Assembly (NCBI RefSeq): GCF_046119375.1 | Contig: NW_027362767.1 | Location: forward strand, 146,692,001-146,756,000 | Length of the DNA stretch: 64,000 nt | DNA from: Phyllobates terribilis | Taxonomy: Eukaryota | Reading direction: 5' to 3' | Part shown: one piece after another, positions 1-64,000 of the stretch | How positions within the stretch are numbered: position 1 is the first letter of the stretch | How the letters are laid out: every line of letters begins with the position of its first letter | The notes under the pieces: generated by a model | Seen by the model: the letters and a program-made list of their open reading frames with translations, nothing else | What the model was told of the DNA's origin: nothing | The model's database searches: none | Translations under genes and position numbers: made by a program

Positions 1-990
1 CTGATTCATCAGTGAGCCGTCTAGATCGGAGTGGGTATTTTGAGGATCTCCCTTTAGCCTCCAATCTGTACAGTTTGGTGCTGAGGTGACTGGAATTGAC
101 TTTTTCAAAGAGTAGGTGTAGCCTCGTTGGGAGAAACATAACAGAGTGCAGCCGACAGAGTCCTCATAATTTACAACATAGAATTGGAGTGTATTTTTTG
201 AGGACCTCATTTTAGTAACTCTATTCTAGCTGATTCACCATTGAGCCATCTAGATCGAAGTGGATTTTTTGTGGACCTCTTTCAGCAACTCCATTCTGTA
301 CAGTTTCGTGCTGAGGTGACTGGAATTGAGTTTTTCGGAGAGTGGGCGGAGCCTCGCGGGAAGAAACGTAACCGAGCGCAGCTGAGAAAGTCCTCATAAT
401 TTACCACATTGGATCGGAGTGGATTTTTTGAGGACCTAATTTTAGTAACTCCATTCTAGCTGATTCACTAGTGAGCCGTCTAGATCGGAGTGGATTTTTT
501 GAGGACCTCATTTTAGTAACTCCATTCTAGCTGATTCACTAGTGAGCCGTCTAGATCGGAGTGGATTTTTTGAGGACCTCATTTTAGTAACTCTATTCTA
601 GCTGATTCACCATTGAGCCATCTAGATCTGAGTGGATTTTTTGTGGACCTCTTTTAGCAACTCCATTCTGTACAGTTTCGTGCTGAGGAGACTGGAATTG
701 AGATTTTCGGAGAGTGGGCGGAGACTCGTGGGGAGAAACGTAACAGTGCAGCTGAAAAAGTCCTCATAATTTACAACATTGGATCGGAGTGCATTTTTTT
801 GAGGACCTCATTTTAGCAACTCCATTCTAGCTGATTCACTAGTGAGCCGTCTACATCGGAGTGGATTTTTAGATGATCTCCCTGTAGCCTCTATTCTGTA
901 CAGTTCATTGCTGACCTGACTAGAATGGAGTTGCTGGAGCGATGTCCTCATAGGATCAAATCCACTCTAGACGGCTCATGACTGAAACCT
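1..990. repeat. Satellite-like tandem array (~71-bp subunit, ~230-bp higher-order unit) ending in an inverted copy
   Basis: The motif CTGATTCAC..TGAGCC.TCTAGATCGGAGTGG recurs at about 1, 230, 460, 531, 602 and 832. A reverse-complement copy (..AATCCACTCTAGACGGCTCATG) lies at ~920-990. The array is cut by the window start. Confidence 0.85.
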
Positions 991-1653
991 CCACAATGGA
1001 GTTAATTCCAGGAGCTCCTCATAGATTCCAATCTAGTGGCATAGGAATTATAAATGGATGGATGTATTGTCACTTTTTGTGACATACATAATTACACACA
1101 GCACTGATAGTTCAGTTTTGCCCGAATTTGACTTTTACTGTATTTCCATCAGTCCCAGCCACAGCAGCGACATTTCTGAAGAGTGGACGGAGCTAGACAA
1201 CATTTATGTGATCATTTTTGCCACTTTTGTGATGTAAATTATGATAATGTCCACCCGCTCTACAAAATGCTGGTGCTGACCAGGACTGGTGGACAGACAA
1301 GAAAAATAAAATTTTGTCAAACATGAACAATCAGAGCTTTGTGTAAGTTTTTAAACTATGAAAAGTGATAATATAAAAAAAAACTAATTTTTTAATTTAA
1401 CAAAAAAAAAAAGTGGCCCAGCTTTCTACCTCTCGCCTTTTATTAATACTGGCATACAAAATTTGTTTCTTCATGAATTGTGGCTGTAATCTTGTATAAT
1501 GTCTGACAAGAAATAATAAAACACCCTGCAGCAACTCCAATCTATATGTCTCAGTACAGAGATGACAAGATTGAGCTGCTGCACTGAGGTCAATGATTTG
1601 GGGGCACAATGTACTGTGTATAAGGACGTCCTCTGTACAGAAACTCCATTCTA

Positions 1654-3315
1654 CAACCCCTGGCAAAAATTATGGAATCACCGAGCTCGGAGGATGTTCA
1701 TTCAGTTGTTTAATGTTGTTGAAAAAAAGCAGATCACAGACATGGCACAAAACTAAAGTCATTTCAAATGGCAACTTTAGGGCTTTAAGAAACACTAAAA
1801 GAAATCAAGATTAAAAATGTGGTACTCAGTAAGGGTAATTTTTTTCAGACCAAGCTGAGGGAAAAAATTATGGAATCACTCAATTCTGAGGAAAAAATTA
1901 TGGAATCACCCTGTGAATTTTCATTTCCAAAACTAACACCTGCATCAAATTAGATCTGCTCGTTAGTCTGCATCTAAAAAGGAGTGATCACACCTTGGAG
2001 AGCTGTTGCACCAAGTGGACTGACATGAATCATGGCTCCAACACGAGAGATGTCAATTGAAACAAAGGAGAGGATTATAAAACTCTTAAAAGAAGGTAAG
2101 TCGTCACGCAGTCAGCTGTGTCTAAAATCTGGACCAAATACAAACAACATGGGAAGGTTGTTAAAGGCAAACATACTGGTAGACCAAGGAAGACATCAAA
2201 GCGTCAAGACCGGAAACTTAAAGCAATATGTCTCCAAAACAGGAAATGCAAAACAAAACAAATGAGGAATGAATGGGAGGAAATTGGAGTCAATGTCTGT
2301 GACCGAACTGTAAGAAACCGCCTAAAGGAAATGGGATTTACACACAGAAAAGCTAAACATAAGCCATCATTAACACCTAAACCGAAAAAAACAAGGTTAC
2401 AATGGGCTAAGGAAAAGCAATCGTGGACTGTGGATGACTGGATGAAAGTCATATTCAGTGATGAATCGCGAATCTGCATTGGGCAAGGTGATGATGCTGG
2501 AACTCTTGTTTGGTGCCGTTCCAATGAGATTTATAAAGATGACTGTATGAAGAGAACATGCAAATTTCCACAGTCATTGATGATATGGGGCTGCATGTCA
2601 GGTAAAGGCACTGGGGAGGTGGCTGTCATTACATCTTCAATATATGCCCAAGTTTACATTGATATTTTGGACAGTTTTCTTATCCCATCAATTGAAAGGA
2701 TGTTTGGGGATGATGACATCATTTTTCAAGATGATAATGCATCCTGCCATAGAGCAAAAACTGTGAAAACATTCCTTGAAAGAAAACACATAAGGTCAAT
2801 GTCATGGCCTGCAAATAGTCCGGATCTCAATCCAATTGAAAATCTTTGGTGGAAGTTGAATAAAATGGTCAATGACAAGGCTCCAACCTGCAAAGCTGAT
2901 CTGGCAATCAGAGAAAGTTGGAGCCAGATTGATGAAGAGTACTGTTTGTCACTCATTAAGTCCATGCCTCAGAGACTGCAAGCTGTTATTAAAGTCAGAG
3001 GTGGTGCAACAAAATACTAGTGATGTATTGGAGTGTTCTTTTGTGTGTTTGTTTTTCATGATTCCATAATTTTTTCTTCAGAATTGAGTGATTCCATAAT
3101 CTTTTCCCTCTGCTTGGTCTGAAAAATATTACCCTTACTGAGTACCACATTTTTTATCTTGATTTCTTTTAGCATTTCTCAAAGCCATAGAGTTGCCATT
3201 TGAAATGACTTTACTTTTGTGCCATGTCTGTGATTTGCTTTTTTTTTCAACAACATTAAACAACTGAATGAACATCCTCTGAGCCCGGTGATTCCAGAAT
3301 TTTTGCCAGGGGTTG
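1654..3315 (+). mobile_element. Tc1-family DNA transposon (DD34E, Minos-like), near full length
   Basis: TIR CAACCCCTGGCAAAAATTATGGAATCACC with its complement ending at 3315; TA on both sides (1652-53, 3316-17); internal direct repeats AAATTATGGAATCAC. Confidence 0.95.
2032..3020 (+). pseudogene. Tc1 transposase, frameshifted near the N-terminal HTH
   Basis: MAPTREMSIETKERII (2032) shifts frame at ~2110 into ORF 2118-3020, which contains GRPRK, FSDES, FQDDN and SPDLNPIE. There are 34 residues between the second D and the E. Confidence 0.92.
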
Positions 3316-3773
3316 TATACACCTTTTGATCACTTGTTTATAATATTTTTTGCAGATTTATTTTCTGTTATGGGGTATAATAATTTTATAGCTTGGGTCA
3401 TTACAGATGACCGATAACAAGTGTGCACTTTGCTGGCTTTATTTTAGTTTATTTATTAAAAAAAAACAAAAAACATTTTTATTGGCACTAAATAATGTAA
3501 GCCAATATTTAGATTTTTTTTTGTGTTCTTTTACATTTTAGCCCCTTTTTGTAATACAATCTTACTATTAGCGCCATATAGTAATTTTGGCCAACATCTT
3601 GTAGTAATGTCCCCATCATGGTCCCTATCTTGTGCTTATGTCCCCCATCATGGTCCTCATCTTGTTTTATTGTCCTCCCATCATGGCCATCTTGTAGAAA
3701 TATCCTCTTACCTGGTCCCCTTCTTGTAGCAATCTCACCATTCAGCTCCCTATCTCATAGTAATGTGTCCCTT

Positions 3774-4018
3774 CCTGGTCCCCTTTTTGTAGTAATGTCT
3801 CTTTGCAGTAATGTCAGGATCCTGATCCTCATCTTCTAGTACTGTTCCCATCCTGGTCCCCTTTTTGTAGTAATGTCTCTTTGCAGTAATGTCAGGATCC
3901 TGATCCTCATCTTCTAGTACTGTTCCCATCCTGGTCCCCTTTTTGTAGTAATGTCTCTTTGCAGTAATGTCAGGATCCTGATCCTCATCTTCTAGTACTG
4001 TTCCCATCCTGGTCCCCC
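3774..4018. repeat. 78-bp tandem repeat, ~3.1 copies
   Basis: Units start at 3774, 3852, 3930 and 4008 and are near identical. They explain the 26-aa repeated ORF 3750-4007. Confidence 0.95.
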
Positions 4019-4735
4019 GCGGACATTAGCTGCTGGCCTGTGATTGACCCACAGTTGGCATTGGTAGAGCTGAGCAAAGAGCTTGTCTGTGCACGGCGCC
4101 TGCAATATGTTCCACTGAAAAAGTGCTGACGTGCCACAATCCTCAAGGTGTACGGTGCCTGCGACCTGCATGAAGCAGCCCCTGTGGCCAAATGTTTGAG
4201 ACCCCCACTCGAGTCTATAAAGCTACAGCTGCCAATCAAAATACAGGGTGCCATGATACACTGAGGGGCTGCGATTGGTTTGATTAGTTATTCTGTGATG
4301 ACAGAGTCTCTTTACACCCTGAGTGATTTCAGACCAATCACCTATTCTGTGGAGAAGTGATAAAGATTTACAAGATGGTGACTTGAAGGGTCAACGTGAT
4401 ATTTGAAATTTTTCTCAACATTTTATTTCAGTTATATTTTCAATCAGATCAGGGGGTGTTCATATCCTGAGACGACCATAAGCTGCCCCCAAAAAACTCA
4501 CTGTCTTCACCGAGGGGTGCGCAGTTCAGGCATAAGAAACGTATACACAGTCCATAATATGGATATCCATGGAAAACGGAGGGCTTGTAGTGATCGATGG
4601 GTTATTGCATTGTGGGGTGTCGAGGTTCTGCTTGAAAGTATAAGGACATTCACAAATGAAAAAGATATCATACAAGGTTTACTTAAATCTTGCAAATGAG
4701 AAAACAGGTGTATTGGTGTGATAATTCTAATAATA

Positions 4736-6104
4736 CAGGTGCATCTCACTAAATTAGAATATCATCAAAAAGTTAATTTATTTCAGTTCTTCAATACAAA
4801 AAGTGAAACTCATATTATATAGAGTCATTACACAGAGGGATCTATTTCACATGTTTATTTCTGTTAATGTTGATGATTATGGCTTACAGCCAATGAAAAC
4901 ACAAAAGCCATTATCTCAGTAAATTAGAATAATTAACAAAAAACACCGGCAAAGGCTACCTAAGCATTTAACAAGGTCCCTTAGTCTGTTTCAGTAGGCT
5001 CCACAATCATGGGGAAGACTGCTGACTTGACAGATGTCCAGAAGGCAGTCATTGACACACTCCACAAGGTCCCAGAGTCTGGAGGAAGAGTGGAGAGGCC
5101 ACAATCCAAGCTGCTTGAGGTCTAGTGTGAAGTTTCCACAATCAGTGATGGTTTGGGGAGCCATGTCATCTGCTGGTGCAGGTCCACTGTGTTTTATCAA
5201 GATCAAAGTCAGCGCAGCCATCTACCAGGACATTTTACAGCACTTCATGCTTCCCTCTGCCGACAAGCTTTTTGGAGATGGAAATGTCATTCTCCAGCAG
5301 GACTTGGCCCCAGTCCACACGGCCAAAAGTACCAATACCTGGTTTACACACAACAGTATCACTGTGCTTGATTGGCAGCAAACTCGCCTGACCTTAACCC
5401 CATAGAGACTCTATTATAGAGAATTTATGGGGTATTGTCAAGAGGAAGATGAGACCCCAGACCCAAAAATGCAGACGAGCTGAAGGCTGCTATCAAAGCC
5501 ACCTGGGCTTCCATAACACCTCAGCAGGGCCACAGGCTGATCGCCTCCATGCCACATTGCCGCATTGATGCAGTAATTGATGCAAAAGGAGCCCGACCAA
5601 GTATTGAGGGCATTTACTGAACATACATTTCACTAGGACAACATTTCAGATTTTAAAAACATTTTTCAAGCTGTTGTTATAAAGTATTCTAATTTACTGA
5701 GATAATGACGTTTGTGTTTTCATTGGCTGTAAACCATAATCATCAACATTAACAGAAATAAACACTTGAAATAGATCCCTCTGTGTGTAATGACTCTATA
5801 TAATAGATCCCTCTGTGTGTAATGACTCTATATAATAGATCCCTCTGTGTGTAATGACTCTATATAATAGATCCCTCTGTGTGTAATGACTCTATATAAT
5901 AGATCCCTCTGTGTGTAATGACTCTATATAATAGATCCCTCTGTGTGTAATGACTCTATATAATAGATCCCTCTGTGTGTAATGACTCTATATAATAGAT
6001 CACTCTGTGTGTAATGACTCTATATAATATGAGTTTCACTTTTTGTATTGAAGAACTGACAAAGTAACTTTTTGATGATATTCTAATTTAGTGAGATGCA
6101 CCTG
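4736..6104 (+). mobile_element. Internally deleted Tc1 element, same family as 56104-57773
   Basis: TIR CAGGTGCATCTCACTAAATTAGAAT at both ends with TA flanks. Transposase start MGKTADLTDVQK at 5009 is joined directly to the catalytic region (large deletion at ~5068). Confidence 0.95.
5771..6026. repeat. 32-bp minisatellite, 8 copies, inside the right TIR of the Tc1
   Basis: ATAGATCCCTCTGTGTGTAATGACTCTATATA at 5771, 5803, 5835, 5867, 5899, 5931, 5963 and 5995. Confidence 0.97.
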
Positions 6105-6770
6105 TAGATAAAAGGGTTTCTTAACTTAAATTGACGTCATAGCACAGACCTGCATCAACTCAGCTTAAACAGAACAAAACCCATAGGAGCCTATTTATCA
6201 TAGTGTTTACTCCAGAATTCTGTTATAAAATGCTCAATCGTATCATTTGGATGCAGCTGAAGACTATGTAAAAATGTTGCAACTTTTTGCTTTCTAATGG
6301 CATTTTTATCGGAAAGTGGGCAGGGTTGTGATGACGGCTGTTTGGCAACTTCATCATGAGCAGCGGTTGTCGCTACAAATCCTACTCCAGTCAGTGGCAT
6401 AGCATGGAGGCGCTGTCCAGTCATCAGACGCGTCTGATGAATATGTCTCTTAATGAATGAGGCGCTGCGTCCTTCACCCCCGCCCTCTCATCAAGACATT
6501 AATCAGGTGCAGAGTTCTTTAAGGCGACAATGCTGCAATTTAGCTCGAGTAATTAATATTTTGTATGCATTTATGTACATAAGTGACAGCCGAGTGTTGT
6601 GATGGCCTATTTTTATTAGTCCCATACAGAATCCATGAATGGACGGACAGACCTGTGCTATGCATACGTGAACATTATTTTATTAAACATGGACATAGTC
6701 TTTCCTAAGTAACATTGGGGTCCCTGCTGGTCCTAACCTCAGCAACTTATGTTTTATCCAATATGACTAA

Positions 6771-7266
6771 GGGCCCCGTCACACTTAACGAAGCTGCAAC
6801 GATCCCGACAACGATATGACCTGTCAGGGATCGTTGCTGCGTCGCTATGTGGTCGCTGGTGAGCTGTCAAACAGGCAGGCTCACCAACGATCAGGGGAGC
6901 AGTGACATCGTGGAAAGAATCTTTCCACGATGTCCTGCTCCTGGTTACCAGCCTGCTGAAGCAGGAGCAGGCTGGTAACCATGGTAAACATCGGGTTACT
7001 AGGGGCACACGCGCACCTAGTAACCGGTTGTTTACCATGGTTACCAGCCTGAACGCTGCTCCCGCTGGTCACACACAGCGATGTGTGCTGACCAGCGGGA
7101 GGGCAACGACCAAAAAATGGTCCAGGACACCTTGCAGCGATCAGCGACCTCACAGCAGGGGCCTGATCGCTGCAAAGTGTCACACATAGCGACATCGCTG
7201 GTGAGGTCGCTGTTGCGTCACCAAAACCGTGACACAGCAGCGATCTCGCTATGTGTGATGGGGGCT
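6771..7266. mobile_element. Palindromic MITE (Harbinger/Tourist-like)
   Basis: Imperfect TIR GGGCCCCGTCACAC / GTGTGATGGGGGCT, TAA on both flanks, and nested internal hairpins at 6942-7050. Confidence 0.8.
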
Positions 7267-7330
7267 TAACAGTGTGTCCCTCCCCAGCCTGTGTTCATGT
7301 ACTCTATGTAATGTAACTGCTTTAGTGTAA

Positions 7331-7657
7331 GGCTATGTGCCTACGTTGCGGAATTGAAGCAGAAAATTTGCGCTTCATTTCCGCATCTCCTTGCCCAGAA
7401 AAACGCATGCGGAATTGCCTTGCGTTTTTTATTACATTGAAAAGGCAATTCCGCATGCGGAAGCGCAAAATGAATGGACATGCTGCGGATTTTTGAGCAC
7501 AGCATAAACGCTGCGGAAAAATACGCAGCATGGGCATAGAACTTGCGGATTCTCATTGGGGACCATGGGGGGCGGATTGACAAGCGTTTTACAAGCGTTT
7601 CCGCTGCGGAAATTCCGCATCAAATACGCTTGTAATCCGCAACGTGGGCACACAGCC
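7331..7657. mobile_element. MITE, GGCTATGTGCCCACG family (Harbinger/Tourist-like)
   Basis: TIR GGCTATGTGCCTACGTTGCGGA / TCCGCAACGTGGGCACACAGCC with TAA on both flanks. Confidence 0.88.
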
Positions 7658-7669
7658 TAAGGGGTGTAA

Positions 7670-8477
7670 GGCTATGGGCCCACGATGCAGAAATGCTCAG
7701 TTTCTGCATCTCCCTGGCAGAAAAAACGCATGCGGATTGTACATGCGGATTGTACATGCGTTTTTCCTGCCAGGGACATGCGGATGTGAAGCGTTCTTCA
7801 CATGCATTTCCGCATGCGGGTTGACAAGCGCTTTCCAAGCGATTTTAGCATCACTTGGAAAGTGCTTGTCAACTTGGTCACACTATATAAATCCATACAA
7901 CCGGCATGGATTTATATAGTGTGACCGAAAAGAATAGTAAAAAATAAGTCTATACTTACCTTCTGATGGCCCCCGCAGTCTTGCTTCGCTCCGTCCTGGC
8001 TTGCCGGCAGCTCGCGGTAAACTGATGGACCTGCCAGTCACATGACTGTGACGTCAGCGCAGGTCCTTCAGGCCACAGCGCGCTGCAAGTGAAGACAAGG
8101 ACACCGCGGGCCATCAGAAGGTAAGTATAATATTTTTTATTTTATTCTTTTTTTTACAGGTACTATGGTACCCGGGTCTGGAGGAGAGTCTCCTGTCCTC
8201 CACACCCGGGTACCATCCGCACATAGAAACGCTTATTATCCGTGTGTGCAAATGTGCTGACATGGATAATATGCGTTTCAATGCAGGCAATTACGCTGAG
8301 TGTCCACAAAATTAATGGACATGCTGCGTATTTTTCCGGAATGATAATCCGCAGCAGAAATTTCCGCAGCATGTGCACAGCACGGATTATCATTGGGGAA
8401 CATGGCAGACCTTCTACCATGCGTTTAAGTGTTTTTGCCGATGCGGAAACGCTTAAACGCATCGTGGGCACACAGCC
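7670..8477. mobile_element. MITE, GGCTATGTGCCCACG family, long form
   Basis: TIR GGCTATGGGCCCACGATGC / GCATCGTGGGCACACAGCC, TAA on both flanks, internal inverted repeats. Confidence 0.88.
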
Positions 8478-8756
8478 TAACAGAATGTCCCTCCCCTGGC
8501 CTGTGTTCATGGACTGTAATGTAATCAGGCCTAGGTCAACATCTCTTGTTGCATCTAGAGGGTGTGAACCCTTCCCCCATCCAAGGGCTGATCCCAGTAG
8601 ACAGAACAATAGACTCATGTTTTTTTTACATTTCCACCCCTAATGCCACTATGGATGACATCGATACCACGTACCATAAATGTTTTAGGATTTCTCCCAT
8701 GACAGATTTTAAAATGGCGTGCTATCGTCTTTAAGGAGGTTGTGTCGGCCACCGTC

Positions 8757-9660
8757 CTCATACCCCATGCCACCTCACACCAGCTCCCTGGATGCCCCTC
8801 TGCATACCCCAAGCCCCTCACACCAGCCACACAGCCCCCTAGATGCCCTTCTACATTTCCCATGCCCCCTCACACCAGCCACGCAGCCCCCTGGATGTGC
8901 CCTCACACCAGCCACGCAGTCTCCTGGATACCCTTCTACATACTCCATGCCCCCTCACACCAGCCACGCAGCCTCCTGGATGCCCTTCTACATACCCCAT
9001 GCCCCCCTCACACCAGCCACGCAGCCTCCTGGATGCCCTTCTACATACCCCATGCCCCCTCACACCAGCCACGCAGCCTCCTGGATAGCCTTCTACATAC
9101 TCCATGCCCCCTCACACCAGCCACGCAGCCTCCTGGATGCCCTTCTACATATCCCATGCCCCCTCACACCAGCCATGCAGCCTCCTGGATGCCCCTCTAC
9201 ATGTCCAATGCCCCCTCACACAGGCCCCCTGGATGCCCCTGTACATATCCCATGCCTCTTCACACCAGCACCCTGGATGCCCCTCTAAATATCCTATGCC
9301 CCCTCACACCGGCCACGCAGCCCCCTAGATGCCCCCTCACCCCAGCCAAACAGTCTCCTGGATGGCCTTCTACATACCTCATGCCCCCTCACACCAGCCA
9401 CGCATCCTCCTGGATACCCTTCTACATACCCCATGCCCCCTCACACCAGCCACGCATCCTCCTGGATGCCCTTCTACATACCCCATGCCCCTCACACCAG
9501 CCATGCATCCTCCTGGATACCCTTCTACATACCCCATGCCCCTCACACCAGCCATGCATCCTCCTGGATACCCTTCTACATATCCCCATGCCTCCTCACA
9601 CCAGCCACACAGCCCCCTGGATGCCCTTCTACATATCCTATGCCCCCTCACACCAGCCCC
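8757..9660. repeat. C-rich ~52-bp minisatellite, ~17 degenerate units
   Basis: Unit CCTCCTGGATGCCCTTCTACATACCCCATGCCCCCTCACACCAGCCACGCAG, with period 52 (e.g. 9071 to 9123). It explains all the overlapping Pro/His-rich ORFs. Confidence 0.95.
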
Positions 9661-9823
9661 CTTTATGCCTCCACAGCATTTATTCACATGGTCAGTTCTC
9701 CCCACCTCAGTCCTCACAGCACAACGCTGAACACGAGCTCCTCATCACCAGTCCTCCTGTCCCTGCACAATGTGCGCACTGCTGCAGCTGCACGATTGAA
9801 TAGCGTTCACTGGACTGAGAAGC

Positions 9824-10076
9824 CCCCGCCCCTTCCGGTGACGTCATGATAGAATGAAATAACTCCTCCCCCTCAAGAAATCAACTCCAATCTAGACGCT
9901 ACCCTCGGTGTGCACGTCCTCCATGTTGTCGGGGTCTAACAGCAATGTGTTCCTACGGGAATGTCTCCTCTAAAACGGCGGCGTTACAGGAGGTCTGCTG
10001 TAGCGCGTAGTCGCAGGGCTGTATTACGGGAAGCCGAGGAGGCCGAGCAGACTCCGCTCTCCGGTGTGAGGTGAGG
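9824..10076 (+). promoter_or_regulatory. Candidate promoter (GC box + ETS + CRE) and putative non-coding first exon
   Basis: CCCCGCCCC (9824-32), CTTCCGG (9832-38) and TGACGTCA (9839-46) are adjacent. CpG-rich sequence follows, then a donor-like GAG|GTGAGG at 10070/71. It could splice to the acceptor at 13143/44. No transcript evidence. Confidence 0.4.
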
Positions 10077-10140
10077 CCTGGGCTGTGTGCGGGATGGCTG
10101 GGCCGCAACCGCTTTCTTGCTCACGTTTACCTGTTTTTAA

Positions 10141-11535
10141 GGCTATGTGCCCACGATGCAGAAATGAAGCAGAAAATTTCTGCAGCATTTCTGCATCTCC
10201 CTGGCAGAAAAAACGCATGCAGATTGTACATGCAGATTGTACATGCAGATTGTGTATGCAGATTGTGTATGCAGATTGTGTATGCAGATTGTGTATGCAG
10301 ATTGTGTATGCAGATTGTGTATGCAGATTGTGTATGCAGATTGTGTATGCAGATTGTACATGCAGATTGACAAGCGCTTTCCAGGCGATAGCATCACTTG
10401 GAAAGTGCTTGACAACTAGGTCACACTGTATAAATCCATGCTGATGAAGCAATAAGCATTTGGCGTAACGCATAGGTTATTTATACTTTTTCCTTTTCTC
10501 TGTGCATCTTTATTTTCTGGTACTCTCTTTATTCCTACATTGCTTTATACTTGATTTATTTGTGGGCTCGATAGTGGAGCATAGATATTTTCTATTATGC
10601 TCTCTTACCAATTGATTTACCTATACCATGCCATATATATTTTAGCGATATTTGGAATTATGTACCATTGTTATTGAAGTACATTTACCTTGCACAGTTG
10701 TGTAATACACCTTTTGACATATCTATTGATTATTTCTCTTTTGTTTGGGTGAATTTTTTTTTTTCTTTTTTTGTCCTTTGTCCTGTGTATGTTTTTTAAT
10801 AATGTCCTATGTAGTGTGTTTTGAGACTAATAAAATTTTGCATATTTTTGTACATTAGTGTCTTCATATCTATTTATCAATTGTATTTGGTGCTCTGGTT
10901 TTTTCCCAATCCCCCTTGTCTTTTTCTTATGCTTGCTTGCATTCTTGGGAACATTGGCACAAATACATAATTAATATTTAGTGTGGTGCTAGGTCTGCTC
11001 CTTACTTCTTACTGTCTCTTGCAATGCTCGCCGTGGTGTGAAGGACCTGCGGTGACGTCATTGAGCCATGTGATGGGTTACATGACTCAGTGACGTCATG
11101 GCAGGTCCTTCACAACAGCATGAGCCGCCCAACACACCGGACACAGCGGAGATAACACCGGGAGGACATCAGAAGGTGAGTATAAACTTTATTTTTTATT
11201 TTAAATTCTTTTTTTTACAGTTTCTATGGTACCCGGGTCTGGATGAGAGTCTCCTCTTCTCCAGACCTGGGTACCATCCGCACATTGAACCGTGTGATAT
11301 CCATGTGTACAAGTGTTCTGACACAGATTATATGCGTTTCAATGCAAGTCAATGGCGACAATTACTCCGCGTGTCCACAAAATTATTGGACATGCTGCAG
11401 ATTTTTGAGCGCAGCATAAATGCTGCAGAAAAATCTACAGCATGGGCATTGACATTGCGGCTTGACATTGCGGCTTGTCATTGGGGACCATGGGAGGCGG
11501 ATTACCAAACGTTTCCCAAGCGTTTATGCTGCTAA
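10141..11535. mobile_element. Disrupted MITE of the GGCTATGTGCCCACG family with a 13-bp VNTR and an AT-rich insert
   Basis: Left TIR at 10141 after TTAA; 13-bp array at 10217-10369; unrelated AT-rich block ~10440-11030; 11030-11535 matches the right half of the 7670 MITE. Confidence 0.7.
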
Positions 11536-12170
11536 GGCTATGTGCCCACGATGCAGAAATGCTCAGGATTTTTCCTGAGCATTTTTGCATCTCCCTGGCA
11601 GAAAAAACGCATGCGGATTGTCCGTGCGGATTGTCCGTGCGGATTGTACATGCTTTGTTCCTGCCAGGGACATGCGGATGTGAAGCGTTTTTCACATGCA
11701 TTTCCGTATGCGGGTTGACAAGCGCTTTCCAAGCGATTTTAGCATCACTTGGAAAGTGCTTGACAACTTGGTCACACTATATAAATCCATCAAACGGCAT
11801 GGATTTATATACTGTGACCGAAAGAATGGTACCCAGGTCTAGAGAACAGGAGACTCTCCTCCGGACCTGGGTACCATCCGCACATTGAAACGCATGGATT
11901 CTGCATGTACAGATGCAGTGATGCAGATGTCACGCGGTCCAATGAAAGTCAATGGCGGCAAAAACGCAGCGCTTCCGCAAAATAATTGGTAATGCTGCAG
12001 ATTTTTCCACAATGATAATCCGCTGCGGAAATTTCCGCAGCATGTGCACAGCACATGCGGATTATTATTGGGGAACATGGCAGGCCTTCTACCATGCGTT
12101 TTTTTAAGCGTTTCTGCAGCGGAATTGCTGCTGCGGAAACGCTTAAAAAGTGCATAGTGGGCACACAGCC
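11536..12170. mobile_element. MITE, GGCTATGTGCCCACG family
   Basis: TIR GGCTATGTGCCCACGATGC / GCATAGTGGGCACACAGCC with TAA on both flanks. Confidence 0.88.
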
Positions 12171-13150
12171 TAACATGATCCAGTCAGTTCGGCCCGCGGT
12201 GGAGCGCGGCAGGGTCTCACAGGCCGGATCTTCCTATATAGCGACCGGGGATGCGGAACTTCTTGTTTTTTTGGGAGAGGATTTAAAATATTTTATAAAA
12301 CATTTTTAAAATATATTTTATTTAAATTTTTTATTTCATTTTTTATTTTTTTATATTTTAGTTTTGATTTTTTTTTTATATTATTTATATATTATTATTA
12401 TTATTATTTTATTTACATTTTTAATGAGTGTATTTTATTGCTTTATTTGTATTTTCTTTCTTTGTGATTGGCTGGCTCCTCTTGTGGCTCTGCCGGTCAC
12501 ATACAGTATATTTTGGCTGGGCAGTAGGTGGCCCTCTCCATCAGGCCCCCGGTGCTCCCCCGTCTCCATCAGGCCCCCGGTGCTCCCCGCCTTTTTCTTG
12601 CGCTCCTGCCTATCTCTCTTTGGATACTTATCCCATCCTTATCATTTTTTATTGCGGTGATTGACAGTATTTGTCTTCTGATTTTTCTTATTTCTTTCTC
12701 ATTACTTTTATATTTTGATGATTTTTTTTTTTTTGACACAATACAGAACGTGTTTGTTTTTTTAACTTCACTTTTGAACACATTTATTTAAACATGTTTT
12801 TTATTCTAATATTTTAAAATACATTTTTAAAAATGTTTTACTTTATTTTCAAGTGGGAACTTGAACCTGCTCAGTCTCCTATAGCGCAGCATTGCAGTAC
12901 ACAGTGACATGGTGTTCCTAGTATTGGAGCCTGCCCATGGGTGAGCTTCACAGGGGCACCAAGATGGCAGTCACATGGGCCTTCTGCAGGTCTATCAGTC
13001 CTGAGCCGGCCTCATATGGTACTTAGAAGACTATGGGGAAGATGTACGTCATGGGTTGTTAAGGGGTTAAGCTTATATGAGACTTGTTGTAATTGCGGCA
13101 TACACGTTCTGTCCAGTTCATCACGTCTCTCTTTAAATTGCAGAACCAAC

Positions 13151-14692
13151 ATGGCTGACAAGGACAAAGAGGGAGCCGTCGATAAGTGCCGTGTAAGTAC
13201 CGCAGCTACCCGGTGCTGCCCTCTCCTGGTGGCCTACATGTGGCCCCTGATATCTGCTGGGGTCCGGCCCTTATATACATCACTTCTACCTATCTCTGTA
13301 TTTTCCAGCTCTGCGACGCGCAGTTCACGAACAACAAGGAGAAAGACTCCCATTACAACGGGCAGTTCCACAAGTTCATGATGGTGAGCGACAGCCCAAA
13401 ATTTTCCCATCAGAAGACCCAATGTAAAAGCTTCTTCTCCCCTTTATTCCAAGTACCGGAAGTTTTTTTTTTTTTATTTTTCCATACGGGGGCTTGTTTT
13501 TTTTCTTGCGGGACGAGCTGTAATTTTGAATGTCGCCGTTCACTTTAACGTATCGCCTACTGAAAGATGAGGGGGAAAAAATCCTAGTAAAGTGAGCGAC
13601 TGCTCGTCCAGGAAACAAACAAGTCCTCACAGGGGAAAATTTACCAAAAAAAAAGTTACGGTTCCTGGAAGAAGAGGAGGAAATTCTTCTGGTCACGAAA
13701 GTGTTAAGTTTTCAGCACTTTTTTACTGATCCGATAATTCGGAAGGTTCGATAATCTGCCAGGTTGTTGGGTCTGTGCTGTATGAGGACAGTATGATTCC
13801 ACTTCATTACAGGGGGTGAGGCGAACACAGCTGTCTTATATGGGAAAGTCCAAGACGCTGAATGATCAGATCACAGAAACCGGCAAAAAGGAGTCTTTAA
13901 TCGGTAAGAAAGTCTGGAGCCCTCATTGCACACCATGGGGCTTGTGTACACTGCTATGGGGGCTTCCTGGGCATAACTGGGAGGGGGCGGTGTGACACCT
14001 GATGGCTTCTCTTGTGTGCAACCACCACTACATCCAACTTTGGGTCTTGGCAGCCGGAACCCAGCGATAAGTCATTTATCATCAACGATGATGTCATGTC
14101 GACAGCTCACAACACCGCTGCAGCCAATCACTGAGCTTAGTAGCTCCTTCAGTTATGAGGGTATTTACAGAGCAGTGTGTAAGGTATAACTTGTGGGGAG
14201 ATGATGGCTACATGTAATATTGTGGTGGATTTATTTTGTCAGGCCTCGAGTACATCTATGAGTATGCGGAGGATAGCCAAGGGGTCCGCATGTACGAATG
14301 CAAACTGTGCCAATCCGCCTTCAGAGTCGCCTCCATCTTCTTCCACATTGTGGGGATCCGGCACCGGGTTTATTACCTGGTAAGTACGAGCGGCACGGAC
14401 TCCTCACGAAGGAGTGTACCAGCGGTGTTCCCATCTGATGCCACCGATCCTGGGCATTTGTGCAGTAATCCCTGGTGCCCCTGCCCCTGACCTCTGCACT
14501 GAGTCGTGTCCAACTCCTTATGACTCCAGTTTCTGTTTGTGGAGTTATTTTGTTTTTTTTTGCTTTCAGGCGAAGCATCATCCCATTATGGGGATCGAGG
14601 ACAGTTACGAAGTCCAACAACAAGTTCATTACCGAAAATTAACCAATCACGCCCTCGCCATCGAGCAGACGCACGGAAGGAAGAAAATCAAT
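13151..14692 (+). CDS. N-terminal zinc-finger region (exons 1-5)
   Basis: Finger 1 is [23 protein letters not shown] (C-x2-C-x12-H-x5-H). Then [46 protein letters not shown] (C-x2-C-x11-H-x5-H) and [10 protein letters not shown]. From memory the GLEY..YxCxLC..H..H..YL..HP..AxxIE pattern resembles Drosophila CG7065 / zebrafish si:ch211-13c6.2-type proteins; not verified. Confidence 0.85.
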
Positions 14693-16165
14693 GTAAGCCA
14701 CACGTCTTAAAGGGGATGTCCATGGGTTGTGCTCCTGTAACTAGAATTCTGCAATACCAGATATCACTTCAGGAAATTGGTGACATTTTTGTCAACTTTA
14801 GTAATGTGTTTGCTGGTACAGGACAGTACTTCTGCAATAGTATTAGGCGTTTATAAAAGTACTGAGAAGCAGGCCTGGGGGGTTTCCTTAAGCCCCCAAT
14901 TACTCTGGCAACCCATTAGGCTTATGGGGTGACAGAGGGAGCCATGTTTCTCTGAGTAACTGCTTAGATGCCATGGCAGCTATTCACTGCAGCATTTAAG
15001 GGGTTAAGTCGTGACAATCTGAGTCCTCTCCAATCCCGGCAGCTGCATGATGGTGTCTGCTGTAAATGGAGGGGGCTTAACCATTATCCCTGCTATCAGG
15101 AAGGGGTTAACAAACATGCATAGATTGCAGTGTGGTTTGGGCAGGATGGAGGATGTCTCATACCTTGTATGTGTTTATTTTTACATTTAGGTCGTGGAGG
15201 AAGTTTACGCATCGAAGCCGAACGTCTCTGAAGTCAGTGATATGGAAATGTATCTTGTGGGTACGTTAACCACCCGGGGGAGGAAAGAATGGTCTTAGGA
15301 GAAGCACTCCCTCATGGTGAAACCTCCTGATATGTTATGTACAGTGGCTTGCGAAAGTATTCACCTCCCTTGGCTTTTTACCTGTTACATTACATACTAT
15401 GTTTTAAATATTTTTGTAACCCGTTTTGTGTGATGCATCAGCATTAGTCTAAGTTGGTGAAGTGAGAAAAATATAGGCATAAATTACATTTATGGGATCA
15501 AATAACTAAAAATTGCAGAGCTGTGGAGTCAGTAAGCCAAACCTCCGACTCCTCAATTTCCATGACACTGACTCCCTCATACCCTGGTCATGTGTAAGTG
15601 ATAAATTTACAGCAGCACAGATTCATCTCAGCTAAAAGTTCAGACCCTTAGATCAGGAATAGGACAGACATTTATAGGACATTTCAGAACTTTCCCAAAT
15701 TCTTATGAAAAAATATTCCCCACAAACTGCATTGAACTACTGAACCCAATTTATTATATATTTTACGAGTCGGTTGACTCCACAGCCCTGAAAAATTGCC
15801 ATGTGCATATGTATTCACCCCTTTGCTATGGAGCCCTTAAAGCTTTCCGGTGCAATCAATTCCCTTCATAAGTCCCATGCTTAGTGACAGAACATCACCT
15901 GTGTGCAATCTAAGTGTCACATGTCTGTCAGTATATACACTTTACCTTTTCTGAAAGGCCACAGAGGCTGCAACACCATTAACAAGAGGCACCACTAACC
16001 AAACACCATGAAGACCAAGGAGATCTCCAAACAACACCATGAAGACCAAGGAGATCTCCAAACACCATGAAGACCAAGGAGATCTCCAAACAACACCATG
16101 AAGACCAAGGAGATCTCCAACCAAATCAGGGACAAAGTTGTTGAGAAGTACAAGTCAGGGTTGGG

Positions 16166-16197
<32 letters not shown>

Positions 16198-19100
16198 TGT
16201 CCCAATCTCTGATGATTCCCCCCCCCCCCCCCCCCCTCCCCCAGAAAGCACCAACCAATCCATTATCATCAAATGGAAAGAACATGGTACCACAACAAAC
16301 CAGCCAAGAGAGGGCACCACCAAAACTCAACCCCGGCAAGTAGGGCACGAATCAGAGAGGTAGCACAGAGACCAAAGGTAACCCCGAAAGAGCTGCAGAG
16401 TTCCCAAGCAGGGACTGGAGTATCTGTCCATACAACCACAATAAGCGGTACACGGTAGAGGTGACCTTTTTGGAAGAGTGAGCTGAAAAAAGCCTTTACT
16501 TGCACACAAATTGTAAGGCTCGTTTTGAGTTTACCAAAAGACATTTGGGACACTCCCAAAATGTATGGATCAAGGTGCTGTGGTCAGATGAGGCCAAAAT
16601 TTAACTTTTCAGCCACCAAGGTAAACGTTATTCATCACCCCAAGAACACCATTTTTAGGTAGCATTGACAGGGAAATTAGTTGAGTTGAGGGGAAGATGG
16701 ATGGTGCGAAACACAGGGACTTTCTTGAGTAAAACCTGTTTCAGTCTGTCAGTGATTTGAGACTGGGAAGTAGGTTCATCCTCCAAGACAATGACCCAAA
16801 ACATACTGCAAAAGTAGCACTCGAGTGGTTTAAGGGGAAACATATAAATGTTTTGCAGTGGTCGAGTCACAGCCCAGACCTTAATCCAATGGAGAATCTG
16901 TGGTCAGACTTGAAGATTGCTGTTCACCAGAGGAAACGTCTAACTTGAAGGAGCTGGAGAAGTTTTTTTTCTTGTGGAATGGGCAAAAATCCCAGTGGCA
17001 AGAAGTGGAAAGCTCATAGAGACTTATCCAAAGCGACTTGCAGACACAAAAGGAGGATCTACAAAGTACTGACTTTAGGGGGGTGAATAGTTATGCACAC
17101 TGAAGTTTTCTTTTGTCCTAATTGTTGTTTGCTTCACGATAAAAAGAAAACTAAAAATAAATAAATAAAATGTTCACAGTTGTCGGCATGTTCTTTACAT
17201 GAACTGATGCAAACCCTTAAAAAAATGCTAATGCAAGCCACTGTATATGATGCTTTAACCCCTTTACACCTCATGACATAGACCTCTATCATGGAGCGGT
17301 CCTCCTCCTTGCTCCTGGATTCTTGGGTGCTGATGGGTTGCCATGACATTCGGGGGCTGCTGAAGCCCACCCCATCACCCTTCTCTGCGATCTACATACT
17401 CCGGTGAAGCATAATTTGTACTATATACTGTAATACCAGTGTTGTAGAATACAGTTAAAAGGATCAATTGACCTCAGGTTCTCATCCTTACTGCAGACGA
17501 ATGAAACGCTGTTGATTACATAGGATGTTGCTGGGACAGTGCCACACCTGTCAGTGTGAGGTATTGCAGCTCAGCTCTAGTGAATTGAATGGAGCACAAT
17601 TGCAATAACCGCAAAACTGGTGTGGTGCAGTTTATGGAAGCAGTTATGTTTTTTTTTTTTTTTTTTTTTGTTTTTTTTTTAATGCTGTACAATCCTTAAA
17701 TCTCACAGACAATATTCCCTCTAAAAAAGAACCGGAAAAGAAAAAAGATGAAAAAAAAGAAGAAAAGGATGACAGCAAGGAGAATAGTAGATCAAGAAGA
17801 GCCCGGGACCGAGCAGAGAAGTATAGAGAGCTGCTAAAAACTCGAGAGCGAGATGCTGATCGTGACGATCGATCCAGGCGTCGTGACCGCGATTCCTCAT
17901 CTCGGCGTGACAGTAAAGACCTGCCGAAATCTCTGCTTCATGAGGACGATTTTGACGCCAGGAACATAAGTCAGGGCAGTAGCTCTGCATCTCGACTCAA
18001 CTTACTGAAAGATTCCTCCGCTGCTGACTCCAGATCAGATCGTAGGAAGCGGACCCGTTCTCCAGATCGCCGCAGTAAGGCGCATAGTAGTCAAAGATCC
18101 AGATACTTAGAGAGCTCTGGCGATATTGACGTGCGGTCCGTGTTGCCCTCGGGGGGCATCTCCTTTCGAGGTAAGCTCATCTGCTTTCTGAAATGTTTCT
18201 GTAAGTGGCCACTGGTCTCTGACGTTCTGTACATACTTGGTCACTATCTACTTTACTGATTACATGTATCCTTATAGAACTGAAGGCAGCCAACATAGGA
18301 CATCTATGCGGATTCAGGTTAGTGATGAGGATATGACATCAATGCAGGATGCTTCTGTTAACAATGTGCTAGGTTTACACATGGCTACAACTATTGGGCT
18401 TAGTGCAGTATTTGGTCTACATTTGTGGAGCCTGCATGTAATGCAGTGCAGTTCAGGCTGCTCGATCCTGTCTTGTCCTCTTTTCTTAGCTTAGTACATC
18501 ATCTGAATATACCATAAATGTCTGATGGGCTCAGGTGCCAGTAGCATTTTGCTTCCTGGTGCTGAAAATGGCAAGATTGCATTGAAAACGCAGCTCGGGG
18601 AGATAAGGATGCGCAGCAGGGGTCAAAAGAAAAGTGCCCATCCCACCTCTGGATCCCGCACTAATTTTAATAGTGGGCCCCATTTTGCTGCTGTGAATAG
18701 TTAGGTATCTCCTGTTCAGCTCCCTCCAATCACCTTTCTGAAAGTAGAAGAGCCATTTTCGATTTACCAAAAAAGCAAACTGATGGCCCAGCGCATGCGC
18801 TTCTCTAAGTGCTCACTTACAAGCCGTGAGGTGGGGACCACGAGACATCCCTTCATGGTAAAACTGCCCATCTCGCCTGTCTTGAGCATGGGGCCCCCAG
18901 TGCATGCGCAGCTCTCTCCATTCACTTCAACAGCGCATGTGCAGCAGCGTCTGTCCGGTCGGTCCACTTCCTTTGTAGGCATGGGGCCCCCCCATCTGGG
19001 ACCCATAACCCTCTGGAGAATGGGGCCCTGGGTTGAATGTAGAAATGGTTGTGCATGTGTTGCTCTTTCCATTCACCTCTGGAAATTCGGAAAATAAAAA

Positions 19101-22100
19101 GAGGAGTGAATGTACCCATGTGCAATGGATTAACCCTTTAATGTCATAACAACTCTCCCTAAGGCCACAGCCCCCACTATCAGTATTCGGTCAGTATTTT
19201 TTCTCAGGGATGGGAGCCAAAACCAGGAGTGGTTGATAAATGCAGAATTGGTGACTTGTTTCTATTATACCTTTTCTCTGATTGTTCCTCACCTGGTTTT
19301 GGCTCCCACTCCTGAGAAAAAATACTGACCAAATAGTGATAGTGGGGCCGTGGCCTAATATACAGCTCTGTTTAGAGGCAGCTGACATAATGCTTCCCCA
19401 TATAATGTATAAAATACTCATGGAGTTATTTCTTTTACAGCAGCGCCCATCTGCCCCTGAGTAAAAAGAAGAAGAAGACAGTAAGCGTCCAGGAGAAATC
19501 CTAAATAAACCACCAAAGCGGCGACACGTTCACCTTATTATTTGTTTTTCAGGACAAGGACAAGGACTCCGACAGCGATATGGAAGTGTGCAGCATGGTA
19601 TGTGACTGACGGCTGTACGGTATATGAAAGCCGACCTGTGTGTGTGTATAATATATATATATAAGCTGGTTTATATGTCGCCACAGTGTGACGTTTCTAA
19701 TATTTTCCTACAGGACTTCAGCGAATGTGAACCGGACGATTTCTGGTGTAACGAGGAGCTGTTTGATTTCCTGGTAAGGCCTCACCTTATATGAAGAGAT
19801 GCTGAGCTCTTTTATGCTAAAAATAAAGTTCAAAGTGAAAAAAAAAAAAAAAAAGTTTTTAAATGTTTAAAATAAAAAGCTCTTGTTATTGCCACCCTTC
19901 CATTATTTAAAAAATAAAGAAAAACAAACTTAATTTTTCATTTTACATCATTATATGGTAAAATGATTGTTGTCATTCGAGACTATAACTCGTCCTGCAA
20001 AAAGAAAAAAAAAAATCTCTGGAATGCGATGTCTGCTGAAAAATAACAAAGTTATGGGTCTTGGAATAGGTGGAGGAAGCACAAAAGCAAAAACTGTCCA
20101 CGGTTCTAGTACAGAAGTGCGGAGATTTATCTTCTGATTTTTCTTTCTCTTAGAAATGCTACCACGTCGGAGATGAAGAAGACGTCCAGTTCATCCTGGA
20201 GGCCATAAAGACCTTGTCTCATGCTTTGGTCCGTCACAAGACGCGGATGGAGGATCTGAAGAAGTGGATAGAGCAGGAGAAGCAGAAGCTGGAAGATGAG
20301 AAGAAGGTATTCTGTCCTGTGTGACCATCTCTGCACTTCCTGAATAGGGGGCCGGTCCTGTATAGCTGGTGCACCTCCCTCATCGCTCCTCACCGGCTTC
20401 ACGAGTAGCTGCAAGATCAATGTATGGTGGGTTGGGGCCCCCATCGATCAGCATTACAAAGGGCACCATATGGATGTGACCGTGCCTGGTGCCACCGCTC
20501 AACGCTGATGTAATACCAAGCATTGCCATAGCTAGATGTTGGGGCTGTGGCTAAAGCTTTGGGTCCCCAGTGCTAGCCTATAAGCCCAGGACAGCCCCGT
20601 TTCCTGCACTGAGGCACTTAAAGAAGTATTCCAGTGTACAAAACTTGTTCACTGGACAGGTAATAACTGTTCAGTCGGTGACAGATCCCCACAGATCGTC
20701 AGTACCATGGAGCCAGATGTCTCTTGGTTCTCCTCTGTCCCTGGAGGAGCTGAATGGAGCTGCTGGTCACACACGTGGTCCTGTATAACCACCTGTCTTC
20801 TATATTCTAGAAATTTCAAGAAATGAAGAAGCGGAAAGAAGATAAGATATCCAGCACAAAGATCAGCGGTAAGTACAGAGACTGGGCCCAGCGGGAGAGA
20901 CGCATGTTATAAGGGTGACTACGTTGCCAGAAAACTTGAGACCTTGCACAATCAAAAATAGGAGCGTTAAAGCGAACCTGTCATCAGGATTGTGCTAAGT
21001 AAACTACAGGCAGTGTTAGGTTGCCGCCGTTACACTGATTAAAATGATACCTGAGTTGATGAAATCCGTCCTGTGGTCGTTGTTTAATCTTTGATTGCGG
21101 TTTGGAAATAATTAGATTCTAGTGCTCCGGGGCGGCCTGTGGCGGGGCTTTATGTGGTGCTCTGGCATTATCTTCATCATTGTGATTTAAATGACAGGTC
21201 ACTGATCCTTCACTGACCTGCCTACTATGTTAAATACTGCTCTGTTCATATTGTAGTTTTTTATTTTATTTTATTTTTTTATTTAACTCCCACAAAATGG
21301 CGCATGTGCAGTAGCATGTATCACTTGCCGAAAGAGGCTACTGCGCATGCGCTGCCGCCATTTTGCTGGAGCCAAATTTATTTTTTTTTGCTCCAACATG
21401 CTGTTATTCTCCGCGAGCCCCGCCCGTTTGCCGATAGATGTAACTGCGCATGCGCCATTTTGCTGGAATTAAATTTTATTACTCTGTCGCCTCATTGGGG
21501 GACACAGGACGTTGGGTGTATGCTGCTGTCCACTAGGAGGCGACACTATGCATAATCTGAAAAAGATTAACTGTGGCTCCTCCCCTGCAGCATACACCCC
21601 TAGACGGCGTCAGCCATCTTCAGTTTTTGCTTAGTGTCGCAAGGAGGCACACCTCAGACCTTCACTCGTCCCTCGCTTCAGCACGGGATTACAGATGAAG
21701 AAAAGAGGGTCTCTTAAGAGACCCCCGGCATGGCTCCTTCCTCTGCCCCCTACTATGGGGTGCACAGTTGAAGTTGAGGTGGCGTAACCACCATGCTGCT
21801 CCTTCTCCGGCCCCTCGGGTCAAGCTCGAAGCTGAGAACCCCCCCCTCCTTCCCCAATTCCCTCGGTCTTGGTCCGAAGTTGAGGCGAGGACAAAGCCCC
21901 CTGACGGTGACAGCGGCACCCTCCCTAATCCCCCCTGGGGGTATTAGGTTGAGACACCATCAGGTAGGGCCTGGACGGCAGCATCTGCAGCTCTCACCAG
22001 CCAGCACACCGCAGCCGAGGACCAGCAGCAATACAGGAGCCCCAGTCTGTCTGTGGGATCCTGTAGGAGCTGGGGTGAGTGCAGGCAGCCATGGCACACA

Positions 22101-25100
22101 CAGGCACAGGCCTTCACAGGCTCTGCACCTGTGGCAGCTTTCTCCCTAAAAGCTCCTAAGGGGGACTCTCTTCAGAGCCCCCCTTCCATTTATGCCCCCA
22201 CTGCCTTTCAATCCGGGGGGTTCTGGTTCTGATCCGCCCCCCCAGACTACCGCGCCGGCCTGGAGCCCTTTTGGGCATAGAAAATAAATTTAGACCGCGG
22301 TTTTGGCCTAGCCGAAGCTACCGCCCATTCTCCGCCCCCCCCCCGGATGACGATTTTGACACTCTGCGGTGTCACACAGGGGGCGGATCTAGGCTGCAGG
22401 GCGCGCATCCCCATAGAAACTGCTGGCCTTGCAGGGCTCCGCACCCCTTCTCCTTCACCTCAGGATACAGGAGAAGCGTTACGGCGGCCATTACTGCTGC
22501 AGGACATTCACAGGCCTGCTGCAGGACATTCACAGGCCAGCCAGGTCTCCGGGGAGGCACAGGACCAGGCTCTTTCAGCGCTGCTCACAGGGGCACATTG
22601 GTGGGGTAAGTTCTCCGCTTGAGTTACCCCTCAGCTGTGAATTTTTTAATACTCTGTATCCTCCTCTGCACAGTTAGCCCCCCTGCATAGCCACTCCAGG
22701 TGCACTATGCCGGGCTCAAAGTCTAAGAAAACCAGGCAGGACTGCTTTTCCAGAGTGGTGAGAAGCCTGCAGTAATGCTCTTCCCAGCGGCATATCCGCA
22801 TTGCAAGGATTGTACGCAGACTACTGTGCCAGAGTCCCAAGCAGCCCCTACTACCCTTCAGTGGAATGGGCCACTCAAATGTCACAATCTATGACACAGT
22901 TCATAGATAACATGACCGACAATTGATTCAGGCTCTGCAAAGCCATACCTCTGCTAGACTACCCAGCAATGGGAAAGTCTGACTCAGCCACATACTGACC
23001 CAGGCACATCCAGGTCAGGGTCAGGACGCAAGCGCACCCTTAGGTCACGCTCATCTGCGTCATCACACAGCACACTGTTATCCCTGTCTAGGGACAGATA
23101 CCGTAGTCCCAGGTCTTCTAGACAGTCCCCTACCAGGGACAGGGATTATATTTCTCCGCACCATTCCCCATCCAGAGAAATACTCCATTCTGATTCACCT
23201 AGCAGACACCTTAGTGACACACAGGAGTCAGAAGATTCCGACTCAGACAAAGAAACTGATGGATCCCTAACTCTAAGCCCACCTAGCAATACAGCGCTAG
23301 TTGAGGACATAATCTCGTCCATACATCGGGTGCTGGATATCTCTGATCTGACCCCGGACTTACCACAAGATAACATTTCATTTGAAGGAGCCCTGAAGCC
23401 GCCTACGTTTTTCTTGAATCATTCAGAATTTAAAATCTATCCTCAAAGAATGGACAGACCCACCAGCTGTGGACCCCCCCAGTCTCCCGGCTGGCAGCAC
23501 AGACACTTCTTTCACTGCCAGATAGCTCAACCCTCAGGGATGCAGCAGACCGGCAGGTAGAAAGTATGGCTCGTTCAATTTGCGAAATCACAGGAGCCTC
23601 CCTAGCTCCCGCGTTCGCTTCAGTCTCGGCAGCCAAGGCCATACTGGCTTGGGAAAAAAAAAAATGTACAAACTGGCCTTCAAGTTTCTGCCCCTGAACT
23701 GTCGGAACAAGCAGTTCAAATACCAGTTGTGGCAGATTACATGCTTCATGCAGCTCTGGATTCTGCAAGAGGTGCAGCGGGGGCAATATCACACTCCATC
23801 ACTATTCGGCGTATCCTTTAGCTGCGTGAATGGAAAGTGGACGCAGCCTCTAAGAAGTCACTCACGCAGCTTGCGTACCTCAGTGGTCGGCTTTTCGGTG
23901 AAAGGTTGGACACAATGATATCCAACACCACTGGGGGTAAGAGTACCTCTCTTCCCCAACTGAAACCCAAACGCAATTATAACAAGCGTAACCAAGTTAG
24001 ATTCCGATCCTTTCGGAACTCTTCCGGCTGGTCCGTCTCTTGTCCAGCACAAAATAACAGCCGCTTCACACGCAGGGAAGACTCGAGATCGACACAAAAG
24101 TCGGACAAGACCTGGCAGTCAAATGCAGGCCAATCAAAATCAAAAAGAGGGAAATCCAAAAAATTTCTTCTCATCATGACTCACGGACTCAAAAAGACAC
24201 TCCACCTGTAGGCGGCCGACTTTTACTCTTTCATCAAGTCTGGCTACCTATTACAGAAGACAGGTGGGTCAGGGAACTAGTATCTTCAGGATACAAAATA
24301 AAATTTACTTCCAACCCACCAAACAGATTCCTTATATCTGTTCCCCCAAAACCGCCAGAAAAAGCTTTTCACCAAGTGGTCTCCTCGCTCCTTCAAGCAC
24401 GTGTCATAATACGTGTCCCAACAACCGAGTGCTTCCAGGGGTTCTACTCCAATCTATTCGTAGTCCCCAAGAAAGGAGGTGGGGCACGGCCCATACTAGA
24501 TCTAAAACAGCTCAACAAATATGTAAGAGTATGTCACTTCCGTATGGAGTCTCTTCATTCCATCATCGCATCCATGGTAAAAGGAGAATATAGACATACA
24601 AGATGCATACCTGCATATACCGATTGCACCTGCCCATCAGAGATTTCTCAGGTTCGCAATCGACCAGGACCATTACCAGTTCATGGCTGTCCCGTTCGGA
24701 CTCGCCACGACCCCCAGAGTGTTTACCAAAGTCATGGCAGCCACCATGCACGTCCCACACTCCAGAGGCATAGTGGTCATTCCATACCTAGACGATCTCC
24801 TCATCAAGGCTCCCACCTTCAAGGACTGCGATGCGAGCTCAGTGTCTCAATCACGATCGACACTCTGAGTCGCCTGGGCTGGTTAGTCAACCTACAAAAG
24901 TCGTCACCGGCCCCAAACCAGTCTTTGACATTCCTGGGAATGCTATTCAATACCTCCAAGGGTCTAATACTCCTTCCCAAGGACAAGGCACTGCCTCTCC
25001 GTTTAGGAGTGCGCACCCTTCTCAGCAAACCCCCTCGATCTCTCCGGTTTACCATGAGAGTCCTTGGCAGGATGGTGGCGGCAATAGAAGCGGTTCCATT

Positions 25101-28100
25101 TGCCCAACTTCACCTCAGACCTCTCCAATTAGACATTCTCAAGTCATGGGACAGGAACCCTTCTTCTCTCGACAGGAAGTTCCAGCTGACGTTGTCAACC
25201 AGGAAGTCCCTTCACTGGTGGATCAACCGGACCTCTCTAACAAAAGGGAAATCTTTTCTCCCAGGTCAATGGAAGGTCCTGACCACCGACGCAAGCCTGA
25301 CAGGTTGGGGTGCAGTACACCTACACCACAGAGCACAGGGCAAGTGGTCCCCAGCGGAAGCAACCTTGCCCATCAACATTCTGGAAATTCGTGCCATCCT
25401 CCTGGCGTTAAGAGCCTTCCATCACTTACTGGCTGCCTCCCACATCAGGGTACAGTCGGACAATGCGACGGCCGTGGCATATGTCAATCACCAAGGGGGG
25501 ACCCGCAGTGTCTGGGCGATGCAAGAAGTGACACGCATTCTTCACTGGGCAGAAAAAAACGGACTCCATTATCTCTGCGGTCTCCATTCCGGGTGTAGAC
25601 AACTGGGAAGCAGACTTCCTCAGCAGGCAAGGAATAGACTCGGGAGAGTGGGCTCTCCATCCCGAAATCTTTCAACAGATCTGCCATCGTTGGGGTACTC
25701 CTTATGTGGACCTAATGGCGTCTCACCTCAATGCCAAAATCTCCCAACTTCATGGCCAGATCACGCGACCTGCGAGCGCTAGCGGCGGACGCCCTGGTTC
25801 ATGACTGGACCCAGTTCCAGCTCCTGTACATTTTTCCACCTCTCCCCCTGATTTCCAGAGTGGTGAGAAAGATAAAACACGAGGGAGAACCAACCATTCT
25901 AATTGCACTGGACTGGCCCAGGCGTACATGATACGCCGACATCGTACGACTCACAGGAGACGTTCCCTGGCGTCTTCCCGACCGCCCGGATCTTCTATCA
26001 CAAGGCCCGTTCTACCACCAGAACTTAGAGGGCCTCAATTTGACGGCGTGGCCATTGAGACCTGGATTCTAACCCAGGCAGGTTTTTCGCCAGATGTCAT
26101 TGGAACCATGATCAGAGCACGAAAACCAACCTCGGCCAAGATTTACTACCGTACCTGGAAAGCCTTGTTTACCTGGTGCGAATCTCGTAACCAAACCCCA
26201 CTACCCTATTACCTACCCAGGGTACTCGGTTTTCTCCAATCGGGCCTGGAAGCCAGACTATCCCTGGCCTCCCTTAAGAGCCAGGTGTCAGCTCTTTCAG
26301 TGCTTTTTCAAAAGTGCATTGCTCACAAACCGCAAGCAAGAACACTCTTCAGGGGGTTTCCCGATTGGTTCCCCCCTACAGACGACAACTAGAAACGTGG
26401 GACCTCAACCTGGTGCTGACTGCATTGCAGGAATCGCCCTTTGAATCCCTTAGGGAAGTCCCACTCAGTCTTCTATCACAGAAAGTGTTTTTTTTCCTCG
26501 TGGCAATCACCTCGCTACGCAGGGTGTCTGAACTCACAGCACTCTCCTGCACACAGCCCTTCCTGATTTTTTTCCAGGATAAGGTAGTCCTCCTTACGGT
26601 TCCATCCTTCCTTCCGAAGGTTGTGTCCAACTTCCATCTCAATGAAGAAATTTCGCTACCATCCCTCTGTCCGGTTCCGGTTCATAGAGTGGAAAAGGCT
26701 TTCCATACGCTTGACCTTGTCAGGGCATTGCGTATCTATGTGTCTAGCACTGCACCCTTCCGGAAATCTGATTCTCTTTACCTCCTTCTGGAAGGTGGCC
26801 TCAAGGGTCTGCTGGCTTCTAAAGCTACCCTTGCCAGGTGGATCAGATCCACCATACAAGAGGCCTACCGCCTCAAAAATTCTCCTCTTCCAGTAGGTAT
26901 TACGGCACATTCGACACGTGCGGTAAGGGCCTCCTGGGCCATTCGGCACCAGGCTTCGGCACAAGTGTGTAAAGCAGCCACCTGGACCAGCCTACACACG
27001 TTTACCAAACACTACAGGGTTCATACCCAGTCCTCAGCAGATGCGAGCCTGGGCAGACGTGTTCTGCAGGCGGCAGTACCCTAATTATAGGGACCCGTCT
27101 ACACAATATTCGTCCATTGCTTCCCACCCAGGAACTGCTTTGGGACGTCCCAAGGTCCTGTGTCCCCCAATGAGGCGACAGAGTAAAGGAGATTTTTGTG
27201 TACTCACCGTAAAATCTCTTTCTCTTAGCCTCTAATTGGGGGACACAGCTCCCACCCTGTTGCCCTTCCGGGCCGTTAAGTTGAGTTCTCCTATTGGTTT
27301 TCCTATGAGTTCTTATATAGTTGCCTTTTCATAGGCATGGTTATGTTATCTATGTTACGTTCCTCCTACTGCTTTTGCACAAAACTGAAGATGGCTGACG
27401 CCGTCCAGGGGTGTATACTGCAGGGGAGGAGCCACAGTTAATCTTTTTCAGATTATGCATAGTGTCGCCTCCTAGTGGACAGCAGCATAACACCCAAGGT
27501 CCTGTGTCCCCTAATTAGAGGCTAAGAGAAAGAGATTTTACGGTGAGTACACAAAAATTTCCTTTTTTTTTAAAAGACCACAATATGAACAGTGCAAGCC
27601 CAATATTTAACATAAGAGGCAGGTGAAGGATCAGTGACCTGTCATTTAAGCCACAAGGATTAATATCAGAACAGAACACCAATGAAAGCCCGCCCTGGAA
27701 CACAGGCATATCATGATCTCCAAACTGCAAACACAGATTAAACAACCACAAGACGGATTTCATCAACCCAGGTATCATTTTAATCAGTGTAACGGCGCCA
27801 ACCTGACACTGCCTGTAGATTACTTATTAAAGCGAACCTGTCATCAAGATTTTGCTGTTTTACATCAAGTAACAAAATGCAAAAGAGAAAACTAAGTCAC
27901 ATCAATATTTGTTGACTGCCCTTTGCCTTCAAAATAAAATTAAAATCTTGGAGAATTCACCACAGATCTTCTGTGGATGTTGCTTGTGCTCCTTATGTGG
28001 TGACGGACAGATTGGATGATATGAGATCGTGCTCTGTGGGGGTCTCATCACTCCCAGGACTCCTTGTGCTTATAATCATCAAATGTCTGGGGTCATTTTC

Positions 28101-31100
28101 TGGTTGCAGAATAAATTTGTAGCCAATCTTATGCCTCCCTGATTGTATTACATGATGAATAAGTATCTGCCCGTACTTCTCAGCATTAAGGACTCCATTA
28201 ATCCTGGCCATATCCCCAACTCCATTTGCTGAACTTGCAGGACCCTCCAGCACGCTTCACTGTTCTTGCAGACCCTCATTATTGTGCTGCTTTCCAGCCA
28301 TTCCGTAACAAACTGCCTTCTATTACAGCCAAATATTTCACATTGTCACTCATCAGACCAGAGCACCTGCTGATGTTTTTCTGCTCCTGGTTCCTATCTT
28401 TTTGTGCATTGAGTCGCTTGGCCTCTTTTCGTGTTACAATTCCTCCATAAACACCACTTCTGGCCACACATCTCTGAACAGCAGCTGGTCCCACTGGTTG
28501 CTGCCAGTTCTGAGCTGATGGCAGTGCTGGACATCTTCCGATTTCGAAAGGGAAGTAAGCATTGTTTGCCTTTCATCTGCTGCACTAAATTACTTTGGCC
28601 GAATACTGATCTTCTTTCCTCCTCATTGCCCCTTTCTTGGTGTTTCTTCGAGATGAGCTTGAACAGCATATCTGGAAACACCTGTCTGCTGTGAAATCTT
28701 TTTTTCCTGGGAGACACCTTGCTGATGCAGTATAACTACCTTGTGTCTTGTTTGATGGCAAGACTGAGCACGGGTGTATGACCCAGGATATGAAACTGTC
28801 TTCCAAAACCTCAACTTTAGTAGAGTTTTTCTGTTCCTCACCCAGTTTAAAACCTTTTGCATAGTGGTTTCTGTTTCATTTATGACTGTGTTTCAACATA
28901 CATATGAAATCCTAGGAAAGCCCTGACTTTGTGCGAGAAGAATTGATGCTGTTTTGAAGTGAAAGGGCGTTGAGCAAATATTGATCTGATTTAGTTTTTC
29001 TCTTTTGTTCATTCACATAAGGTTTTTTGTTTTTTTTTGTTTTTTTTATCAATTAACAAAATGGAAACCCTTCTATTGTTAAAACCATTCTTACTTGGCA
29101 GTATTTTTTTCTGCCTAAAACATTTCCACTGTGCTGTGTATATCACAGTACCATCAGGGAAGCGTCTGACTCCAAATATATAATCATTTTCTACCGATCG
29201 GTTTTCTGTTTTTCTTTAAATTTTTGCAGAACCCGAGATGCTGAAGCTGTTTCATGAAGTGACAGGGTCCCACAAGAAGCACATCTCCGATACTGGAAAA
29301 GACACTCAAGCAGCCGCTCAGAAAACTTCTGGTGAGTGTATAGTATTAAGCTGTACATATACCGTATCCCCTTCCATGTTCTCCCAGTACTAATCTCCAG
29401 TAACTTACATTTTATATCATTTCTACAGCGGAGCAGGTCGCCCAGCAGCAGCTGCCTGTATCCGCTCAGAGACCTCCAGGTAACAATGTAGTAAGATAGG
29501 GGCACGCCAATCTATGGAGAAAAAATTGAAATTGCATAAAAATAGTAATGTGTGTTGGAGTTGATTCGATAACATGCAGCATATCGCACCTCTCTGTACA
29601 GAGGGGGTCTTTATTACTACAGTAGGGGGTGCAATATGCTGACAGTTTAAGGTCCCACTAAAATTCAGTTGTCCTTTTTTTTTTAAATCCCGTTAAAGGG
29701 GTCTTCTCATCCAGGTGAACACAAATACACAGCAGAATCCTTTTAATTCATGAAATAACCTTTAAATGGCTCACATTACAAGAATGTCGTAAGGCTCCAA
29801 GAAAGATGGTCAGCAGGGGTCTTTGTTGTGATTGTGGGGATGTGATATGTATGTAGAGAAGACGCTGACGGTTATGAGACCATCGGTCCTGCAGTTTCTC
29901 ACATCATTCCCATGACCGCAGCAGCCAATCTGTGGCATCAGCTGTAATGTTGGCATGCATGGCACATGATCACTGAGGTCACTGATTGGCTGCAGCGGTC
30001 ACATGAATGATGTGCAGCACATTACAGGTGCTAGGGAATTTTTGTATATTATCATGTTTCCTGTTATCATGAACATATTCTGAATCGCAGAAATCCCCTT
30101 TAAGGCCATGGCCCCACTATCAGTATTCGCTGAGTATTTTTACTCAGGAGTGGGAGACCAAACCAGGTGAGGAACAATCAGAGAAAAGGTATAATAGAAA
30201 CAAGTCACCAATTCTGCATTTATCACCCACTCCTGGTTTTGGCTCCCACTCCTGAGAAAAAATACTGACCGAATACTGATAGTGGGGCCGTGGCCATAGA
30301 TATATTTTACACCCTTCTTGCCACAGAAAAAGTTAACCAGCCTCCGCAGCTGACCAACTTTCTGAAGGCGCTGGTGGCCGGCATACCACCAGGGGTGCCA
30401 CCAGCCACTCAGAGACCTCCAGGTAAGGAAGGGATTCCTCTGGGGGGATACACAGATTCTTGTACAGATCTTACTGTAACACTGAGATTTTTTTAATCTG
30501 TCTGCAGCAGTCACTGCTCCGCAGCTCGTGCCCGGCTCCCAGAAGACGTTGGTGGCGGGTAAAGCACCAGTACAACATGCCGGCCAGAAACCTGCAGGTA
30601 ACAATATAGTAATGAAGGGATTTCTGTACATATACTGGGAACATACAGATCTCCCGATAACGCTGAGATTTTATACCGTGTGCAGCACAGAACGTCACCC
30701 CGACCCAGCAAACTCTCACGTCTCAGAAGGCACTAATGGCTGGCGTGGGGCAGCTACTTCAGCAGATTTTCCTGAGACCTCAAGGTAACTATATGGTCAT
30801 TTTCTCATGTATATCATTCACGGGGCAGATGAGAATGAGGGGTATGGCTGATGCCACTTGGCGCATACAAGTGTTAACTCCTACCAGCTATACTGGGCCG
30901 GCAGGTGCTGAGCAGAGCAATGGAATTCAGCATGTCTGATCCTTCTCTTCCCAACATCATCATCTCTGGAGGGCGGGGGCCCCCCTTGCGCGCGACGGTC
31001 AGGAGGGCGGGGGGCCCCCCTTGCGCGCGACGGTCCCCAGTGGGCCCGGGGCCAGACTAGGCCGGCATTGCCCTGTTGTGTATGGGGCCTTAGTCCTATG

Positions 31101-34100
31101 TTTCTGTTTCTCTTCTCATCCGTAGCCCCTGCTAATCATCCTAACCCAACACCCAGTCCTCAGTTTAACATCAGGGCTCCTGTGGGAGGAACCGGACCGG
31201 TCCAAGGAGCAGGTAATTGTATAATTATCCCCAGACCATAGAGTGTACATGCCAGTGTGACATTTATATACCGTCTCTTTATCTACAGTCACAGCATCTA
31301 CTACCTACCCAAGTAAGAATCCGCAGATCCCTGGCCCCAGATTTGATAATCCAAATCCCTCTAAGGAACAGCGGCCTCTCCCAGGACAAGGAGCCGGCAG
31401 GTATCCAGGTATGCTGCATCACGCTATTCCGAGGGCCGCGGTAGGAAGGGGTTCTTACTTCACCGCCCCCTGGTGTGCGTCAGTAGTTCTACCCTGCAGC
31501 TGACAAGGATGTTCCAGTAACATGCGGATTATGTTTTGGCAGCAGAGAACGTCGGCCCGTCCCATCCTGTGCCCGGTTACCAGCAGTTGCCGGGGTCCAG
31601 TACTGCACCAGTCCAACAAGCCGGTCCGGGAGCTCCAGGTAATTATCGTAGTAATGGTCTCAGATGGTTGCAATTGTAAGATCCAGTTTTGTAAATTGAA
31701 ATCCTCCCCCCTCCCTCATTACGATGCAGAGCTGCCGCTGCAGCGGCCCCTCTTGGACTTGGCCGGCAGGTTACATAATTTTTTATAAATGGCTGAGAAT
31801 GAGTTGGAAAAAAAAGATAAAGAAGTGATCCCCTCACCTACTGCCTGAGTCTGCCTGGACACACCAATACTGACCCATGTACATTTACGAGGATTACATC
31901 TGCTGTCATCTTTATAACAAATCTTGATGTTTTTGTTTTTTTTCCAGGCCCTACAACGCGTTATGCTCAGAATCCAGAGATTCCCGGGTCAAGATTTACT
32001 AATCAGGACCCCTCTAAGGAACGAAGACCTCCTTTTTTGGGACAAGTACCTGGTGGATATCCAGGTAATCTCACATCATGACTATTAATTCACACTAGCG
32101 ATGATGCTAGAACAGTTTGTAGGATCACAATATTGATTAGTGGAGTCAGATGTATGCTTCGCCTGTCTTCTGGGCATTATGCGGTACGCCCACTATTCCC
32201 TACACCTGACAGAGCAGGACCCCCCGATGACTGCCTTATGCCCTAGTAGGAGGTACAGACAGGTGGTCCAGTTGGACAATCTCTTGGTCTCATATTCTGC
32301 ACTTTGCTGATACCTCTTGCTCCCCCTAGTGGGTGACAATGGTAATACACCACTACGTACAGGAATCGTTTCCACATGTAGTTTTATTTCTGCAATTTGA
32401 CAGTAACATCAATCTCTTTATACACTTCCAGCTCCCATGAATCCCAGCCAGCCTCAACAACAAGCTGCTCCAAGCCCTCAAGGTAGCATTATATTATAAT
32501 GGTAGCAGACTAGTAATGGTGCCATTGTAAAGTGACGTGCCGCCCCCTGATGTGTAAGGGGCAGGACCCCCACAGCTTTTCTAGTCTGCCACATATTAAC
32601 TGTATACATGTTGCACCTGCATTGGACATTGTATATATTTTTCCTCCATAGACGCTTCTATTCGCTTTAACCAAAATCCGCGTTCCGGCTTTGACAGGGG
32701 ACCTGTGGATGGAGCAGGAGCAGGTACGGTGGAAGGAACGACCACTGCTCCATTAATTTCCTGAGGGGCTGCCTGATAAAGTGCAGCGCTGTACTGCTCT
32801 CATCAATGCCTTAGATAGTCCATTCAGAAGGGGGATCTGAGAGCGCTGTCTTTGTGATCGGTTGGGTCCCTGTAGTCCGACCCCAGCCATCACCTGTCTT
32901 AGGTTGTGCATTGTTATAGTGGGCCATCCCTTTAAGGTGCTATGGTGTTTGTGTCTATTGCAGAATATGGCTGCAGCCATCCATTCCCATGCACACGTAG
33001 AAGTATGTCACGTCCTCCCATCGTCTCGTAACTTCTGTGTTTTTGTGGTGCAGGTTCTGAAACGCGCTTCAGTCAAAATCAGGGACCTCCTGCATCCAGG
33101 TTTGATAATACGAATCCCCCAAAGGACCCCAAGTCTCTGATGGGACAAGCAGCGAGCAGATATCCAGGTATCCATGGTGGGTGGGGATAGATGCTCCCCA
33201 TTTGTACCACAGGGATGGTGATGATATGTGATCGGCCTCTGTTATAATTCTGTCATTCTTCGATTAGAGTCGGAGGGTCGTTATAACCAGGATGACCTGT
33301 ATTCCGGTAGCTGGACTGACAACTCGGGAGCTCGCAATAAGGCAGGACCACCATTAGGAGCAGGTGATTACTGATAGTCGCGGTCAGGACATGCCAGATG
33401 ATCCGGTATATCTCATGGTCGTATTTGGGATCTGTATTCCCATCATACTGTGCCTCCATATTGTGGTATGTCGTTATGGTGGCATATGTAGAGTATACAT
33501 GTAGCCATACACCTGACTCTTACTTTTATTAAAATCGCTTGGATGCTGCAGTAAATGCCGACTATAGCATGTAAGGGTGTTAAACAACCAAGTGACGGCA
33601 TCTGCACGGCTCTGCTGCATCATCGCTTAAACTACCTCACAAAGTGCAACATAGTCTCCGATTGGCTATTTTATTTGGACACCTGCATAGTTGGCTACTA
33701 AATATAGTGGGTGACCATATGGCCAAGCAGGGTGACGGTGAACAGCAGCCAACAATGTGCAGGGTTTTTCTGGCACCACTGTTATTACGTCTTACTGGTG
33801 TGGCAGTGCTTGGACCTCCGCTGATGGGAACATCACTCCTATAACTCCTGCCGCGTGAGAACGTCACATGCGCCCGTATTTTTTCCTCCATAGACGCTGC
33901 CAATCGTTTTAACCAAAATCCGCCTTCCCGCTTTGATGCCAGGGGACCTGTGGATGGTGCAGGAGCCGGACCAGGTATGTGTGTATATCTATCGATAGAT
34001 AGGTAATCCGTGATAGATATATATACATACATGAAGACAGCACTCCTCTTTAGAAAAAAATCAAATAAGTGATTTTAATGGCCCATAAGGGCTAAATGTG

Positions 34101-37100
34101 ACATTTCGGCTCCGAGTGTGAGCCTTTTTCAAGCAGAGCAGACCAGAGCAGCTTTTTATAGATCCAATCATTCATAGATTCATTATACAATACAGTGCTG
34201 TGTAAAGTCGTGTAGACCATTATATTTCCATACAGTTATCAGATTACAGTGCCATAAAGTGTGTGTTATTGTGAACATATAACATGATTACACACAATAC
34301 ATTAGAAACGTTTTGATTAGTATATACAGGTGTAAATACTTTAAATGGCAGGACTCACCCCATTAAATGATTAAGCCATCGCACCCAAACGGCAGCGTGT
34401 ATATTACGCAGCCCATGTCAGCGTGTTACACCAGGCAGTGACTTAATCGGGCAGCACGTCCCTGCCCTCGGAGCCATCTTTGAAAGAGTCAGTACCTCAA
34501 TGCGCAGACTCCAGGCGCGTCATAGGACTCCCGCACCATCTTGGATAAGGTCAACACCTTAATCCAAACTGCGCATGCGCCATAAAGCTCAATGATGTAA
34601 TGGATGTCCATTACAAAGGCTGTAAGTAAGCTGATAAGAACGCTCCCATGCACATGTTCTGAACATCACCATTTAAAGGAGCCCAAAAGCATAATATTTA
34701 GGTGATTTTGGTACAAGGGTAGTTTGGCAAGCACACCACTATTAGACAAGGTAACATCCCCCCATTTGCTGTGGCTGGTAAACCTATATCAACAATGATT
34801 TTGCAGAGCCATACTCCCCGTTTAGGCGCCTACTGCTCAACCCAGTCCTTTAATGGAATTTAAAGCCCGCATATATCCAGGACCCAATTATTTCAGCATA
34901 AAAACCTTTAATAACACTAGTATCACAGAAAGAACAATTAAACATCAGAGTGTTATTTATGGGTAACAACAAAGATGTGTATTTATTTATAAAAAAAAAT
35001 ATTATATTAGGTGGTAATATTGATGTGACCCGTGCCATAAATATATATCTATATTTCCAATCTAGAAGGAAAGGAAAAAAAAAAAAGATAGAGACAATTA
35101 GTATCCATGTTAAAAATCCTATCTAGACTATTTTGAACGAGAAGAACAATCCAAGGTATATCAAAGGAGACACAACATCATTAGGCTGCCAAATTGATTT
35201 TATATTCAACATTCAGTCCCTTAGGGCGCAAAGTATCAAGTCTATGAATTGATTGTAACTCCTTAATTTTTAACAATTTTACACAATCCCCACCTCTTCT
35301 CAAGGGTGGTACATGATCAATAATCCTGAATTTTACATTTTTCACTATGGCCACATTCGACAAAATGTTTTGAGACCGGGAAATCCATTTTTTTCTTATC
35401 TATGATGATTAAGCCTAGTTTTTAAATCCCATGTCGTTTTCCCCACATAAAACAAATTGCTGCGACATTGCAATAAATATATAACATATTCCGAATCACA
35501 TGTTAAATTATTATTATAATTATTTATTATAGCACCATTTGTTCCATGGCGCTTTACATGTGAAAGGGGTATACATAGCACAAACAATTACAATAAATGT
35601 TGAACAATACAAGTCGGCGACTGGTACAGGAGGAGCGAGGACCCTGCCCGCGAGGGCTCACAATCTACATAGGAAGGCTGAGGATACAGTAGGTGAGGGT
35701 AGAGCTGGTCGTGGAGCGGTGGTTACTGCAGGTTGTAAGCTTGTCGGAAGATGTGGTTCTTCAGGTTCCTTTTGAAGGTTTCAACAGTAGGCGAGAGTCT
35801 GATATGTTGGGGTATAGAGTTCCAGAGTAGGGGGGATGCACGGGAGAAATCTTGTATGTGATTGTGGGAAGAGGAGATGAGAGGAAAGTAGAGAAGGAAA
35901 TCTTGTGAGGATTGGAGGTTGCGTGCAGTGTTGTAGCGGGAGACTACAGTACAGACCAAAAGTTTGGACACAGCTTCTCATTTAAAGATTTTTCTGTATT
36001 TTCATGACTGAAAATTGTACATTCACACTGAAGGCATCAAAACTATGAATTAACACATGTGGAATTATATACTTAACAAAAAAGTGTGAAACAACTGACA
36101 ATATGTCCTATATTCTAGGTTCTTCAAAGTAGCCACCTTTTGCTTTGATGACTGCTTTGCACACTCTTGGCATTCTCTTGATGAGCTTCAAGAGGTAGTC
36201 ACCGGAAATGGTCTTCCAACAATCTTGAAGGAGTTCCCAGAGATGCTTAGCACTTGTTGACCCTTTTGCCTTCACTCTGCGGTCCAGCTCACCCCAAACC
36301 ATCTCGATTGGGTTCAGGTCTGGTGACTGTGGAGGCCAGGTCATCTGGCGTAGCACCCTATCACTCTCCTTCTTGGTCAAACAGCCCTTACACAGCCTGG
36401 AGGTGTGTTTGGGGTCATTGTCCTGTTGAAAAATAAATGATGGTCCAACTAAACACAAACCAGATGGAATAGCATGCCGCTGCAAGATGCTGTGGTAGCC
36501 ATGCTGGTTCAGTATGCCTTCAATTTTGAATAAATCCCCAACAGTGTCACCAGCAAAACACCCCCACACCATCACACCTCCTCCTCCATGCTTCACGGTG
36601 GGAACCAGGCATGTAGAGTCCATCCGTTCACCTTTTCTGTGTCGCACAAAGACACGGTGGTTGGAACCAAAGATCTCAAATTTGGACTCCTCAGACCAAA
36701 GCACAGATTTCCACTGGTCTAATGTCCATTCCTTGTGTTCTTTAGCACAAACAAGTCTCTTCTGCTTGTTGCCTGTCCTTAGCAGTGGTTTCCTAGCAGC
36801 TATTTTACCATGAAGGCCTGCTGCACAAAGTCTCCTCTTAACAGTTGTTGTAGAGATGTGTCTGCTGCTAGAACTCTGTGTGGCATTGACCTGGTCTCTA
36901 ATCTGAGCTGCTGTTAACCTGCGATTTCTGAGGCTGGTGACTCGGATAAACTTATCCTCAGAAGCAGAGGTGACTCTTGGTCTTCCTTTCCTGGGGCGGT
37001 CCTCATGTGAGCCAGTTTCTTTGTAGCGCTTGATGGTTTTTGCAACTGCACTTGGGGACACTTTCAAAGTTTTCCCAATTTTTCGCACTGACTGACCTTC

Positions 37101-40100
37101 ATTTCTTAAAGTAATGATGGCCACTCGTTTTTCTTTACTTAGCTGCTTTTTTCTTGCCATAATACAAATTCTAACAGTCTATTCAGTAGGACTATCAGCT
37201 GTGTATCCACCTGACTTCTGCACAACACAACTGATGGTCCCAACCCCATTTATAAGGCAAGAAATCCCACTTATTAACCTGACAGGGCACACCTGTGAAG
37301 TGAAGACCATTTCCGGTGACTACATCTTGAAGCTCATCAAGAGAATGCCAAGAGTGTGCAAAGCAGTCATCAAAGCAAAAGGTGGCTACTTTGAAGAACC
37401 TGGAATATAAGACATATTTTCAGTTGTTTCACACTTTTTTGTTAAGTATATAATTCCACATGTGTTAATTCATAGTTTTGATGCCTTCAGTGTGAATGTA
37501 CAAATTTCATAGTCATGAAAATACAGAAAAATCTTTAAATGAGAAGGTGTGTCCAAACTTTTGGTCTGTACTGTAGGTCACAGATGTATGGAGGAGACAG
37601 GTTGTGGATGGCTTTGTATGGCAAGGTTAGGGTTTTGAACTGGAGTCTCTGGGCAATGGGGAGCCAGTGAAGGGATTGACAGAGAGGAGAAGCGGGGAGT
37701 AGCGGGGGGACAGGTGGATTAGTCGAGCAGCAGAGTTTAGGATAGATTGGAGGGGTGCAAGAGTGTTAGAGGGGAGGCCACAAAGCAGGAGGTTGCAGTA
37801 GTCAAGGCGGGAGGTGATGAGGGCAGCACTAGTGTTTTTGCAGATTCATGGTTGAGGAATGTGCAGATCCAGGAGATATTTTTGAGTCCGAGTCGGCAGG
37901 AAGTGGAAAGGGCTTGGATATGTGGTTTGAAGGAGAGATCAGAGTCCAGGGTTACCCCGAGGCACCGAGCTTGTGGGACTGGGGAGAGTGAACAGCCATT
38001 GACGTTGATAAATAGGTCAGATGGGGGGGTTGAGTGAGACGGTGGAAAGATGATGAATTCAGTTTTATCCATGTTAAGTTTTAGAAATCTGTCAGAGAAG
38101 AAGGATGAAATAGCGGACAGACATTGTGGGATTCTGGTTAGTAAGGAGGAGATATCTGGTCCAGAGAGGTAGATCTGTGTGTCATCAGGATAGAGGTGAT
38201 ACTGAAAGCCATGAGACTCTATGAGCTGTCCCAGGCCGAAGGTGTAGATGGAGAAGAGCAGGGGTCCTAGAACTGAACCTTGGGGGACACCGACAGATAG
38301 TGGACGAGATGAGGAGGTGGTGTGTGAGTGGGAGACACTGAATGTCTGGTCTGTTAAATATAAGGAGATCCAAGATAGGGCCAAGTCTTTGATGATGAGA
38401 GTCAGTAGTAAGAGGGAATGGTCCACTGTGTCAAAGGCATTTGACAGGTCCAGGAGGAGGAGGACAGAGTAGTGTCACTTGGATTTGGTAGTTAGTAGGC
38501 CGTTGGTGACTTTAGTCAGGGCAGTTTCAGTGGAGTGATGCGGTCGGAAGCCAGATTATAAGCGGTCAAATAGGGAGCAGGAGGAGAGGTGGGAGGACAG
38601 TTCAAAATGGACATGTTCCAGCAGTTTTGAGGCGTAAGGAAGAAGTGATATGGGGCTATAGCTAGACGGAGAGGATGGGTCCAGGGGACGGCTTTTTGAG
38701 GATGGGTGTGATCGAGGCATGTTTGAAGCATGAGGGGAAGACACCGGTTGTTAGTGACAGGTTGAAAAGGTGGGTTAGGATTGGGATGAAGACTATGATG
38801 AGGTTAGGGATGAGGTGGGACGGGATTGGGTCAAGTTTCCAGGTGGTGGTGTGATTTGGAGAGTAAAGAGGAAAGTTGATTGTCCGTAATGGTGGAGAAG
38901 CTGGTTTTGGAGGAGGAGGGTTGAGTAGATATGAGGAGGGGCTGTGGGGACTTTAGGCAAAAGCTTTGTCCGATGGTGTCAATCTTCTGCTTGAAGAATG
39001 ATGCAAAGTCTTAGGCTGAGATGAGATAATAATGATTAATTGAAATTTTTGTTTCCGGAATCAGGATGTGCAAAAACATTTACCTTTCAAAAGATTAGTA
39101 CAATTAACACAATTTAGGCAAGGATAACACCCAGTCCTTTTTGCTCCTGTCAATGATGATGGTTTCAAACTCTTAAGAGGTCCTAGATCCGCATGTACAA
39201 GCCTGTCCGTAAAATTCCTAGCACGTTTAAATGAAAATAGTGGAGGATTACTATAATGTGTAACTTCAGGGATACAATTGTCTAACATTTGCCAATGCTT
39301 TTTAATAGTTCAAGCAGTTTTGCCACTCTTTTCACAATATGTCGTACATACTGGTATCCTGTTTAATGCCCTATTCCTATCAGGCCCAGCCGCCAAAAGA
39401 CTTCCACAATCTAAGGCGTTGACTTTATCTTCCCATTTTTTCAGGAGTTTTTTTTGTATAGTTCCTCTGTAAAAATTTCTAAATGATAATTTTATAATTT
39501 TGCTTTAACAGTGTCTCATCACTTACAATTCTTTTAATTCGGAGTAACTGGCTGTAAGGCAACGATTCAATCATTTTTTTTTTACTCGAAATTGAACCAG
39601 AGTACATTTTGTAGCATCATCATCCATATGGTTTAAAAACTCATGAAACAGATTCAGTTCAAGAGTTGTACCAGTCCACAGGAGGAAGACGTCGTCTATG
39701 TATCGCCACCACCTGAGCACATGGGCAAAGTGGGGTGACACATAGACGAGGGCCTCCTCCAACATGGACATCATTAAATTGGCATAAGCTGGTGCTATAC
39801 TGGCACCCATTGCTGTTCCGCGGCTTTGGACATAATAATCACTACCAAAAAGAAAGTAATTATTATTAAGTAATAACTCAAGTAGTTCAATAATAAAGTC
39901 TATACTTTTCAATGTATATTCCACATGCGTAAGCTTTTTGCTGACAGCCAAAATGCCTCTATTATGTTGGATAGAAGCATACAATGATACCACATCGATC
40001 GAGAGAACGTCACATGCTCCTGTATTTTTTTCCTCCATAGACACTGCCAATCGTTTTAACCAAAATCCGCCTCCCCGCTTTGATGCCAGGGGGGGACCTG

Positions 40101-43100
40101 TGGAGGGTGCACGAGCCGGACCAGGTATGTGTGTCTCTCTATCTATCTATATAGATGTGTGCGTACATGTTAGATTAATATAGGCCTACCCCACCCGAAC
40201 CATCTGAATATGGGGATGACCTCATTGCTTGTTGTGGTCCCTCTGTACCTCCTTGTGCCCCCAATGTGGTATAAGGTATTGGCATCACTGTAGACCTAGA
40301 GTTGCTGTATAGGCTGCATGGATGTTTCGGAGCCTCGTCTACTGTCGCTTTAATATTTTTCTACAGGTCCCATAACGCATTTCAGTCAGACTCAGCAAGT
40401 TCCTGTCTCCAGATTTGACCACCCGAATGCCTCTAAGGATCAGAGGTCTATCGTCGGGCAAACAGCGGGCAGATATCTAGGTATCTCACACATATCTGAG
40501 ATTTTTATTAGCCATATCCTTAAAGGCTTGGTGCCAACTTGGATGGGTGATAACTTATTGCTCGCTGGCGGTCTGGCCACTGGGACACAATCTCTTACTG
40601 CGCAGTCGGTGATTATATATGATTACTGTGAGACTTGACCGGCCTTGGTTATGATTTTATCATTTTTCACGTGCAGAGTCGGATGGTCGTTACAGCCAGA
40701 ATGAGCCGTATCCCGGGTCCCGAACTGACAACAATGGATCCTACGATAACACAAGACCACCATTAGGAGCAGGTAATTACTGACTGTTAGGATTGAAGAC
40801 CAAGGGTTTTTCACTGGCTAGCTGGGTCCTTTAAAAATAATCTGATCACATAGTGTCCCTGGTTTTCCTAGTGATCAGCTGTAATCTGTGGATAAACGTG
40901 GCAGTGTTAAAAATCCCTGCAGCGCCTGCAGAGGGGAAATGAAGTATTACAGTTTTCATTCATATCAATGAACTTTCCGCGTAATGTAGGACAGGAAGTG
41001 TCGTCAGGAGCGAGACACGTACCAAGAGATGATGAACAGAGGACCCCTTCTGTTAACTCAATCTGTGTTTTTGTTTTTGTACAGGCTCTGAGATGCGTTT
41101 CAGTCAGAATTCGCAAAGTTCTGCTTCTAGATTTGACAATCCAAATCCTGGTAATCAACAAAAATCCTTCATGGGACAAGAAGCAGACAGATATTCAGGT
41201 ATCCGGATTCACAGCAACACTGCTCAGTACTGCATTTTCCAAAGAATTGGTGGGGATGGTGGCGCTGAAATGGCTGTGAAGTCTAATGGTGCAGGGTATA
41301 GCACTTGGAGTGGCGGGGGTGAGGCGCAGCAACGAACAATATCCATGGTACAGCAATAGATCAGGGAGATATAAAAACATTTAGAGGTTCATGTTGGTGC
41401 GCTGACAGAACAGTTAGTGAGGATGCGGTAACTAAAAATAAATGCCTTCTTATTTTAGGGTTTTCAAAAATCACTGAGGTCAGATTCCAATTTTGGGAAT
41501 GGGTTATAAGTGATCTTTTTATAATATTTTCCTTCAGAGAGAAAAGATGTTTATTTTTAATTACCACATCCTCACTAATTCTACTGGCAGCGCACCAACA
41601 TAACCTTTAATGTTTTCAATACTGCGTTATAATATATTCCATGCTGTTGCTGTTTTTTATTAAGTGTTTTATCGCACCCGAGTGATGGAGTCACAGCTAT
41701 ACTGCTCAATAATGTCCTCCATGCTGCTGTTTTCTAGTAAAAGCAGCAGCAGGTCTGGGCTCACAGTAACACTGCTCAGTACTGTTGTAGAACAAGTACC
41801 ATGACGATGTTACTTCTAAACAGGTGCTACGTAGAGACTGCAGAGCAGCTATGACTCAGGATATCTATAGCTAGCCTCCACCCACTAGCTCAGAGACAGC
41901 TATAATTCTTTCATTCTTTGTGTACAGAGGTGGACGATCATTATAACCAGGATGACTCGTATCCCGGTACCTGGACTGAAAACAGTGGATCCCTCGATAA
42001 GACACGAGCACCATTAGGACCAGGTGATTACTGACCATCAGGATCAGAGAACCGACAGATTTATTGCTTTAGTGGTCGTCAAGGACTTCAATACTGATAG
42101 CCAAGCTATAGTATAGGTCAGCTGTATCAGATTTATTGGGGTCCTACACCCGTAACCACCACTGATCTGTTACAAAGTCCTGCGGCTGTTGAATGTGCAC
42201 AGTGTAAAGAGCCGGATCACAACAGCGCCATACACTGTGTAGTGGCCGTTCACGGTACTGACATTTTAGCTTTTATTTACTTCAATACGAGCTGATCTTC
42301 AGTACCTGAATACAGCCACAATATGGCGAATACGAACTTACTTCCCCCCCTTACTTTTCCTTTTGCATGGAGCGTACTTTACAGTTTCCTTCCAGTAGCT
42401 GTGGAGCTTAGGATCAGCTGAGGGTGCCGAATATTAATGACCTATTCTAGTTTCAGGTCATAGATGTCCTAGTAAACCACTTTAAGCTAGAACCTCTACT
42501 TCCTGAATATGTTGCCCCTTTTCTGTATCTCCATGTTTATTGTGGTATGAAGCATCGCATGCTGTTGTGTTGCTTCCAAGTATAATGGGGGCAACATAGG
42601 ACGGCACAGGAAGTCCTACGCACCAGTAGCCCTTCGATGGAGGGATTGGGTCACTGTAGTGAAGTGATTCCAGGTAAACCTATCAGAAATCCATTGATCC
42701 ATCCGTGTAGGTCTATGGGCGATCCCCGACACCATTCCATATTGATGGACTGTGGCTGTATATATTTCCTTTGCTGGTGATATGACATGTAGTATGCTTT
42801 TATCTTCATAGATCAACGAAAGGATTATAAGCCGATGTCGTGGAATAGCGGACCACCGTCCGGAAACCAGGGCTTCTATAATGAGGCGCGACCAGTTACC
42901 GGGATGGGAACGGGAAGATATGACGGTATTATTAACATGTACTATTATTGTGTGCATGATTTAAGGCTTTGGTGTCCGTGTTATTCACTGTGGGTGGATT
43001 GTGGATATTGTGGGGTCTGTATGATGGTGGGAGACATATAAATAATCACTTACTTATTTTGTCACAGACCAGTACACCCAAAACCAGTATCAGTCCCAGT

Positions 43101-43557
43101 ACAGTAGCAGTGGGTCGTATGGGGCTGGAACGGACAGACCTCCTGGTATGTATCTGACTTATCAGATTTGCATGGGGAGAGGAGTAAGCTGCTGACACAA
43201 CCCTTCACTGTGGCCACTTTTCTTGCAATCTGTGCCACACTATTAATTAAACATCCCCAATGTCTTTGGTGGAAAAACTCCTTTAACTGCAGGAAAGATT
43301 TTGGGGTTTTGGATTAGGAGGTTCAGACATCACATGTGATAGGTTTTGTGTGATAATAAGTGATAGATTTATATTAGTTCTTAAGTCTTGTATTTCGTTA
43401 TTACTTTACAGGACCACAAGGTGGCCAGCCTCAGCCTGCTGCTTCTACCGGGTACCCATCAGACGGGCGTCCAGGCACATGGCCCAGCCAGGCTCCTGCT
43501 AAACGCGGCGTTTACCCTGCTGGCATCCTCAAAAACAGGACAGCCAATCCGCCCTAA
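13151..43557 (+). CDS. 35-exon host gene, ~1169 aa: two C2H2 (matrin/U1-like) zinc fingers, RS/RD-rich region, coiled coil, modular Pro/Gly/Gln/Asn low-complexity tail (uncharacterised)
   Basis: Coding exons deduced by hand: 13151-13192, 13309-13383, 13813-13903, 14243-14379, 14570-14692, 15191-15260, 17709-18170, 18278-18317, 19441-19480, 19553-19597, 19714-19773, 20154-20306, 20811-20868, 29230-29331, 29429-29479, 30327-30422, 30508-30597, 30686-30784, 31126-31212, 31289-31408, 31543-31638, 31948-32064, 32432-32482, 32652-32723, 33054-33167, 33268-33363, 33894-33974, 40041-40124, 40367-40480, 40677-40772, 41085-41198, 41928-42023, 42812-42925, 43068-43145, 43412-43557. All have a pyrimidine tract with AG acceptor and a GT donor. 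Phases match, and the total is 3510 nt with no internal stop. Confidence 0.88.
15342..17243 (+). mobile_element. Degenerate Tc1 element in intron 6
   Basis: TA|CAGTGGCTTGCGAAAGTATTCAC start and GCAAGCCACTG|TA end. Transposase remnants: [26 protein letters not shown] (16098), [22 protein letters not shown]. Many frameshifts. Confidence 0.88.
15516..15790. mobile_element. hAT-type MITE nested in the Tc1
   Basis: TIR CAGAGCTGTGGAGTCA / TGACTCCACAGCCCTG; exact 8-bp TSD AAAAATTG at 15508-15515 and 15791-15798. Confidence 0.9.
17709..18170 (+). CDS. Exon 7: K/E-rich then RS/RD-rich segment
   Basis: 462-nt phase 1-1 exon reading [65 protein letters not shown]; acceptor CACAG, donor GTAAGC. Confidence 0.9.
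19163..19355. mobile_element. ~190-bp palindromic MITE, copy 1
   Basis: GGCCAC.GCCCC.ACTATCAGTATT.. / ..AATAGTGATAGTGGGGCCGTGGCC with TAA on both flanks; homologous to 30104-30295. Confidence 0.85.
21793..24211 (+). pseudogene. DIRS ORF1 (gag-like), fragmented
   Basis: Position in the element; C-terminal fragment [40 protein letters not shown], typical of vertebrate DIRS ORF1. Confidence 0.7.
24200..25940 (+). pseudogene. DIRS reverse transcriptase / RNase H / methyltransferase-like ORF, frameshifted
   Basis: PPVGGRL start; [17 protein letters not shown]; [14 protein letters not shown]; PYLDDLL; RNase H motifs [19 protein letters not shown] and [15 protein letters not shown]; later YIFPP. 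The motifs lie in different frames. Confidence 0.93.
25928..27084 (+). pseudogene. DIRS tyrosine recombinase, frameshifted
   Basis: [17 protein letters not shown] and TFTKHY catalytic motifs; ORF split at ~26330. Confidence 0.93.
27860..29137 (-). mobile_element. Old degenerate Tc1 remnant
   Basis: Minus-strand fragment [36 protein letters not shown]; decayed TIR-like CTGCCTAAAACATTTCCACTGTGCTG near 29111-29137. Confidence 0.6.
29230..43145 (+). CDS. Array of 21 symmetric phase 1-1 exons (exons 14-34) encoding the low-complexity tail
   Basis: Exon lengths are 102, 51, 96, 90, 99, 87, 120, 96, 117, 51, 72, 114, 96, 81, 84, 114, 96, 114, 96, 114 and 78 nt. All are multiples of 3 and all end on the first base (G) of a codon. 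Confidence 0.88.
30104..30295. mobile_element. ~190-bp palindromic MITE, copy 2, inverted relative to 19163
   Basis: Same TIRs as copy 1; the central segment is the reverse complement of copy 1 (GGTATAATAGAAACAAGTCACCAATTCTGC). Confidence 0.85.
35947..37573 (-). mobile_element. Tc1-related DD38E (Intruder-type) transposon, full length
   Basis: TIR CAGTACAGACCAAAAGTTTGGACAC of ~270 bp with TA on both flanks. Confidence 0.95.
36108..37160 (-). CDS. Transposase, 350 aa, uninterrupted ORF, DD38E spacing, first catalytic Asp read as Glu
   Basis: Paired-like HTH, GRPR, WSEESK (normally WSDES), [17 protein letters not shown]; 38 residues between D and E. Confidence 0.92.
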   Translation of the reverse strand: MARKKQLSKEKRVAIITLRNEGQSVRKIGKTLKVSPSAVAKTIKRYKETGSHEDRPRKGRPRVTSASEDKFIRVTSLRNRRLTAAQIRDQVNATQSSSSRHISTTTVKRRLCAAGLHGKIAARKPLLRTGNKQKRLVCAKEHKEWTLDQWKSVLWSEESKFEIFGSNHRVFVRHRKGERMDSTCLVPTVKHGGGGVMVWGCFAGDTVGDLFKIEGILNQHGYHSILQRHAIPSGLCLVGPSFIFQQDNDPKHTSRLCKGCLTKKESDRVLRQMTWPPQSPDLNPIEMVWGELDRRVKAKGSTSAKHLWELLQDCWKTISGDYLLKLIKRMPRVCKAVIKAKGGYFEEPRI

Positions 43558-43664
43558 ATCCTTCCCAGATCAGGCAAATGTATCTGTAAGTGGCAGCGAA
43601 GACCACCCCAATTCATACTCTCAATTAGGTCTATTTGACGTCATGAGAAGGGGGTCCCTGCTTG

Positions 43665-44395
43665 TGATCCCCTCTCCTTATTTCCCTGTTCCCCTTTCAT
43701 CTCCCTCTCTTTTCTTCCACTTTCCTTCACCTCCCCTTTTCTCTTCTCCCTTGTTTTACATTTTCCCATTTCCTCACCTTTTTTTTACTTTTTCCCACTT
43801 CCTTTTTGCTACCTTTCTATTCCCCCTCTTTCTGCCTCCCTCTTTCTGCCTCCCTCTTTCTTGTTCCACTTTCCTTCTTTCTACCTTCATCTTGCATGCT
43901 GGTGTTCTACCACCTTCCTATTTCTTCACCTCTTGCATACCTTTTTCCCTTTCTCGCCCTTGTCACTCATTCACCTTTTCTTTTTCCCCATTTCGTCCCC
44001 TCCTATTACTTATGGCTACATTTTTGCTCCTTTTCTGTCCTGCCTTCATCCCTCCCCTCTTTTCTTCCACTTTCCCTTCATTTCTCTCTTCCATTTAATT
44101 TGTTTCTCCTGATATTTTCTATCCCTCCTTATTTCCCCTCGTACAATTCTTTCTCTTCCATGTTTTACCCTTCTGTCTCCCTTTTTCTTTTCCTCCTTCC
44201 TCCCTTTTCTCATACATTTTACCTCTCCTCCCTTTCTTTCTTCCCCTTTTTCCTTCCTTTTCTCGCCCTTCACTTCTCCTTTCTTCTGCTCTTCCTCTCT
44301 TTATTTCCTTTTTCACCTCTTCCATCACACTTCCTTCCATGTTTCTTTTCTTATCCTTCTTTCTCTGTTTCTTTCCTTCCTCCCTCCCATACTAC
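43665..44395 (+). repeat. ~730-bp C/T low-complexity (polypyrimidine) tract
   Basis: The + strand is overwhelmingly C/T, starting ~110 bp after the stop codon. It explains the F/L/P/S-rich and K/E/R/G-rich ORFs. Confidence 0.95.
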
Positions 44396-46148
44396 ATACT
44401 GACGTCTGCGCCTCACTTCCATCTTTTCCTTACAGATGACGTGATGAAGTTCAGGGGGCGCACTTGCTATTAGGAGCGACACTTCGTCATGAATAGAGTC
44501 TTCTCATTGCATAATTGTCGTTATAACTTCATTTTATTACCAGTAACTTGTTTATAGTTTTCGGTTTTCCTTTTTATTCTGTTATCGTTGAATGTAACAT
44601 CAGTAAAGTGTGAACTGAAACCCGCTGTGTTCCTTCTGTCACTTCTTTCTAGTGGATAGCGCACAACGTGTGACCTTCATAGTATTATTAGGTGCCTTTG
44701 TTCAGATCGTCAATCCCAGCTCGAGTACAGACCACGATGTCCCCTGACTCATTTGCCACCTCCTCACATATGTGAAGCTGCTGATATTATACAAATATTC
44801 ATAAACTGCTTGCTCGGGGGCAGGTTTAGAAGTAGCTCCACCAATGAGGATGCGTATGTTGGAAGACCCACCCCTGCAGTGCTGCTGTTTTGTGGAGTGG
44901 GCTTTATGTTCAGCCCAAGGTCATTCATGGGCTCCCTACTCTGATAGGGGAAGTTTTTGGTTGCCGCACTGCCTGTGGTTCCTATTCAGCACAGGAGGGT
45001 GCACCATCCTCCCCATCACCACAGTCTCTGTGGCTTGGTACCAGACCACAGCTCATTGTAGAAAACCCATCTGTGGGCTGAGGTTAGCCTTGTATGACTA
45101 ATGGAGGTTAAACCCGTCGTATTGCTCAGTTACAAACCCAATTTTAATGCTACAGTGACAAGAAACTGCTGTACTTGATATTCAAGGCATAGGATAATTC
45201 TTAAATAATATCTGTCACTTGCTATAAATATTAGAGTTTGTGCGAATCTATTTGCAGGACCCGGTCAGTCAGGCCAGTAGTTAGTGGCTGCTGGATGGGA
45301 GCCTTACCTCTCGGCTTCCACGGCTTTTTCTTTTGATTACCCGGTCTGGTGCAAAGTCATCGTTGCAGCGTGATGTACATGAGACTTCGCACCAAGCCGG
45401 ATAATGAGAAGAGCCACGACAGGCGTCACCTAAGAGGCGTTTCTCGGGGCTCCTGTCCATCAGCGGACCACCGACATAGCCGATGGACCGGGTCCTGCAA
45501 ATCCCATTGCACCAACTCTAATATGTCAAATTTTAACTGTCTCAAGTTGAGGACCCACCTACGTGACCCCACAAATATGAAACATTTCACAAAGTAGTAG
45601 GTAATAAATAGGATTATACATGAGCAGCAATCCACATAAACACCATATACAACATTGCATATGATTTTCCAGTTTCCTATCATTGCAGATATCATGTATG
45701 TCCCTTTAAGGGGGAATCCACACTCTCTGCAAATAGTAAGCTATGGACACATCATTAATACAATGATGGAGTTTATAGTAAGTAAAGTCATCTTCACGTT
45801 AAATACATATTTTAATGTTTTTGTGTAAAATTGTAACCGAAAATACTAATAATAGATTCCATGAATGGTGCTACAGAGCGAGAGCGCGGGGGCCCGAATA
45901 TAAATACTGCGAGATGAAAGGACCTTGTTAGTGCAAGACTACAAAAATATCAGGATTCTTGAGCCACAGTTCAGGGAGAAAAGTTCATGTTTTGGAAACT
46001 GATGGGGGATCTGCAGGAGCGGAAAAAAATCCACAAGAATAGTAGGAAACACAAAATTCTGCCTGGAAGTTCCATTAACAACGGGTGAATTCAACGACTT
46101 ATCGCTGCTGAGAAAATGAACATTTAATGCCTATGTAAATTAGATACC

Positions 46149-46337
46149 AAGTGTCCAGTGGGCGGTCCCAAGCTAGGCATGTTCTCTAGTGTCACTAAAC
46201 CGTCCTTGGCACCTCCCTCTTGGTGCTGATTGACCACGTTAGTGCAGCCCGGTATTAATATGTTAGCAATCAACACCAAGGAAAGGACAGAAGTAAGAGA
46301 TTGGTGGCAACTGCTTGGGACCGCCCACTGGACACTT
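46149..46337. repeat. 25-bp perfect inverted repeat enclosing a ~140-bp spacer (MITE-like)
   Basis: AAGTGTCCAGTGGGCGGTCCCAAGC (46149-73) / GCTTGGGACCGCCCACTGGACACTT (46313-37); no clear TSD. Confidence 0.7.
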
Positions 46338-47414
46338 AAGATTTAACTTCCCACCAGAGGGGGAAACCAACTTCATCTAGCCCAGTTGATGGTCTAATCT
46401 GGCAAGAACTCTAGTTCTCGATACTCAAACCGCCGCAGACACAATGCCTTCAGCGCTGATTGATGACACCAGCGCAGTAGTTCAATACAGCCAATAATGA
46501 AGTTGACAACGCTGGTGTGGTCACTAAAGACAAGGGTGGAGGGTGAGGTTAGTGACAATAACCATAGCACTTGCCTGGCTGTGCCCCGACAACTTGGGCA
46601 CAAGCTGGCACAGTTACTAGTTTTAGGGGAAAAATCTACTGACACACTTTAAAGATTTCCGCCTACTGACATACTCCCTTTAAATTGTGTTTCTATGTGG
46701 AGCGACACTTTAAAACTGTGACGTGGTTTATACCGTAAATATAACCGCGCTGACATTCTGTGCCCGGTAACCACACATCCTCCGTTTGCTCCATCCCCTT
46801 CTGAAATGTCACTTACATGACTTTAGCCTAAGCTCCAGGAAGGCTTGATATATTGAGCTTGCGAGCTTCCCCTACATCTGTTTCAATCTTTTTTTAGACC
46901 CCCTTAGTCTCTCCCCCTTCCCTCTCTCTCTCACACACACACCCTATACTGTACTGCTTCCATCCTGCAAGTAACATATGCACAGAGCCTGCAGCGCTGA
47001 GGGGGCCAAACACAGTTGTTCAAGCAACGAGCAGGTGCCAATGTCCACTGATTTATCTCCCCTCTGGTGTCTCCGGAGCCCGACTGACACAAGCTGCACC
47101 CACCCTAAAAGAAAAAAAAAAATAGGTGGTCCTAAATGAGGGCAGAGAAGTGCAGTGGGATCATTGGATATCATTCTGCCACTAAAGTATTGGGGTACAA
47201 CGTTAGGGTGGCTGACGAGATGCCGATTTGATCCATTGCAGTCTCTGCCACCTGCAGCAGTGCGGCTACATGAGTCAAGGGCAAAGCAAGAGTCATGGGC
47301 AAGTGAAGCTTACGGGCCGAGAGCGCTGCGCCAGGTAAGTGACCTCCGCATGTCTGCAAAGACAACATCAAACATTGGTCTTTTTTTTATTTTTATTTTA
47401 GATTCTTTGTTTTT

Positions 47415-47629
47415 NNNNNNNNNNNNNNNNNNNNNNNNNNNNNNNNNNNNNNNNNNNNNNNNNNNNNNNNNNNNNNNNNNNNNNNNNNNNNNNNNNNNNN
47501 NNNNNNNNNNNNNNNNNNNNNNNNNNNNNNNNNNNNNNNNNNNNNNNNNNNNNNNNNNNNNNNNNNNNNNNNNNNNNNNNNNNNNNNNNNNNNNNNNNNN
47601 NNNNNNNNNNNNNNNNNNNNNNNNNNNNN
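47415..47629. other. Assembly gap (215 N)
   Basis: Run of N with AT-rich flanks. Confidence 1.
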
Positions 47630-49639
47630 ATATACTACATACATTAGCGTTAGTTTTTTTTTCCACACATTAAAGAAATAAAATTATATATCTATTAAAA
47701 AAAAAATATATATATATATACATAATGTCTTAAATTATTTTAATAAATAGTATATAATTTTACTATATTTCCACCATGTTCTGTTTTGCATTTAGCTATA
47801 AATTGTATACATCTGACTTTATATTGCATTAAAAAAAATCCCTAAACAAAATTTATTCTGACCAGATTTACATTTTAAAAAAATATATTTTTTTTCATTA
47901 AATTTGAAATATTATTTTGATCTTGTATAGCAGACAACTAAAGCTTTTAGTACAAACACCTATTTTTTTTTTTTTACCTCCTGGAATTTACATATAGAAA
48001 AAAAAAATCAGGTCATTTGTGATGTACATTTTTTTTTTTTTTTAATTGAAATTTAATAGTAATTGTAAAATTTTGTTTTTGCTACTGTGGGCTCTGTTGG
48101 ATATTGCACTTTAATTTTAGGGACTATTATATGGAAAAAAAAAAATAAAAAAATGTAAAATTGCATTTATCCAGCTGGGATCTGTAGTTCTGCTGCAGGT
48201 TAGTTCTCGAGTTTTGCTGTGAATTTGTTATCCTTGACATATGGAAATGCCCGGCAGCTCGAATGTCACACAGGGTGGTGCGGTCTACCCCAGCTGCCCA
48301 TCAAACCGCAGTCGGCCAAGCTGTGAATTTTCCCTCACACCAGACACTTTGTTCTTCTCCCTATTTGTACGAAAGCTGGGAAGCAACAAGAAAACAGCTG
48401 GGACCACGAGGGGCACCTTCAACCCCCAAAGGGCACCCCCCCCAGTTAGAACAAAAAATGGCTTAATATTTTTTTTTATCCGTTTGTAGCGATGCGGCTC
48501 CATTTACAAATCTGCCTTCTCAACCGATTCAGAATTGAGAAAGGGAATTTGAGGGTGATTGGGGTAAATGCCCGTCGGGTCTTCAAGTCTGATATCCATG
48601 ACCGTGTGCGTTTATAATTATTTTGTAGAGGAATCGTAGCGTCTGGCCGTTCAGGGTGACCTGGCAGCTGCGTGGTAACATTGCAGGAATTTGTTTTTGA
48701 CAGTTTGGTCTTTGGGCCGGCGGGGGCTACTGATTACAGTAGTCATTACGAGAGGGGTGACACATGGATCACACTGAACTGCAAAACAATATGGCACTTA
48801 GTTGTAAGGAAGATGGCAAATCTGCAGCCACCTGGCGTCGTTAAATTCCAGTAGACTGGAGGCCATGGGGCAACCATTTTGCTGGACTGGTTAATTTTTG
48901 ACAGTATAAAACGTGAAGGGTGAAATCTGCGGTAAATTTAAATTCTGCGTGATTTGATGTGGATGGTGAGAGTTACAGGGGGTACAAGCCAGGCCCACAG
49001 CGGTGTGATAAGAGGATGCCGGACATTGCTAGACTTATCTGGGCAAATCAATGGGTAAGCAGCACAGAGAATTTCAGGAATGGAGCAAGGAGGTAGCGAC
49101 TGGTCTATACATATAATTGCTAATGAAGATAGCATGGTCTGACAGGAGCAGTGAGGAAAATAAAGGCAAGAGAGGTCAAAGTCCATGGAAAAAGTATTAC
49201 AACAGCACAGAGTATTTCAGTAGCGCGCAATGAGCTGGTGAAGGGGCTGTGATCTGTTCACTCCCGGGGATAAGGCATTGTGGACAGATGAGGACGTGAA
49301 TGAATTAAGTGGGAGGTTACGTACAGATATGGAGAGGAGCAGGGTCTCTCGGCAGCACAGAGAAGGTCAGCAGTGGGGAGTAAAAACCGTGCTGCTACTG
49401 GGAAGGGCAATGTGCGTGGGATGGAAATCACAGGATGAAGATGTTACTGATCTGTAAATGACGGGAAAATGGAAACAACATTTTCAAAGCATCTCAATGT
49501 ATTCAGTAGGTAGTCTGAGCCTCGTGCAGAAATCTCTAGTGCAGCCTCGGCTGCTATCACTGAGTCCATCTGAGGAAGGTTCTACTGGCAAACCATCAAG
49601 ATCCACTGCTGGCAGCTCCTGTGTAAGCACCGAACAATG

Positions 49640-50658
49640 ACGTCCCTGATGTGCTCGATGGGAGACAAGTCTGGAGACGCTGAGGCCATAGTAGCAGGTT
49701 TAGGTCATGCAGGTTGCTCACAGAAGCATCATGAACATGTGGCCTGATGTTGTCGTGTTGGAGAAATGGCCGTACCACTCACTTAATGTAGCGCTATGCT
49801 GTTAGTGTGCCTGGCATGAAGACTAGTGGGGTCCGGTTACCATATATTGTACCACCACACATCATAATCCCCAGAGTAGGTCCGGAGTGACGTTCCACTG
49901 TGAAGGTGTTGCCCACTTGGTCTCCAGACCAATTTCCGACTAACATTGCATTAAAGGCAAAGGCAGGACCTATTGCTGAAGAGGACAGACCTCCATTCCA
50001 GTCTCTAATGCTCAATTCTAGCCCTCGGTCTCCATCTGGAGACCACGGGGCAATGCCCGATATGAAGAGGTCTTCAAGAGGGAATATCACACCAGTCATG
50101 CTCTTGGGATTATGGTGTGTGGTGGCATAATGTAAGGCAGCCTGACCCCTATAGTCTTCATTCCAGGTGCACCAGCAGCTCGGTGTTACATTGATTTGAT
50201 GATGGAACCAGTGGTGCAGCCAGTTCTCCAGTGTCTCAAGAGCCATTTTTCAACATGACAACGCCGGGCTGCATGTTGCTCACGCTACTTTGAGTATCCT
50301 GTATGGTCTACACGTTCTACTATAGCCTGCAGCATATCTAGACTTGTCTCCCATCAAGCACATCTGAGACATTTTTGGTCGGTGATTACACAGAAGCTGC
50401 CAGTAGAGGATCTTGATGATTTGCCTTAGTATATTCAGTGTAGCCAGAACCTTCCTTAGATAACTATTAATAACCTCAGTGATAGCTGCCGAGCCTGGAA
50501 GTGTGGGGATTTCTGCACGTGGCTCATACTCAATATTGAAGAAATCCAGATGTTTTTAAAATTTTGTTCCCATTTCTTCTTCATCTCTAACATGTCTCCA
50601 TCCTTCATAATTTCATGAGTTTTCCTTCTTGGTGTTACAATTTCAATGTTGAGGAGTG
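49640..50658. mobile_element. Two diverged, oppositely oriented fragments of an old Tc1-like transposase
   Basis: Minus strand ~49640-50010 (VERHSGPTLGIMMCGG..TPLVFMPGTLTA, LQHDNIRPH) and plus strand ~50070-50520; TIR-like end ..TTTCAATGTTGAGGAGTG|TA at 50658. Confidence 0.65.
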
Positions 50659-51125
50659 TATATCCGACGTGGTCACCTAGTACAAGAACCAGTTTGAGTC
50701 ACTACCAGTGAAAGGTAAGACAATGACTGACGTGAACGTGTCCAGTTGGTGACTAATCAGCAGACAGTGAGTGCTACACACAGGTGACACCGACACAGTC
50801 ACCATCCAGAATGGGAAAATCCTGCCCCCCCACCTCCGCAGTATAGAGGATAGCAGAGAGGTATCACCAGTCCAGTATAGAACCAGTGTATTCCAGTCAC
50901 TTCTGATCAATGACAATCTCTTCGATCCTACATACGACCTCTTTAGTAAAGCGGGAGAAACCAATAGTGACTGTCCAAAACCAAATAAATTCTCTCTTGA
51001 CTCTCGGTCTTCTCCGCTTTGAACAATCCACTTTTTGTAAGAAGAGACGGATGAAGAGCTGATCACAGGATGCCCAAGGAAGTACATAGTGCCCAATGAA
51101 ATCAATTAATGTATGAAGGTGCTGG

Positions 51126-51247
51126 GTCCCAGACACTGGGCAATCCAGGGTATAAGTGAACTCCATTAGATAGGTAGAATACAGATCTCTGTATTCTAGT
51201 TAAATAATGGTGTTCAGTTATAGCCTGGATTGCCCAGTGTCTGGGAC
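51126..51247. repeat. 122-bp fold-back hairpin
   Basis: Arms 51126-51155 and 51218-51247 match at 29 of 30 positions. The interior is also self-complementary (TAGAATACAGA/TCTGTATTCTA; CCATTA/TAATGG). Confidence 0.85.
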
Positions 51248-52299
51248 GTTTTTGAAGAAGCGTCGGCCCCTAGGATACATCCAAGCTGAGCCCTCGAAAT
51301 CCACAAAGTTGTAATACAGCTCGCCATGTATATACGCAGCTAAATATCACTGCGCCGATTTAATATAGTACTTGGCCTCGGGCGCTCAACCTGTTGAACA
51401 GCTGCGAGCAGCCCTGATACGAGCAGATTAGTGATGCATTTCATAGCTTGTTCCCTAGAGCTCGAGTTGACATATCCAACATGGCCGCTCCCCCTGCTCC
51501 TCGGCACCTGGCCGGAGTTAGTACATGGAGAGCCTTGGCCTACGTTCTACGTGCAGAAATATTACTAGATCACATCAATCATCGGTCAGATGCGCTCCAT
51601 CCCCCGACACCTCGCCGGTCTAATTACATGTGTGCACCATTAACAGGCAACACGTGAGGAACATCATTTCTCGTTTACGGCTCCCACCTGACAGAGCGGA
51701 CTGCAATAAAAGTCCTAGATGATGCAGGCTTGAACTATATGTGTGCTAATCAGGGGCGGACACTGTCAGCTTAGGGCCCCTGTGCAAGAAATGTGTTTGG
51801 GGCCCCCTCCTTTAATGGCAACCAAGCTATAAATATATATATATCTATTACATAGTCTCCTCTCATTATGTATATTGCTGTCCCCTATTAAACAGTGCCC
51901 TCTCTTGTTATGTACAGCACCGTACCTTACATATCAGATTCTCGTCGTTTTTGTTATTTATAGTGCCCTGTTCCTTATTACATATCGTCCTCTTTTGCTA
52001 GCTATAAACTGAAATGACGGCTGATGGAGCATAGGAAAGCTTATTTCTGAAGGCGGAGGATGATGGACTGGTCTTCTGGTCAGATGCTTCTCCATCAGCA
52101 GTCATTTTATTTTATATTTAACAAGATAGGACTCTATGTAATAAAGAGAGGGCAATGTGAATACCAAAAATAATGAGAATATGCTACGTAAGGGACGGTG
52201 CCATATATAACAAGACATGATACTATGTAATAATGGGACAGCACTGTACATAACAGAGGACGCTACATAATAAGGGACTACCCCATACATAAATAGAAT

Positions 52300-54655
52300 C
52301 TAAAAATAAAAAACAAGAAAATCACATTGTATGATTCTTAAATAATTAAATAGCAATTTATTGCATAAAATAAGTATTTGATCACCTAACAACCTGCAAG
52401 AATTCTGCCTCTCACAGACCTGTTAGTTTTTCTTTAAGAAGCCCTCCTACCCTGCACTCATTACCTGTATTAAGTGCACCTGTTTGAACTCGTTACCTGT
52501 ATAAAAGACACCTATCCACATAATCAATCACAGTCAAACCTCTCCACCATGGCCAAGACCAAAGAGCTGTCTAAGGACACCAGGGAGAACATTGTAGACC
52601 TGCTCAAGGCTGGGATGGGCTACAGGACAATAGGCAAGCAGCTTGGTGAGAAGGCAACAACTGATGGCACAATTATTAGAAAATGGAAGAAACACAAGAT
52701 CTGTCAATCTTCCTCGGTCTAGGGGTCCATGTAAGATTTCGCCTCGTGGGGTAAGGATGATTCTGAGAAATGTCAGGAATCAGCCCAGAACTACAAGGGA
52801 GGACCTGGTCAATGACCTGAAGAGAGCTGGGACCACAGTCTCAAACATTATTGTTAGTAACCGACAACACTGTCATGGATAAAAATCCTGGAGGTCACAC
52901 AAGGTCCTCATGCTCACGCCAACACATGTCCAGGCCCGTTTGAATTTCGCCAATGGCCATCTGGATGATCCAGAAGAGGCATGGGAGAAGGTCATGTGGT
53001 CAGATGAGACCAAAATAGAACTTTTTGATATCAACTCCACTCGCGATGTTTGGAGGAAGAAGGATGAGTACAACCCCAAGAACATCGTCCCAACAGTGAA
53101 GCATGTTTAGGGGAAACATTATACTTTGGGGGTGCTTTTCTGCAAAGGGGACAGGATGACTATGTGGCACCCTGCTATTACAGGTACCACATGACCCAAA
53201 AGGGTGCATGGACGGACTTCTCCACAAGAGGCCCTCATTACATAACAGACACCTCCACCCTTCCACCTCATACCACCAGAGGGAGGCCTGTTAGGGATAT
53301 ATATACTGGAGGGTGGAGTTAGGTAGGCAGAGTGTGTGCTGGCACTGAGATCAGTGAAGAAGCAGCATGTGGGCTGCTGTGCTGAGGGACAACCAGGGCC
53401 TAAAGCACGTGCTCAAGCCTTGGGGCCTAGAGTGGGGCCGGAGGCAAGGAGAAGAGTGAGAGGAGTTCTGGGGGCAGAGGAGCATCTTAGGCTCACCCCA
53501 GAACACAAGCCGGACACCGGGTCCACGCCTACCGGGTCCTCTAAGCCCAGTAGGGACAACCGGTATACCAGGAGGATTCTAGACCCCTGGTCAACCTGAA
53601 GCTACAATCATCTAAAGAACTAGGAACCACGAAGGCCCCAGTGTCCAGGGATAGTGGTAGCCAGAAGAAAGTTCTTACCACCAAGCATGCAGGTGAGGAG
53701 AGTGAAAGAGTACAGAAGCTAGGCCTAGTTCCAGGCTGGCCAGAAGCTTTAGAGAGAGGAAGAAACAGATCAGGAGGCCTTATACCTGCTCACTGGGGAG
53801 AGTCCAGAAGTGCACCCTTCCTATCAAGTACCCTGGACCGTACCTGCCGTCTACACCAGTAAAGGTACTGAAGCGAACCGCCTGTGTGCGTGTCTGTTAT
53901 TCTCCCCTGGCCCGGCTGGGCCACCTCTCACCTGCATTCCTTCCATATACCCTGCCCTGGGGGCCCGCTCCGCCTGTGGGGAGCAGAAACATCCCAGCTG
54001 CCATCCCAACACCCCCGGAGGTCTGCAGCAGCGCTGGTACCCATTACCAGGAGCCACAGGTGGCGTCACGAGACAAAACTGTTAACAAAACCCCTTTTAA
54101 AGAGTGACCCCAGGGTACGGGCCCGGGAGCCGACCGCCGTGACATCCCAAGAAGGTAAAGGCCCCGGTACCGAGTCCCCTATATTCCCCCTGGGCGAGTC
54201 AACTACACGATGTTGAAGGGAGGATGGGGTCATGTATCACAAGACTTTGGCCAACAACCTCCTTCCCTCAGTAAGAGCATTGAAGATGAGTCATGGCTGG
54301 ATCTTCCAGCATGACAATGACCCCAAACACACACCCATGGCAACTAAGGGGTGAGGGCAACTAAGGAGTGGCTCCGTAAGAAGCATTTCAAGGTCTTGGA
54401 GTGGCCTAGCCAGTCTCCAGGCCTGACCCCAATAGAAAATCTTTGGAGGGATGCTTCTTATTTCTTATTTCACGCAATAAAATGTAAATTAATTATGTAA
54501 AAAATCATACAACGTGATTTTCTGGATTTTGTTTTTAAGATTCTGTCTCTCACAGGTAAAGTGTACCTACGATAAAAATTACAGAACTCTCCATTCTTTG
54601 TAGGTGGGAAAACTTGGAAAATCAGCAGTGTATCAAATACTTATTTTCCCCACTG
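52300..54655 (+). mobile_element. Degenerate Tc1 element (left TIR truncated), interrupted by a solo LTR
   Basis: [18 protein letters not shown] at 52549, [30 protein letters not shown]; right end ..ATCAAATACTTATTTTCCCCACTG|TA. Confidence 0.88.
53163..54201. mobile_element. Solo LTR (Gypsy-like), 1039 bp
   Basis: TG...CA termini and a 4-bp TSD ACTA (53159-62, 54202-05). Removing it rejoins the Tc1 frame (..[11 protein letters not shown]). No internal gag/pol. Confidence 0.85.
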
Positions 54656-56103
54656 TATATGTGCCCCATCCCAGTATATATTTCCCCCATCCTTGTACAA
54701 TGTGCCGTTTTATAATACATTAAAAATAAACGATACTACTCACCTTCCCCCAACGCTCCCACAATGCGCGGGGTCCTCTTCTATAGCGGGCAGCTGACTT
54801 CGGCGTCCCCGTCATGGTCCATGACGTCACTGCCATGCACCCCCCAACACGGGCACGCCGTCGTCAGCTGCTGGCCTCTGATTGGCCGGCGATGTGTATT
54901 GTAGAGCAGGGAGCCGGCAAGTTCCCTGCGCCGCAATACATTTCTAATGAATGTGTGTTCTTGGACGCACATCCAGCTGAAGTAGTCGCTGGTGGCGGCA
55001 GGCACCCCTTCTCCGACGAGTCCCAGTGTAGCTGCACCGACGATATGTCCACCCCTGGTGCTAATACAGCCTCACAAAATCCCTCCGAATTTACACAAGA
55101 AAATTAATATCTACTATTAAGGCTATGTTCAAACACCATGGGTTTTACAAAGCGGCGAGAGGCGCACTACATTGTGCAAGTTTTTTTATGCATACTTCTA
55201 TGCAAAATTGTAGTGTAGCGGATTGATATTGAAAATGGTAAATGCACAAATTGTGGATTTTATGTGAGTTTAATTTTTTTGAAAATTCTGTGGAAGCAGG
55301 GCGGAAAAGCAATGTCTGACTTTCGTTTGTTCATTTTCATAGATTTTTATTTTATTATTACTTTTGTCAGATTCAAGTTATTTCTGTGACCATTGTGGCT
55401 TTTTCTTTCATTAAACGAGGGGTGCCAACAATTATGACCACGTGTGTACACGCTGTGGTGAAAAAAATCTGCGCTGTGGATTTCAAGGTGCATTCATACC
55501 TGCTGTAGATTTTTCCACAGCAAAATCCGAGAATATTACATTCGAATTTTGCAGACAATTTTGTTGCAAATTTGCCACAAATTTCAACCTGTGTTTCAAT
55601 TACATCATGGACAGGCATTGCCCGCCGCATCAGCTATTTCTACGACTGCCTGCCAGGTGCATGTTTTAATTGGCCCTCTCCGGAGTAGAGTCTAAATTTA
55701 GTGCAGGCTTGGAGCTTTACCAAAATAAACGTAAGCAGGAGGGCAGCGTGCGGGTCTCAGTGGGAACATAGAGACACTTTAAAAAGCAGATCGGGGAACT
55801 GCATTGTGGGTAATACTAGAATATAATACTATGGCTGTTTAATAATATAATAGACTCTAGTAGAGTACTAAGACAGTTGACGACATGAAGGAGGAGTCAC
55901 AAGAAGAAAGCAGGCAAGGGGAGGAGAAAGCAGGGACTATGCATTTCTAAGAATCCAAGATGACTATGAGATCACATGATGGCTCCAGACATGCAAAAAT
56001 GGTTAGCTACATGAAGACCGTGAGGTTAGGGGAATAACCAGAGGGCATTCATGGTGACACGTCAAGATGAGTTGATTCATACCATGCTGTTTTGTCCTAC
56101 ATA

Positions 56104-57773
56104 CAGGTGCATCTCACTAAATTAGAATATCATCAAAAAGTTAATTTATTTCAGTTCTTCAATACAAAAAGTGAAACTCCTATATTATATAGAGTCATTA
56201 CACACAGAGGGATCTATTATATAGAGTCATTACACACAGAGGGATCTATTATATAGAGTCATTACACACAGAGTGATCTATTATGTAGAGTCATTACACA
56301 CAGAGTGATTTATTTCACGTGTTTATTTCTGTTAATGTTGATGATTATGGCTTACAGCCAATGAAAACACAAAAGTCATTATCTCAGTAAATTAGAATAA
56401 TTAACAAAAAACACCTGCAAAGGTTTCCTAAGCGTTTATAAAGGTCCCTTGGTCTGTTTCAGTAGGCTCCACAATCATGGGGAAGACTGCTGACTTGACA
56501 GATGTCCAGAAGGCAGTTATTGACACACTCCACAAGAAGGGTAAGCCACAAAAGGTCATTGCTAAAGAAGCTGGCTGTTTACAGAGTGCTGTATCCAAGC
56601 ATATTAATGGAAAGTTGAGTGGAAGGAAAAAGTGTGGTAGAAAAAGGTGCACAAGCAACTGGGATAAAGTCAACCTTGAAAGGATTGTTAAGAAAAGGCC
56701 ATTCAAAAATTTGGGTGAGATTCACTAGGAGTGGACTGCTGCTGGAGTCACTGCTTCAAGAGCCACCACACACAGACGTATCCAGGACATGGGCTACAAG
56801 TGTCGCATTCCTTGTGTCAAGCCACTCATGACCAATAGACAACGCCAGAAGCGTCTTACCTGGGCCAAGGAGAAAAAGACCTGGACTGTTGCTCAGTGGT
56901 CCAAGGTATTGTTTTCAGATGAAAGTAAATTTTGCATTTCATTTTGAAATCAAGGTCCAGAGTCTGGAGGAAGAGTGGAGAGGCCACAATCCAAGCTGCT
57001 GGAGGTCTAGTGTGAAGTGTCCACAATCAGTGATGGTTTGGGGAGCCATGTCATCTGCTGGTGTAGGTCCACTGTGTTTTATCAAGACCAAAGTCAGAGC
57101 AGCCGTCTACCAGGACATTTTAGAGCACTTCATGCTTCCCTCTGCCGACAAGCTTTTTGGAGATGGAAATGTCATTCTCCAGCAAGACTTGGCACCTGTC
57201 CACACTGCCAAAAGTACCAATACCTGGTTTACACACAACAGTATCACTGTGCTTGATTGGCCAGCAAACTCGCCTGACCTTAACCCCATAGAGAATCTAT
57301 TATAGAGAATCTATGGGGTATTGTCAAGAGGAAGATGAGAGACACCAGACCCAACAATGCAGACGAGCTGAAGGCTGCTATCAAAGCCACCTGGGCTTCC
57401 ATAACACCTCAGCAGTGCCACAGGCTGATCGCCTCCATGCCACATTGCCGCATTGATGCAGTAATTGATGCAAAAGGAGCCCCGACCAAGTATTGAGGGC
57501 ATTTACTGAACATACATTTCAGTAGGACAACATTTTGAATTTTAAAAACATTTTTCAAGCTGTTGTTATAAAGTATTCTAATTTACTGAGATAATGACTT
57601 TTGTGTTTTCATTGGCTGTAAGCCATAATCATCAGCATTAACAGAAATGAACACGTGAAATAGATCACTCTGTGTGTAATGACTCTATATAATATATGAG
57701 CTTCACTTTTTGTATTGAAGAACTGAAATAAATTAACTTTTTGATGATATTCTAATTTATTGAGATGCACCTG
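56104..57773 (+). mobile_element. Full-length Tc1 element, transposase pseudogene
   Basis: TIR CAGGTGCATCTCA with TA on both flanks; MGKTADLTDVQK at 56477 with a premature TAG at 56726; frameshifts; four 32-bp units in the left TIR (56186-56313). Confidence 0.95.
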
Positions 57774-58502
57774 TACCTCTCAGAGCGCATATTTACTCTT
57801 TTTGTACTAAAAAGGATGGAGCGGAGCAGATCATGACCACACGACCTCACGCTCTGGATGACAATGGCCAGAAAAACCTACAGGATGTAGGCTTCACAGG
57901 ACTCTAGATTCCCAACCCCTATCTATGCTCCATTTTTACAGGGTATCCCTCATTTGCTGCCTCCTGATTGTAGAGGGTATTCTAATGATGGAGGATTTCA
58001 GTATTGGGCTTAAGAATGGCAGGTTTTGGCGTGTGCCAATTCTTCCAAAGTACGGCAAGTCTCCCTTTTTTCTACGAGCCTTCCAGACGTTTCAGGAGAA
58101 TTGGCAAGCATGGATTAAATATGTAAAATATTGAGGGTCAGGAGGTCTGACCAAACTTGACCAAAATATTATTCTTGATCCACATTTTCAATTACACTTC
58201 TACATGTGTTAGGAAACCACCAAAGTTACAAAAATGACCCTTAAAACCATGAGCCCTACCTCTTAACAATGCCACGTTTCCCACAGTTGGAACTCATTAA
58301 CCTATCATGGGCTTGTAAATAAAGTCATCAAGAGTCTAAAGGCCCCCATACACTAAAGTCTGACGGGATAGGTCAACAGTCTAATGTGTAGAGGGGCCTC
58401 CCGACTCTCACCCTGAGAGGTGATGACAGGGAAGGCACACTGGAACTCCAAGGGCTGATCCTTTTATCCTCTGGGAGATAAGCCACTATCAGAGGAATCT
58501 GA

Positions 58503-58969
58503 GGCTATGTTCACACATCATGTTTTTTGATGCTTTTTTATGCAAATTTTCAGCTGGGTTTTGATGTACCAGCAAAGTCTATGAGATTCAAGAAATCTCA
58601 TACACACATCATTTTTTTTTTTGTTGAGGATTTTGTGCTTTGCATGTTTTTTTGTAAAATTGAGCATGTCACCTCTTTCAGCGTTTTTTTGCCCATTGGA
58701 AGTAATGGGTGGTGAAAAAAAAACGCTGAAAACGTGACACCTGCATTTTTAGCGCGTTTTTTCAGCGTTTTTTGCGCCTAAACCAGAATGAGATTTTTTT
58801 TTTACTGAACTTTATGTACATGCATAACAGAGCCACAAGGACAGTGAAAAAAATGCACCGCAAAAAAGCAAGATAGCAGCAACAAAATTCCTGAACAACC
58901 TCCTGGCAAGAGATCAGGTTTTGCTGCAGAAAATGAACGCTGAAAAAACCATGATGTGTGGACATAGCC
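58503..58969. mobile_element. MITE, GGCTATGTTCACAC family (Harbinger/Tourist-like)
   Basis: TIR GGCTATGTTCACACATCATG / CATGATGTGTGGACATAGCC with 3-bp TGA on both flanks. A related left end lies at 55121. Confidence 0.85.
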
Positions 58970-61900
58970 TGACTCTCTAATCAAGAACACAGGGGCACTT
59001 GGCCAAAGCAAGCGCTACTATGTATGGAGAAGTCGCGGGAAACAGCCGTAGGACAACCAATCGTTCAGGCTACAGCTATTTATTGTGTATGGGGGCTTAA
59101 CTTACACTTGCCAATTCTCTCAGAAAGACTGAGAAACTCCCAGAAAAAAAGAATACCTACTGGTCTTCCAAGAGAGTTGGCAAACCTCCCGAGTACTAGA
59201 GAAGCCTCCTGGAAGCTCACAAAAAGCAGTGCTACCCCAATATTTTCTTTGCCGTCACTCTGAGTCACAACATCTAAAAGCCTAATCTGTCTTCTGTAAT
59301 AAGAATTTTAAGAAGTTGGCAAGTATGGTCTAATTATAAATGATGCAGAAGAAGCAGTTACACTCAGGGATGGGTGTTTGAGGGGCCCACAAGCTTCTTA
59401 ACCACATAAGAAGACAACTGTACAATAGCTGGGGGTTCACGTTACCGAATTTGCATTGGGCATTTTACACAACTATGTTTAATAATAATATGACCAATCT
59501 GGGTTCTAGTCATTTCCACTTCTTTGAGTTGGCATAGGCCTGGACTGACAAAGATCAAGGCTTTTGCTTTCTATACCGGGAACCAGTTGATCATTAGCTT
59601 TGTGTATGAGGTGGAAGCATGGCTATTGCTCAATGACTTCAGAGTGAGGCACTTTAAAAGCCTGTTTATTAGGAATTTTTTTTTTCGGGGCTGATTATTT
59701 TTGAAAACACATAAAAGTGGCCAACTGCAAAAAGAAGCCCTGTGATATCCCTTGTAGTCTCAACAGATGAAGATCTACCACTTCTAGGACTTCTACTGGT
59801 GTTATTCTTCAATTACAGATTGGACACCGTTGGACAGGTTCTCCTGCTGATACAATTATTTGTTCTATGTGAAGGTTGTGTGTGGTTTAGAGAGAAAGTC
59901 CTGACAGCCACTGAAGCTCTCGAAATCCTTGTAGATACAGAAAGACAGCTGCTCTTGAAAGTCCTGGATTATCACTCCTATGAAGGAGGACTGGGAAAAA
60001 AAAGTAGCCGGGGATGAACACCGGCTGTCTTTGAAATATATTTCAGGTGGACGGAGATTGTGTTTTTACAACCTCAACACTTGCCAGAGGACACATTACT
60101 ACACAATATGGACATCAGAAAAAGAGCATCCTCGTAAGTGTTCACTACAAGATTACCACAACATCTAAGCTCAAGTAAGATACTTTAAGGAGGTCTCCTA
60201 ATATTGTTTTATGCATGGTATGTGAAATTCTCACTCAATATAATGATGGACGAGTTATTAGAAAGTCGTGGCCTTCTACTTGTAATAATGTTGCCTTGAA
60301 GCTTCAGCTGAAGAGACTCCTTGTGATCTAAAGGGGTTCACCTGGCCTCCGAGCTGTCCCCACCCTCTTTTCCGTTAACAACCATAGATCTTGGCAGAGA
60401 GCCAGGGTTCCTGTTGATACATTGTTTACATTGTTACAACAATATTGTGATTCTCTTTGAAAACATTAACCTCTGGCGCTTCAGAGAAATGGATCGTCTT
60501 CTACACGATTTTTTGTGCTTTTCATAGGGATGACATAGTTAGATGGTGCCAAGTGGCACTGAATCCTTGCTTTTAAAGGGAAGGGGGGTGGTCATAGATA
60601 ATTCTGCTTAACTGACCACTTAGATGAATATATCATGGTGGTCTCTGATGAGATGTGATTCTACATGTGGTACGTGGACCAAGATGTTAAATGAAGTCAT
60701 GGGTCACATTGCGCCTCACAACTTAACAGGACAATAGAGCGACCATCGTAAAAAAAAAAAAGTCAAAATCTGTTGGATTTGAGGTTGAAAGGAAGGCATG
60801 TTGATTGTGCTGCTGCACTGAGATATAGTTGGCATTGTGACTCATGACCTAACATGACCAAAGCGTGACAATCTCCAAAAAATCTAAGCCTGCTTGATTT
60901 TTGGTTGGTCGAAAGAATTAGATGACTATATTAATTCTGCTACTTCTATAACAATTCTGGGTCAAAAATGCAACTTGGTAACTTTGTACTTAGCAGACCT
61001 GAAGATCTCAAGTTCATCCCCCGTCTGTCTTCCAAAAAATGACGAGTTTAACGAGCAAACAAGGTTGCTGGTGATTACATAATCTCATGTCTTGTAAGCT
61101 TCTTCATCTCCCAAAGTAAGCAAGGCCTCTATTATGAGAGAGCACAGTGTTTTCTTGATAATATACATCTGCGATGTCTCCCCCTTCCACATCCACGACA
61201 TCTGGACACATGTTGATCTGGAAGGAAATACTTCCCAAGTCTTCAGAGAGCAATTTGCTTGACAGAAAAAGAGTTTGGCCAAGACAACTCCTATTCCCAG
61301 CTGTGGAGCCTCCAGTGTTCAGCAGGTGGACGTAAAGGGTGCCACTAATTTTAATCCTTTATATTCTGATCTCCATCCTCTTCCCATAGTGCAGCCGGCC
61401 TCAGCTCTTTGATGGATAGAAAGTTATGGCAGCAAATGGTTTATATTAGAAGGAGGTCAAGACAAGTCTAAGGCAAGCGAGCTTAACTTCTGAGTCCCCA
61501 GTGCAGGTGAAAAAAATGGAGATATATTGAAAAAGTGGTGGGGGAAGGAGGGAACAGATGTTTCCGATGGAAGAACATGACTTTTTCTTCCTCTCCTAGT
61601 TATAACATCTGAGTTTGGACATAAATCTGCAACATTTGCTTTGCTGGGACGAGATGAGCATAGTGAGATGAGTGGAATGCATTCATGCGATTATATGGTA
61701 GAGCTGTGCGCTGATGGTAAAAGGCTCGCCCGGCGCTGGGGTAGATGTGTGGGAATCTTTTATTTGATTTTCCAAGCAAAAAAATCTAAAAAGTAATGAT
61801 GTCACCCCAAAATTGTGTCAGCTGGAACGTCAACAAATGGATGTGATCAGTGCCAAAGAATGTGAAAATAATGAGATTAACCTAAAATAACATTTGTAAC

Positions 61901-63509
61901 CTTAAGAAGATAGAGAGAAATGAGGATCAGGACAGTGCATAGAGATGGAAGTGAGGAGAAACTGGAGCTGGGATAAGATGCATCGTTAGCTATCATTGTG
62001 CCAGAACTTGAGATGTGGAAGAGAAAGGGAGAAAAAGCGCGCTATGTGAAGGACCTGATAGGTAGATGTGAAGGAAACAGCCAAAAGGCCACTCACCTAT
62101 TGGAGTTGTGCACCCCTGCACAACTCCGGTGTTAGTGTGAGGATGGAAGGAGCAGGCACATCTCACCGCAAGGTACAGGTAGCTTGGCACACCACGTGCC
62201 GTGTGCTGCAGACCGCCGCTCGTGCTCACCGCTTTCAGGTTCCAAAACTGCAGGCCACGTGTCCGTCCACAGATCACGTGACTCAGGATCAGATGTGCAT
62301 CACCACAGGTCCTGAAAGTTAGGAGAGTGCAGCCCCCAGCCGCAGGTCCTGAGTTGAGCAGCCAAAGGGGAATTTTATAGTGGGGGGATTTAAGAATGAT
62401 TAACTAGAAGCTGCTCCTGCCGCTAACCCCCAAAGGGGGACTGAAAGTGGTCCAAATTAAATAAAAAAGCGGTCTATAGGGCGCTAGAAGAATGAACACT
62501 AGAGGTGAAAATTTTTTTTTTAGGGCTAAAAAATACATTTAATGAGTCCTTTCCACATCGCGTTTCGATAGTGAACTATCTTCCTCAGGTGGTACAATTT
62601 TTATTTAATTTGGAGAACTTGAGATGTAGCGCAGGCACAATATCTGACGCAAGTTTTAATAAATCAGTCGGCAATATAGTGATTCTGTCTCATCCACGTA
62701 TCCCACTAACTTTAAACAAGAAGTTGAAAGCTGACAGATATTTGAGCAAATGTGACAAAATTTTGTTTCACCAAAAATAAGTGGAGGGGAACAAACGATC
62801 ATTTGTACAAACCCTCGTTCCAAATCACTGCTATATGAACATGAAAGTAAAGGGGCGCAGATCTTCTTCCTAAATCACTGATTGGCTCTCATTACAGGCA
62901 GCTTATCTATGAAAAAAGACCCTCTGAGGGCTTGAGGTCTGGGCTAAAAAGGTAATGGGCCTCTTACTATCCTCCACAGTTATAACAGCTTGAGCAAAAC
63001 TTAGCTCCTAATATTTTCAAGCACTATTATGTGGTTTTGCATAAGACTCTAATGATAGCACCAATTTCTATATAGGACAGTGGTATTGTTGCATCGGTCA
63101 CTTCAGCTTCTTGTGGCCTGCTAAGTGGTGCTGTGTATACGCTCCAGGCTTCGCACCCATAAGGGCACAACATGTGCACTAGGCAGCTTTCACAGCTGAG
63201 CGGTATTAGCAATGCATTCCTCTACGTGACAGGCCAAACGGCACAGTTAATACCCTAAGCTAGTGAGACAGATGGGAGGTAGATTGCAGTTCGGCCATTT
63301 AAAGCAGGACACATATGACGCACACATGCAGCATGGTTGTATCACCAATACTTCAGATGTGTCAGGACAATTGCTAACAAGATATGCGTCTTACCACTAA
63401 CCTGGAAGTGACTTAAAAAAACGTTTTGTCCATATTATGGGAAATCTATGGGTCAGTGATTCCTAAAACACTTGTCCTGAGCATACAAATCTCAACTCCC
63501 TAACATATA

Positions 63510-64000
63510 CAGTACAGACCAAAAGTTTGGACACACCTTCTCATTTAAAGGTTTTTCTGTACTTTCATGACTATGAAAATTATACATTCACACTGAAGGC
63601 ATCAAAACTATGAATTAACACATGTGGAATTATATACTTAACAAAAAAGTGTGAAACAACTGAAAATATGTCTTATATTCTAGGTTCTTCAAAGTAGCCA
63701 CCTTTTGCTTTGATGACTGCTTTGCACACTCTTGGCATTCTCTTGATGAGCTTCAAGAGGTAGTCACTGGAAATGGTCTTCCAACAATCTTGAAGGAGTT
63801 CCCAGAGATGCTTAGCACTTGTTGGCACTTTTGCCTTCACTCTGCGGTCCAGCTCACCCCAAACCATCTCGATTGGGTTCAGGTCTGGTGACTGTGGAGG
63901 CCAGGTCATCTGGCGTAGCACCCCATCACTCTCCTTCTTGGTCAAATAGCCCTTACACAGCCTGGAGGTGTGTTTGGGGTCATTGTCCTGTTGAAAAATA
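63510..64000 (-). mobile_element. Second DD38E Tc1 copy, cut by the window end
   Basis: TA|CAGTACAGACCAAAAGTTTGGACAC; the C-terminal transposase fragment (63673-63945) is nearly identical to 36108-36380. Confidence 0.95.

What the first reader, a model, noticed from the sequence alone, without database searches (positions are those of the whole stretch)
13151..43557. Uncharacterised 35-exon gene combining matrin-type zinc fingers, an RS/RD domain and a prion-like tail
Seen: an open ~1169-codon frame across 35 exons that the ORF track does not show. It has two C-x2-C-x11/12-H-x5-H fingers, an RS/RD block, a KKKKK basic patch, an acidic stretch (DSDSDME..EELFDFL), a coiled-coil-like stretch ([29 protein letters not shown]) and a P/G/Q/N/aromatic tail. 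Established: matrin/U1 fingers and RS domains occur in RNA-processing and nuclear-speckle proteins; G/S/Y/Q/N-rich tails with Arg and aromatic residues drive condensation in FET-family proteins. Inference: an unstudied nuclear RNA-binding, condensate-forming protein, possibly of the CG7065 / si:ch211-13c6.2-like family. That family link is recalled, not searched.
Basis: partly seen in the sequence, partly recalled or inferred. Interest (0 to 1): 0.8.

Follow-up and report, generated by a model that had tools for sequence, protein, structure and literature searches.

The report
Frog zinc-finger RNA-binding gene with repeat tail
This is a real, spliced and expressed poison-frog gene, found only in "modern" frogs, that joins a ZFR-like double zinc-finger RNA-binding module to an Arg/Ser-rich stretch and a 700-residue floppy tail built from duplicated exons. 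Its function is untested, and its closest studied look-alike is a fly transposon-silencing cofactor.

Summary
The 35-exon, 1169-codon reading (13151..43557, + strand) is identical to residues 40-1207 of an NCBI-predicted "uncharacterized protein" of Phyllobates terribilis. All introns are GT-AG. In the one stretch I could test, assembled contigs of four public runs from two studies join 13 of 13 introns.

The two fingers, the RS/RD exon, the KKKKK patch, the acidic stretch and the long helix are all present.

What it is: the fast-evolving "long" paralogue, seen only in neobatrachian frogs, of an unstudied vertebrate family. That family includes Xenopus LOC100486588, chicken LOC420992 and coelacanth "si:ch211-197h24.6". 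No mammal turned up.

- **N-terminal module:** it folds confidently and is homologous to the tandem U1/JAZ-type fingers of ZFR (hhalign 97.5%). Its best Swiss-Prot fold match is Drosophila CG7065, now called TEsup-2, a Piwi cofactor.
- **Tail:** 21 symmetric phase 1-1 exons encode a P/G/Q/N-rich stretch on the disordered side by hydropathy and charge, with evenly spaced Arg-aromatic pairs. Only its last part looks FUS-like.

Nuclear location, RNA binding and condensation remain inferences. The CG7065 link has structural support only, and si:ch211-13c6.2 could not be tested. This earlier scan also noted the tail and the duplicated exon on this same stretch. Interest is moderate.

The parts
9961..10070 (+). 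Exon 0: upstream first exon; in isoform X2 it encodes an Arg-rich 36-residue N-terminal extension, otherwise it is probably 5'UTR
   Evidence: Exact mapping of P0002. Dendrobates and Ranitomeya orthologues start at the MAD... methionine instead. No RNA check was run here.
13144..13192 (+). Exon 1: conserved start ATG at 13151 (A at -3, G at +4); carries the first Cys of finger 1
13309..13383 (+). Exon 2: rest of finger 1 (C-x2-C-x12-H-x5-H), U1/JAZ type
   Evidence: Pfam zf-met 18.9 bits, below the cut-off of 21.2. The family profile hits ZFa and ZNF346/JAZ at E 2.6e-5 and 5.6e-5. Structural match to JAZ and to the TUT1 finger.
13813..13903 (+). Exon 3: helical linker between the two fingers
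   Evidence: helices 33-49 and 55-62 of the model
14243..14379 (+). Exon 4: GLEYIYEY pre-finger strand plus finger 2 (C-x2-C-x11-H-x5-H), ZFR type
14570..14692 (+). Exon 5: helix after finger 2 and the GRKKIN strand, inside the folded N-terminal module
15191..15260 (+). Exon 6: end of the N-terminal module, acidic linker
17709..18170 (+). Exon 7: 154-residue RS/RD/K-rich low-complexity exon
   Evidence: S 19%, R 19%, D 14%; disordered side of the Uversky plot
18278..18317 (+). Exon 8: small linker exon
19441..19480 (+). Exon 9: KKKKK basic patch, a candidate nuclear-localisation signal
19553..19597 (+). Exon 10: acidic [15 protein letters not shown] stretch
19714..19773 (+). Exon 11: family-invariant N-x2-LF motif (NEELFDFL), a short helix
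20154..20306 (+). Exon 12: start of the 62-residue long helix (…[20 protein letters not shown])
   Evidence: pLDDT 90-95
20811..20868 (+). Exon 13: end of the long helix, KKRKEDK basic patch
   Evidence: Its 3' end is read as the loose end joined to 29229/29230 in four runs.
29230..29331 (+). Exon 14: first of the 21 phase 1-1 tail exons
   Evidence: (RNA joint)
29429..29479 (+). Exon 15 (tail, Q/P/A-rich)
30327..30422 (+). Exon 16 (tail, P/Q/A/V-rich)
30508..30597 (+). Exon 17 (tail)
30686..30784 (+). Exon 18 (tail)
31126..31212 (+). Exon 19 (tail)
31289..31408 (+). Exon 20: class A repeat (…RFDNPNP…GRYP)
31546..31638 (+). Exon 21 (tail); the RNA contigs use the tandem acceptor at 31543, adding one codon
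31948..32064 (+). Exon 22: class A repeat
32432..32482 (+). Exon 23 (tail, P/Q-rich)
32652..32723 (+). Exon 24: class C repeat (RFNQNP…[12 protein letters not shown])
33054..33167 (+). Exon 25: class A repeat
33268..33363 (+). Exon 26: class B repeat (GRYNQDD…W/TDNSG…PPLGA)
33894..33974 (+). Exon 27: class C repeat
40041..40124 (+). Exon 28: class C repeat, 92% identical in DNA to exon 27 (a recent duplicate)
   Evidence: The contigs 'go back 81' with an inserted GGG, meaning the two copies stand in tandem in the mRNA.
40367..40480 (+). Exon 29: class A repeat
   Evidence: a loose end behind 33976 reads its start
40677..40772 (+). Exon 30: class B repeat
41085..41198 (+). Exon 31: class A repeat
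41928..42023 (+). Exon 32: class B repeat
42812..42925 (+). Exon 33: degenerate class A repeat, conserved across hyloid frogs
43068..43145 (+). Exon 34: S/Y/G/Q-rich segment, the only FUS-like part; last phase 1-1 exon
43412..43557 (+). Exon 35: conserved C-terminal peptide (…[16 protein letters not shown]) and the stop codon

Best explanation
The locus is a genuine, expressed protein-coding gene of Phyllobates terribilis. It is the 'long' paralogue, found only in neobatrachian frogs, of a conserved but unstudied vertebrate gene family that includes Xenopus LOC100486588, chicken LOC420992 and coelacanth si:ch211-197h24.6-like.

Shown here:
- The exon structure and splicing.
- A compact N-terminal module of two C-x2-C-x11/12-H-x5-H fingers, homologous to the tandem U1/JAZ-type fingers of ZFR.
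- An RS/RD-rich exon.
- A conserved acidic stretch, a short NEELFDFL helix and a 62-residue helix.
- A 703-residue tail on the disordered side by hydropathy and charge, made of 21 duplicated phase 1-1 exons. Its composition and evenly spaced Arg-Phe/Tyr pairs are conserved across hyloid frogs, while its sequence and length are not.

Inferred mechanism:
- The finger module binds double-stranded or structured RNA, as ZFR, JAZ and ZFa fingers do.
- The basic patches and RS/RD region take the protein into the nucleus and to splicing or speckle factors in a phosphorylation-dependent way.
- The central helix recruits a protein partner.
- The tail supplies many weak Arg-aromatic and Pro-rich contacts.
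- Together these would make the protein a multivalent scaffold on nuclear RNA.
For: - **Gene model:** 100% identity to P0002 over 36 GT-AG exons.
- **Splicing and expression:** 13 of 13 introns joined in contigs of four runs from two studies.
- **Family and clade:**. In the tree, the LONG clade has 100/99 support on a long branch.
- **N-terminal module:** AlphaFold2 gives pLDDT 87.3 and pTM 0.82. hhalign of the family profile against a DZF-domain ZFR-like protein gives 97.5%, E 4.9e-12, over both fingers.
- **Finger 1:** profile matches to dsRNA-binding ZFa and JAZ at E about 1e-5. Structural matches to the JAZ, TUT1 and SF3A2/Prp11 fingers.
- **Central module:** conserved across the family and modelled as a short helix plus a 62-residue helix.
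- **Tail:** composition P14 G11 Q10 A9 S8 N6 R6, on the disordered side of the Uversky plot. It has 45 aromatic residues with gap sd 6.3, against 10.7 in shuffles (0 of 2000 shuffles as even). Twenty of the 45 follow an Arg.
- **Conservation of the tail:** composition is conserved at 37-49% sequence identity, with length ranging 433-1034 aa across hyloids.
Against: - No experiment or localisation data exist for any vertebrate member. RNA binding, nuclear location, partner binding and condensation are all by analogy.
- Finger 2 is not recognised by Pfam, and finger 1 is below Pfam's cut-off in this protein.
- The even aromatic spacing follows automatically from exon duplication, so it does not by itself show selection.
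- The homodimer test of the helix gave no verdict.
- The tissue of the RNA runs is unknown.
- The runs may be the same data NCBI used to build the model.
Confidence: 0.6

Rival explanations
1. It is a vertebrate counterpart of the arthropod TEsup proteins (CG7065/TEsup-2, CG31510/TEsup-1). On this reading it is recruited to nascent transposon RNA and links it to nuclear exosome adaptors and heterochromatin formation.
For: - CG7065 (Q7YZA2, residues 17-131) is the top Swiss-Prot fold match of the N-terminal module: E 1.4e-3, probability 1.0, 23% identity. The next hit has E 0.077.
- AlphaFold cluster hits include dipteran proteins of 930-1100 aa and many other invertebrates at E 1e-8 to 1e-4.
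- The order of parts is similar: a finger domain, a helical domain and an SR-rich region.
- TEsup fingers are also said to resemble those of DZF proteins, which agrees.
- The host genome is 10.6 Gb, and every large intron I scanned holds transposon ORFs.
Against: - The similarity is structural only, covers one domain, and has TM 0.48.
- I could not obtain the fly sequences for a profile test.
- The TEsup paper reports restriction to Arthropoda.
- The central module is modelled as a helix hairpin, not the tri-helical proline-recognition domain, and has no match in solved structures.
- ZFR-type fingers are shared by several unrelated nuclear proteins.
Confidence: 0.15
2. Only the N-terminal module and central helix are functional. 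The tail is a neutrally drifting by-product of exon duplication with no role of its own.
For: - Tail length varies from 433 to 1034 aa and identity is only 37-49% among hyloids.
- Ranoid orthologues have almost no tail (15-118 aa).
- The exon copies are old and diverged, at 54-80% DNA identity.
Against: - All 21 tail exons keep an open frame, phase 1-1 and good splice sites, and all those tested are included in the assembled contigs.
- Composition is held within narrow limits across families.
- The last 74 residues are 54-62% identical across hyloids, with a conserved end peptide.
- Ranoids carry an IDR of the same composition, 639-746 aa long, at another position.
Confidence: 0.12
3. It is a DNA-binding C2H2 transcription factor, or a structural collagen-like protein as one orthologue is labelled.
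For: - The finger-2 exon also hits classical multi-finger C2H2 proteins.
- The Dendropsophus orthologue is named 'collagen alpha-1(I) chain-like'.
Against: - Both fingers have H-x5-H spacing, and a long helical linker rather than a TGEKP linker separates them.
- None of the classical C2H2 pattern (H-x3-4-H) is present.
- The best profile matches are RNA-binding fingers.
- No collagen domain is reported by Pfam, so the collagen name probably rests on P/G-rich composition alone.
Confidence: 0.04
4. The reading is an annotation artefact or a pseudogene.
For: - Many exons are short and low in complexity.
- Introns are full of transposons carrying their own ORFs, including an RS-like ORF at 22958-23557.
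Against: - The 3624-nt frame is uninterrupted across 36 canonical introns.
- Spliced contigs with exon-bin depth in the hundreds occur in two studies.
- Orthologues occur in at least ten frog genera.
Confidence: 0.01

Closest known systems
ZFR / ZFR2 (zinc finger RNA-binding protein, DZF family)
   Same: - Tandem U1/JAZ-type fingers with C-x2-C-x11/12-H-x5-H spacing.
- The 'IG.EYI' strand before the second finger and the 'H..G..HR..Y.K..P' continuation after it.
- hhalign gives 97.5%, E 4.9e-12, to a DZF-bearing ZFR-like protein.
- ZFR2 is the second Swiss-Prot fold hit.
   Different: - There is no DZF domain.
- It has two fingers, where ZFR has three by my recollection (not checked here).
- It has an RS/RD exon, the NEELFDFL helix module and the exon-repeat tail, which I do not recall in ZFR (recalled, not compared here).
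Drosophila TEsup-2 (CG7065) and TEsup-1 (CG31510), Piwi cofactors (bioRxiv 10.64898/2025.12.16.694471)
   Same: - The finger domain is the best Swiss-Prot structural match.
- Both are large, mostly disordered proteins with an SR-type region and a helical domain after the fingers.
   Different: - I found no proline-recognition domain or third shared domain.
- Sequence-level homology was not tested.
- The TEsup family is reported as arthropod-only.
- The frog tail has no counterpart.
Vertebrate 'short-type' paralogues (Xenopus LOC100486588, chicken LOC420992, coelacanth si:ch211-197h24.6-like); uncharacterised
   Same: - The same N-terminal two-finger module, at 22-30% identity with all zinc ligands invariant.
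- The same central N-x2-LF helix module.
   Different: - The short type ends in a conserved 'IAATNPAFRGI' helical module, which the window's protein lacks.
- The short type has no RS/RD exon and no long exon-repeat tail.
- The long clade sits on a long branch.
ZNF346/JAZ and Xenopus dsRBP-ZFa (dsRNA-binding zinc fingers)
   Same: The finger 1 profile matches both at E about 1e-5. It superposes on the JAZ finger at rmsd 2.4 Å over 44 residues.
   Different: JAZ and ZFa are arrays of similar fingers with no other domains (from general knowledge). Here the two fingers pack into one globular module with extra helices and strands.
FET-family low-complexity domains (FUS/EWS/TAF15)
   Same: Exon 34 (S/Y/G/Q-rich) and the evenly spaced aromatic residues paired with Arg resemble the sticker-and-spacer pattern.
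   Different: - The tail has Pro 14% and Q+N 16%.
- Aromatic residues make up 7% of the tail; FET domains are about 15% Tyr (a figure recalled, not measured here).
- Pfam reports no RRM or RanBP2 finger; RGG boxes were not looked for.
- It is not a FET family member.

Membership tests
ZFR / DZF-family RNA-binding proteins | Tandem U1-like fingers (C-x2-C-x11/12-H-x5-H) with the conserved pre-finger strand | tested here: met
   hhalign of A1 against P0255 (Pfam DZF + zf-met + jaz): 97.5%, E 4.9e-12, 126 columns spanning both fingers. phmmer E 1.3e-4 in a database of 5.8 billion sequences.
ZFR / DZF-family RNA-binding proteins | C-terminal DZF domain (PF07528) | tested here: not met
   The Pfam scan of P0002 finds only a weak zf-met match.
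TEsup (CG7065/CG31510) | Shared U1-like zinc-finger domain | tested here: inconclusive
   Foldseek top Swiss-Prot hit Q7YZA2 [17-131]: E 1.4e-3, TM 0.48 by query, 23% identity. No sequence-profile test was possible because the fly sequence was not obtainable.
TEsup (CG7065/CG31510) | Tri-helical proline-recognition domain with aromatic tandem motifs | tested here: inconclusive
   The central module is modelled as a short helix plus one 62-residue helix. Neither a sequence profile nor Foldseek found a solved structure like it.
TEsup (CG7065/CG31510) | Third shared structured domain (TEsup-2 596-698) | not tested
   No reference sequence or model was available to the tools.
TEsup (CG7065/CG31510) | SR-rich region (TEsup-2 only) | tested here: met
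   Exon 7 has S 19%, R 19% and 14 RS/SR dipeptides. This is low-complexity sequence, so it shows analogy rather than homology.
Vertebrate LOC100486588 / LOC420992 / si:ch211-197h24.6-like family | N-terminal two-finger module | tested here: met
   Alignment A1 has 16 invariant columns, including all eight zinc ligands. Supported by HMMER hits and the tree.
Vertebrate LOC100486588 / LOC420992 / si:ch211-197h24.6-like family | Central N-x2-LF helix module | tested here: met
   Alignment A2 has N33, L36 and F37 invariant across frogs and the coelacanth. The motif is also visible in bird, turtle, caecilian and lungfish sequences.
Vertebrate LOC100486588 / LOC420992 / si:ch211-197h24.6-like family | C-terminal 'IAATNPAFRGI' module | tested here: not met
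   Present in all nine short-type proteins aligned. Absent from P0002 and its long-type orthologues, which end in …ILKNRTxNPP.
Matrin/U1-type zinc finger (Pfam zf-met PF12874) | Score above Pfam's gathering cut-off | tested here: inconclusive
   Finger 1 scores 15.1-18.9 bits against a cut-off of 21.2 in this protein. The Xenopus and coelacanth relatives pass at 22.1 and 21.6 bits. Finger 2 is not detected.
Classical SR proteins | RRM plus RS domain | tested here: not met
   Pfam finds no RRM. Only the RS/RD region is present.
FET family (FUS/EWS/TAF15) | SYGQ low-complexity domain plus RRM, RGG boxes and a RanBP2 finger | tested here: not met
   There is no RRM or RanBP2 finger. The tail composition differs, with only exon 34 being SYGQ-like.

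The most novel reading that the evidence does not exclude
The vertebrate two-finger family, including this expanded frog paralogue, may be the missing vertebrate relative of the arthropod TEsup proteins. On this reading its ZFR-like finger module sits on nascent transposon RNA. The central aromatic helix module and the Pro-rich, Arg-aromatic tail would then recruit nuclear exosome adaptors or silencing factors multivalently. The long paralogue would have expanded its tail in frogs with very large, transposon-laden genomes.
Probability: 0.12. Interest if true: 0.8.

Novelty: new variant of a known kind. Interest (0 to 1): 0.42.

Why it matters
- **An unstudied family with a first mechanistic lead.** This gives a clade-restricted, expressed frog gene and its wider vertebrate family a testable foothold. 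The family is present in fish, amphibians and sauropsids, and no mammal was seen. The lead is a ZFR-type dsRNA-binding finger module.
- **A possible TEsup relative outside arthropods.** The finger module's nearest studied structural match is the fly transposon-silencing cofactor TEsup-2. If that link holds at the sequence level, TEsup-like proteins are not confined to arthropods.
- **A natural experiment on disordered regions.** The tail is a 700-residue stretch on the disordered side by hydropathy and charge, assembled from 21 symmetric exons. Its composition and sticker spacing are conserved while its sequence, its length and even its position in the protein change between frog families.

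Tried and rejected
- **Whole N-terminal module against solved structures.** Foldseek and VIA-align wide gave no fold match beyond the single finger 1.
- **Central module against solved structures.** The only sequence-profile match was the 'C.EELFDFLH' of cytochrome bc1 subunit 6 at E 0.035. I take this as chance, because the cysteines are not conserved in the family. Foldseek found nothing.
- **Short-type C-terminal module against solved structures.** Nothing meaningful.
- **Homodimer prediction of residues 420-510.** No verdict, score 0.02. This counts neither for nor against pairing.
- **Bridging to the fly proteins by sequence.** The word-based searches returned no arthropod protein.
- **Papers.** I found none on LOC100486588. 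si:ch211-197h24.6 and si:ch211-13c6.2 each appear once, in a QTL paper and in a gene list.
- **The RS-like ORF at 22958-23557.** I rejected it as part of the gene. It lies in intron 13, upstream of a retroelement RT/RNase H ORF, and the mRNA skips it.
- **The donor at 13383 joined directly to 14243.** This is out of phase. Exon 13813-13903 lies between them.

Full report
**Observation.** The window is vertebrate DNA full of transposons.

Reading the DNA around the first exons shows an ATG at 13151 in good context. A GT donor follows 14 codons later, and the next exon completes a C-x2-C-x12-H-x5-H finger. A second exon encodes GLEYIYEY followed by a C-x2-C-x11-H-x5-H finger.

An exhaustive HMMER search with that exon found P0002, a 1207-aa protein identical over the exon. 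NCBI calls it "uncharacterized protein isoform X2 [Phyllobates terribilis]".

Exact spliced mapping places P0002 on the window at 100% identity in 36 exons, all with GT..AG introns. Exon 0 (9961-10070) adds an upstream start in this isoform. The Dendrobates and Ranitomeya orthologues start at the same MAD… methionine.

**Transcription.** Public runs of the same organism hold 22-44% of the sampled words of two test stretches. That is roughly what exon-only coverage would give.

Laying four runs from two studies on 29150-34100 shows contigs of 1.1-2.2 kb that join all 13 introns with GT..AG ends. Twelve joints fall at the model's positions. One uses a tandem acceptor 3 nt upstream (31543 against 31546).

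Exon bins have k-mer depth in the hundreds, and several pure-intron bins read 0. One intronic repeat bin is far deeper. A loose end before 29229 spells the end of exon 13, so the 8.3-kb transposon-filled intron is removed. A "goes back 81 with GGG inserted" joint shows the near-identical exons 27 and 28 standing in tandem in the mRNA.

The runs are not on record as RNA, but intron-less GT..AG joints can only come from spliced RNA.

**Anatomy.** The protein has five parts.

- **Residues 40-218 (exons 1-6)** form one compact module. AlphaFold2 with a 20-sequence family alignment gives pLDDT 87.3 and pTM 0.82.
- **Exon 7** encodes 154 residues with S 19%, R 19% and D 14%.
- **Exons 9-13** encode a KKKKK patch, an acidic stretch, the family-invariant N-x2-LF motif as a short helix, and a 62-residue helix at pLDDT 90-95.
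- **Exons 14-34**, 21 in all, are every one phase 1-1 with lengths divisible by three.
- **The tail**, exons 14-35 together, is 703 residues: P14 G11 Q10 A9 S8 N6 R6, on the disordered side of the charge-hydropathy plot.

Three exon classes recur in the tail in the order C-A-B. Copies are 54-80% identical in DNA, except exons 27 and 28 at 92%.

The 45 aromatic residues of 680-1207 are spaced more evenly than in any of 2000 shuffles, and 20 of them follow an Arg. That regularity follows from duplication and is not by itself evidence of selection.

**Family.** Full-length relatives of this protein were found only in neobatrachian frogs. The genera are Dendrobates, Ranitomeya, Eleutherodactylus, Bufo, Dendropsophus, Rhinoderma, Leptodactylus, Rana, Aquarana, Mantella and Mixophyes.

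A shorter paralogue type shares the finger module and the central helix module but ends in a different conserved module, "IAATNPAFRGI". It occurs in Xenopus (LOC100486588), Ascaphus, pelobatoids, neobatrachians, a caecilian, turtles, an alligator, lizards, many birds (chicken LOC420992), lungfish and coelacanth. NCBI names the coelacanth protein after zebrafish si:ch211-197h24.6.

No mammal appeared among 113 hits. This is evidence of absence or strong divergence, not proof.

A maximum-likelihood tree of the N-terminal module puts the long proteins in one clade with 100/99 support on a long branch. If the tree is rooted on the lobe-finned fishes, that clade lies among the anuran sequences. This suggests a duplication within frogs followed by fast change, but the deeper nodes are weak at 82-85.

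The host genome also holds the short paralogue on another contig, and a third match.

Across hyloids the tail keeps its composition while identity is 37-49% and length ranges 433-1034 aa. In ranoids, a disordered stretch of the same composition sits instead between the fingers and the central helix. The last 74 residues are better conserved, at 54-62%.

**What the fingers are.** Pfam sees finger 1 only below its cut-off in this protein, though the relatives pass, and it misses finger 2.

The family profile matches the dsRNA-binding fingers of Xenopus ZFa and human ZNF346/JAZ at E 2.6e-5 and 5.6e-5. Finger 1 superposes on the JAZ, TUT1 and SF3A2/Prp11 fingers.

A search from the lungfish protein reached a ZFR-like flatworm protein bearing a DZF domain. 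Profile comparison of the frog family with that protein gives 97.5% probability and E 4.9e-12 across both fingers, including the pre-finger strand.

So the module is homologous to the ZFR finger pair. The protein has no DZF domain, so it is not a ZFR.

**The CG7065 lead.**

Among 550,129 Swiss-Prot models, the best match of the N-terminal module is Drosophila CG7065, residues 17-131. The values are E 1.4e-3, probability 1.0 and 23% identity over 115 residues. The next hit is ZFR2 at E 0.077. The cluster library adds annelid, brachiopod, mite, spider, nematode and dipteran proteins at E 1e-8 to 1e-4.

CG7065 was described in December 2025 as TEsup-2. It is a nuclear cofactor of Piwi-guided transposon silencing whose paralogue recruits exosome adaptors through a helical proline-recognition domain. 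The authors note that its fingers resemble those of DZF proteins, and they state that the family is restricted to arthropods.

I could not obtain the fly sequences. I found no counterpart of the proline-recognition domain: the central module is a helix hairpin with no match among solved structures. The link therefore stands as a one-domain structural resemblance, and membership is not shown.

**Mechanism.**

- *Shown:* gene structure, splicing, domain homology, composition and conservation pattern.
- *Inferred from ZFR, JAZ and ZFa, from RS-domain proteins and from sticker-and-spacer low-complexity domains:* the protein binds structured or double-stranded RNA in the nucleus, is directed by its basic and RS/RD regions, and uses the helix and the multivalent tail to gather partners.
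- *Less likely, about 0.15:* a TEsup-like role in transposon RNA decay or silencing.

"Prion-like" fits only exon 34. The bulk of the tail is too Pro-rich and too poor in Q/N.

**Verdict.** The gene model is already in public annotation, but neither it nor its family has been studied. It is a new variant of a known kind: a U1/ZFR-type finger protein with an RS region and a low-complexity tail. Interest is moderate.

Noticed in passing
window 31540-31546: Tandem (NAGNAG) acceptor. The RNA contigs of all four runs use 31543, whereas the NCBI isoform X2 model uses 31546. The result is one extra codon in the expressed form.
   Followed up: partly
window 33894-33974 and 40041-40124: Exons 27 and 28 are 92% identical, far above the 54-80% of the other repeat copies. 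The 6-kb intron between them holds a Tc1/mariner ORF and two reverse-transcriptase fragments. Both exons are in the mRNA.
   Followed up: partly
window 22958-27084: Intron 13 holds a retroelement with an RT/RNase H ORF (24058-25779) and further ORFs up to 27084. It is preceded by a 200-codon RS/RD-rich open frame (22958-23557) that mimics an RS domain but is not in the mRNA.
   Followed up: partly
window 36108-37160 (-) and 2118-3020 (+): Two Tc1/mariner transposase ORFs (HTH_Tnp_Tc3_2 + DDE_3). The one inside the gene's intron is an uninterrupted 350-codon ATG-to-stop frame.
   Followed up: partly
window 37737-38426 (-) and 39571-40050 (-): Reverse-transcriptase (RVT_1) fragments on the opposite strand, inside the intron between exons 27 and 28.
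   Followed up: partly
window 30146-30311: An intronic bin with k-mer depth of 24,000-86,000 in all four runs, with many loose ends and an opposite-strand joint. It is probably a very abundant transcribed repeat, not part of this gene.
   Followed up: no
window 8000-10000: A GC-rich stretch (0.55) with strong negative GC skew (-0.34), just upstream of and including exon 0. It is possibly the promoter or a CpG island. The long ORFs here (8742-9803) have no Pfam match.
   Followed up: no
window 43560-44470: Just after the stop codon lies a long CT-rich low-complexity stretch that is open in three frames (S/F/L/P-rich ORFs of 198-236 codons). It is probably 3'UTR simple sequence.
   Followed up: no
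window 47415-47629: A run of 215 N. By the operators' note such runs are assembly gaps or deliberate masking.
   Followed up: no
L003 (G000:C3:684012962-684013153): A third match to the finger module in the same genome, inside a 391-codon open frame with no stops. It is possibly a single-exon or retrocopied family member.
   Followed up: no
P0039, P0051 (Mantella, Rana orthologues): In ranoid frogs the repeat-rich disordered region (about 640-750 aa, of similar composition) lies between the finger module and the central helix instead of at the C-terminus. The same kind of expansion has therefore arisen at a different place in the protein.
   Followed up: partly
P0002 residues about 407-435 (window 19553-19773): The acidic stretch plus 'C.EELFDFL' resembles the cytochrome bc1 hinge protein (subunit 6) at E 0.035. 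I judge this chance, because the cysteines are not conserved in the family.
   Followed up: yes

Follow-up and report, generated by a model that had tools for sequence, protein, structure and literature searches.

A run of 21 symmetric exons, expanded by cassette duplication, encodes a predicted disordered tail in an unnamed zinc-finger gene of hyloid frogs

An unnamed zinc-finger gene of the poison frog Phyllobates terribilis carries, in its 3' half, a run of 21 exons that share a single symmetric phase, and at least 13 of these exons are the product of repeated DNA-level duplication of exon-plus-splice-site units, with three related types A, B and C. The gene was studied in a window of 64,000 nucleotides, by which we mean the whole stretch of DNA that was analysed. 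Taken as a whole, we give a probability of roughly 0.75 to the reading that this is a coding zinc-finger gene with homologues only in hyloid frogs, whose disordered tail of 21 exons has been built by cassette duplication and forms a putative multivalent module.

The array is the genuine coding 3' half of the gene: the RefSeq protein XP_073495504 (1208 amino acids, “uncharacterized protein”, Phyllobates terribilis) maps to the window as 36 coding exons with 0 mismatches. We follow the RefSeq coding exon numbers, which are one higher (n+1) than those of the original prediction, RefSeq having an extra upstream exon at 9961. The N-terminal domain contains two U1/matrin-type zinc fingers (exons 3 and 5), an RS/RD-rich exon 8 (17709–18170), a coiled coil (exons 11–14) and an acidic motif; its introns 1–13 are of mixed phases, its zinc-finger region matches zf-met slightly below the cut-off and its identity across hyloid frogs is 59–93%. 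The original prediction knew of no description of this gene; we likewise found no paper on it, and the homologues are all named “uncharacterized protein” save one that is misnamed as collagen-like. The features are as follows, exons 15–35 being all of phase 1-1.

9961–20868, +, coding exons 1–14: N-terminal domain (exact XP_073495504 mapping)
29230–29331, +, exon 15 (14 in the original prediction), 102 nt: unique “E” cassette (RefSeq mapping)
29429–29479, +, exon 16, 51 nt: Q-rich mini-exon, ends in CAGAGACCTCCAG (RefSeq mapping)
30327–30422, +, exon 17, 96 nt: “D” type (NQPPQ..KALVAG), 13-nt end common to exon 16 (RefSeq mapping)
30508–30597, +, exon 18, 90 nt: “D” type (RefSeq mapping)
30686–30784, +, exon 19, 99 nt: “D” type, weak helix tendency (RefSeq mapping, structure model)
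31126–31212, +, exon 20, 87 nt: diverged A-like cassette (mapping, z-score)
31289–31408, +, exon 21, 120 nt: class B (mapping, z-score)
31543–31638, +, exon 22, 96 nt: “D”-like (RefSeq mapping)
31948–32064, +, exon 23, 117 nt: class B (mapping, z-score)
32432–32482, +, exon 24, 51 nt: Q-rich mini-exon (RefSeq mapping)
32652–32723, +, exon 25, 72 nt: class A (mapping, z-score)
33054–33167, +, exon 26, 114 nt: class B, possible alternative donor 9 nt downstream at 33176 (mapping, z-score)
33268–33363, +, exon 27, 96 nt: class C, then GTGATTACTGA (mapping, z-score)
33894–33974, +, exon 28, 81 nt: class A, missing from RefSeq isoform X3 (RefSeq mapping)
33975–40040, +, intron 28, 6066 nt: mainly minus-strand transposable elements
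40041–40124, +, exon 29, 84 nt: class A, recent duplicate of exon 28 (RefSeq mapping)
40367–40480, +, exon 30, 114 nt: class B (mapping, z-score)
40677–40772, +, exon 31, 96 nt: class C, then GTAATTACTGA (RefSeq mapping)
41085–41198, +, exon 32, 114 nt: class B (mapping, z-score)
41928–42023, +, exon 33, 96 nt: class C, then GTGATTACTGA (RefSeq mapping)
42812–42925, +, exon 34, 114 nt: loosely B-like “Y” cassette (mapping, z-score)
43068–43145, +, exon 35, 78 nt: Q/Y/S-rich “Z” cassette (RefSeq mapping)
43412–43557, +, exon 36: last coding exon, phase-1 entry, conserved C-terminal end, stop codon (RefSeq mapping)

The lengths of exons 15–35 (29230–43145; 14–34 of the original prediction) are all multiples of three and their introns are GT-AG. 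Introns 14–35 form a succession of 22 phase-1 introns; the chance of such a run is ~3e-12 for an assumed phase-1 frequency of ~0.3. The first base of each split codon in the array is G and the joins yield A, D, E, G or V; since every split codon begins with G, no exon join makes a stop. With phase 1 at both ends and G-initiated split codons, the duplication, loss or skipping of a unit keeps the frame open. The claim that any subset of these exons remains in frame holds for 21 of 21, but the expression “freely skippable” is apt for the frame arithmetic and not as a description of observed usage.

Three classes of cassette recur within this run. Class A comprises exons 25, 28 and 29 (72, 81 and 84 nt), class B exons 21, 23, 26, 30 and 32 (120, 117, 114, 114 and 114 nt), with exon 34 loosely related, and class C exons 27, 31 and 33 (96 nt each). 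Within the classes the peptides of these 11 exons are similar at z 8.5–21 relative to shuffles, and the DNA repeat families D1–D4 concur, in agreement with the classes and the order A-B-C-A-A-B-C-B-C originally proposed. Exon 20, loosely of class A, and exon 34 reach z ~6. The proposal of 21 duplicated exons can be sustained for 13–14 demonstrable paralogues, but not for the remainder (exons 15–19, 22, 24 and 35), whose weak mutual similarity attains a z of only 2.6–4.7. Similarly, the predicted paralogy of the intron edges is present for ~20 nt on each side of the exons, but not farther into the introns. The motif GT(G/A)ATTACTGA lies directly 3' of each C exon, and these are its sole occurrences in the window (3 matches, ~0.01 expected), and CAGAGACCTCCAG (13 nt) forms the 3' end of exactly two exons, 16 and 17; both of these observations had been anticipated.

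For the tail of ~700 residues disorder is predicted: in the AlphaFold2 model, from a shallow alignment of 4 sequences, pLDDT averages 33 and is below 50 for 701 of 704 residues. The composition of the product of exons 20–35 is in keeping with disorder: it has 26% P+G, 16% Q+N, 8.4% aromatic, 7% aliphatic and ~19% charged residues (R+K+D+E), and no Cys. Its 43 aromatic residues are separated by a mean gap of 11.6 (coefficient of variation 0.55), a regularity equalled in 0 of 5000 random placements, which is the automatic outcome of the repetition of the cassettes; Arg directly precedes 20 of the 43. The sticker-and-spacer composition that had been claimed is thus recognizable in the even aromatics (with the spacing given automatically by the repeats), the P/G/polar spacers and the Arg partners. 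The term “prion-like” is not borne out by the composition, however, as the Q+N and charged fractions are unlike those of the classical Q/N-rich prion domains. We suggest that the tail is probably a multivalent interaction module, in which the predicted contact motifs R-F/Y, F-D and G-R-Y are repeated among P/G/Q/N/S spacers. Its valency would be governed chiefly by the number of cassettes, either through self-association or through avid binding of a partner, and the most likely site of these putative interactions is the nucleus.

The best surviving alternative, which we nevertheless consider rather unlikely, is that the cassettes serve as strings of short linear motifs for one folded partner, for example a reader of RFxQNP...RFD or GRY, and that copy number tunes avidity instead of self-association or phase separation. 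Each cassette has few invariant positions and is otherwise variable, the charged content is more than one would expect of a self-associating prion-like domain, and a survey of human genes (PMC3632108) describes short-motif tandem repeats as a common feature of symmetric disordered exons; all this is favourable to such an array. To set against it, we found neither a partner nor a known motif class, and the composition suits aromatic/Arg contact motifs just as well.

Outside the hyloid frogs no homologue was found, either by an exhaustive B-cassette search or by word-based searches with the N-terminal domain. Within them, the prediction that array length changes in evolution was amply confirmed by the comparison of exon number and order, since 12 of 12 loci have distinct cassette strings. 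The count of A/B/C cassettes extends from 6 in Eleutherodactylus to 26 in Dendropsophus; near-identical copies specific to a lineage are present in Dendrobates, Dendropsophus and Rhinoderma, the five B-C pairs of Dendrobates tinctorius being 95–100% identical. The “Y” cassette of exon 34 is present in all homologues but Bufo, and the “Z” cassette of exon 35 in all full-length ones. Among dendrobatids, orthologous cassettes are 73–76% identical versus 87–91% for the zinc-finger domain. Comparison of these sequences shows that the array has grown and shrunk independently in separate frog lineages.

A particular case of cassette gain may be preserved in intron 28. On its minus strand are reverse-transcriptase fragments (39574–40050 and 37740–38426), a GIY-YIG motif (35399–35587) and a full Tc1 element (35944–37576) with inverted ends of 275 nt. 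The intron is flanked by duplicated blocks (33854–33996 and 40000–40146) that are 90.5% identical, and at the position of exons 28 and 29 the protein models of other dendrobatids have one A cassette. Exon 29, the newest cassette, might conceivably be the target-site duplication (~145 nt) of a Penelope-like retroelement, in which event one insertion would have given rise to both a new exon and a new intron. It is the older copy, exon 28, that isoform X3 lacks.

In 7 species, at 8 loci in all, the RefSeq isoform models differ in the presence of entire tail cassettes, from one to five each time; these are automatic predicted transcript models, in which near-identical exons, as in Bufo and Dendrobates, may attract misplaced reads. 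The other predicted differences are splice-site variants of 1 or 3 (GIH) amino acids and the start in two Bufo isoforms. In Phyllobates, X1 and X2 differ by one residue, through a NAGNAG tandem acceptor (31543/31546) of exon 22, and X3, without exon 28, is the sole cassette-level variant. The orthologue of exon 15 is skipped in isoform X4 of E. coqui, and that of exon 33 (class C) in isoforms of D. tinctorius and R. variabilis. Mutually exclusive use of duplicated exons was considered and rejected, as X1 and X2 carry both exon 28 and exon 29. The models suggest that single cassettes or short runs are sometimes skipped, and at the level of predicted transcripts they accord in part with the proposed tuning by alternative splicing.

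A second alternative, slightly more doubtful still, regards the array as a neutrally drifting repeat: disorder would tolerate the gain and loss of exons, copy number would have no adaptive meaning and the isoforms lacking cassettes would be splicing noise or annotation artefacts. Copy number differs widely between even two Ranitomeya species, as such drift would have it, and it is in the near-identical cassettes of Bufo and Dendrobates that the mapping of spliced reads is least reliable. The C paralogues, moreover, have a dN/dS of 1.0–3.2 (small counts, not significant), and part of the tail may be only weakly constrained. However, the B and A paralogues have a dN/dS of 0.16–0.54 (dS being near saturation for B), a sign that purifying selection has maintained old copies. 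The Phyllobates cassettes are all kept as 1:1 orthologues across the dendrobatids, the nearest relative of each being a cassette in another dendrobatid, and no unannotated or decayed copies were found in the introns. Furthermore, the last C exon, whose orthologues are skipped in models of two species, is only 66–78% identical to its nearest C relative. The third alternative, a structural extracellular repeat, collagen-like or otherwise, is suggested by the high Gly and Pro content and by the automatic naming of the Dendropsophus homologue in RefSeq as “collagen alpha-1(I) chain-like”, but it is exceedingly improbable given that the Phyllobates, Dendropsophus and Bufo proteins have no run of at least 4 G-X-Y triplets, and that the N-terminus holds zinc fingers together with an RS-like region, as is typical of nuclear proteins, and has, by eye, no signal-peptide-like start.

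A more elaborate form of the cassette-duplication reading would make the protein a nuclear U1-type zinc-finger/RS protein of hyloids only, perhaps distant kin of TEsup/CG7065 or AKAP95; its array would be an evolvable and splice-adjustable module of self-association valency, with exon 29 derived from a Penelope-like insertion and exon 28 skipped in X3. We regard this combination as quite improbable. Locally, the N-terminal model has its best fold match, a weak one (24% identity, probability 0.54), in Drosophila CG7065/TEsup-2, where a U1-like zinc finger in the N-terminal domain is followed by an SR-rich region (bioRxiv 10.64898/2025.12.16.694471); the order of these parts is identical in the frog protein, but the fly protein has no described cassette tail, and the kinship is a lead only. 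The frog zinc-finger domain also bears a weak likeness to the two-finger region in members of the AKAP95 family (AKAP8, AKAP8L, ZNF326). Its Atlas feature similarity to that family is 0.88–0.91 and the fold matches to ZNF326, AKAP8 and AKAP8L are weak (E 0.014–0.5, TM ~0.2). The family profile PF04988, however, does not match the region: it is unlisted even at E up to 10, and only zf-met is seen.

AKAP95 forms condensates (bioRxiv 10.1101/536839). The frog tail may also be compared with the sticker-and-spacer low-complexity domains, based on aromatic residues and Arg, of RNA-binding proteins such as FUS and hnRNPA1. In composition alone it is like these domains, with its even aromatics, Arg as their likely partner, polar or Gly/Pro spacers and few aliphatics; it differs from them in its Q+N and charged fractions. 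The PEVK segment of titin is likewise a disordered segment encoded by many short repetitive exons, which have been duplicated and lost across species with the implication of transposable elements, and whose splicing sets its length (PMC6469411). The frog tail shares with it the short repetitive exons for disorder and their turnover across species. However, PEVK is a sarcomeric mechanical spring of P/E/V/K, whereas the frog tail consists of P/G/Q/N/S with Arg-aromatic motifs and lies beside zinc fingers and an RS-like region. Schad, Kalmar and Tompa 2013 (PMC3632108), who surveyed human genes statistically, describe genes of disordered proteins built by the internal tandem duplication of successive same-phase symmetric exons. 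The frog gene has in common with that set the same-phase symmetric exon runs, the homology of successive exons, the disorder, the repeated short motifs and, in predicted models, the link to alternative splicing. Against a criterion of at least three successive same-phase symmetric exons, it has 21 of phase 1-1, and this run and the turnover between close species exceed selected examples in that survey.

The general principle is already published (PMC3632108; PMC6469411), the frog gene is a clear further example of it, and it leaves unchanged what is currently understood about exon duplication or disordered proteins. This single locus illustrates how a disordered region can become longer or shorter while its gene stays intact, with one phase, G-first split codons, tiny introns and a conserved splice-proximal 20 nt. 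Moreover, the related poison frogs, with their differing cassette numbers on otherwise orthologous arrays, provide a natural valency series that, should the tail self-associate or bind a partner via its repeats, could reveal how repeat number relates to the strength of interaction.

The cassette array belongs to an annotated, unnamed gene of Phyllobates terribilis. A profile built from five B-type exon translations (class B of the repeated cassettes described below) was searched against 1.84 billion representative proteins at a threshold of E 0.001; it recovered six proteins, five from frogs and the sixth an unrelated repetitive metagenome protein. The top match, P0001, is XP_073495505, the "uncharacterized protein isoform X2" of P. 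terribilis, and its cluster also contains isoforms X1 (P0008, 1208 aa) and X3 (P0007, 1181 aa) of the same predicted zinc-finger protein gene. X1 maps to the + strand of the window in 36 coding exons (9961-43557) with zero mismatches, so that the window is indeed of P. terribilis and the array sits within the annotated gene. RefSeq adds a coding exon 1 (9961-10070) upstream of the first exon of the original prediction, whose exon n is exon n+1 here. This added exon supplies 39 residues (MSPLKRRRYRR...) ahead of the MADKDKEG start, and the remaining dendrobatid homologues begin at this second methionine, without the extension, which may be 5'UTR mistaken for coding sequence. Two tandem repeats lie near this end of the gene, the first of which explains why GC skew is strongly negative at 8-10 kb:

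8776-9658: C-rich minisatellite, 52-nt unit, about 17 copies, its end about 300 nt ahead of the annotated start codon (9961)
10217-10369: 13-nt repeat, 12 copies, in intron 1

The C-terminal tail of the protein, predicted to be disordered, is encoded by coding exons 15-35 (29230-43145), and these are the 21 symmetric exons originally predicted (there numbered 14-34): every one enters and leaves in phase 1, is 51-120 nt long and divisible by three, and has canonical AG/GT sites (21/21). The phases of introns 1-13 are mixed (2,0,0,1,0,0,1,1,2,0,0,0,0); introns 14-35 are 22 phase-1 introns in succession, a run that cannot be chance. Exons 14-35 each end in the base G, and every possible join therefore yields a G-N-N codon, which codes for Ala, Asp, Glu, Gly or Val but cannot be a stop; with phase 1 throughout, any subset of the exons leaves the frame open, exactly as had been claimed. 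The introns of the array are very short for a frog whose chromosome-scale record is 470 Mb, since 20 of the 21 introns 15-35 span 76-847 nt, the exception being the element-filled intron 28.

Each of these exons constitutes one cassette. The membership of the three predicted classes (A, exons 25, 28 and 29; B, exons 21, 23, 26, 30 and 32; C, exons 27, 31 and 33), their exon lengths and their order A-B-C-A-A-B-C-B-C all proved right. Within a class the peptides align with z = 8.5-21 against composition-preserving shuffles; the same test ties exon 20 to class A and exon 34 to class B (z about 6) and reveals a weak link between classes B and C, and the other eight exons (15-19, 22, 24 and 35) have mutual z values of just 2.6-4.7. 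At the DNA level, a 40-nt family (D5) is common to the 3' ends and intron starts of exons 15, 16, 17, 18 and 24. The end said to be shared by two neighboring exons, CAGAGACCTCCAG, terminates exons 16 and 17 and no other place in the window has it, and AGGTRATTACTGA directly follows all three C exons and occurs nowhere else. The paralogy of the intron edges is real, if short: identity among members of a class is 0.5-0.8 within 20 nt of the exon and declines farther out to a background of about 0.25. A scan of all six-frame ORFs of the window with the cassette HMMs turned up no additional or decayed copies.

The classes differ in how their copies have diverged. For B pairs dN/dS is 0.16-0.48 and dS 0.65-1.75, and of the three A pairs two (25/28 and 25/29) have dN/dS values of 0.22 and 0.54; judged by these ratios, such copies appear to be old and under purifying selection. 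The C pairs give 1.0-3.2, values that come from small counts and are not significant; unlike classes A and B, class C has diverged more at nonsynonymous than at synonymous sites, exons 27 and 33, for instance, being separated by 19 nonsynonymous and 2 synonymous changes. The 11 nt downstream of the C-exon donor sites are nearly identical among 27, 31 and 33. The high C ratio could come from a relaxed constraint, from diversifying change or from constraint on the synonymous sites.

Upstream of the array, exons 2-7 encode a domain that retains 59-93% identity among hyloid frogs and contains two fingers, C-x2-C...H-x5-H, that belong to the U1/matrin (zf-met) type; exon 8 is rich in RS/RD and K/E, and exons 11-14 encode a coiled coil as well as an invariant acidic motif. 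Pfam scans of whole proteins and sub-regions placed zf-met slightly below the cut-off and returned otherwise nothing meaningful, and PDB sequence searches with the zinc-finger exons and the N-terminal profile gave generic C2H2/U1-type fingers only (E >0.001). The structure model of the N-terminal part is of moderate quality (pLDDT 61, pTM 0.63), and its best fold matches, ZNF326, AKAP8L and AKAP8, are weak (E 0.014-0.5, TM about 0.2). An Atlas feature search led to zf-met clusters, AKAP95 family clusters and zebrafish si:ch211-13c6.2; we have not filed the protein under the AKAP95 family because it gave no match to the Pfam AKAP95 model. The best local fold match, over P0001 residues 40-215, is Drosophila CG7065 (24% identity, probability 0.54), named TEsup-2 in a 2025 preprint that describes it as a cofactor of Piwi-mediated transposon silencing in which a U1-like finger domain is followed by an SR-rich region (bioRxiv 10.64898/2025.12.16.694471). 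The frog protein has the same order of parts, U1-type fingers and then an RS-rich stretch. This likeness, drawn from modeled structure and part order, makes a possible kinship with TEsup-2 a lead and nothing more.

The gene has a narrow known distribution. Searches with the whole protein and the N-terminal domain recovered only Dendrobates, Ranitomeya (two species), Dendropsophus, Eleutherodactylus, Rhinoderma, Leptodactylus and Bufo (two species), to which the B-profile search added partial models from Hyla sarda. Word-based searches with the whole protein, the N-terminal domain and a shortened query (which admitted proteins of 287-912 aa) found no homologue outside the hyloid frogs. The longest isoform per locus was annotated with local HMMs built from the cassette types of Phyllobates; all cross-species comparison is at the protein level.

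Cassette strings of the tail. E, exon 15; Q, Q-rich mini-exons 16 and 24; D, exons 17-19 and 22; Y, exon 34; Z, exon 35.
Phyllobates terribilis: E Q D D D A B D B Q A B C A A B C B C Y Z
Ranitomeya variabilis: the Phyllobates string with an extra D-B pair and one A for A A
Ranitomeya imitator: the R. variabilis string with one more B
Dendrobates tinctorius: five B-C pairs in the place of a single Phyllobates pair
Dendropsophus ebraccatus: 10 A, 8 B, 8 C
Eleutherodactylus coqui: E D D D A B B A B C Y Z
Bufo (three loci): ten B-like units, each 31 residues long, and neither A nor C

The start of the tail (E, D) and its end (Y, Z, last exon) are largely kept: Z is present in all full-length homologues, Y is absent in Bufo, and the cassette HMMs did not detect E in Dendropsophus or Rhinoderma. 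Between them lies a birth-and-death array. The nearest relative of each Phyllobates cassette is one in another dendrobatid, the extra Dendrobates copies are 95-100% identical to one another, and most Dendropsophus and Rhinoderma cassettes are closest to copies of the same species. Among dendrobatids the tail retains 73-76% identity versus 87-91% for the zinc-finger domain. The differing strings support the proposal that exon duplication has altered the length of the tail in evolution. Bufo gargarizans has two near-identical loci on the same contig (LOC122922091 and LOC122922016, P0021-P0036), whose predicted isoforms, 7-8 per locus, leave out 1-5 cassettes; in that lineage the gene as a whole has thus been duplicated too.

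In all cases the paralogous unit is an exon with its splice-proximal intron sequence, which indicates duplication at the DNA level. From the protein cassette strings we infer one mode of growth, the tandem amplification of multi-exon units (B-C in Dendrobates, D-B in Ranitomeya). Exons 28 and 29 present a second arrangement, set among the mobile elements of the window:

2100-3017, 5031-5617, 16071-17083, 52474-54500 and 56432-57493 (approximate): further Tc1-like ORFs
22958-27200, + strand: large retroelement with long ORFs, filling much of the 8.4-kb intron 14; one ORF, 24058-25779, has a match to the reverse-transcriptase RNase H domain
33854-33996 and 40000-40146: duplicate blocks, 90.5% identical over 147 nt, each an exon (28 or 29) plus flanking intron, about 40 nt upstream and 22 nt downstream
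33997-39999: 6.0 kb directly flanked by both blocks, holding two reverse-transcriptase fragments, one of which adjoins the right block, a GIY-YIG motif and a complete, nested Tc1 element
35944-37576: full-length Tc1/mariner, 275-nt inverted ends 97% identical to each other, intact 350-aa transposase ORF (36108-37160, minus strand)
63508-64000 (window end): partial Tc1 copy, 97% identical to the 35944-37576 element

The 97% identity of the two Tc1 copies suggests a young, possibly active family. The reverse-transcriptase fragment at the right block and the GIY-YIG motif together suggest a Penelope-like element, and the layout has the geometry of a long target-site duplication, an event that would have created an exon and an intron in a single step. 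A small tandem duplication invaded later by the elements is an equally good account. An Rfam scan of 28-45 kb detected no hammerhead and no other family. The two exons differ by 4 nonsynonymous and 0 synonymous changes and 1 codon indel, and the 4:0 count is not significant (p about 0.3 under neutrality, estimated from site counts).

Cassettes may also be skipped in the transcript. We compared all RefSeq isoforms, which are automatic predicted models, at eight loci in seven species. They differ by the loss of whole tail cassettes, save for three minor kinds of difference: an alternative start (Bufo), single residues and one 3-aa (GIH) change (Dendrobates). Phyllobates X3 is without exon 28 (27 aa), the orthologue of exon 33 (32 aa) is missing from both D. 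tinctorius X4 and R. variabilis X3, and Rhinoderma X2 has lost a C+B pair (70 aa); Dendropsophus isoforms are shorter by 17, 34 or 50 aa, those of E. coqui by 30 or 38 aa, and those of Bufo by 1, 2, 3 or 5 of the 31-aa units. A skip of one diverged C exon shared by two species is hard to explain by misplaced reads. These whole-cassette losses among predicted isoforms fit the proposed alternative splicing of cassettes. Mutually exclusive splicing of exons 28 and 29 was rejected on the same comparison. Finer variation occurs at splice sites: the one-residue difference between Phyllobates X1 and X2 is a NAGNAG tandem acceptor of exon 22 (31543/31546), and isoforms of Dendrobates and Ranitomeya show this one-Ala variant again. 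At exon 26 another GT follows 9 nt after the donor (33167/33176), and its use would add "GIH", the three residues that differ between Dendrobates X1 and X3.

Exons 20-35 encode 26% P+G, 16% Q+N, 15% S+T, 8.4% aromatic, 7.2% Arg and 7% aliphatic residues, no Cys and a net charge close to zero; none of 5000 random placements spaced the 43 aromatic residues as evenly, and Arg precedes 20 of them. In the AlphaFold2 model the tail averages a pLDDT of 33, and the only helical tendencies are two short ones in D-type exons. Collagen is rejected, and the name "collagen-like" given to the Dendropsophus protein is a misnomer, because G-X-Y runs are absent. In composition the tail comes closer to an aromatic/Arg low-complexity region than to a Q/N-rich prion-like domain, and the original reading of a prion-like, condensate-forming tail is partly at odds with that composition. 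The tail might be a module for self-association or one for binding partners, or the array might be the product of neutral drift.

There is precedent for such an organization. The genes of disordered proteins, as Schad, Kalmar and Tompa showed (PMC3632108), tend to consist of successive symmetric exons that share one phase, often with internal tandem duplication and repeated short motifs, and enriched among alternative exons. The PEVK region of titin is the classic case: its short repetitive exons differ in number from one species to another, transposable elements are involved, and its length is set by splicing (PMC6469411). The Phyllobates locus is a clean and rather extreme example of these known disordered-exon arrays, not a new kind; the principle has already been published (PMC3632108, PMC6469411), and what is new here is an unstudied gene, found only in hyloid frogs.

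Follow-up and report, generated by a model that had tools for sequence, protein, structure and literature searches.

The window, a 64,000-nt stretch of Phyllobates terribilis DNA, contains exons of a repeat-rich gene whose product is an uncharacterised protein (XP_073495505). The exons follow an A-B-C rhythm, and the A exons belong to a disordered repeat domain. An A-A doublet occurs once in the host protein, in agreement with a previous reading of the letters alone (hereafter the sequence-only reading), which had described it as the sole doublet in the rhythm. The two exons of the doublet, A2 and A3, lie in the two copies of a duplicated segment of ~150 bp. The 6 kb between the copies consist of a minus-strand, 5'-truncated Penelope-like element (PLE) in which a LINE and a Tc1 element are nested. 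The spliced product was taken from the database protein P0001, not from newly joined exons, and a profile of five B exons served as the query of the exhaustive protein search. The features, with positions in the window, are:

33268-33363, + strand: exon C, upstream of the A-A doublet, phase 1-1 (exon model, translation contained in P0001)
33854-34001, + strand: duplicated segment, copy 1 (37 bp of intron, exon A2, ~27 bp of intron)
33894-33974, + strand: exon A2, 81 nt, 27 codons, phase 1-1, protein sequence ancestral-like
34002-34036, no strand assigned: low-complexity junction of (GATA/TA/TACA)-type, 35 nt, origin uncertain
34037-35496, - strand: Penelope-like element, 3' part (terminal piece, spacer and GIY-YIG remnant)
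~34037-34185, - strand: multi-copy terminal piece of Penelope, from DNA-run depth
~34186-35180, - strand: single-copy spacer or 3' UTR, ~1 kb between the terminal piece and the GIY-YIG stop codon, membership in the element unproved
35181-35496, - strand: GIY-YIG endonuclease coding remnant with one frame break
35497-35943, - strand: nested L2/CR1-type LINE, 3' end with hyper-abundant tail (DNA-contig depth 1e5-1e6 from ~35442 on)
35944-37576, - strand: nested Tc1/mariner inside the LINE, with 275-bp inverted ends (HTH_Tnp_Tc3_2, DDE_3)
37577-39030, - strand: nested LINE body, 5'-truncated, C-terminal half of the reverse transcriptase (Pfam RVT_1, E 1.4e-15 on 37737-38426), junction good to about 20 bp
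39031-40002, - strand: Penelope-like element, 5' part, reverse transcriptase (RT) from just before D-V-x-S-L-Y through Y-I-D-D to the Cys-rich linker, truncated within the RT domain
40000-40151, + strand: duplicated segment, copy 2 (38 bp of intron, exon A3, ~27 bp of intron), overlapping the Penelope 5' end by 0-3 bp
40041-40124, + strand: exon A3, 84 nt, 28 codons, phase 1-1, bearing each of the four substitutions and the additional Gly
40367-40480, + strand: exon B, downstream of the A-A doublet (exon model, translation contained in P0001)

The extent of the segment was determined by sequence comparison within the window. The stretches 33854-33996 and 40000-40146 were 90.5% identical over 147 columns (E 1e-51), and their alignment was still readable as far as ~34001/40151. 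The sequence-only reading had placed the copies at 33857-~34010 and from ~40008; the repeat itself was real, but copy 2 started at 40000-40003 and the homology ended at ~34001/40151. An extension of the duplication to TACATG at 34031-36/40165-70 aligned no better than shuffled sequences (125/500). Since homology as far as ~34036/40170 did not beat the shuffles, significant homology stops at ~34001/40151. No homology was found between the left flank of copy 1 and the left flank of copy 2, and a search beside the element for upstream-intron sequence, which the splitting of a larger tandem unit should have left there, gave nothing significant. The next-best copy of the exon was A1 (32638-32724), which was 88% identical over the exon only and did not have the intron flanks in common. 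The remaining exon repeats of the gene were 71-88% identical, again with intron flanks not common to them.

In both copies of the segment, the acceptor (..TTTTTCCTCCATAG/AC) and the donor (CAG/GTATGTGTGT) were intact and phase 1-1 could be read, as had been proposed for splice sites and frame. A2 and A3 differed by four substitutions (33896 G>A, 33926 T>C, 33955 T>G and 33962 G>C), which change A>T, S>P, D>E and G>R, respectively, and A3 had an additional GGG, corresponding to one more Gly. The same set of four non-synonymous differences and an in-frame Gly had been listed from the sequence alone. The divergence of the exon (4.9%) was roughly equal to that of the upstream flank (5.4%). Under neutrality, the probability that 4/4 substitutions are non-synonymous is about 0.24-0.30, which is not significant and bears out the earlier caution that the numbers were too small for a claim of selection.

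Both exon copies are in frame and present in mature mRNA. RefSeq isoforms X1 and X2 contain both A2 and A3, isoform X3 skips A2, and A3 is included in all three. In RNA contigs, a GT..AG joint (33361>33892) linked exon C to A2, and A2 was spliced directly onto A3 in contigs of three studies (runs X9, X11 and X17). The A2>A3 junction was read off contigs aligned back to A2, in which it appears as a 33972>33892 joint that 'goes back 81'. Inclusion of both exons or of either one in a mutually exclusive manner had been suggested as a check; the isoforms X1/X2 and the RNA contigs of the three studies showed both, in tandem. The diagnostic letters of A3 were present in RNA and in the DNA of a second individual. 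In the independent DNA sample X5, both exon versions occurred at single-copy depth (14.7 and 19.3), and a contig spanned 32400 through A2 to 34029.

At the orthologous position between exons C and B, every RefSeq isoform (protein model) of Dendrobates tinctorius, Ranitomeya variabilis and R. imitator had one A exon. The sequence-only reading had held that both A exons in species without the insertion would speak against it; these three dendrobatids, considered as protein models only, had a single A. Their exon agreed with A2 at 4/4 differing residues, and every change thus falls in A3 (outgroup polarity; 0.125, two-sided). The Ala in FDARG was common to A2 and A3, and the relatives have Thr. 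Phyllobates is the sister group of Dendrobates and Ranitomeya, so that, by the number of events alone, one gain is as parsimonious as one loss. The Dendrobates orthologue had four extra B-C pairs, indicating that exon copy number is labile by other routes, and distant frog orthologues (Dendropsophus, Leptodactylus, Rhinoderma) had their own runs of A-like units. A word search with P0001 residues 831-1030 recovered no transcript fragments of closer relatives.

The RT of the Penelope-like element was matched by Pfam RVT_1 on 39571-40050(-) (E 2.7e-6, 27.7 bits, cut-off 29.6), with coverage restricted to positions 62-166 of the 205-position profile. Nothing of positions 1-61 or further upstream was present, and the element is therefore 5'-truncated. 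The motifs D-V-V-S-L-Y and Y-I-D-D were read directly. A PLE-type fragment of R. imitator (P0021), to which the RT was 64% identical across 74 residues, also has the motif Y-x-L-P-K-I-H-K / P-G-R-x-I-V-S. A Cys-rich zinc-finger linker at ~39150-39060(-) was located on the same strand, ahead of a GIY-YIG domain recognised by Pfam on 35396-35587(-) (E 1.5e-4, 22.4 bits, cut-off 22.6), of which the C-terminal conserved stretch, read directly, ends in P-K-G-L-N. Both the RVT_1 and the GIY-YIG scores lay at threshold because the Penelope copy is broken. With a PLE-type RT, a Cys-rich linker and, C-terminally, the GIY-YIG domain on one strand, the element classifies by its sequence as a PLE (EN+). 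A hammerhead in the Penelope tail was not matched in Rfam at gathering score or E<=10, 34085-34175(-) did not fold better than shuffled sequences, and no internal terminal repeat or pseudo-LTR was found in the Penelope copy. As this copy is old and 5'-truncated, a missing hammerhead or pseudo-LTR is weak evidence. The C-terminal ORF of the nested LINE was located at 35723-35971. The Tc1 element inside the LINE had an intact ORF of 350 aa (36108-37160) and inverted repeats (I1 and I2) that were 98% identical. The window contained a 97% copy of Tc1 sequence at 63508-64000.

The contact between repeat and element was flush within 0-3 bp at the 5' end. The RT frame, read downward from 40002 (S-I-D-V-V-S-L-Y), reached 40002, and copy 2 began at 40000-40003; the start of copy 2 had been recognised from the sequence alone as the truncation point of the Penelope RT. 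At the other side, the multi-copy terminal piece was ~35 bp of low-complexity sequence away from copy 1. The Penelope 3' terminus was located by depth and contig breaks, not to the base. Depth in the DNA run was 17.7 at 34389-35207, 24 and 28 closer to the end, 125 at 34038-34154 and 40 at 33921-34037, and DNA contigs broke at 34029/34069. A 5'-truncating retroelement is expected to show such a climb at its 3' end, here toward ~34037. The Penelope body was single-copy at 85% likeness, and the pile-up was limited to the last ~150 nt. The low-complexity junction may derive from decay of the duplication's end, from the 3' microsatellite of a retroelement or from a 30-40-bp PLE 'tail'; PLE tails are ~31-40 bp long (PMC8557442, PMC3846280). 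In some PLE families the terminal repeat is preceded by a unique spacer of 0.9-1.5 kb, and 31-bp tails and microhomology at 5' junctions have been described in PLEs (PMC3846280). A flush 5' end and a 3' end that ~35 bp of low-complexity sequence set apart from the repeat are compatible with a target-site duplication.

We consider it probable that a target-primed insertion, with the second nick ~150 bp off, produced a long target-site duplication holding the whole exon. A large target-site-like duplication that added an exon had been proposed by the sequence-only reading; it is supported by the single A exon in the protein models of relatives, the splicing of both exons and the insertion geometry. 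In favour of an origin by insertion, the sequence between the copies was transposon-derived or element tail (the ~1-kb single-copy spacer being unproved). We infer that the insertion caused the duplication, and likewise infer where the first nick lay and how the duplication became fixed. The Penelope-like element would have landed antisense in the intron region around exon A, with a nick in the + strand about 30-60 bp downstream of the exon, the 3'-OH of which would prime cDNA from the Penelope 3' end. The opposite strand would then have been cut ~150 bp away, 37 bp upstream of exon A, and filling-in of the two long single-stranded overhangs would have duplicated acceptor, exon and donor. The cDNA, 5'-truncated within the RT domain, would have been joined to copy 2, possibly by a microhomology of a few bases (CG.GAGAAC). 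Owing to the symmetry of the exon (phase 1-1, 81 nt) and the presence of separate splice sites in the two copies, A2 and A3 are spliced in tandem and add 28 residues to the disordered repeat domain. The LINE inserted later into Penelope, and Tc1 into the LINE. The target duplications so far reported for PLEs are short (8-10 bp in Adineta; PMC3846280), which counts against an origin by insertion. So do the low-complexity gap at the 3' end, the spacer of unproved membership, the missing hammerhead, the equal parsimony of a gain and a loss, the lability of exon number in this gene and the fact that the relatives' single A was seen in protein models.

Repair of a double-strand break whose ends had been resected or unwound over a long distance, with capture of Penelope cDNA and possibly of ~1 kb of other DNA in place of two staggered nicks by the element, is an unlikely alternative for which several observations can be cited: the 5' end of the element is truncated and may be joined through microhomology; a 1-kb single-copy stretch lies in the Penelope tail; and both repair-mediated local duplications including exons (PMC2671141) and host-DNA capture in PLEs (PMC3846280) are documented. 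However, the element faces one copy with its 3' end and the other with its truncated 5' end, which is the target-primed pattern. The present data do not separate this capture from the target-primed model. We regard it as quite improbable that exon A was first duplicated in tandem over ~150 bp, by slippage or unequal exchange (leaving a 67-nt intron), and that Penelope inserted later at the junction of the copies. Frequent changes in exon copy number of this gene in dendrobatids, A-like runs in other frogs and a 3' junction that is not placed to the base would agree with this order of events, but Penelope would have had to hit one particular junction to within about 3 bp, no remnant of the upstream intron adjoined the element, and other expansions in the gene family copied whole exon-intron units rather than 150-bp pieces.

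The short length of the similar tract is the sole point in favour of A2 and A3 being old duplicates that were homogenised across 150 bp by gene conversion, with the transposon block being incidental. Given the single A at this position in three relatives, a left edge of the tract that coincides with the transposon end and no older homology past the tract, such a history is very improbable. The interval is rich in repeats, around which two haplotypes of one exon might have been stitched in assembly. This artefact has next to no probability and was refuted by sample X5, in whose DNA both versions were at single-copy depth, and by the RNA contigs from three studies that run from A2 into A3. Two further candidates were rejected. 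A template switch of the RT onto host pre-mRNA would give host sequence in the same sense as the element, and the host sequence is antisense to it. Unequal crossing-over between flanking transposon copies was discarded because no Penelope sequence was found upstream of A2 or downstream of A3.

Exon duplication is usually attributed to unequal recombination. We found a single well-documented case in which an exon was copied by the long target-site duplication of a retroelement, a de novo L1 insertion that caused disease in one patient. At the frog locus, the copied exon is symmetric and in frame, and the gene therefore tolerated the copy. A2 and A3 are both expressed and their divergence has begun; the extra 28 residues may be of importance to the protein. 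If the target-primed origin is true, a GIY-YIG Penelope was able to set two cuts at a distance of ~150 bp, well in excess of the usual reports of 8-40 bp. It is conceivable, albeit doubtful, that long retroelement target-site duplications are a recurrent and overlooked source of symmetric exons in transposon-rich giant amphibian genomes, and that A3, which is constitutive in the annotated isoforms and holds all five changes, is diverging here under altered selection while the ancestral-like A2 is now skippable. A genome-wide tally of long flanking repeats would provide a measure of the transposon contribution to modular, repeat-built protein domains.

Among known systems, R9 in rotifer rDNA reportedly makes exceptionally long target duplications (Gladyshev & Arkhipova 2009, listed in PMC8557442), regularly at one rDNA site. 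It resembles the event proposed for the frog locus in a distant second-strand cut and a duplication of at least 100 bp, and involves no host exon. The same likeness holds for ZfL2-2, which gave a 1228-bp duplication in DT40 cells once in 25 cell-culture events (PMC2666801), with a second-strand cut far from the first nick and again no host exon. With canonical PLEs, the frog element shares an RT with C-terminal GIY-YIG, a Cys-rich linker and 5' truncation; variable target duplications and an optional 30-40-bp tail are also canonical traits (PMC8557442, PMC3846280). The length of PLE target duplications varies because the second cut varies (PMC8557442). In contrast to the short duplications of canonical PLEs, that of the frog is ~150 bp, and no hammerhead or pseudo-LTR was detectable in the decayed copy. 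Capture of proximal DNA during repair can place a whole exon with its splice sites in an adjacent intron by local duplication (PMC2671141). They differ from the frog locus in that the copies are not separated by a retroelement and target-site geometry is missing.

The closest counterpart is the L1 insertion in human CDKL5, in which a 119-bp target-site duplication copied exon 3, and the copied exon is spliced (Hiatt et al. 2021, PMC8087252). Both loci have an intronic, 5'-truncated retroelement and a direct duplication of >100 bp with a whole small exon and its splice sites. The CDKL5 event was de novo, frame-shifting and pathogenic, and was caused by an APE-type L1. In contrast, the frog duplication is in frame (81/84 nt), is associated with a GIY-YIG Penelope-like element, is about 8-10% diverged and was found in two individuals under two species labels. 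The type of mechanism is thus already known from CDKL5, and the frog locus would be a fixed, in-frame and Penelope-made example of it. By this analogy, it looks like the evolutionary outcome of a CDKL5-type accident.

Two copies of a segment carrying exon A of a repeat-built gene with A, B and C exon units were found as a direct repeat at 33854–33996 and 40000–40146 (90.5% identity over 147 columns, E 1e-51) by reading the sequence of 33700–34300 and 39800–40400 and by repeat searches. The alignment was legible as far as ~34001/40151, past which similarity was not above that of shuffled sequence. The left flanks of the two copies shared no similarity, because a transposon occupies the left side of copy 2. 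In each copy, the 5' intron part (37–38 nt, with a polypyrimidine tract and AG) was followed by one of two exons:

33894–33974, plus strand: exon A2, 81 nt
40041–40124, plus strand: exon A3, 84 nt

Each exon closed with a CAG/GTATGTGTGT donor; low-complexity sequence of GATA/TATC type (~17 nt) came next. From A2 to A3 there were four substitutions and one GGG insertion, which in the gene's frame amount to A>T, S>P, D>E, G>R and an additional Gly. Exons from 29230 to 43145 were phase 1-1 throughout. The sequence-only reading had described an exon segment duplicated on either side of a Penelope insertion, four exclusively non-synonymous substitutions plus an in-frame Gly, and intact splice sites and frame in both copies; all of this was recovered, the splice sites also as joints in RNA.

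A profile built from five B exons was run against a representative protein library and found a 1207-aa protein (P0001), according to a word search an uncharacterised protein of Phyllobates terribilis, isoform X2 (XP_073495505.1). Containment checks confirmed that it includes the translation of every window exon, and this database protein was used as the gene model. Pfam detected a weak matrin-type zinc finger close to its N-terminus and nothing else. The unit order of the repeat domain was A B. B. A B C A A B C B C; the A-A doublet is thus unique within the protein, as had been read from the A-B-C rhythm of the exons. RefSeq isoforms X1 and X2 differ by one Ala, which is accounted for by a NAGNAG acceptor at 31534–31545 (..TTTTGGCAGCAG/AGAACG). 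Annotated isoforms of Dendrobates tinctorius and Ranitomeya variabilis show this +/-Ala pair too, so that conservation of the tandem acceptor seems likely. The intron upstream of exon A0 contained a 35-bp GC-rich unit twice (30968–31035, 97%).

Reads and contigs were mapped onto 32400–35900 at 85% likeness, whereby A3-derived sequence falls on A2. The RNA-like runs came from three studies, one run each: X9 and X11 for organism A, and X17 for a second species label. Each of them showed GT..AG joints C''>A1>B>C>A2, with intron depth nearly nil, and a joint from 33972 back to 33892 ('goes back 81'), which is A2 spliced straight to A3. The earlier question of joint versus mutually exclusive inclusion was thereby answered in favour of both exons in 3/3 runs. 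All four A3 letters were present in contigs of X11 and X17; in X9 the joint and the GGG insertion were seen, and A3 letters counted zero. RefSeq X1 and X2 include A2 and A3, X3 (P0014, XP_073495506.1) skips only A2 and keeps the derived A3, and none of the annotated isoforms skips A3. In DNA run X5, from a sample other than the assembly's, both exon versions had the depth of single copies (14.7 and 19.3), with a single contig spanning 32400 through A2 to 34029.

Protein models of D. tinctorius, R. variabilis and R. imitator had one A exon only in every isoform, with the C and B exons known from Phyllobates on either side, as the sequence-only reading had predicted for relatives lacking the Penelope; from these gene models we infer an empty site. 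The relatives' A matched A2 at 4/4 differing sites, without the extra Gly, so by parsimony all post-duplication changes lie in A3. The Ala of F-D-A-R-G is common to A2 and A3, and relatives have Thr there. Exon number was also labile outside the doublet: the D. tinctorius orthologue (P0007) had five near-identical B-C pairs at residues ~795–1144 versus one in Phyllobates (four extra), the Ranitomeya orthologues (P0008/P0009) had additional B units upstream, and distant frogs had A-like unit runs of their own. Recent changes in exon copy number have occurred in each genus.

Under neutrality, four non-synonymous changes out of four have P of about 0.24–0.30; the two-sided value for all of them lying in the same copy is 0.125. 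At 4.9%, the exons have diverged as much as the upstream flank in the intron (5.4%). Selection cannot be claimed, in agreement with the earlier judgement that the changes were too few, and free drift of A3 within a disordered repeat is compatible with the data.

From ~34037 to 40002, sequence reading, ORFs and Pfam indicated mobile DNA on the minus strand over the whole length:

from 40002 downward, minus strand: Penelope RT frame with D-V-V-S-L-Y and Y-I-D-D motifs, then a Cys-rich linker
~39030 to 35497, minus strand: nested 5'-truncated LINE (L2/CR1-type) interrupting the Penelope
35944–37576, minus strand: Tc1 splitting the LINE, 98% inverted ends, intact 350-aa ORF
35496 to 35181 (stop), minus strand: resumed Penelope frame, GIY-YIG motif (Pfam E 1.5e-4)
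after this stop, ~1.1 kb: Penelope tail

The RVT_1 match spanned only profile positions 62–166, so the Penelope is truncated within its RT, which was 64% identical to a R. imitator fragment (P0021) having upstream motifs of Penelope-like elements (PLEs) that are absent from this copy. EN+ PLEs are defined by RT, Zn-finger linker and C-terminal GIY-YIG (PMC8557442), all present here. The tail resembles those Penelope families with a unique 0.9–1.5-kb spacer from ORF to terminal repeat (PMC3846280). No hammerhead was found in the Penelope copy. The nested LINE tail (35442–35900) was hyper-abundant, with a summed contig depth of 1e5–1e6 in the DNA run and 1e4–1e5 in the RNA runs, and its contigs had numerous joints between copies, both internal deletions and 'goes back' joints. 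The Tc1/mariner elements are young: the nested transposase ORF is uninterrupted, and a Tc1 end at the window edge (63508–64000) was 97% identical to that of the nested Tc1. A third Tc1-type ORF (300 aa) lay at 2118–3020, and an open frame of 468 aa at 24376–25782, upstream of the repeat exons, contained an RNase H domain of the LTR-retrotransposon kind. A run of N at 47415–47629 is an assembly gap or masked stretch.

The Penelope 5' junction was flush, with the Ser codon of S-I-D-V-V at 40000–40002 and the repeat starting at 40000 (CG) or 40003 (GAGAAC); copy 2 does begin at the truncation point, as first noticed. Since the GAGAACGTCAC at this junction is also present upstream of A2, a transposon-free spot, the junction bases are target DNA. 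The 3' junction was blurrier. In X5, the Penelope tail body was at single-copy depth (17.7 across 34389–35207); depth climbed to 24, 28, then 125 in 34038–34154, and dropped to 40 in 33921–34037, of which ~26–34 was accounted for by A2 and A3 contigs. Contigs broke at 34029 and restarted at 34069. A 5'-truncating retroelement that ends near 34037, with its last ~150 nt as the commonest part, gives this pattern. The low-complexity 35 nt at 34002–34036 could be a decayed duplication end, a 3' microsatellite or a Penelope-type 'tail', described as 30–40 bp long (PMC8557442; PMC3846280).

The element is antisense; copy 1 adjoins its 3' end, and copy 2 its truncated 5' end. Probably, the Penelope insertion itself made a ~150-bp target-site duplication with the whole exon. 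Given this orientation, the plus strand would have been nicked just past the exon's donor region, and the nick would have primed cDNA synthesis (target-primed reverse transcription). Cleavage of the minus strand ~150 bp leftward and fill-in of the two overhangs would then have doubled the interval. It is accepted that a second-strand cut at varying distance causes both variable PLE duplications (PMC8557442) and long LINE duplications (1228 bp in 1/25 events; PMC2666801).

Target-primed insertion explained the locus better than most of its rivals. An independent 150-bp tandem duplication with later Penelope insertion is improbable, as the element would have had to land <=3 bp from the duplication junction. 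Gene conversion between old A copies is contradicted by the single A in three relatives. Unequal exchange between flanking transposons was excluded since the doublet has no flanking transposon copies, RT switching onto host pre-mRNA by the element's orientation, and an assembly artefact by the X5 depth of both versions together with the A2-A3 joints in RNA. Capture of Penelope cDNA at a resected break fits these data as well as target priming does, and we regard it as unlikely.

The closest known case to the proposed target-site duplication comes from human CDKL5, where the 119-bp target-site duplication of a de novo L1 insertion took in the 35-bp exon 3 and was spliced into mRNA (PMC8087252). 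The anatomy is the same. In contrast to CDKL5, the element here is a Penelope, the duplicated exon is in frame, the event is old (~8–10% divergence, two later nested insertions), and it is common to two individuals and two species labels.
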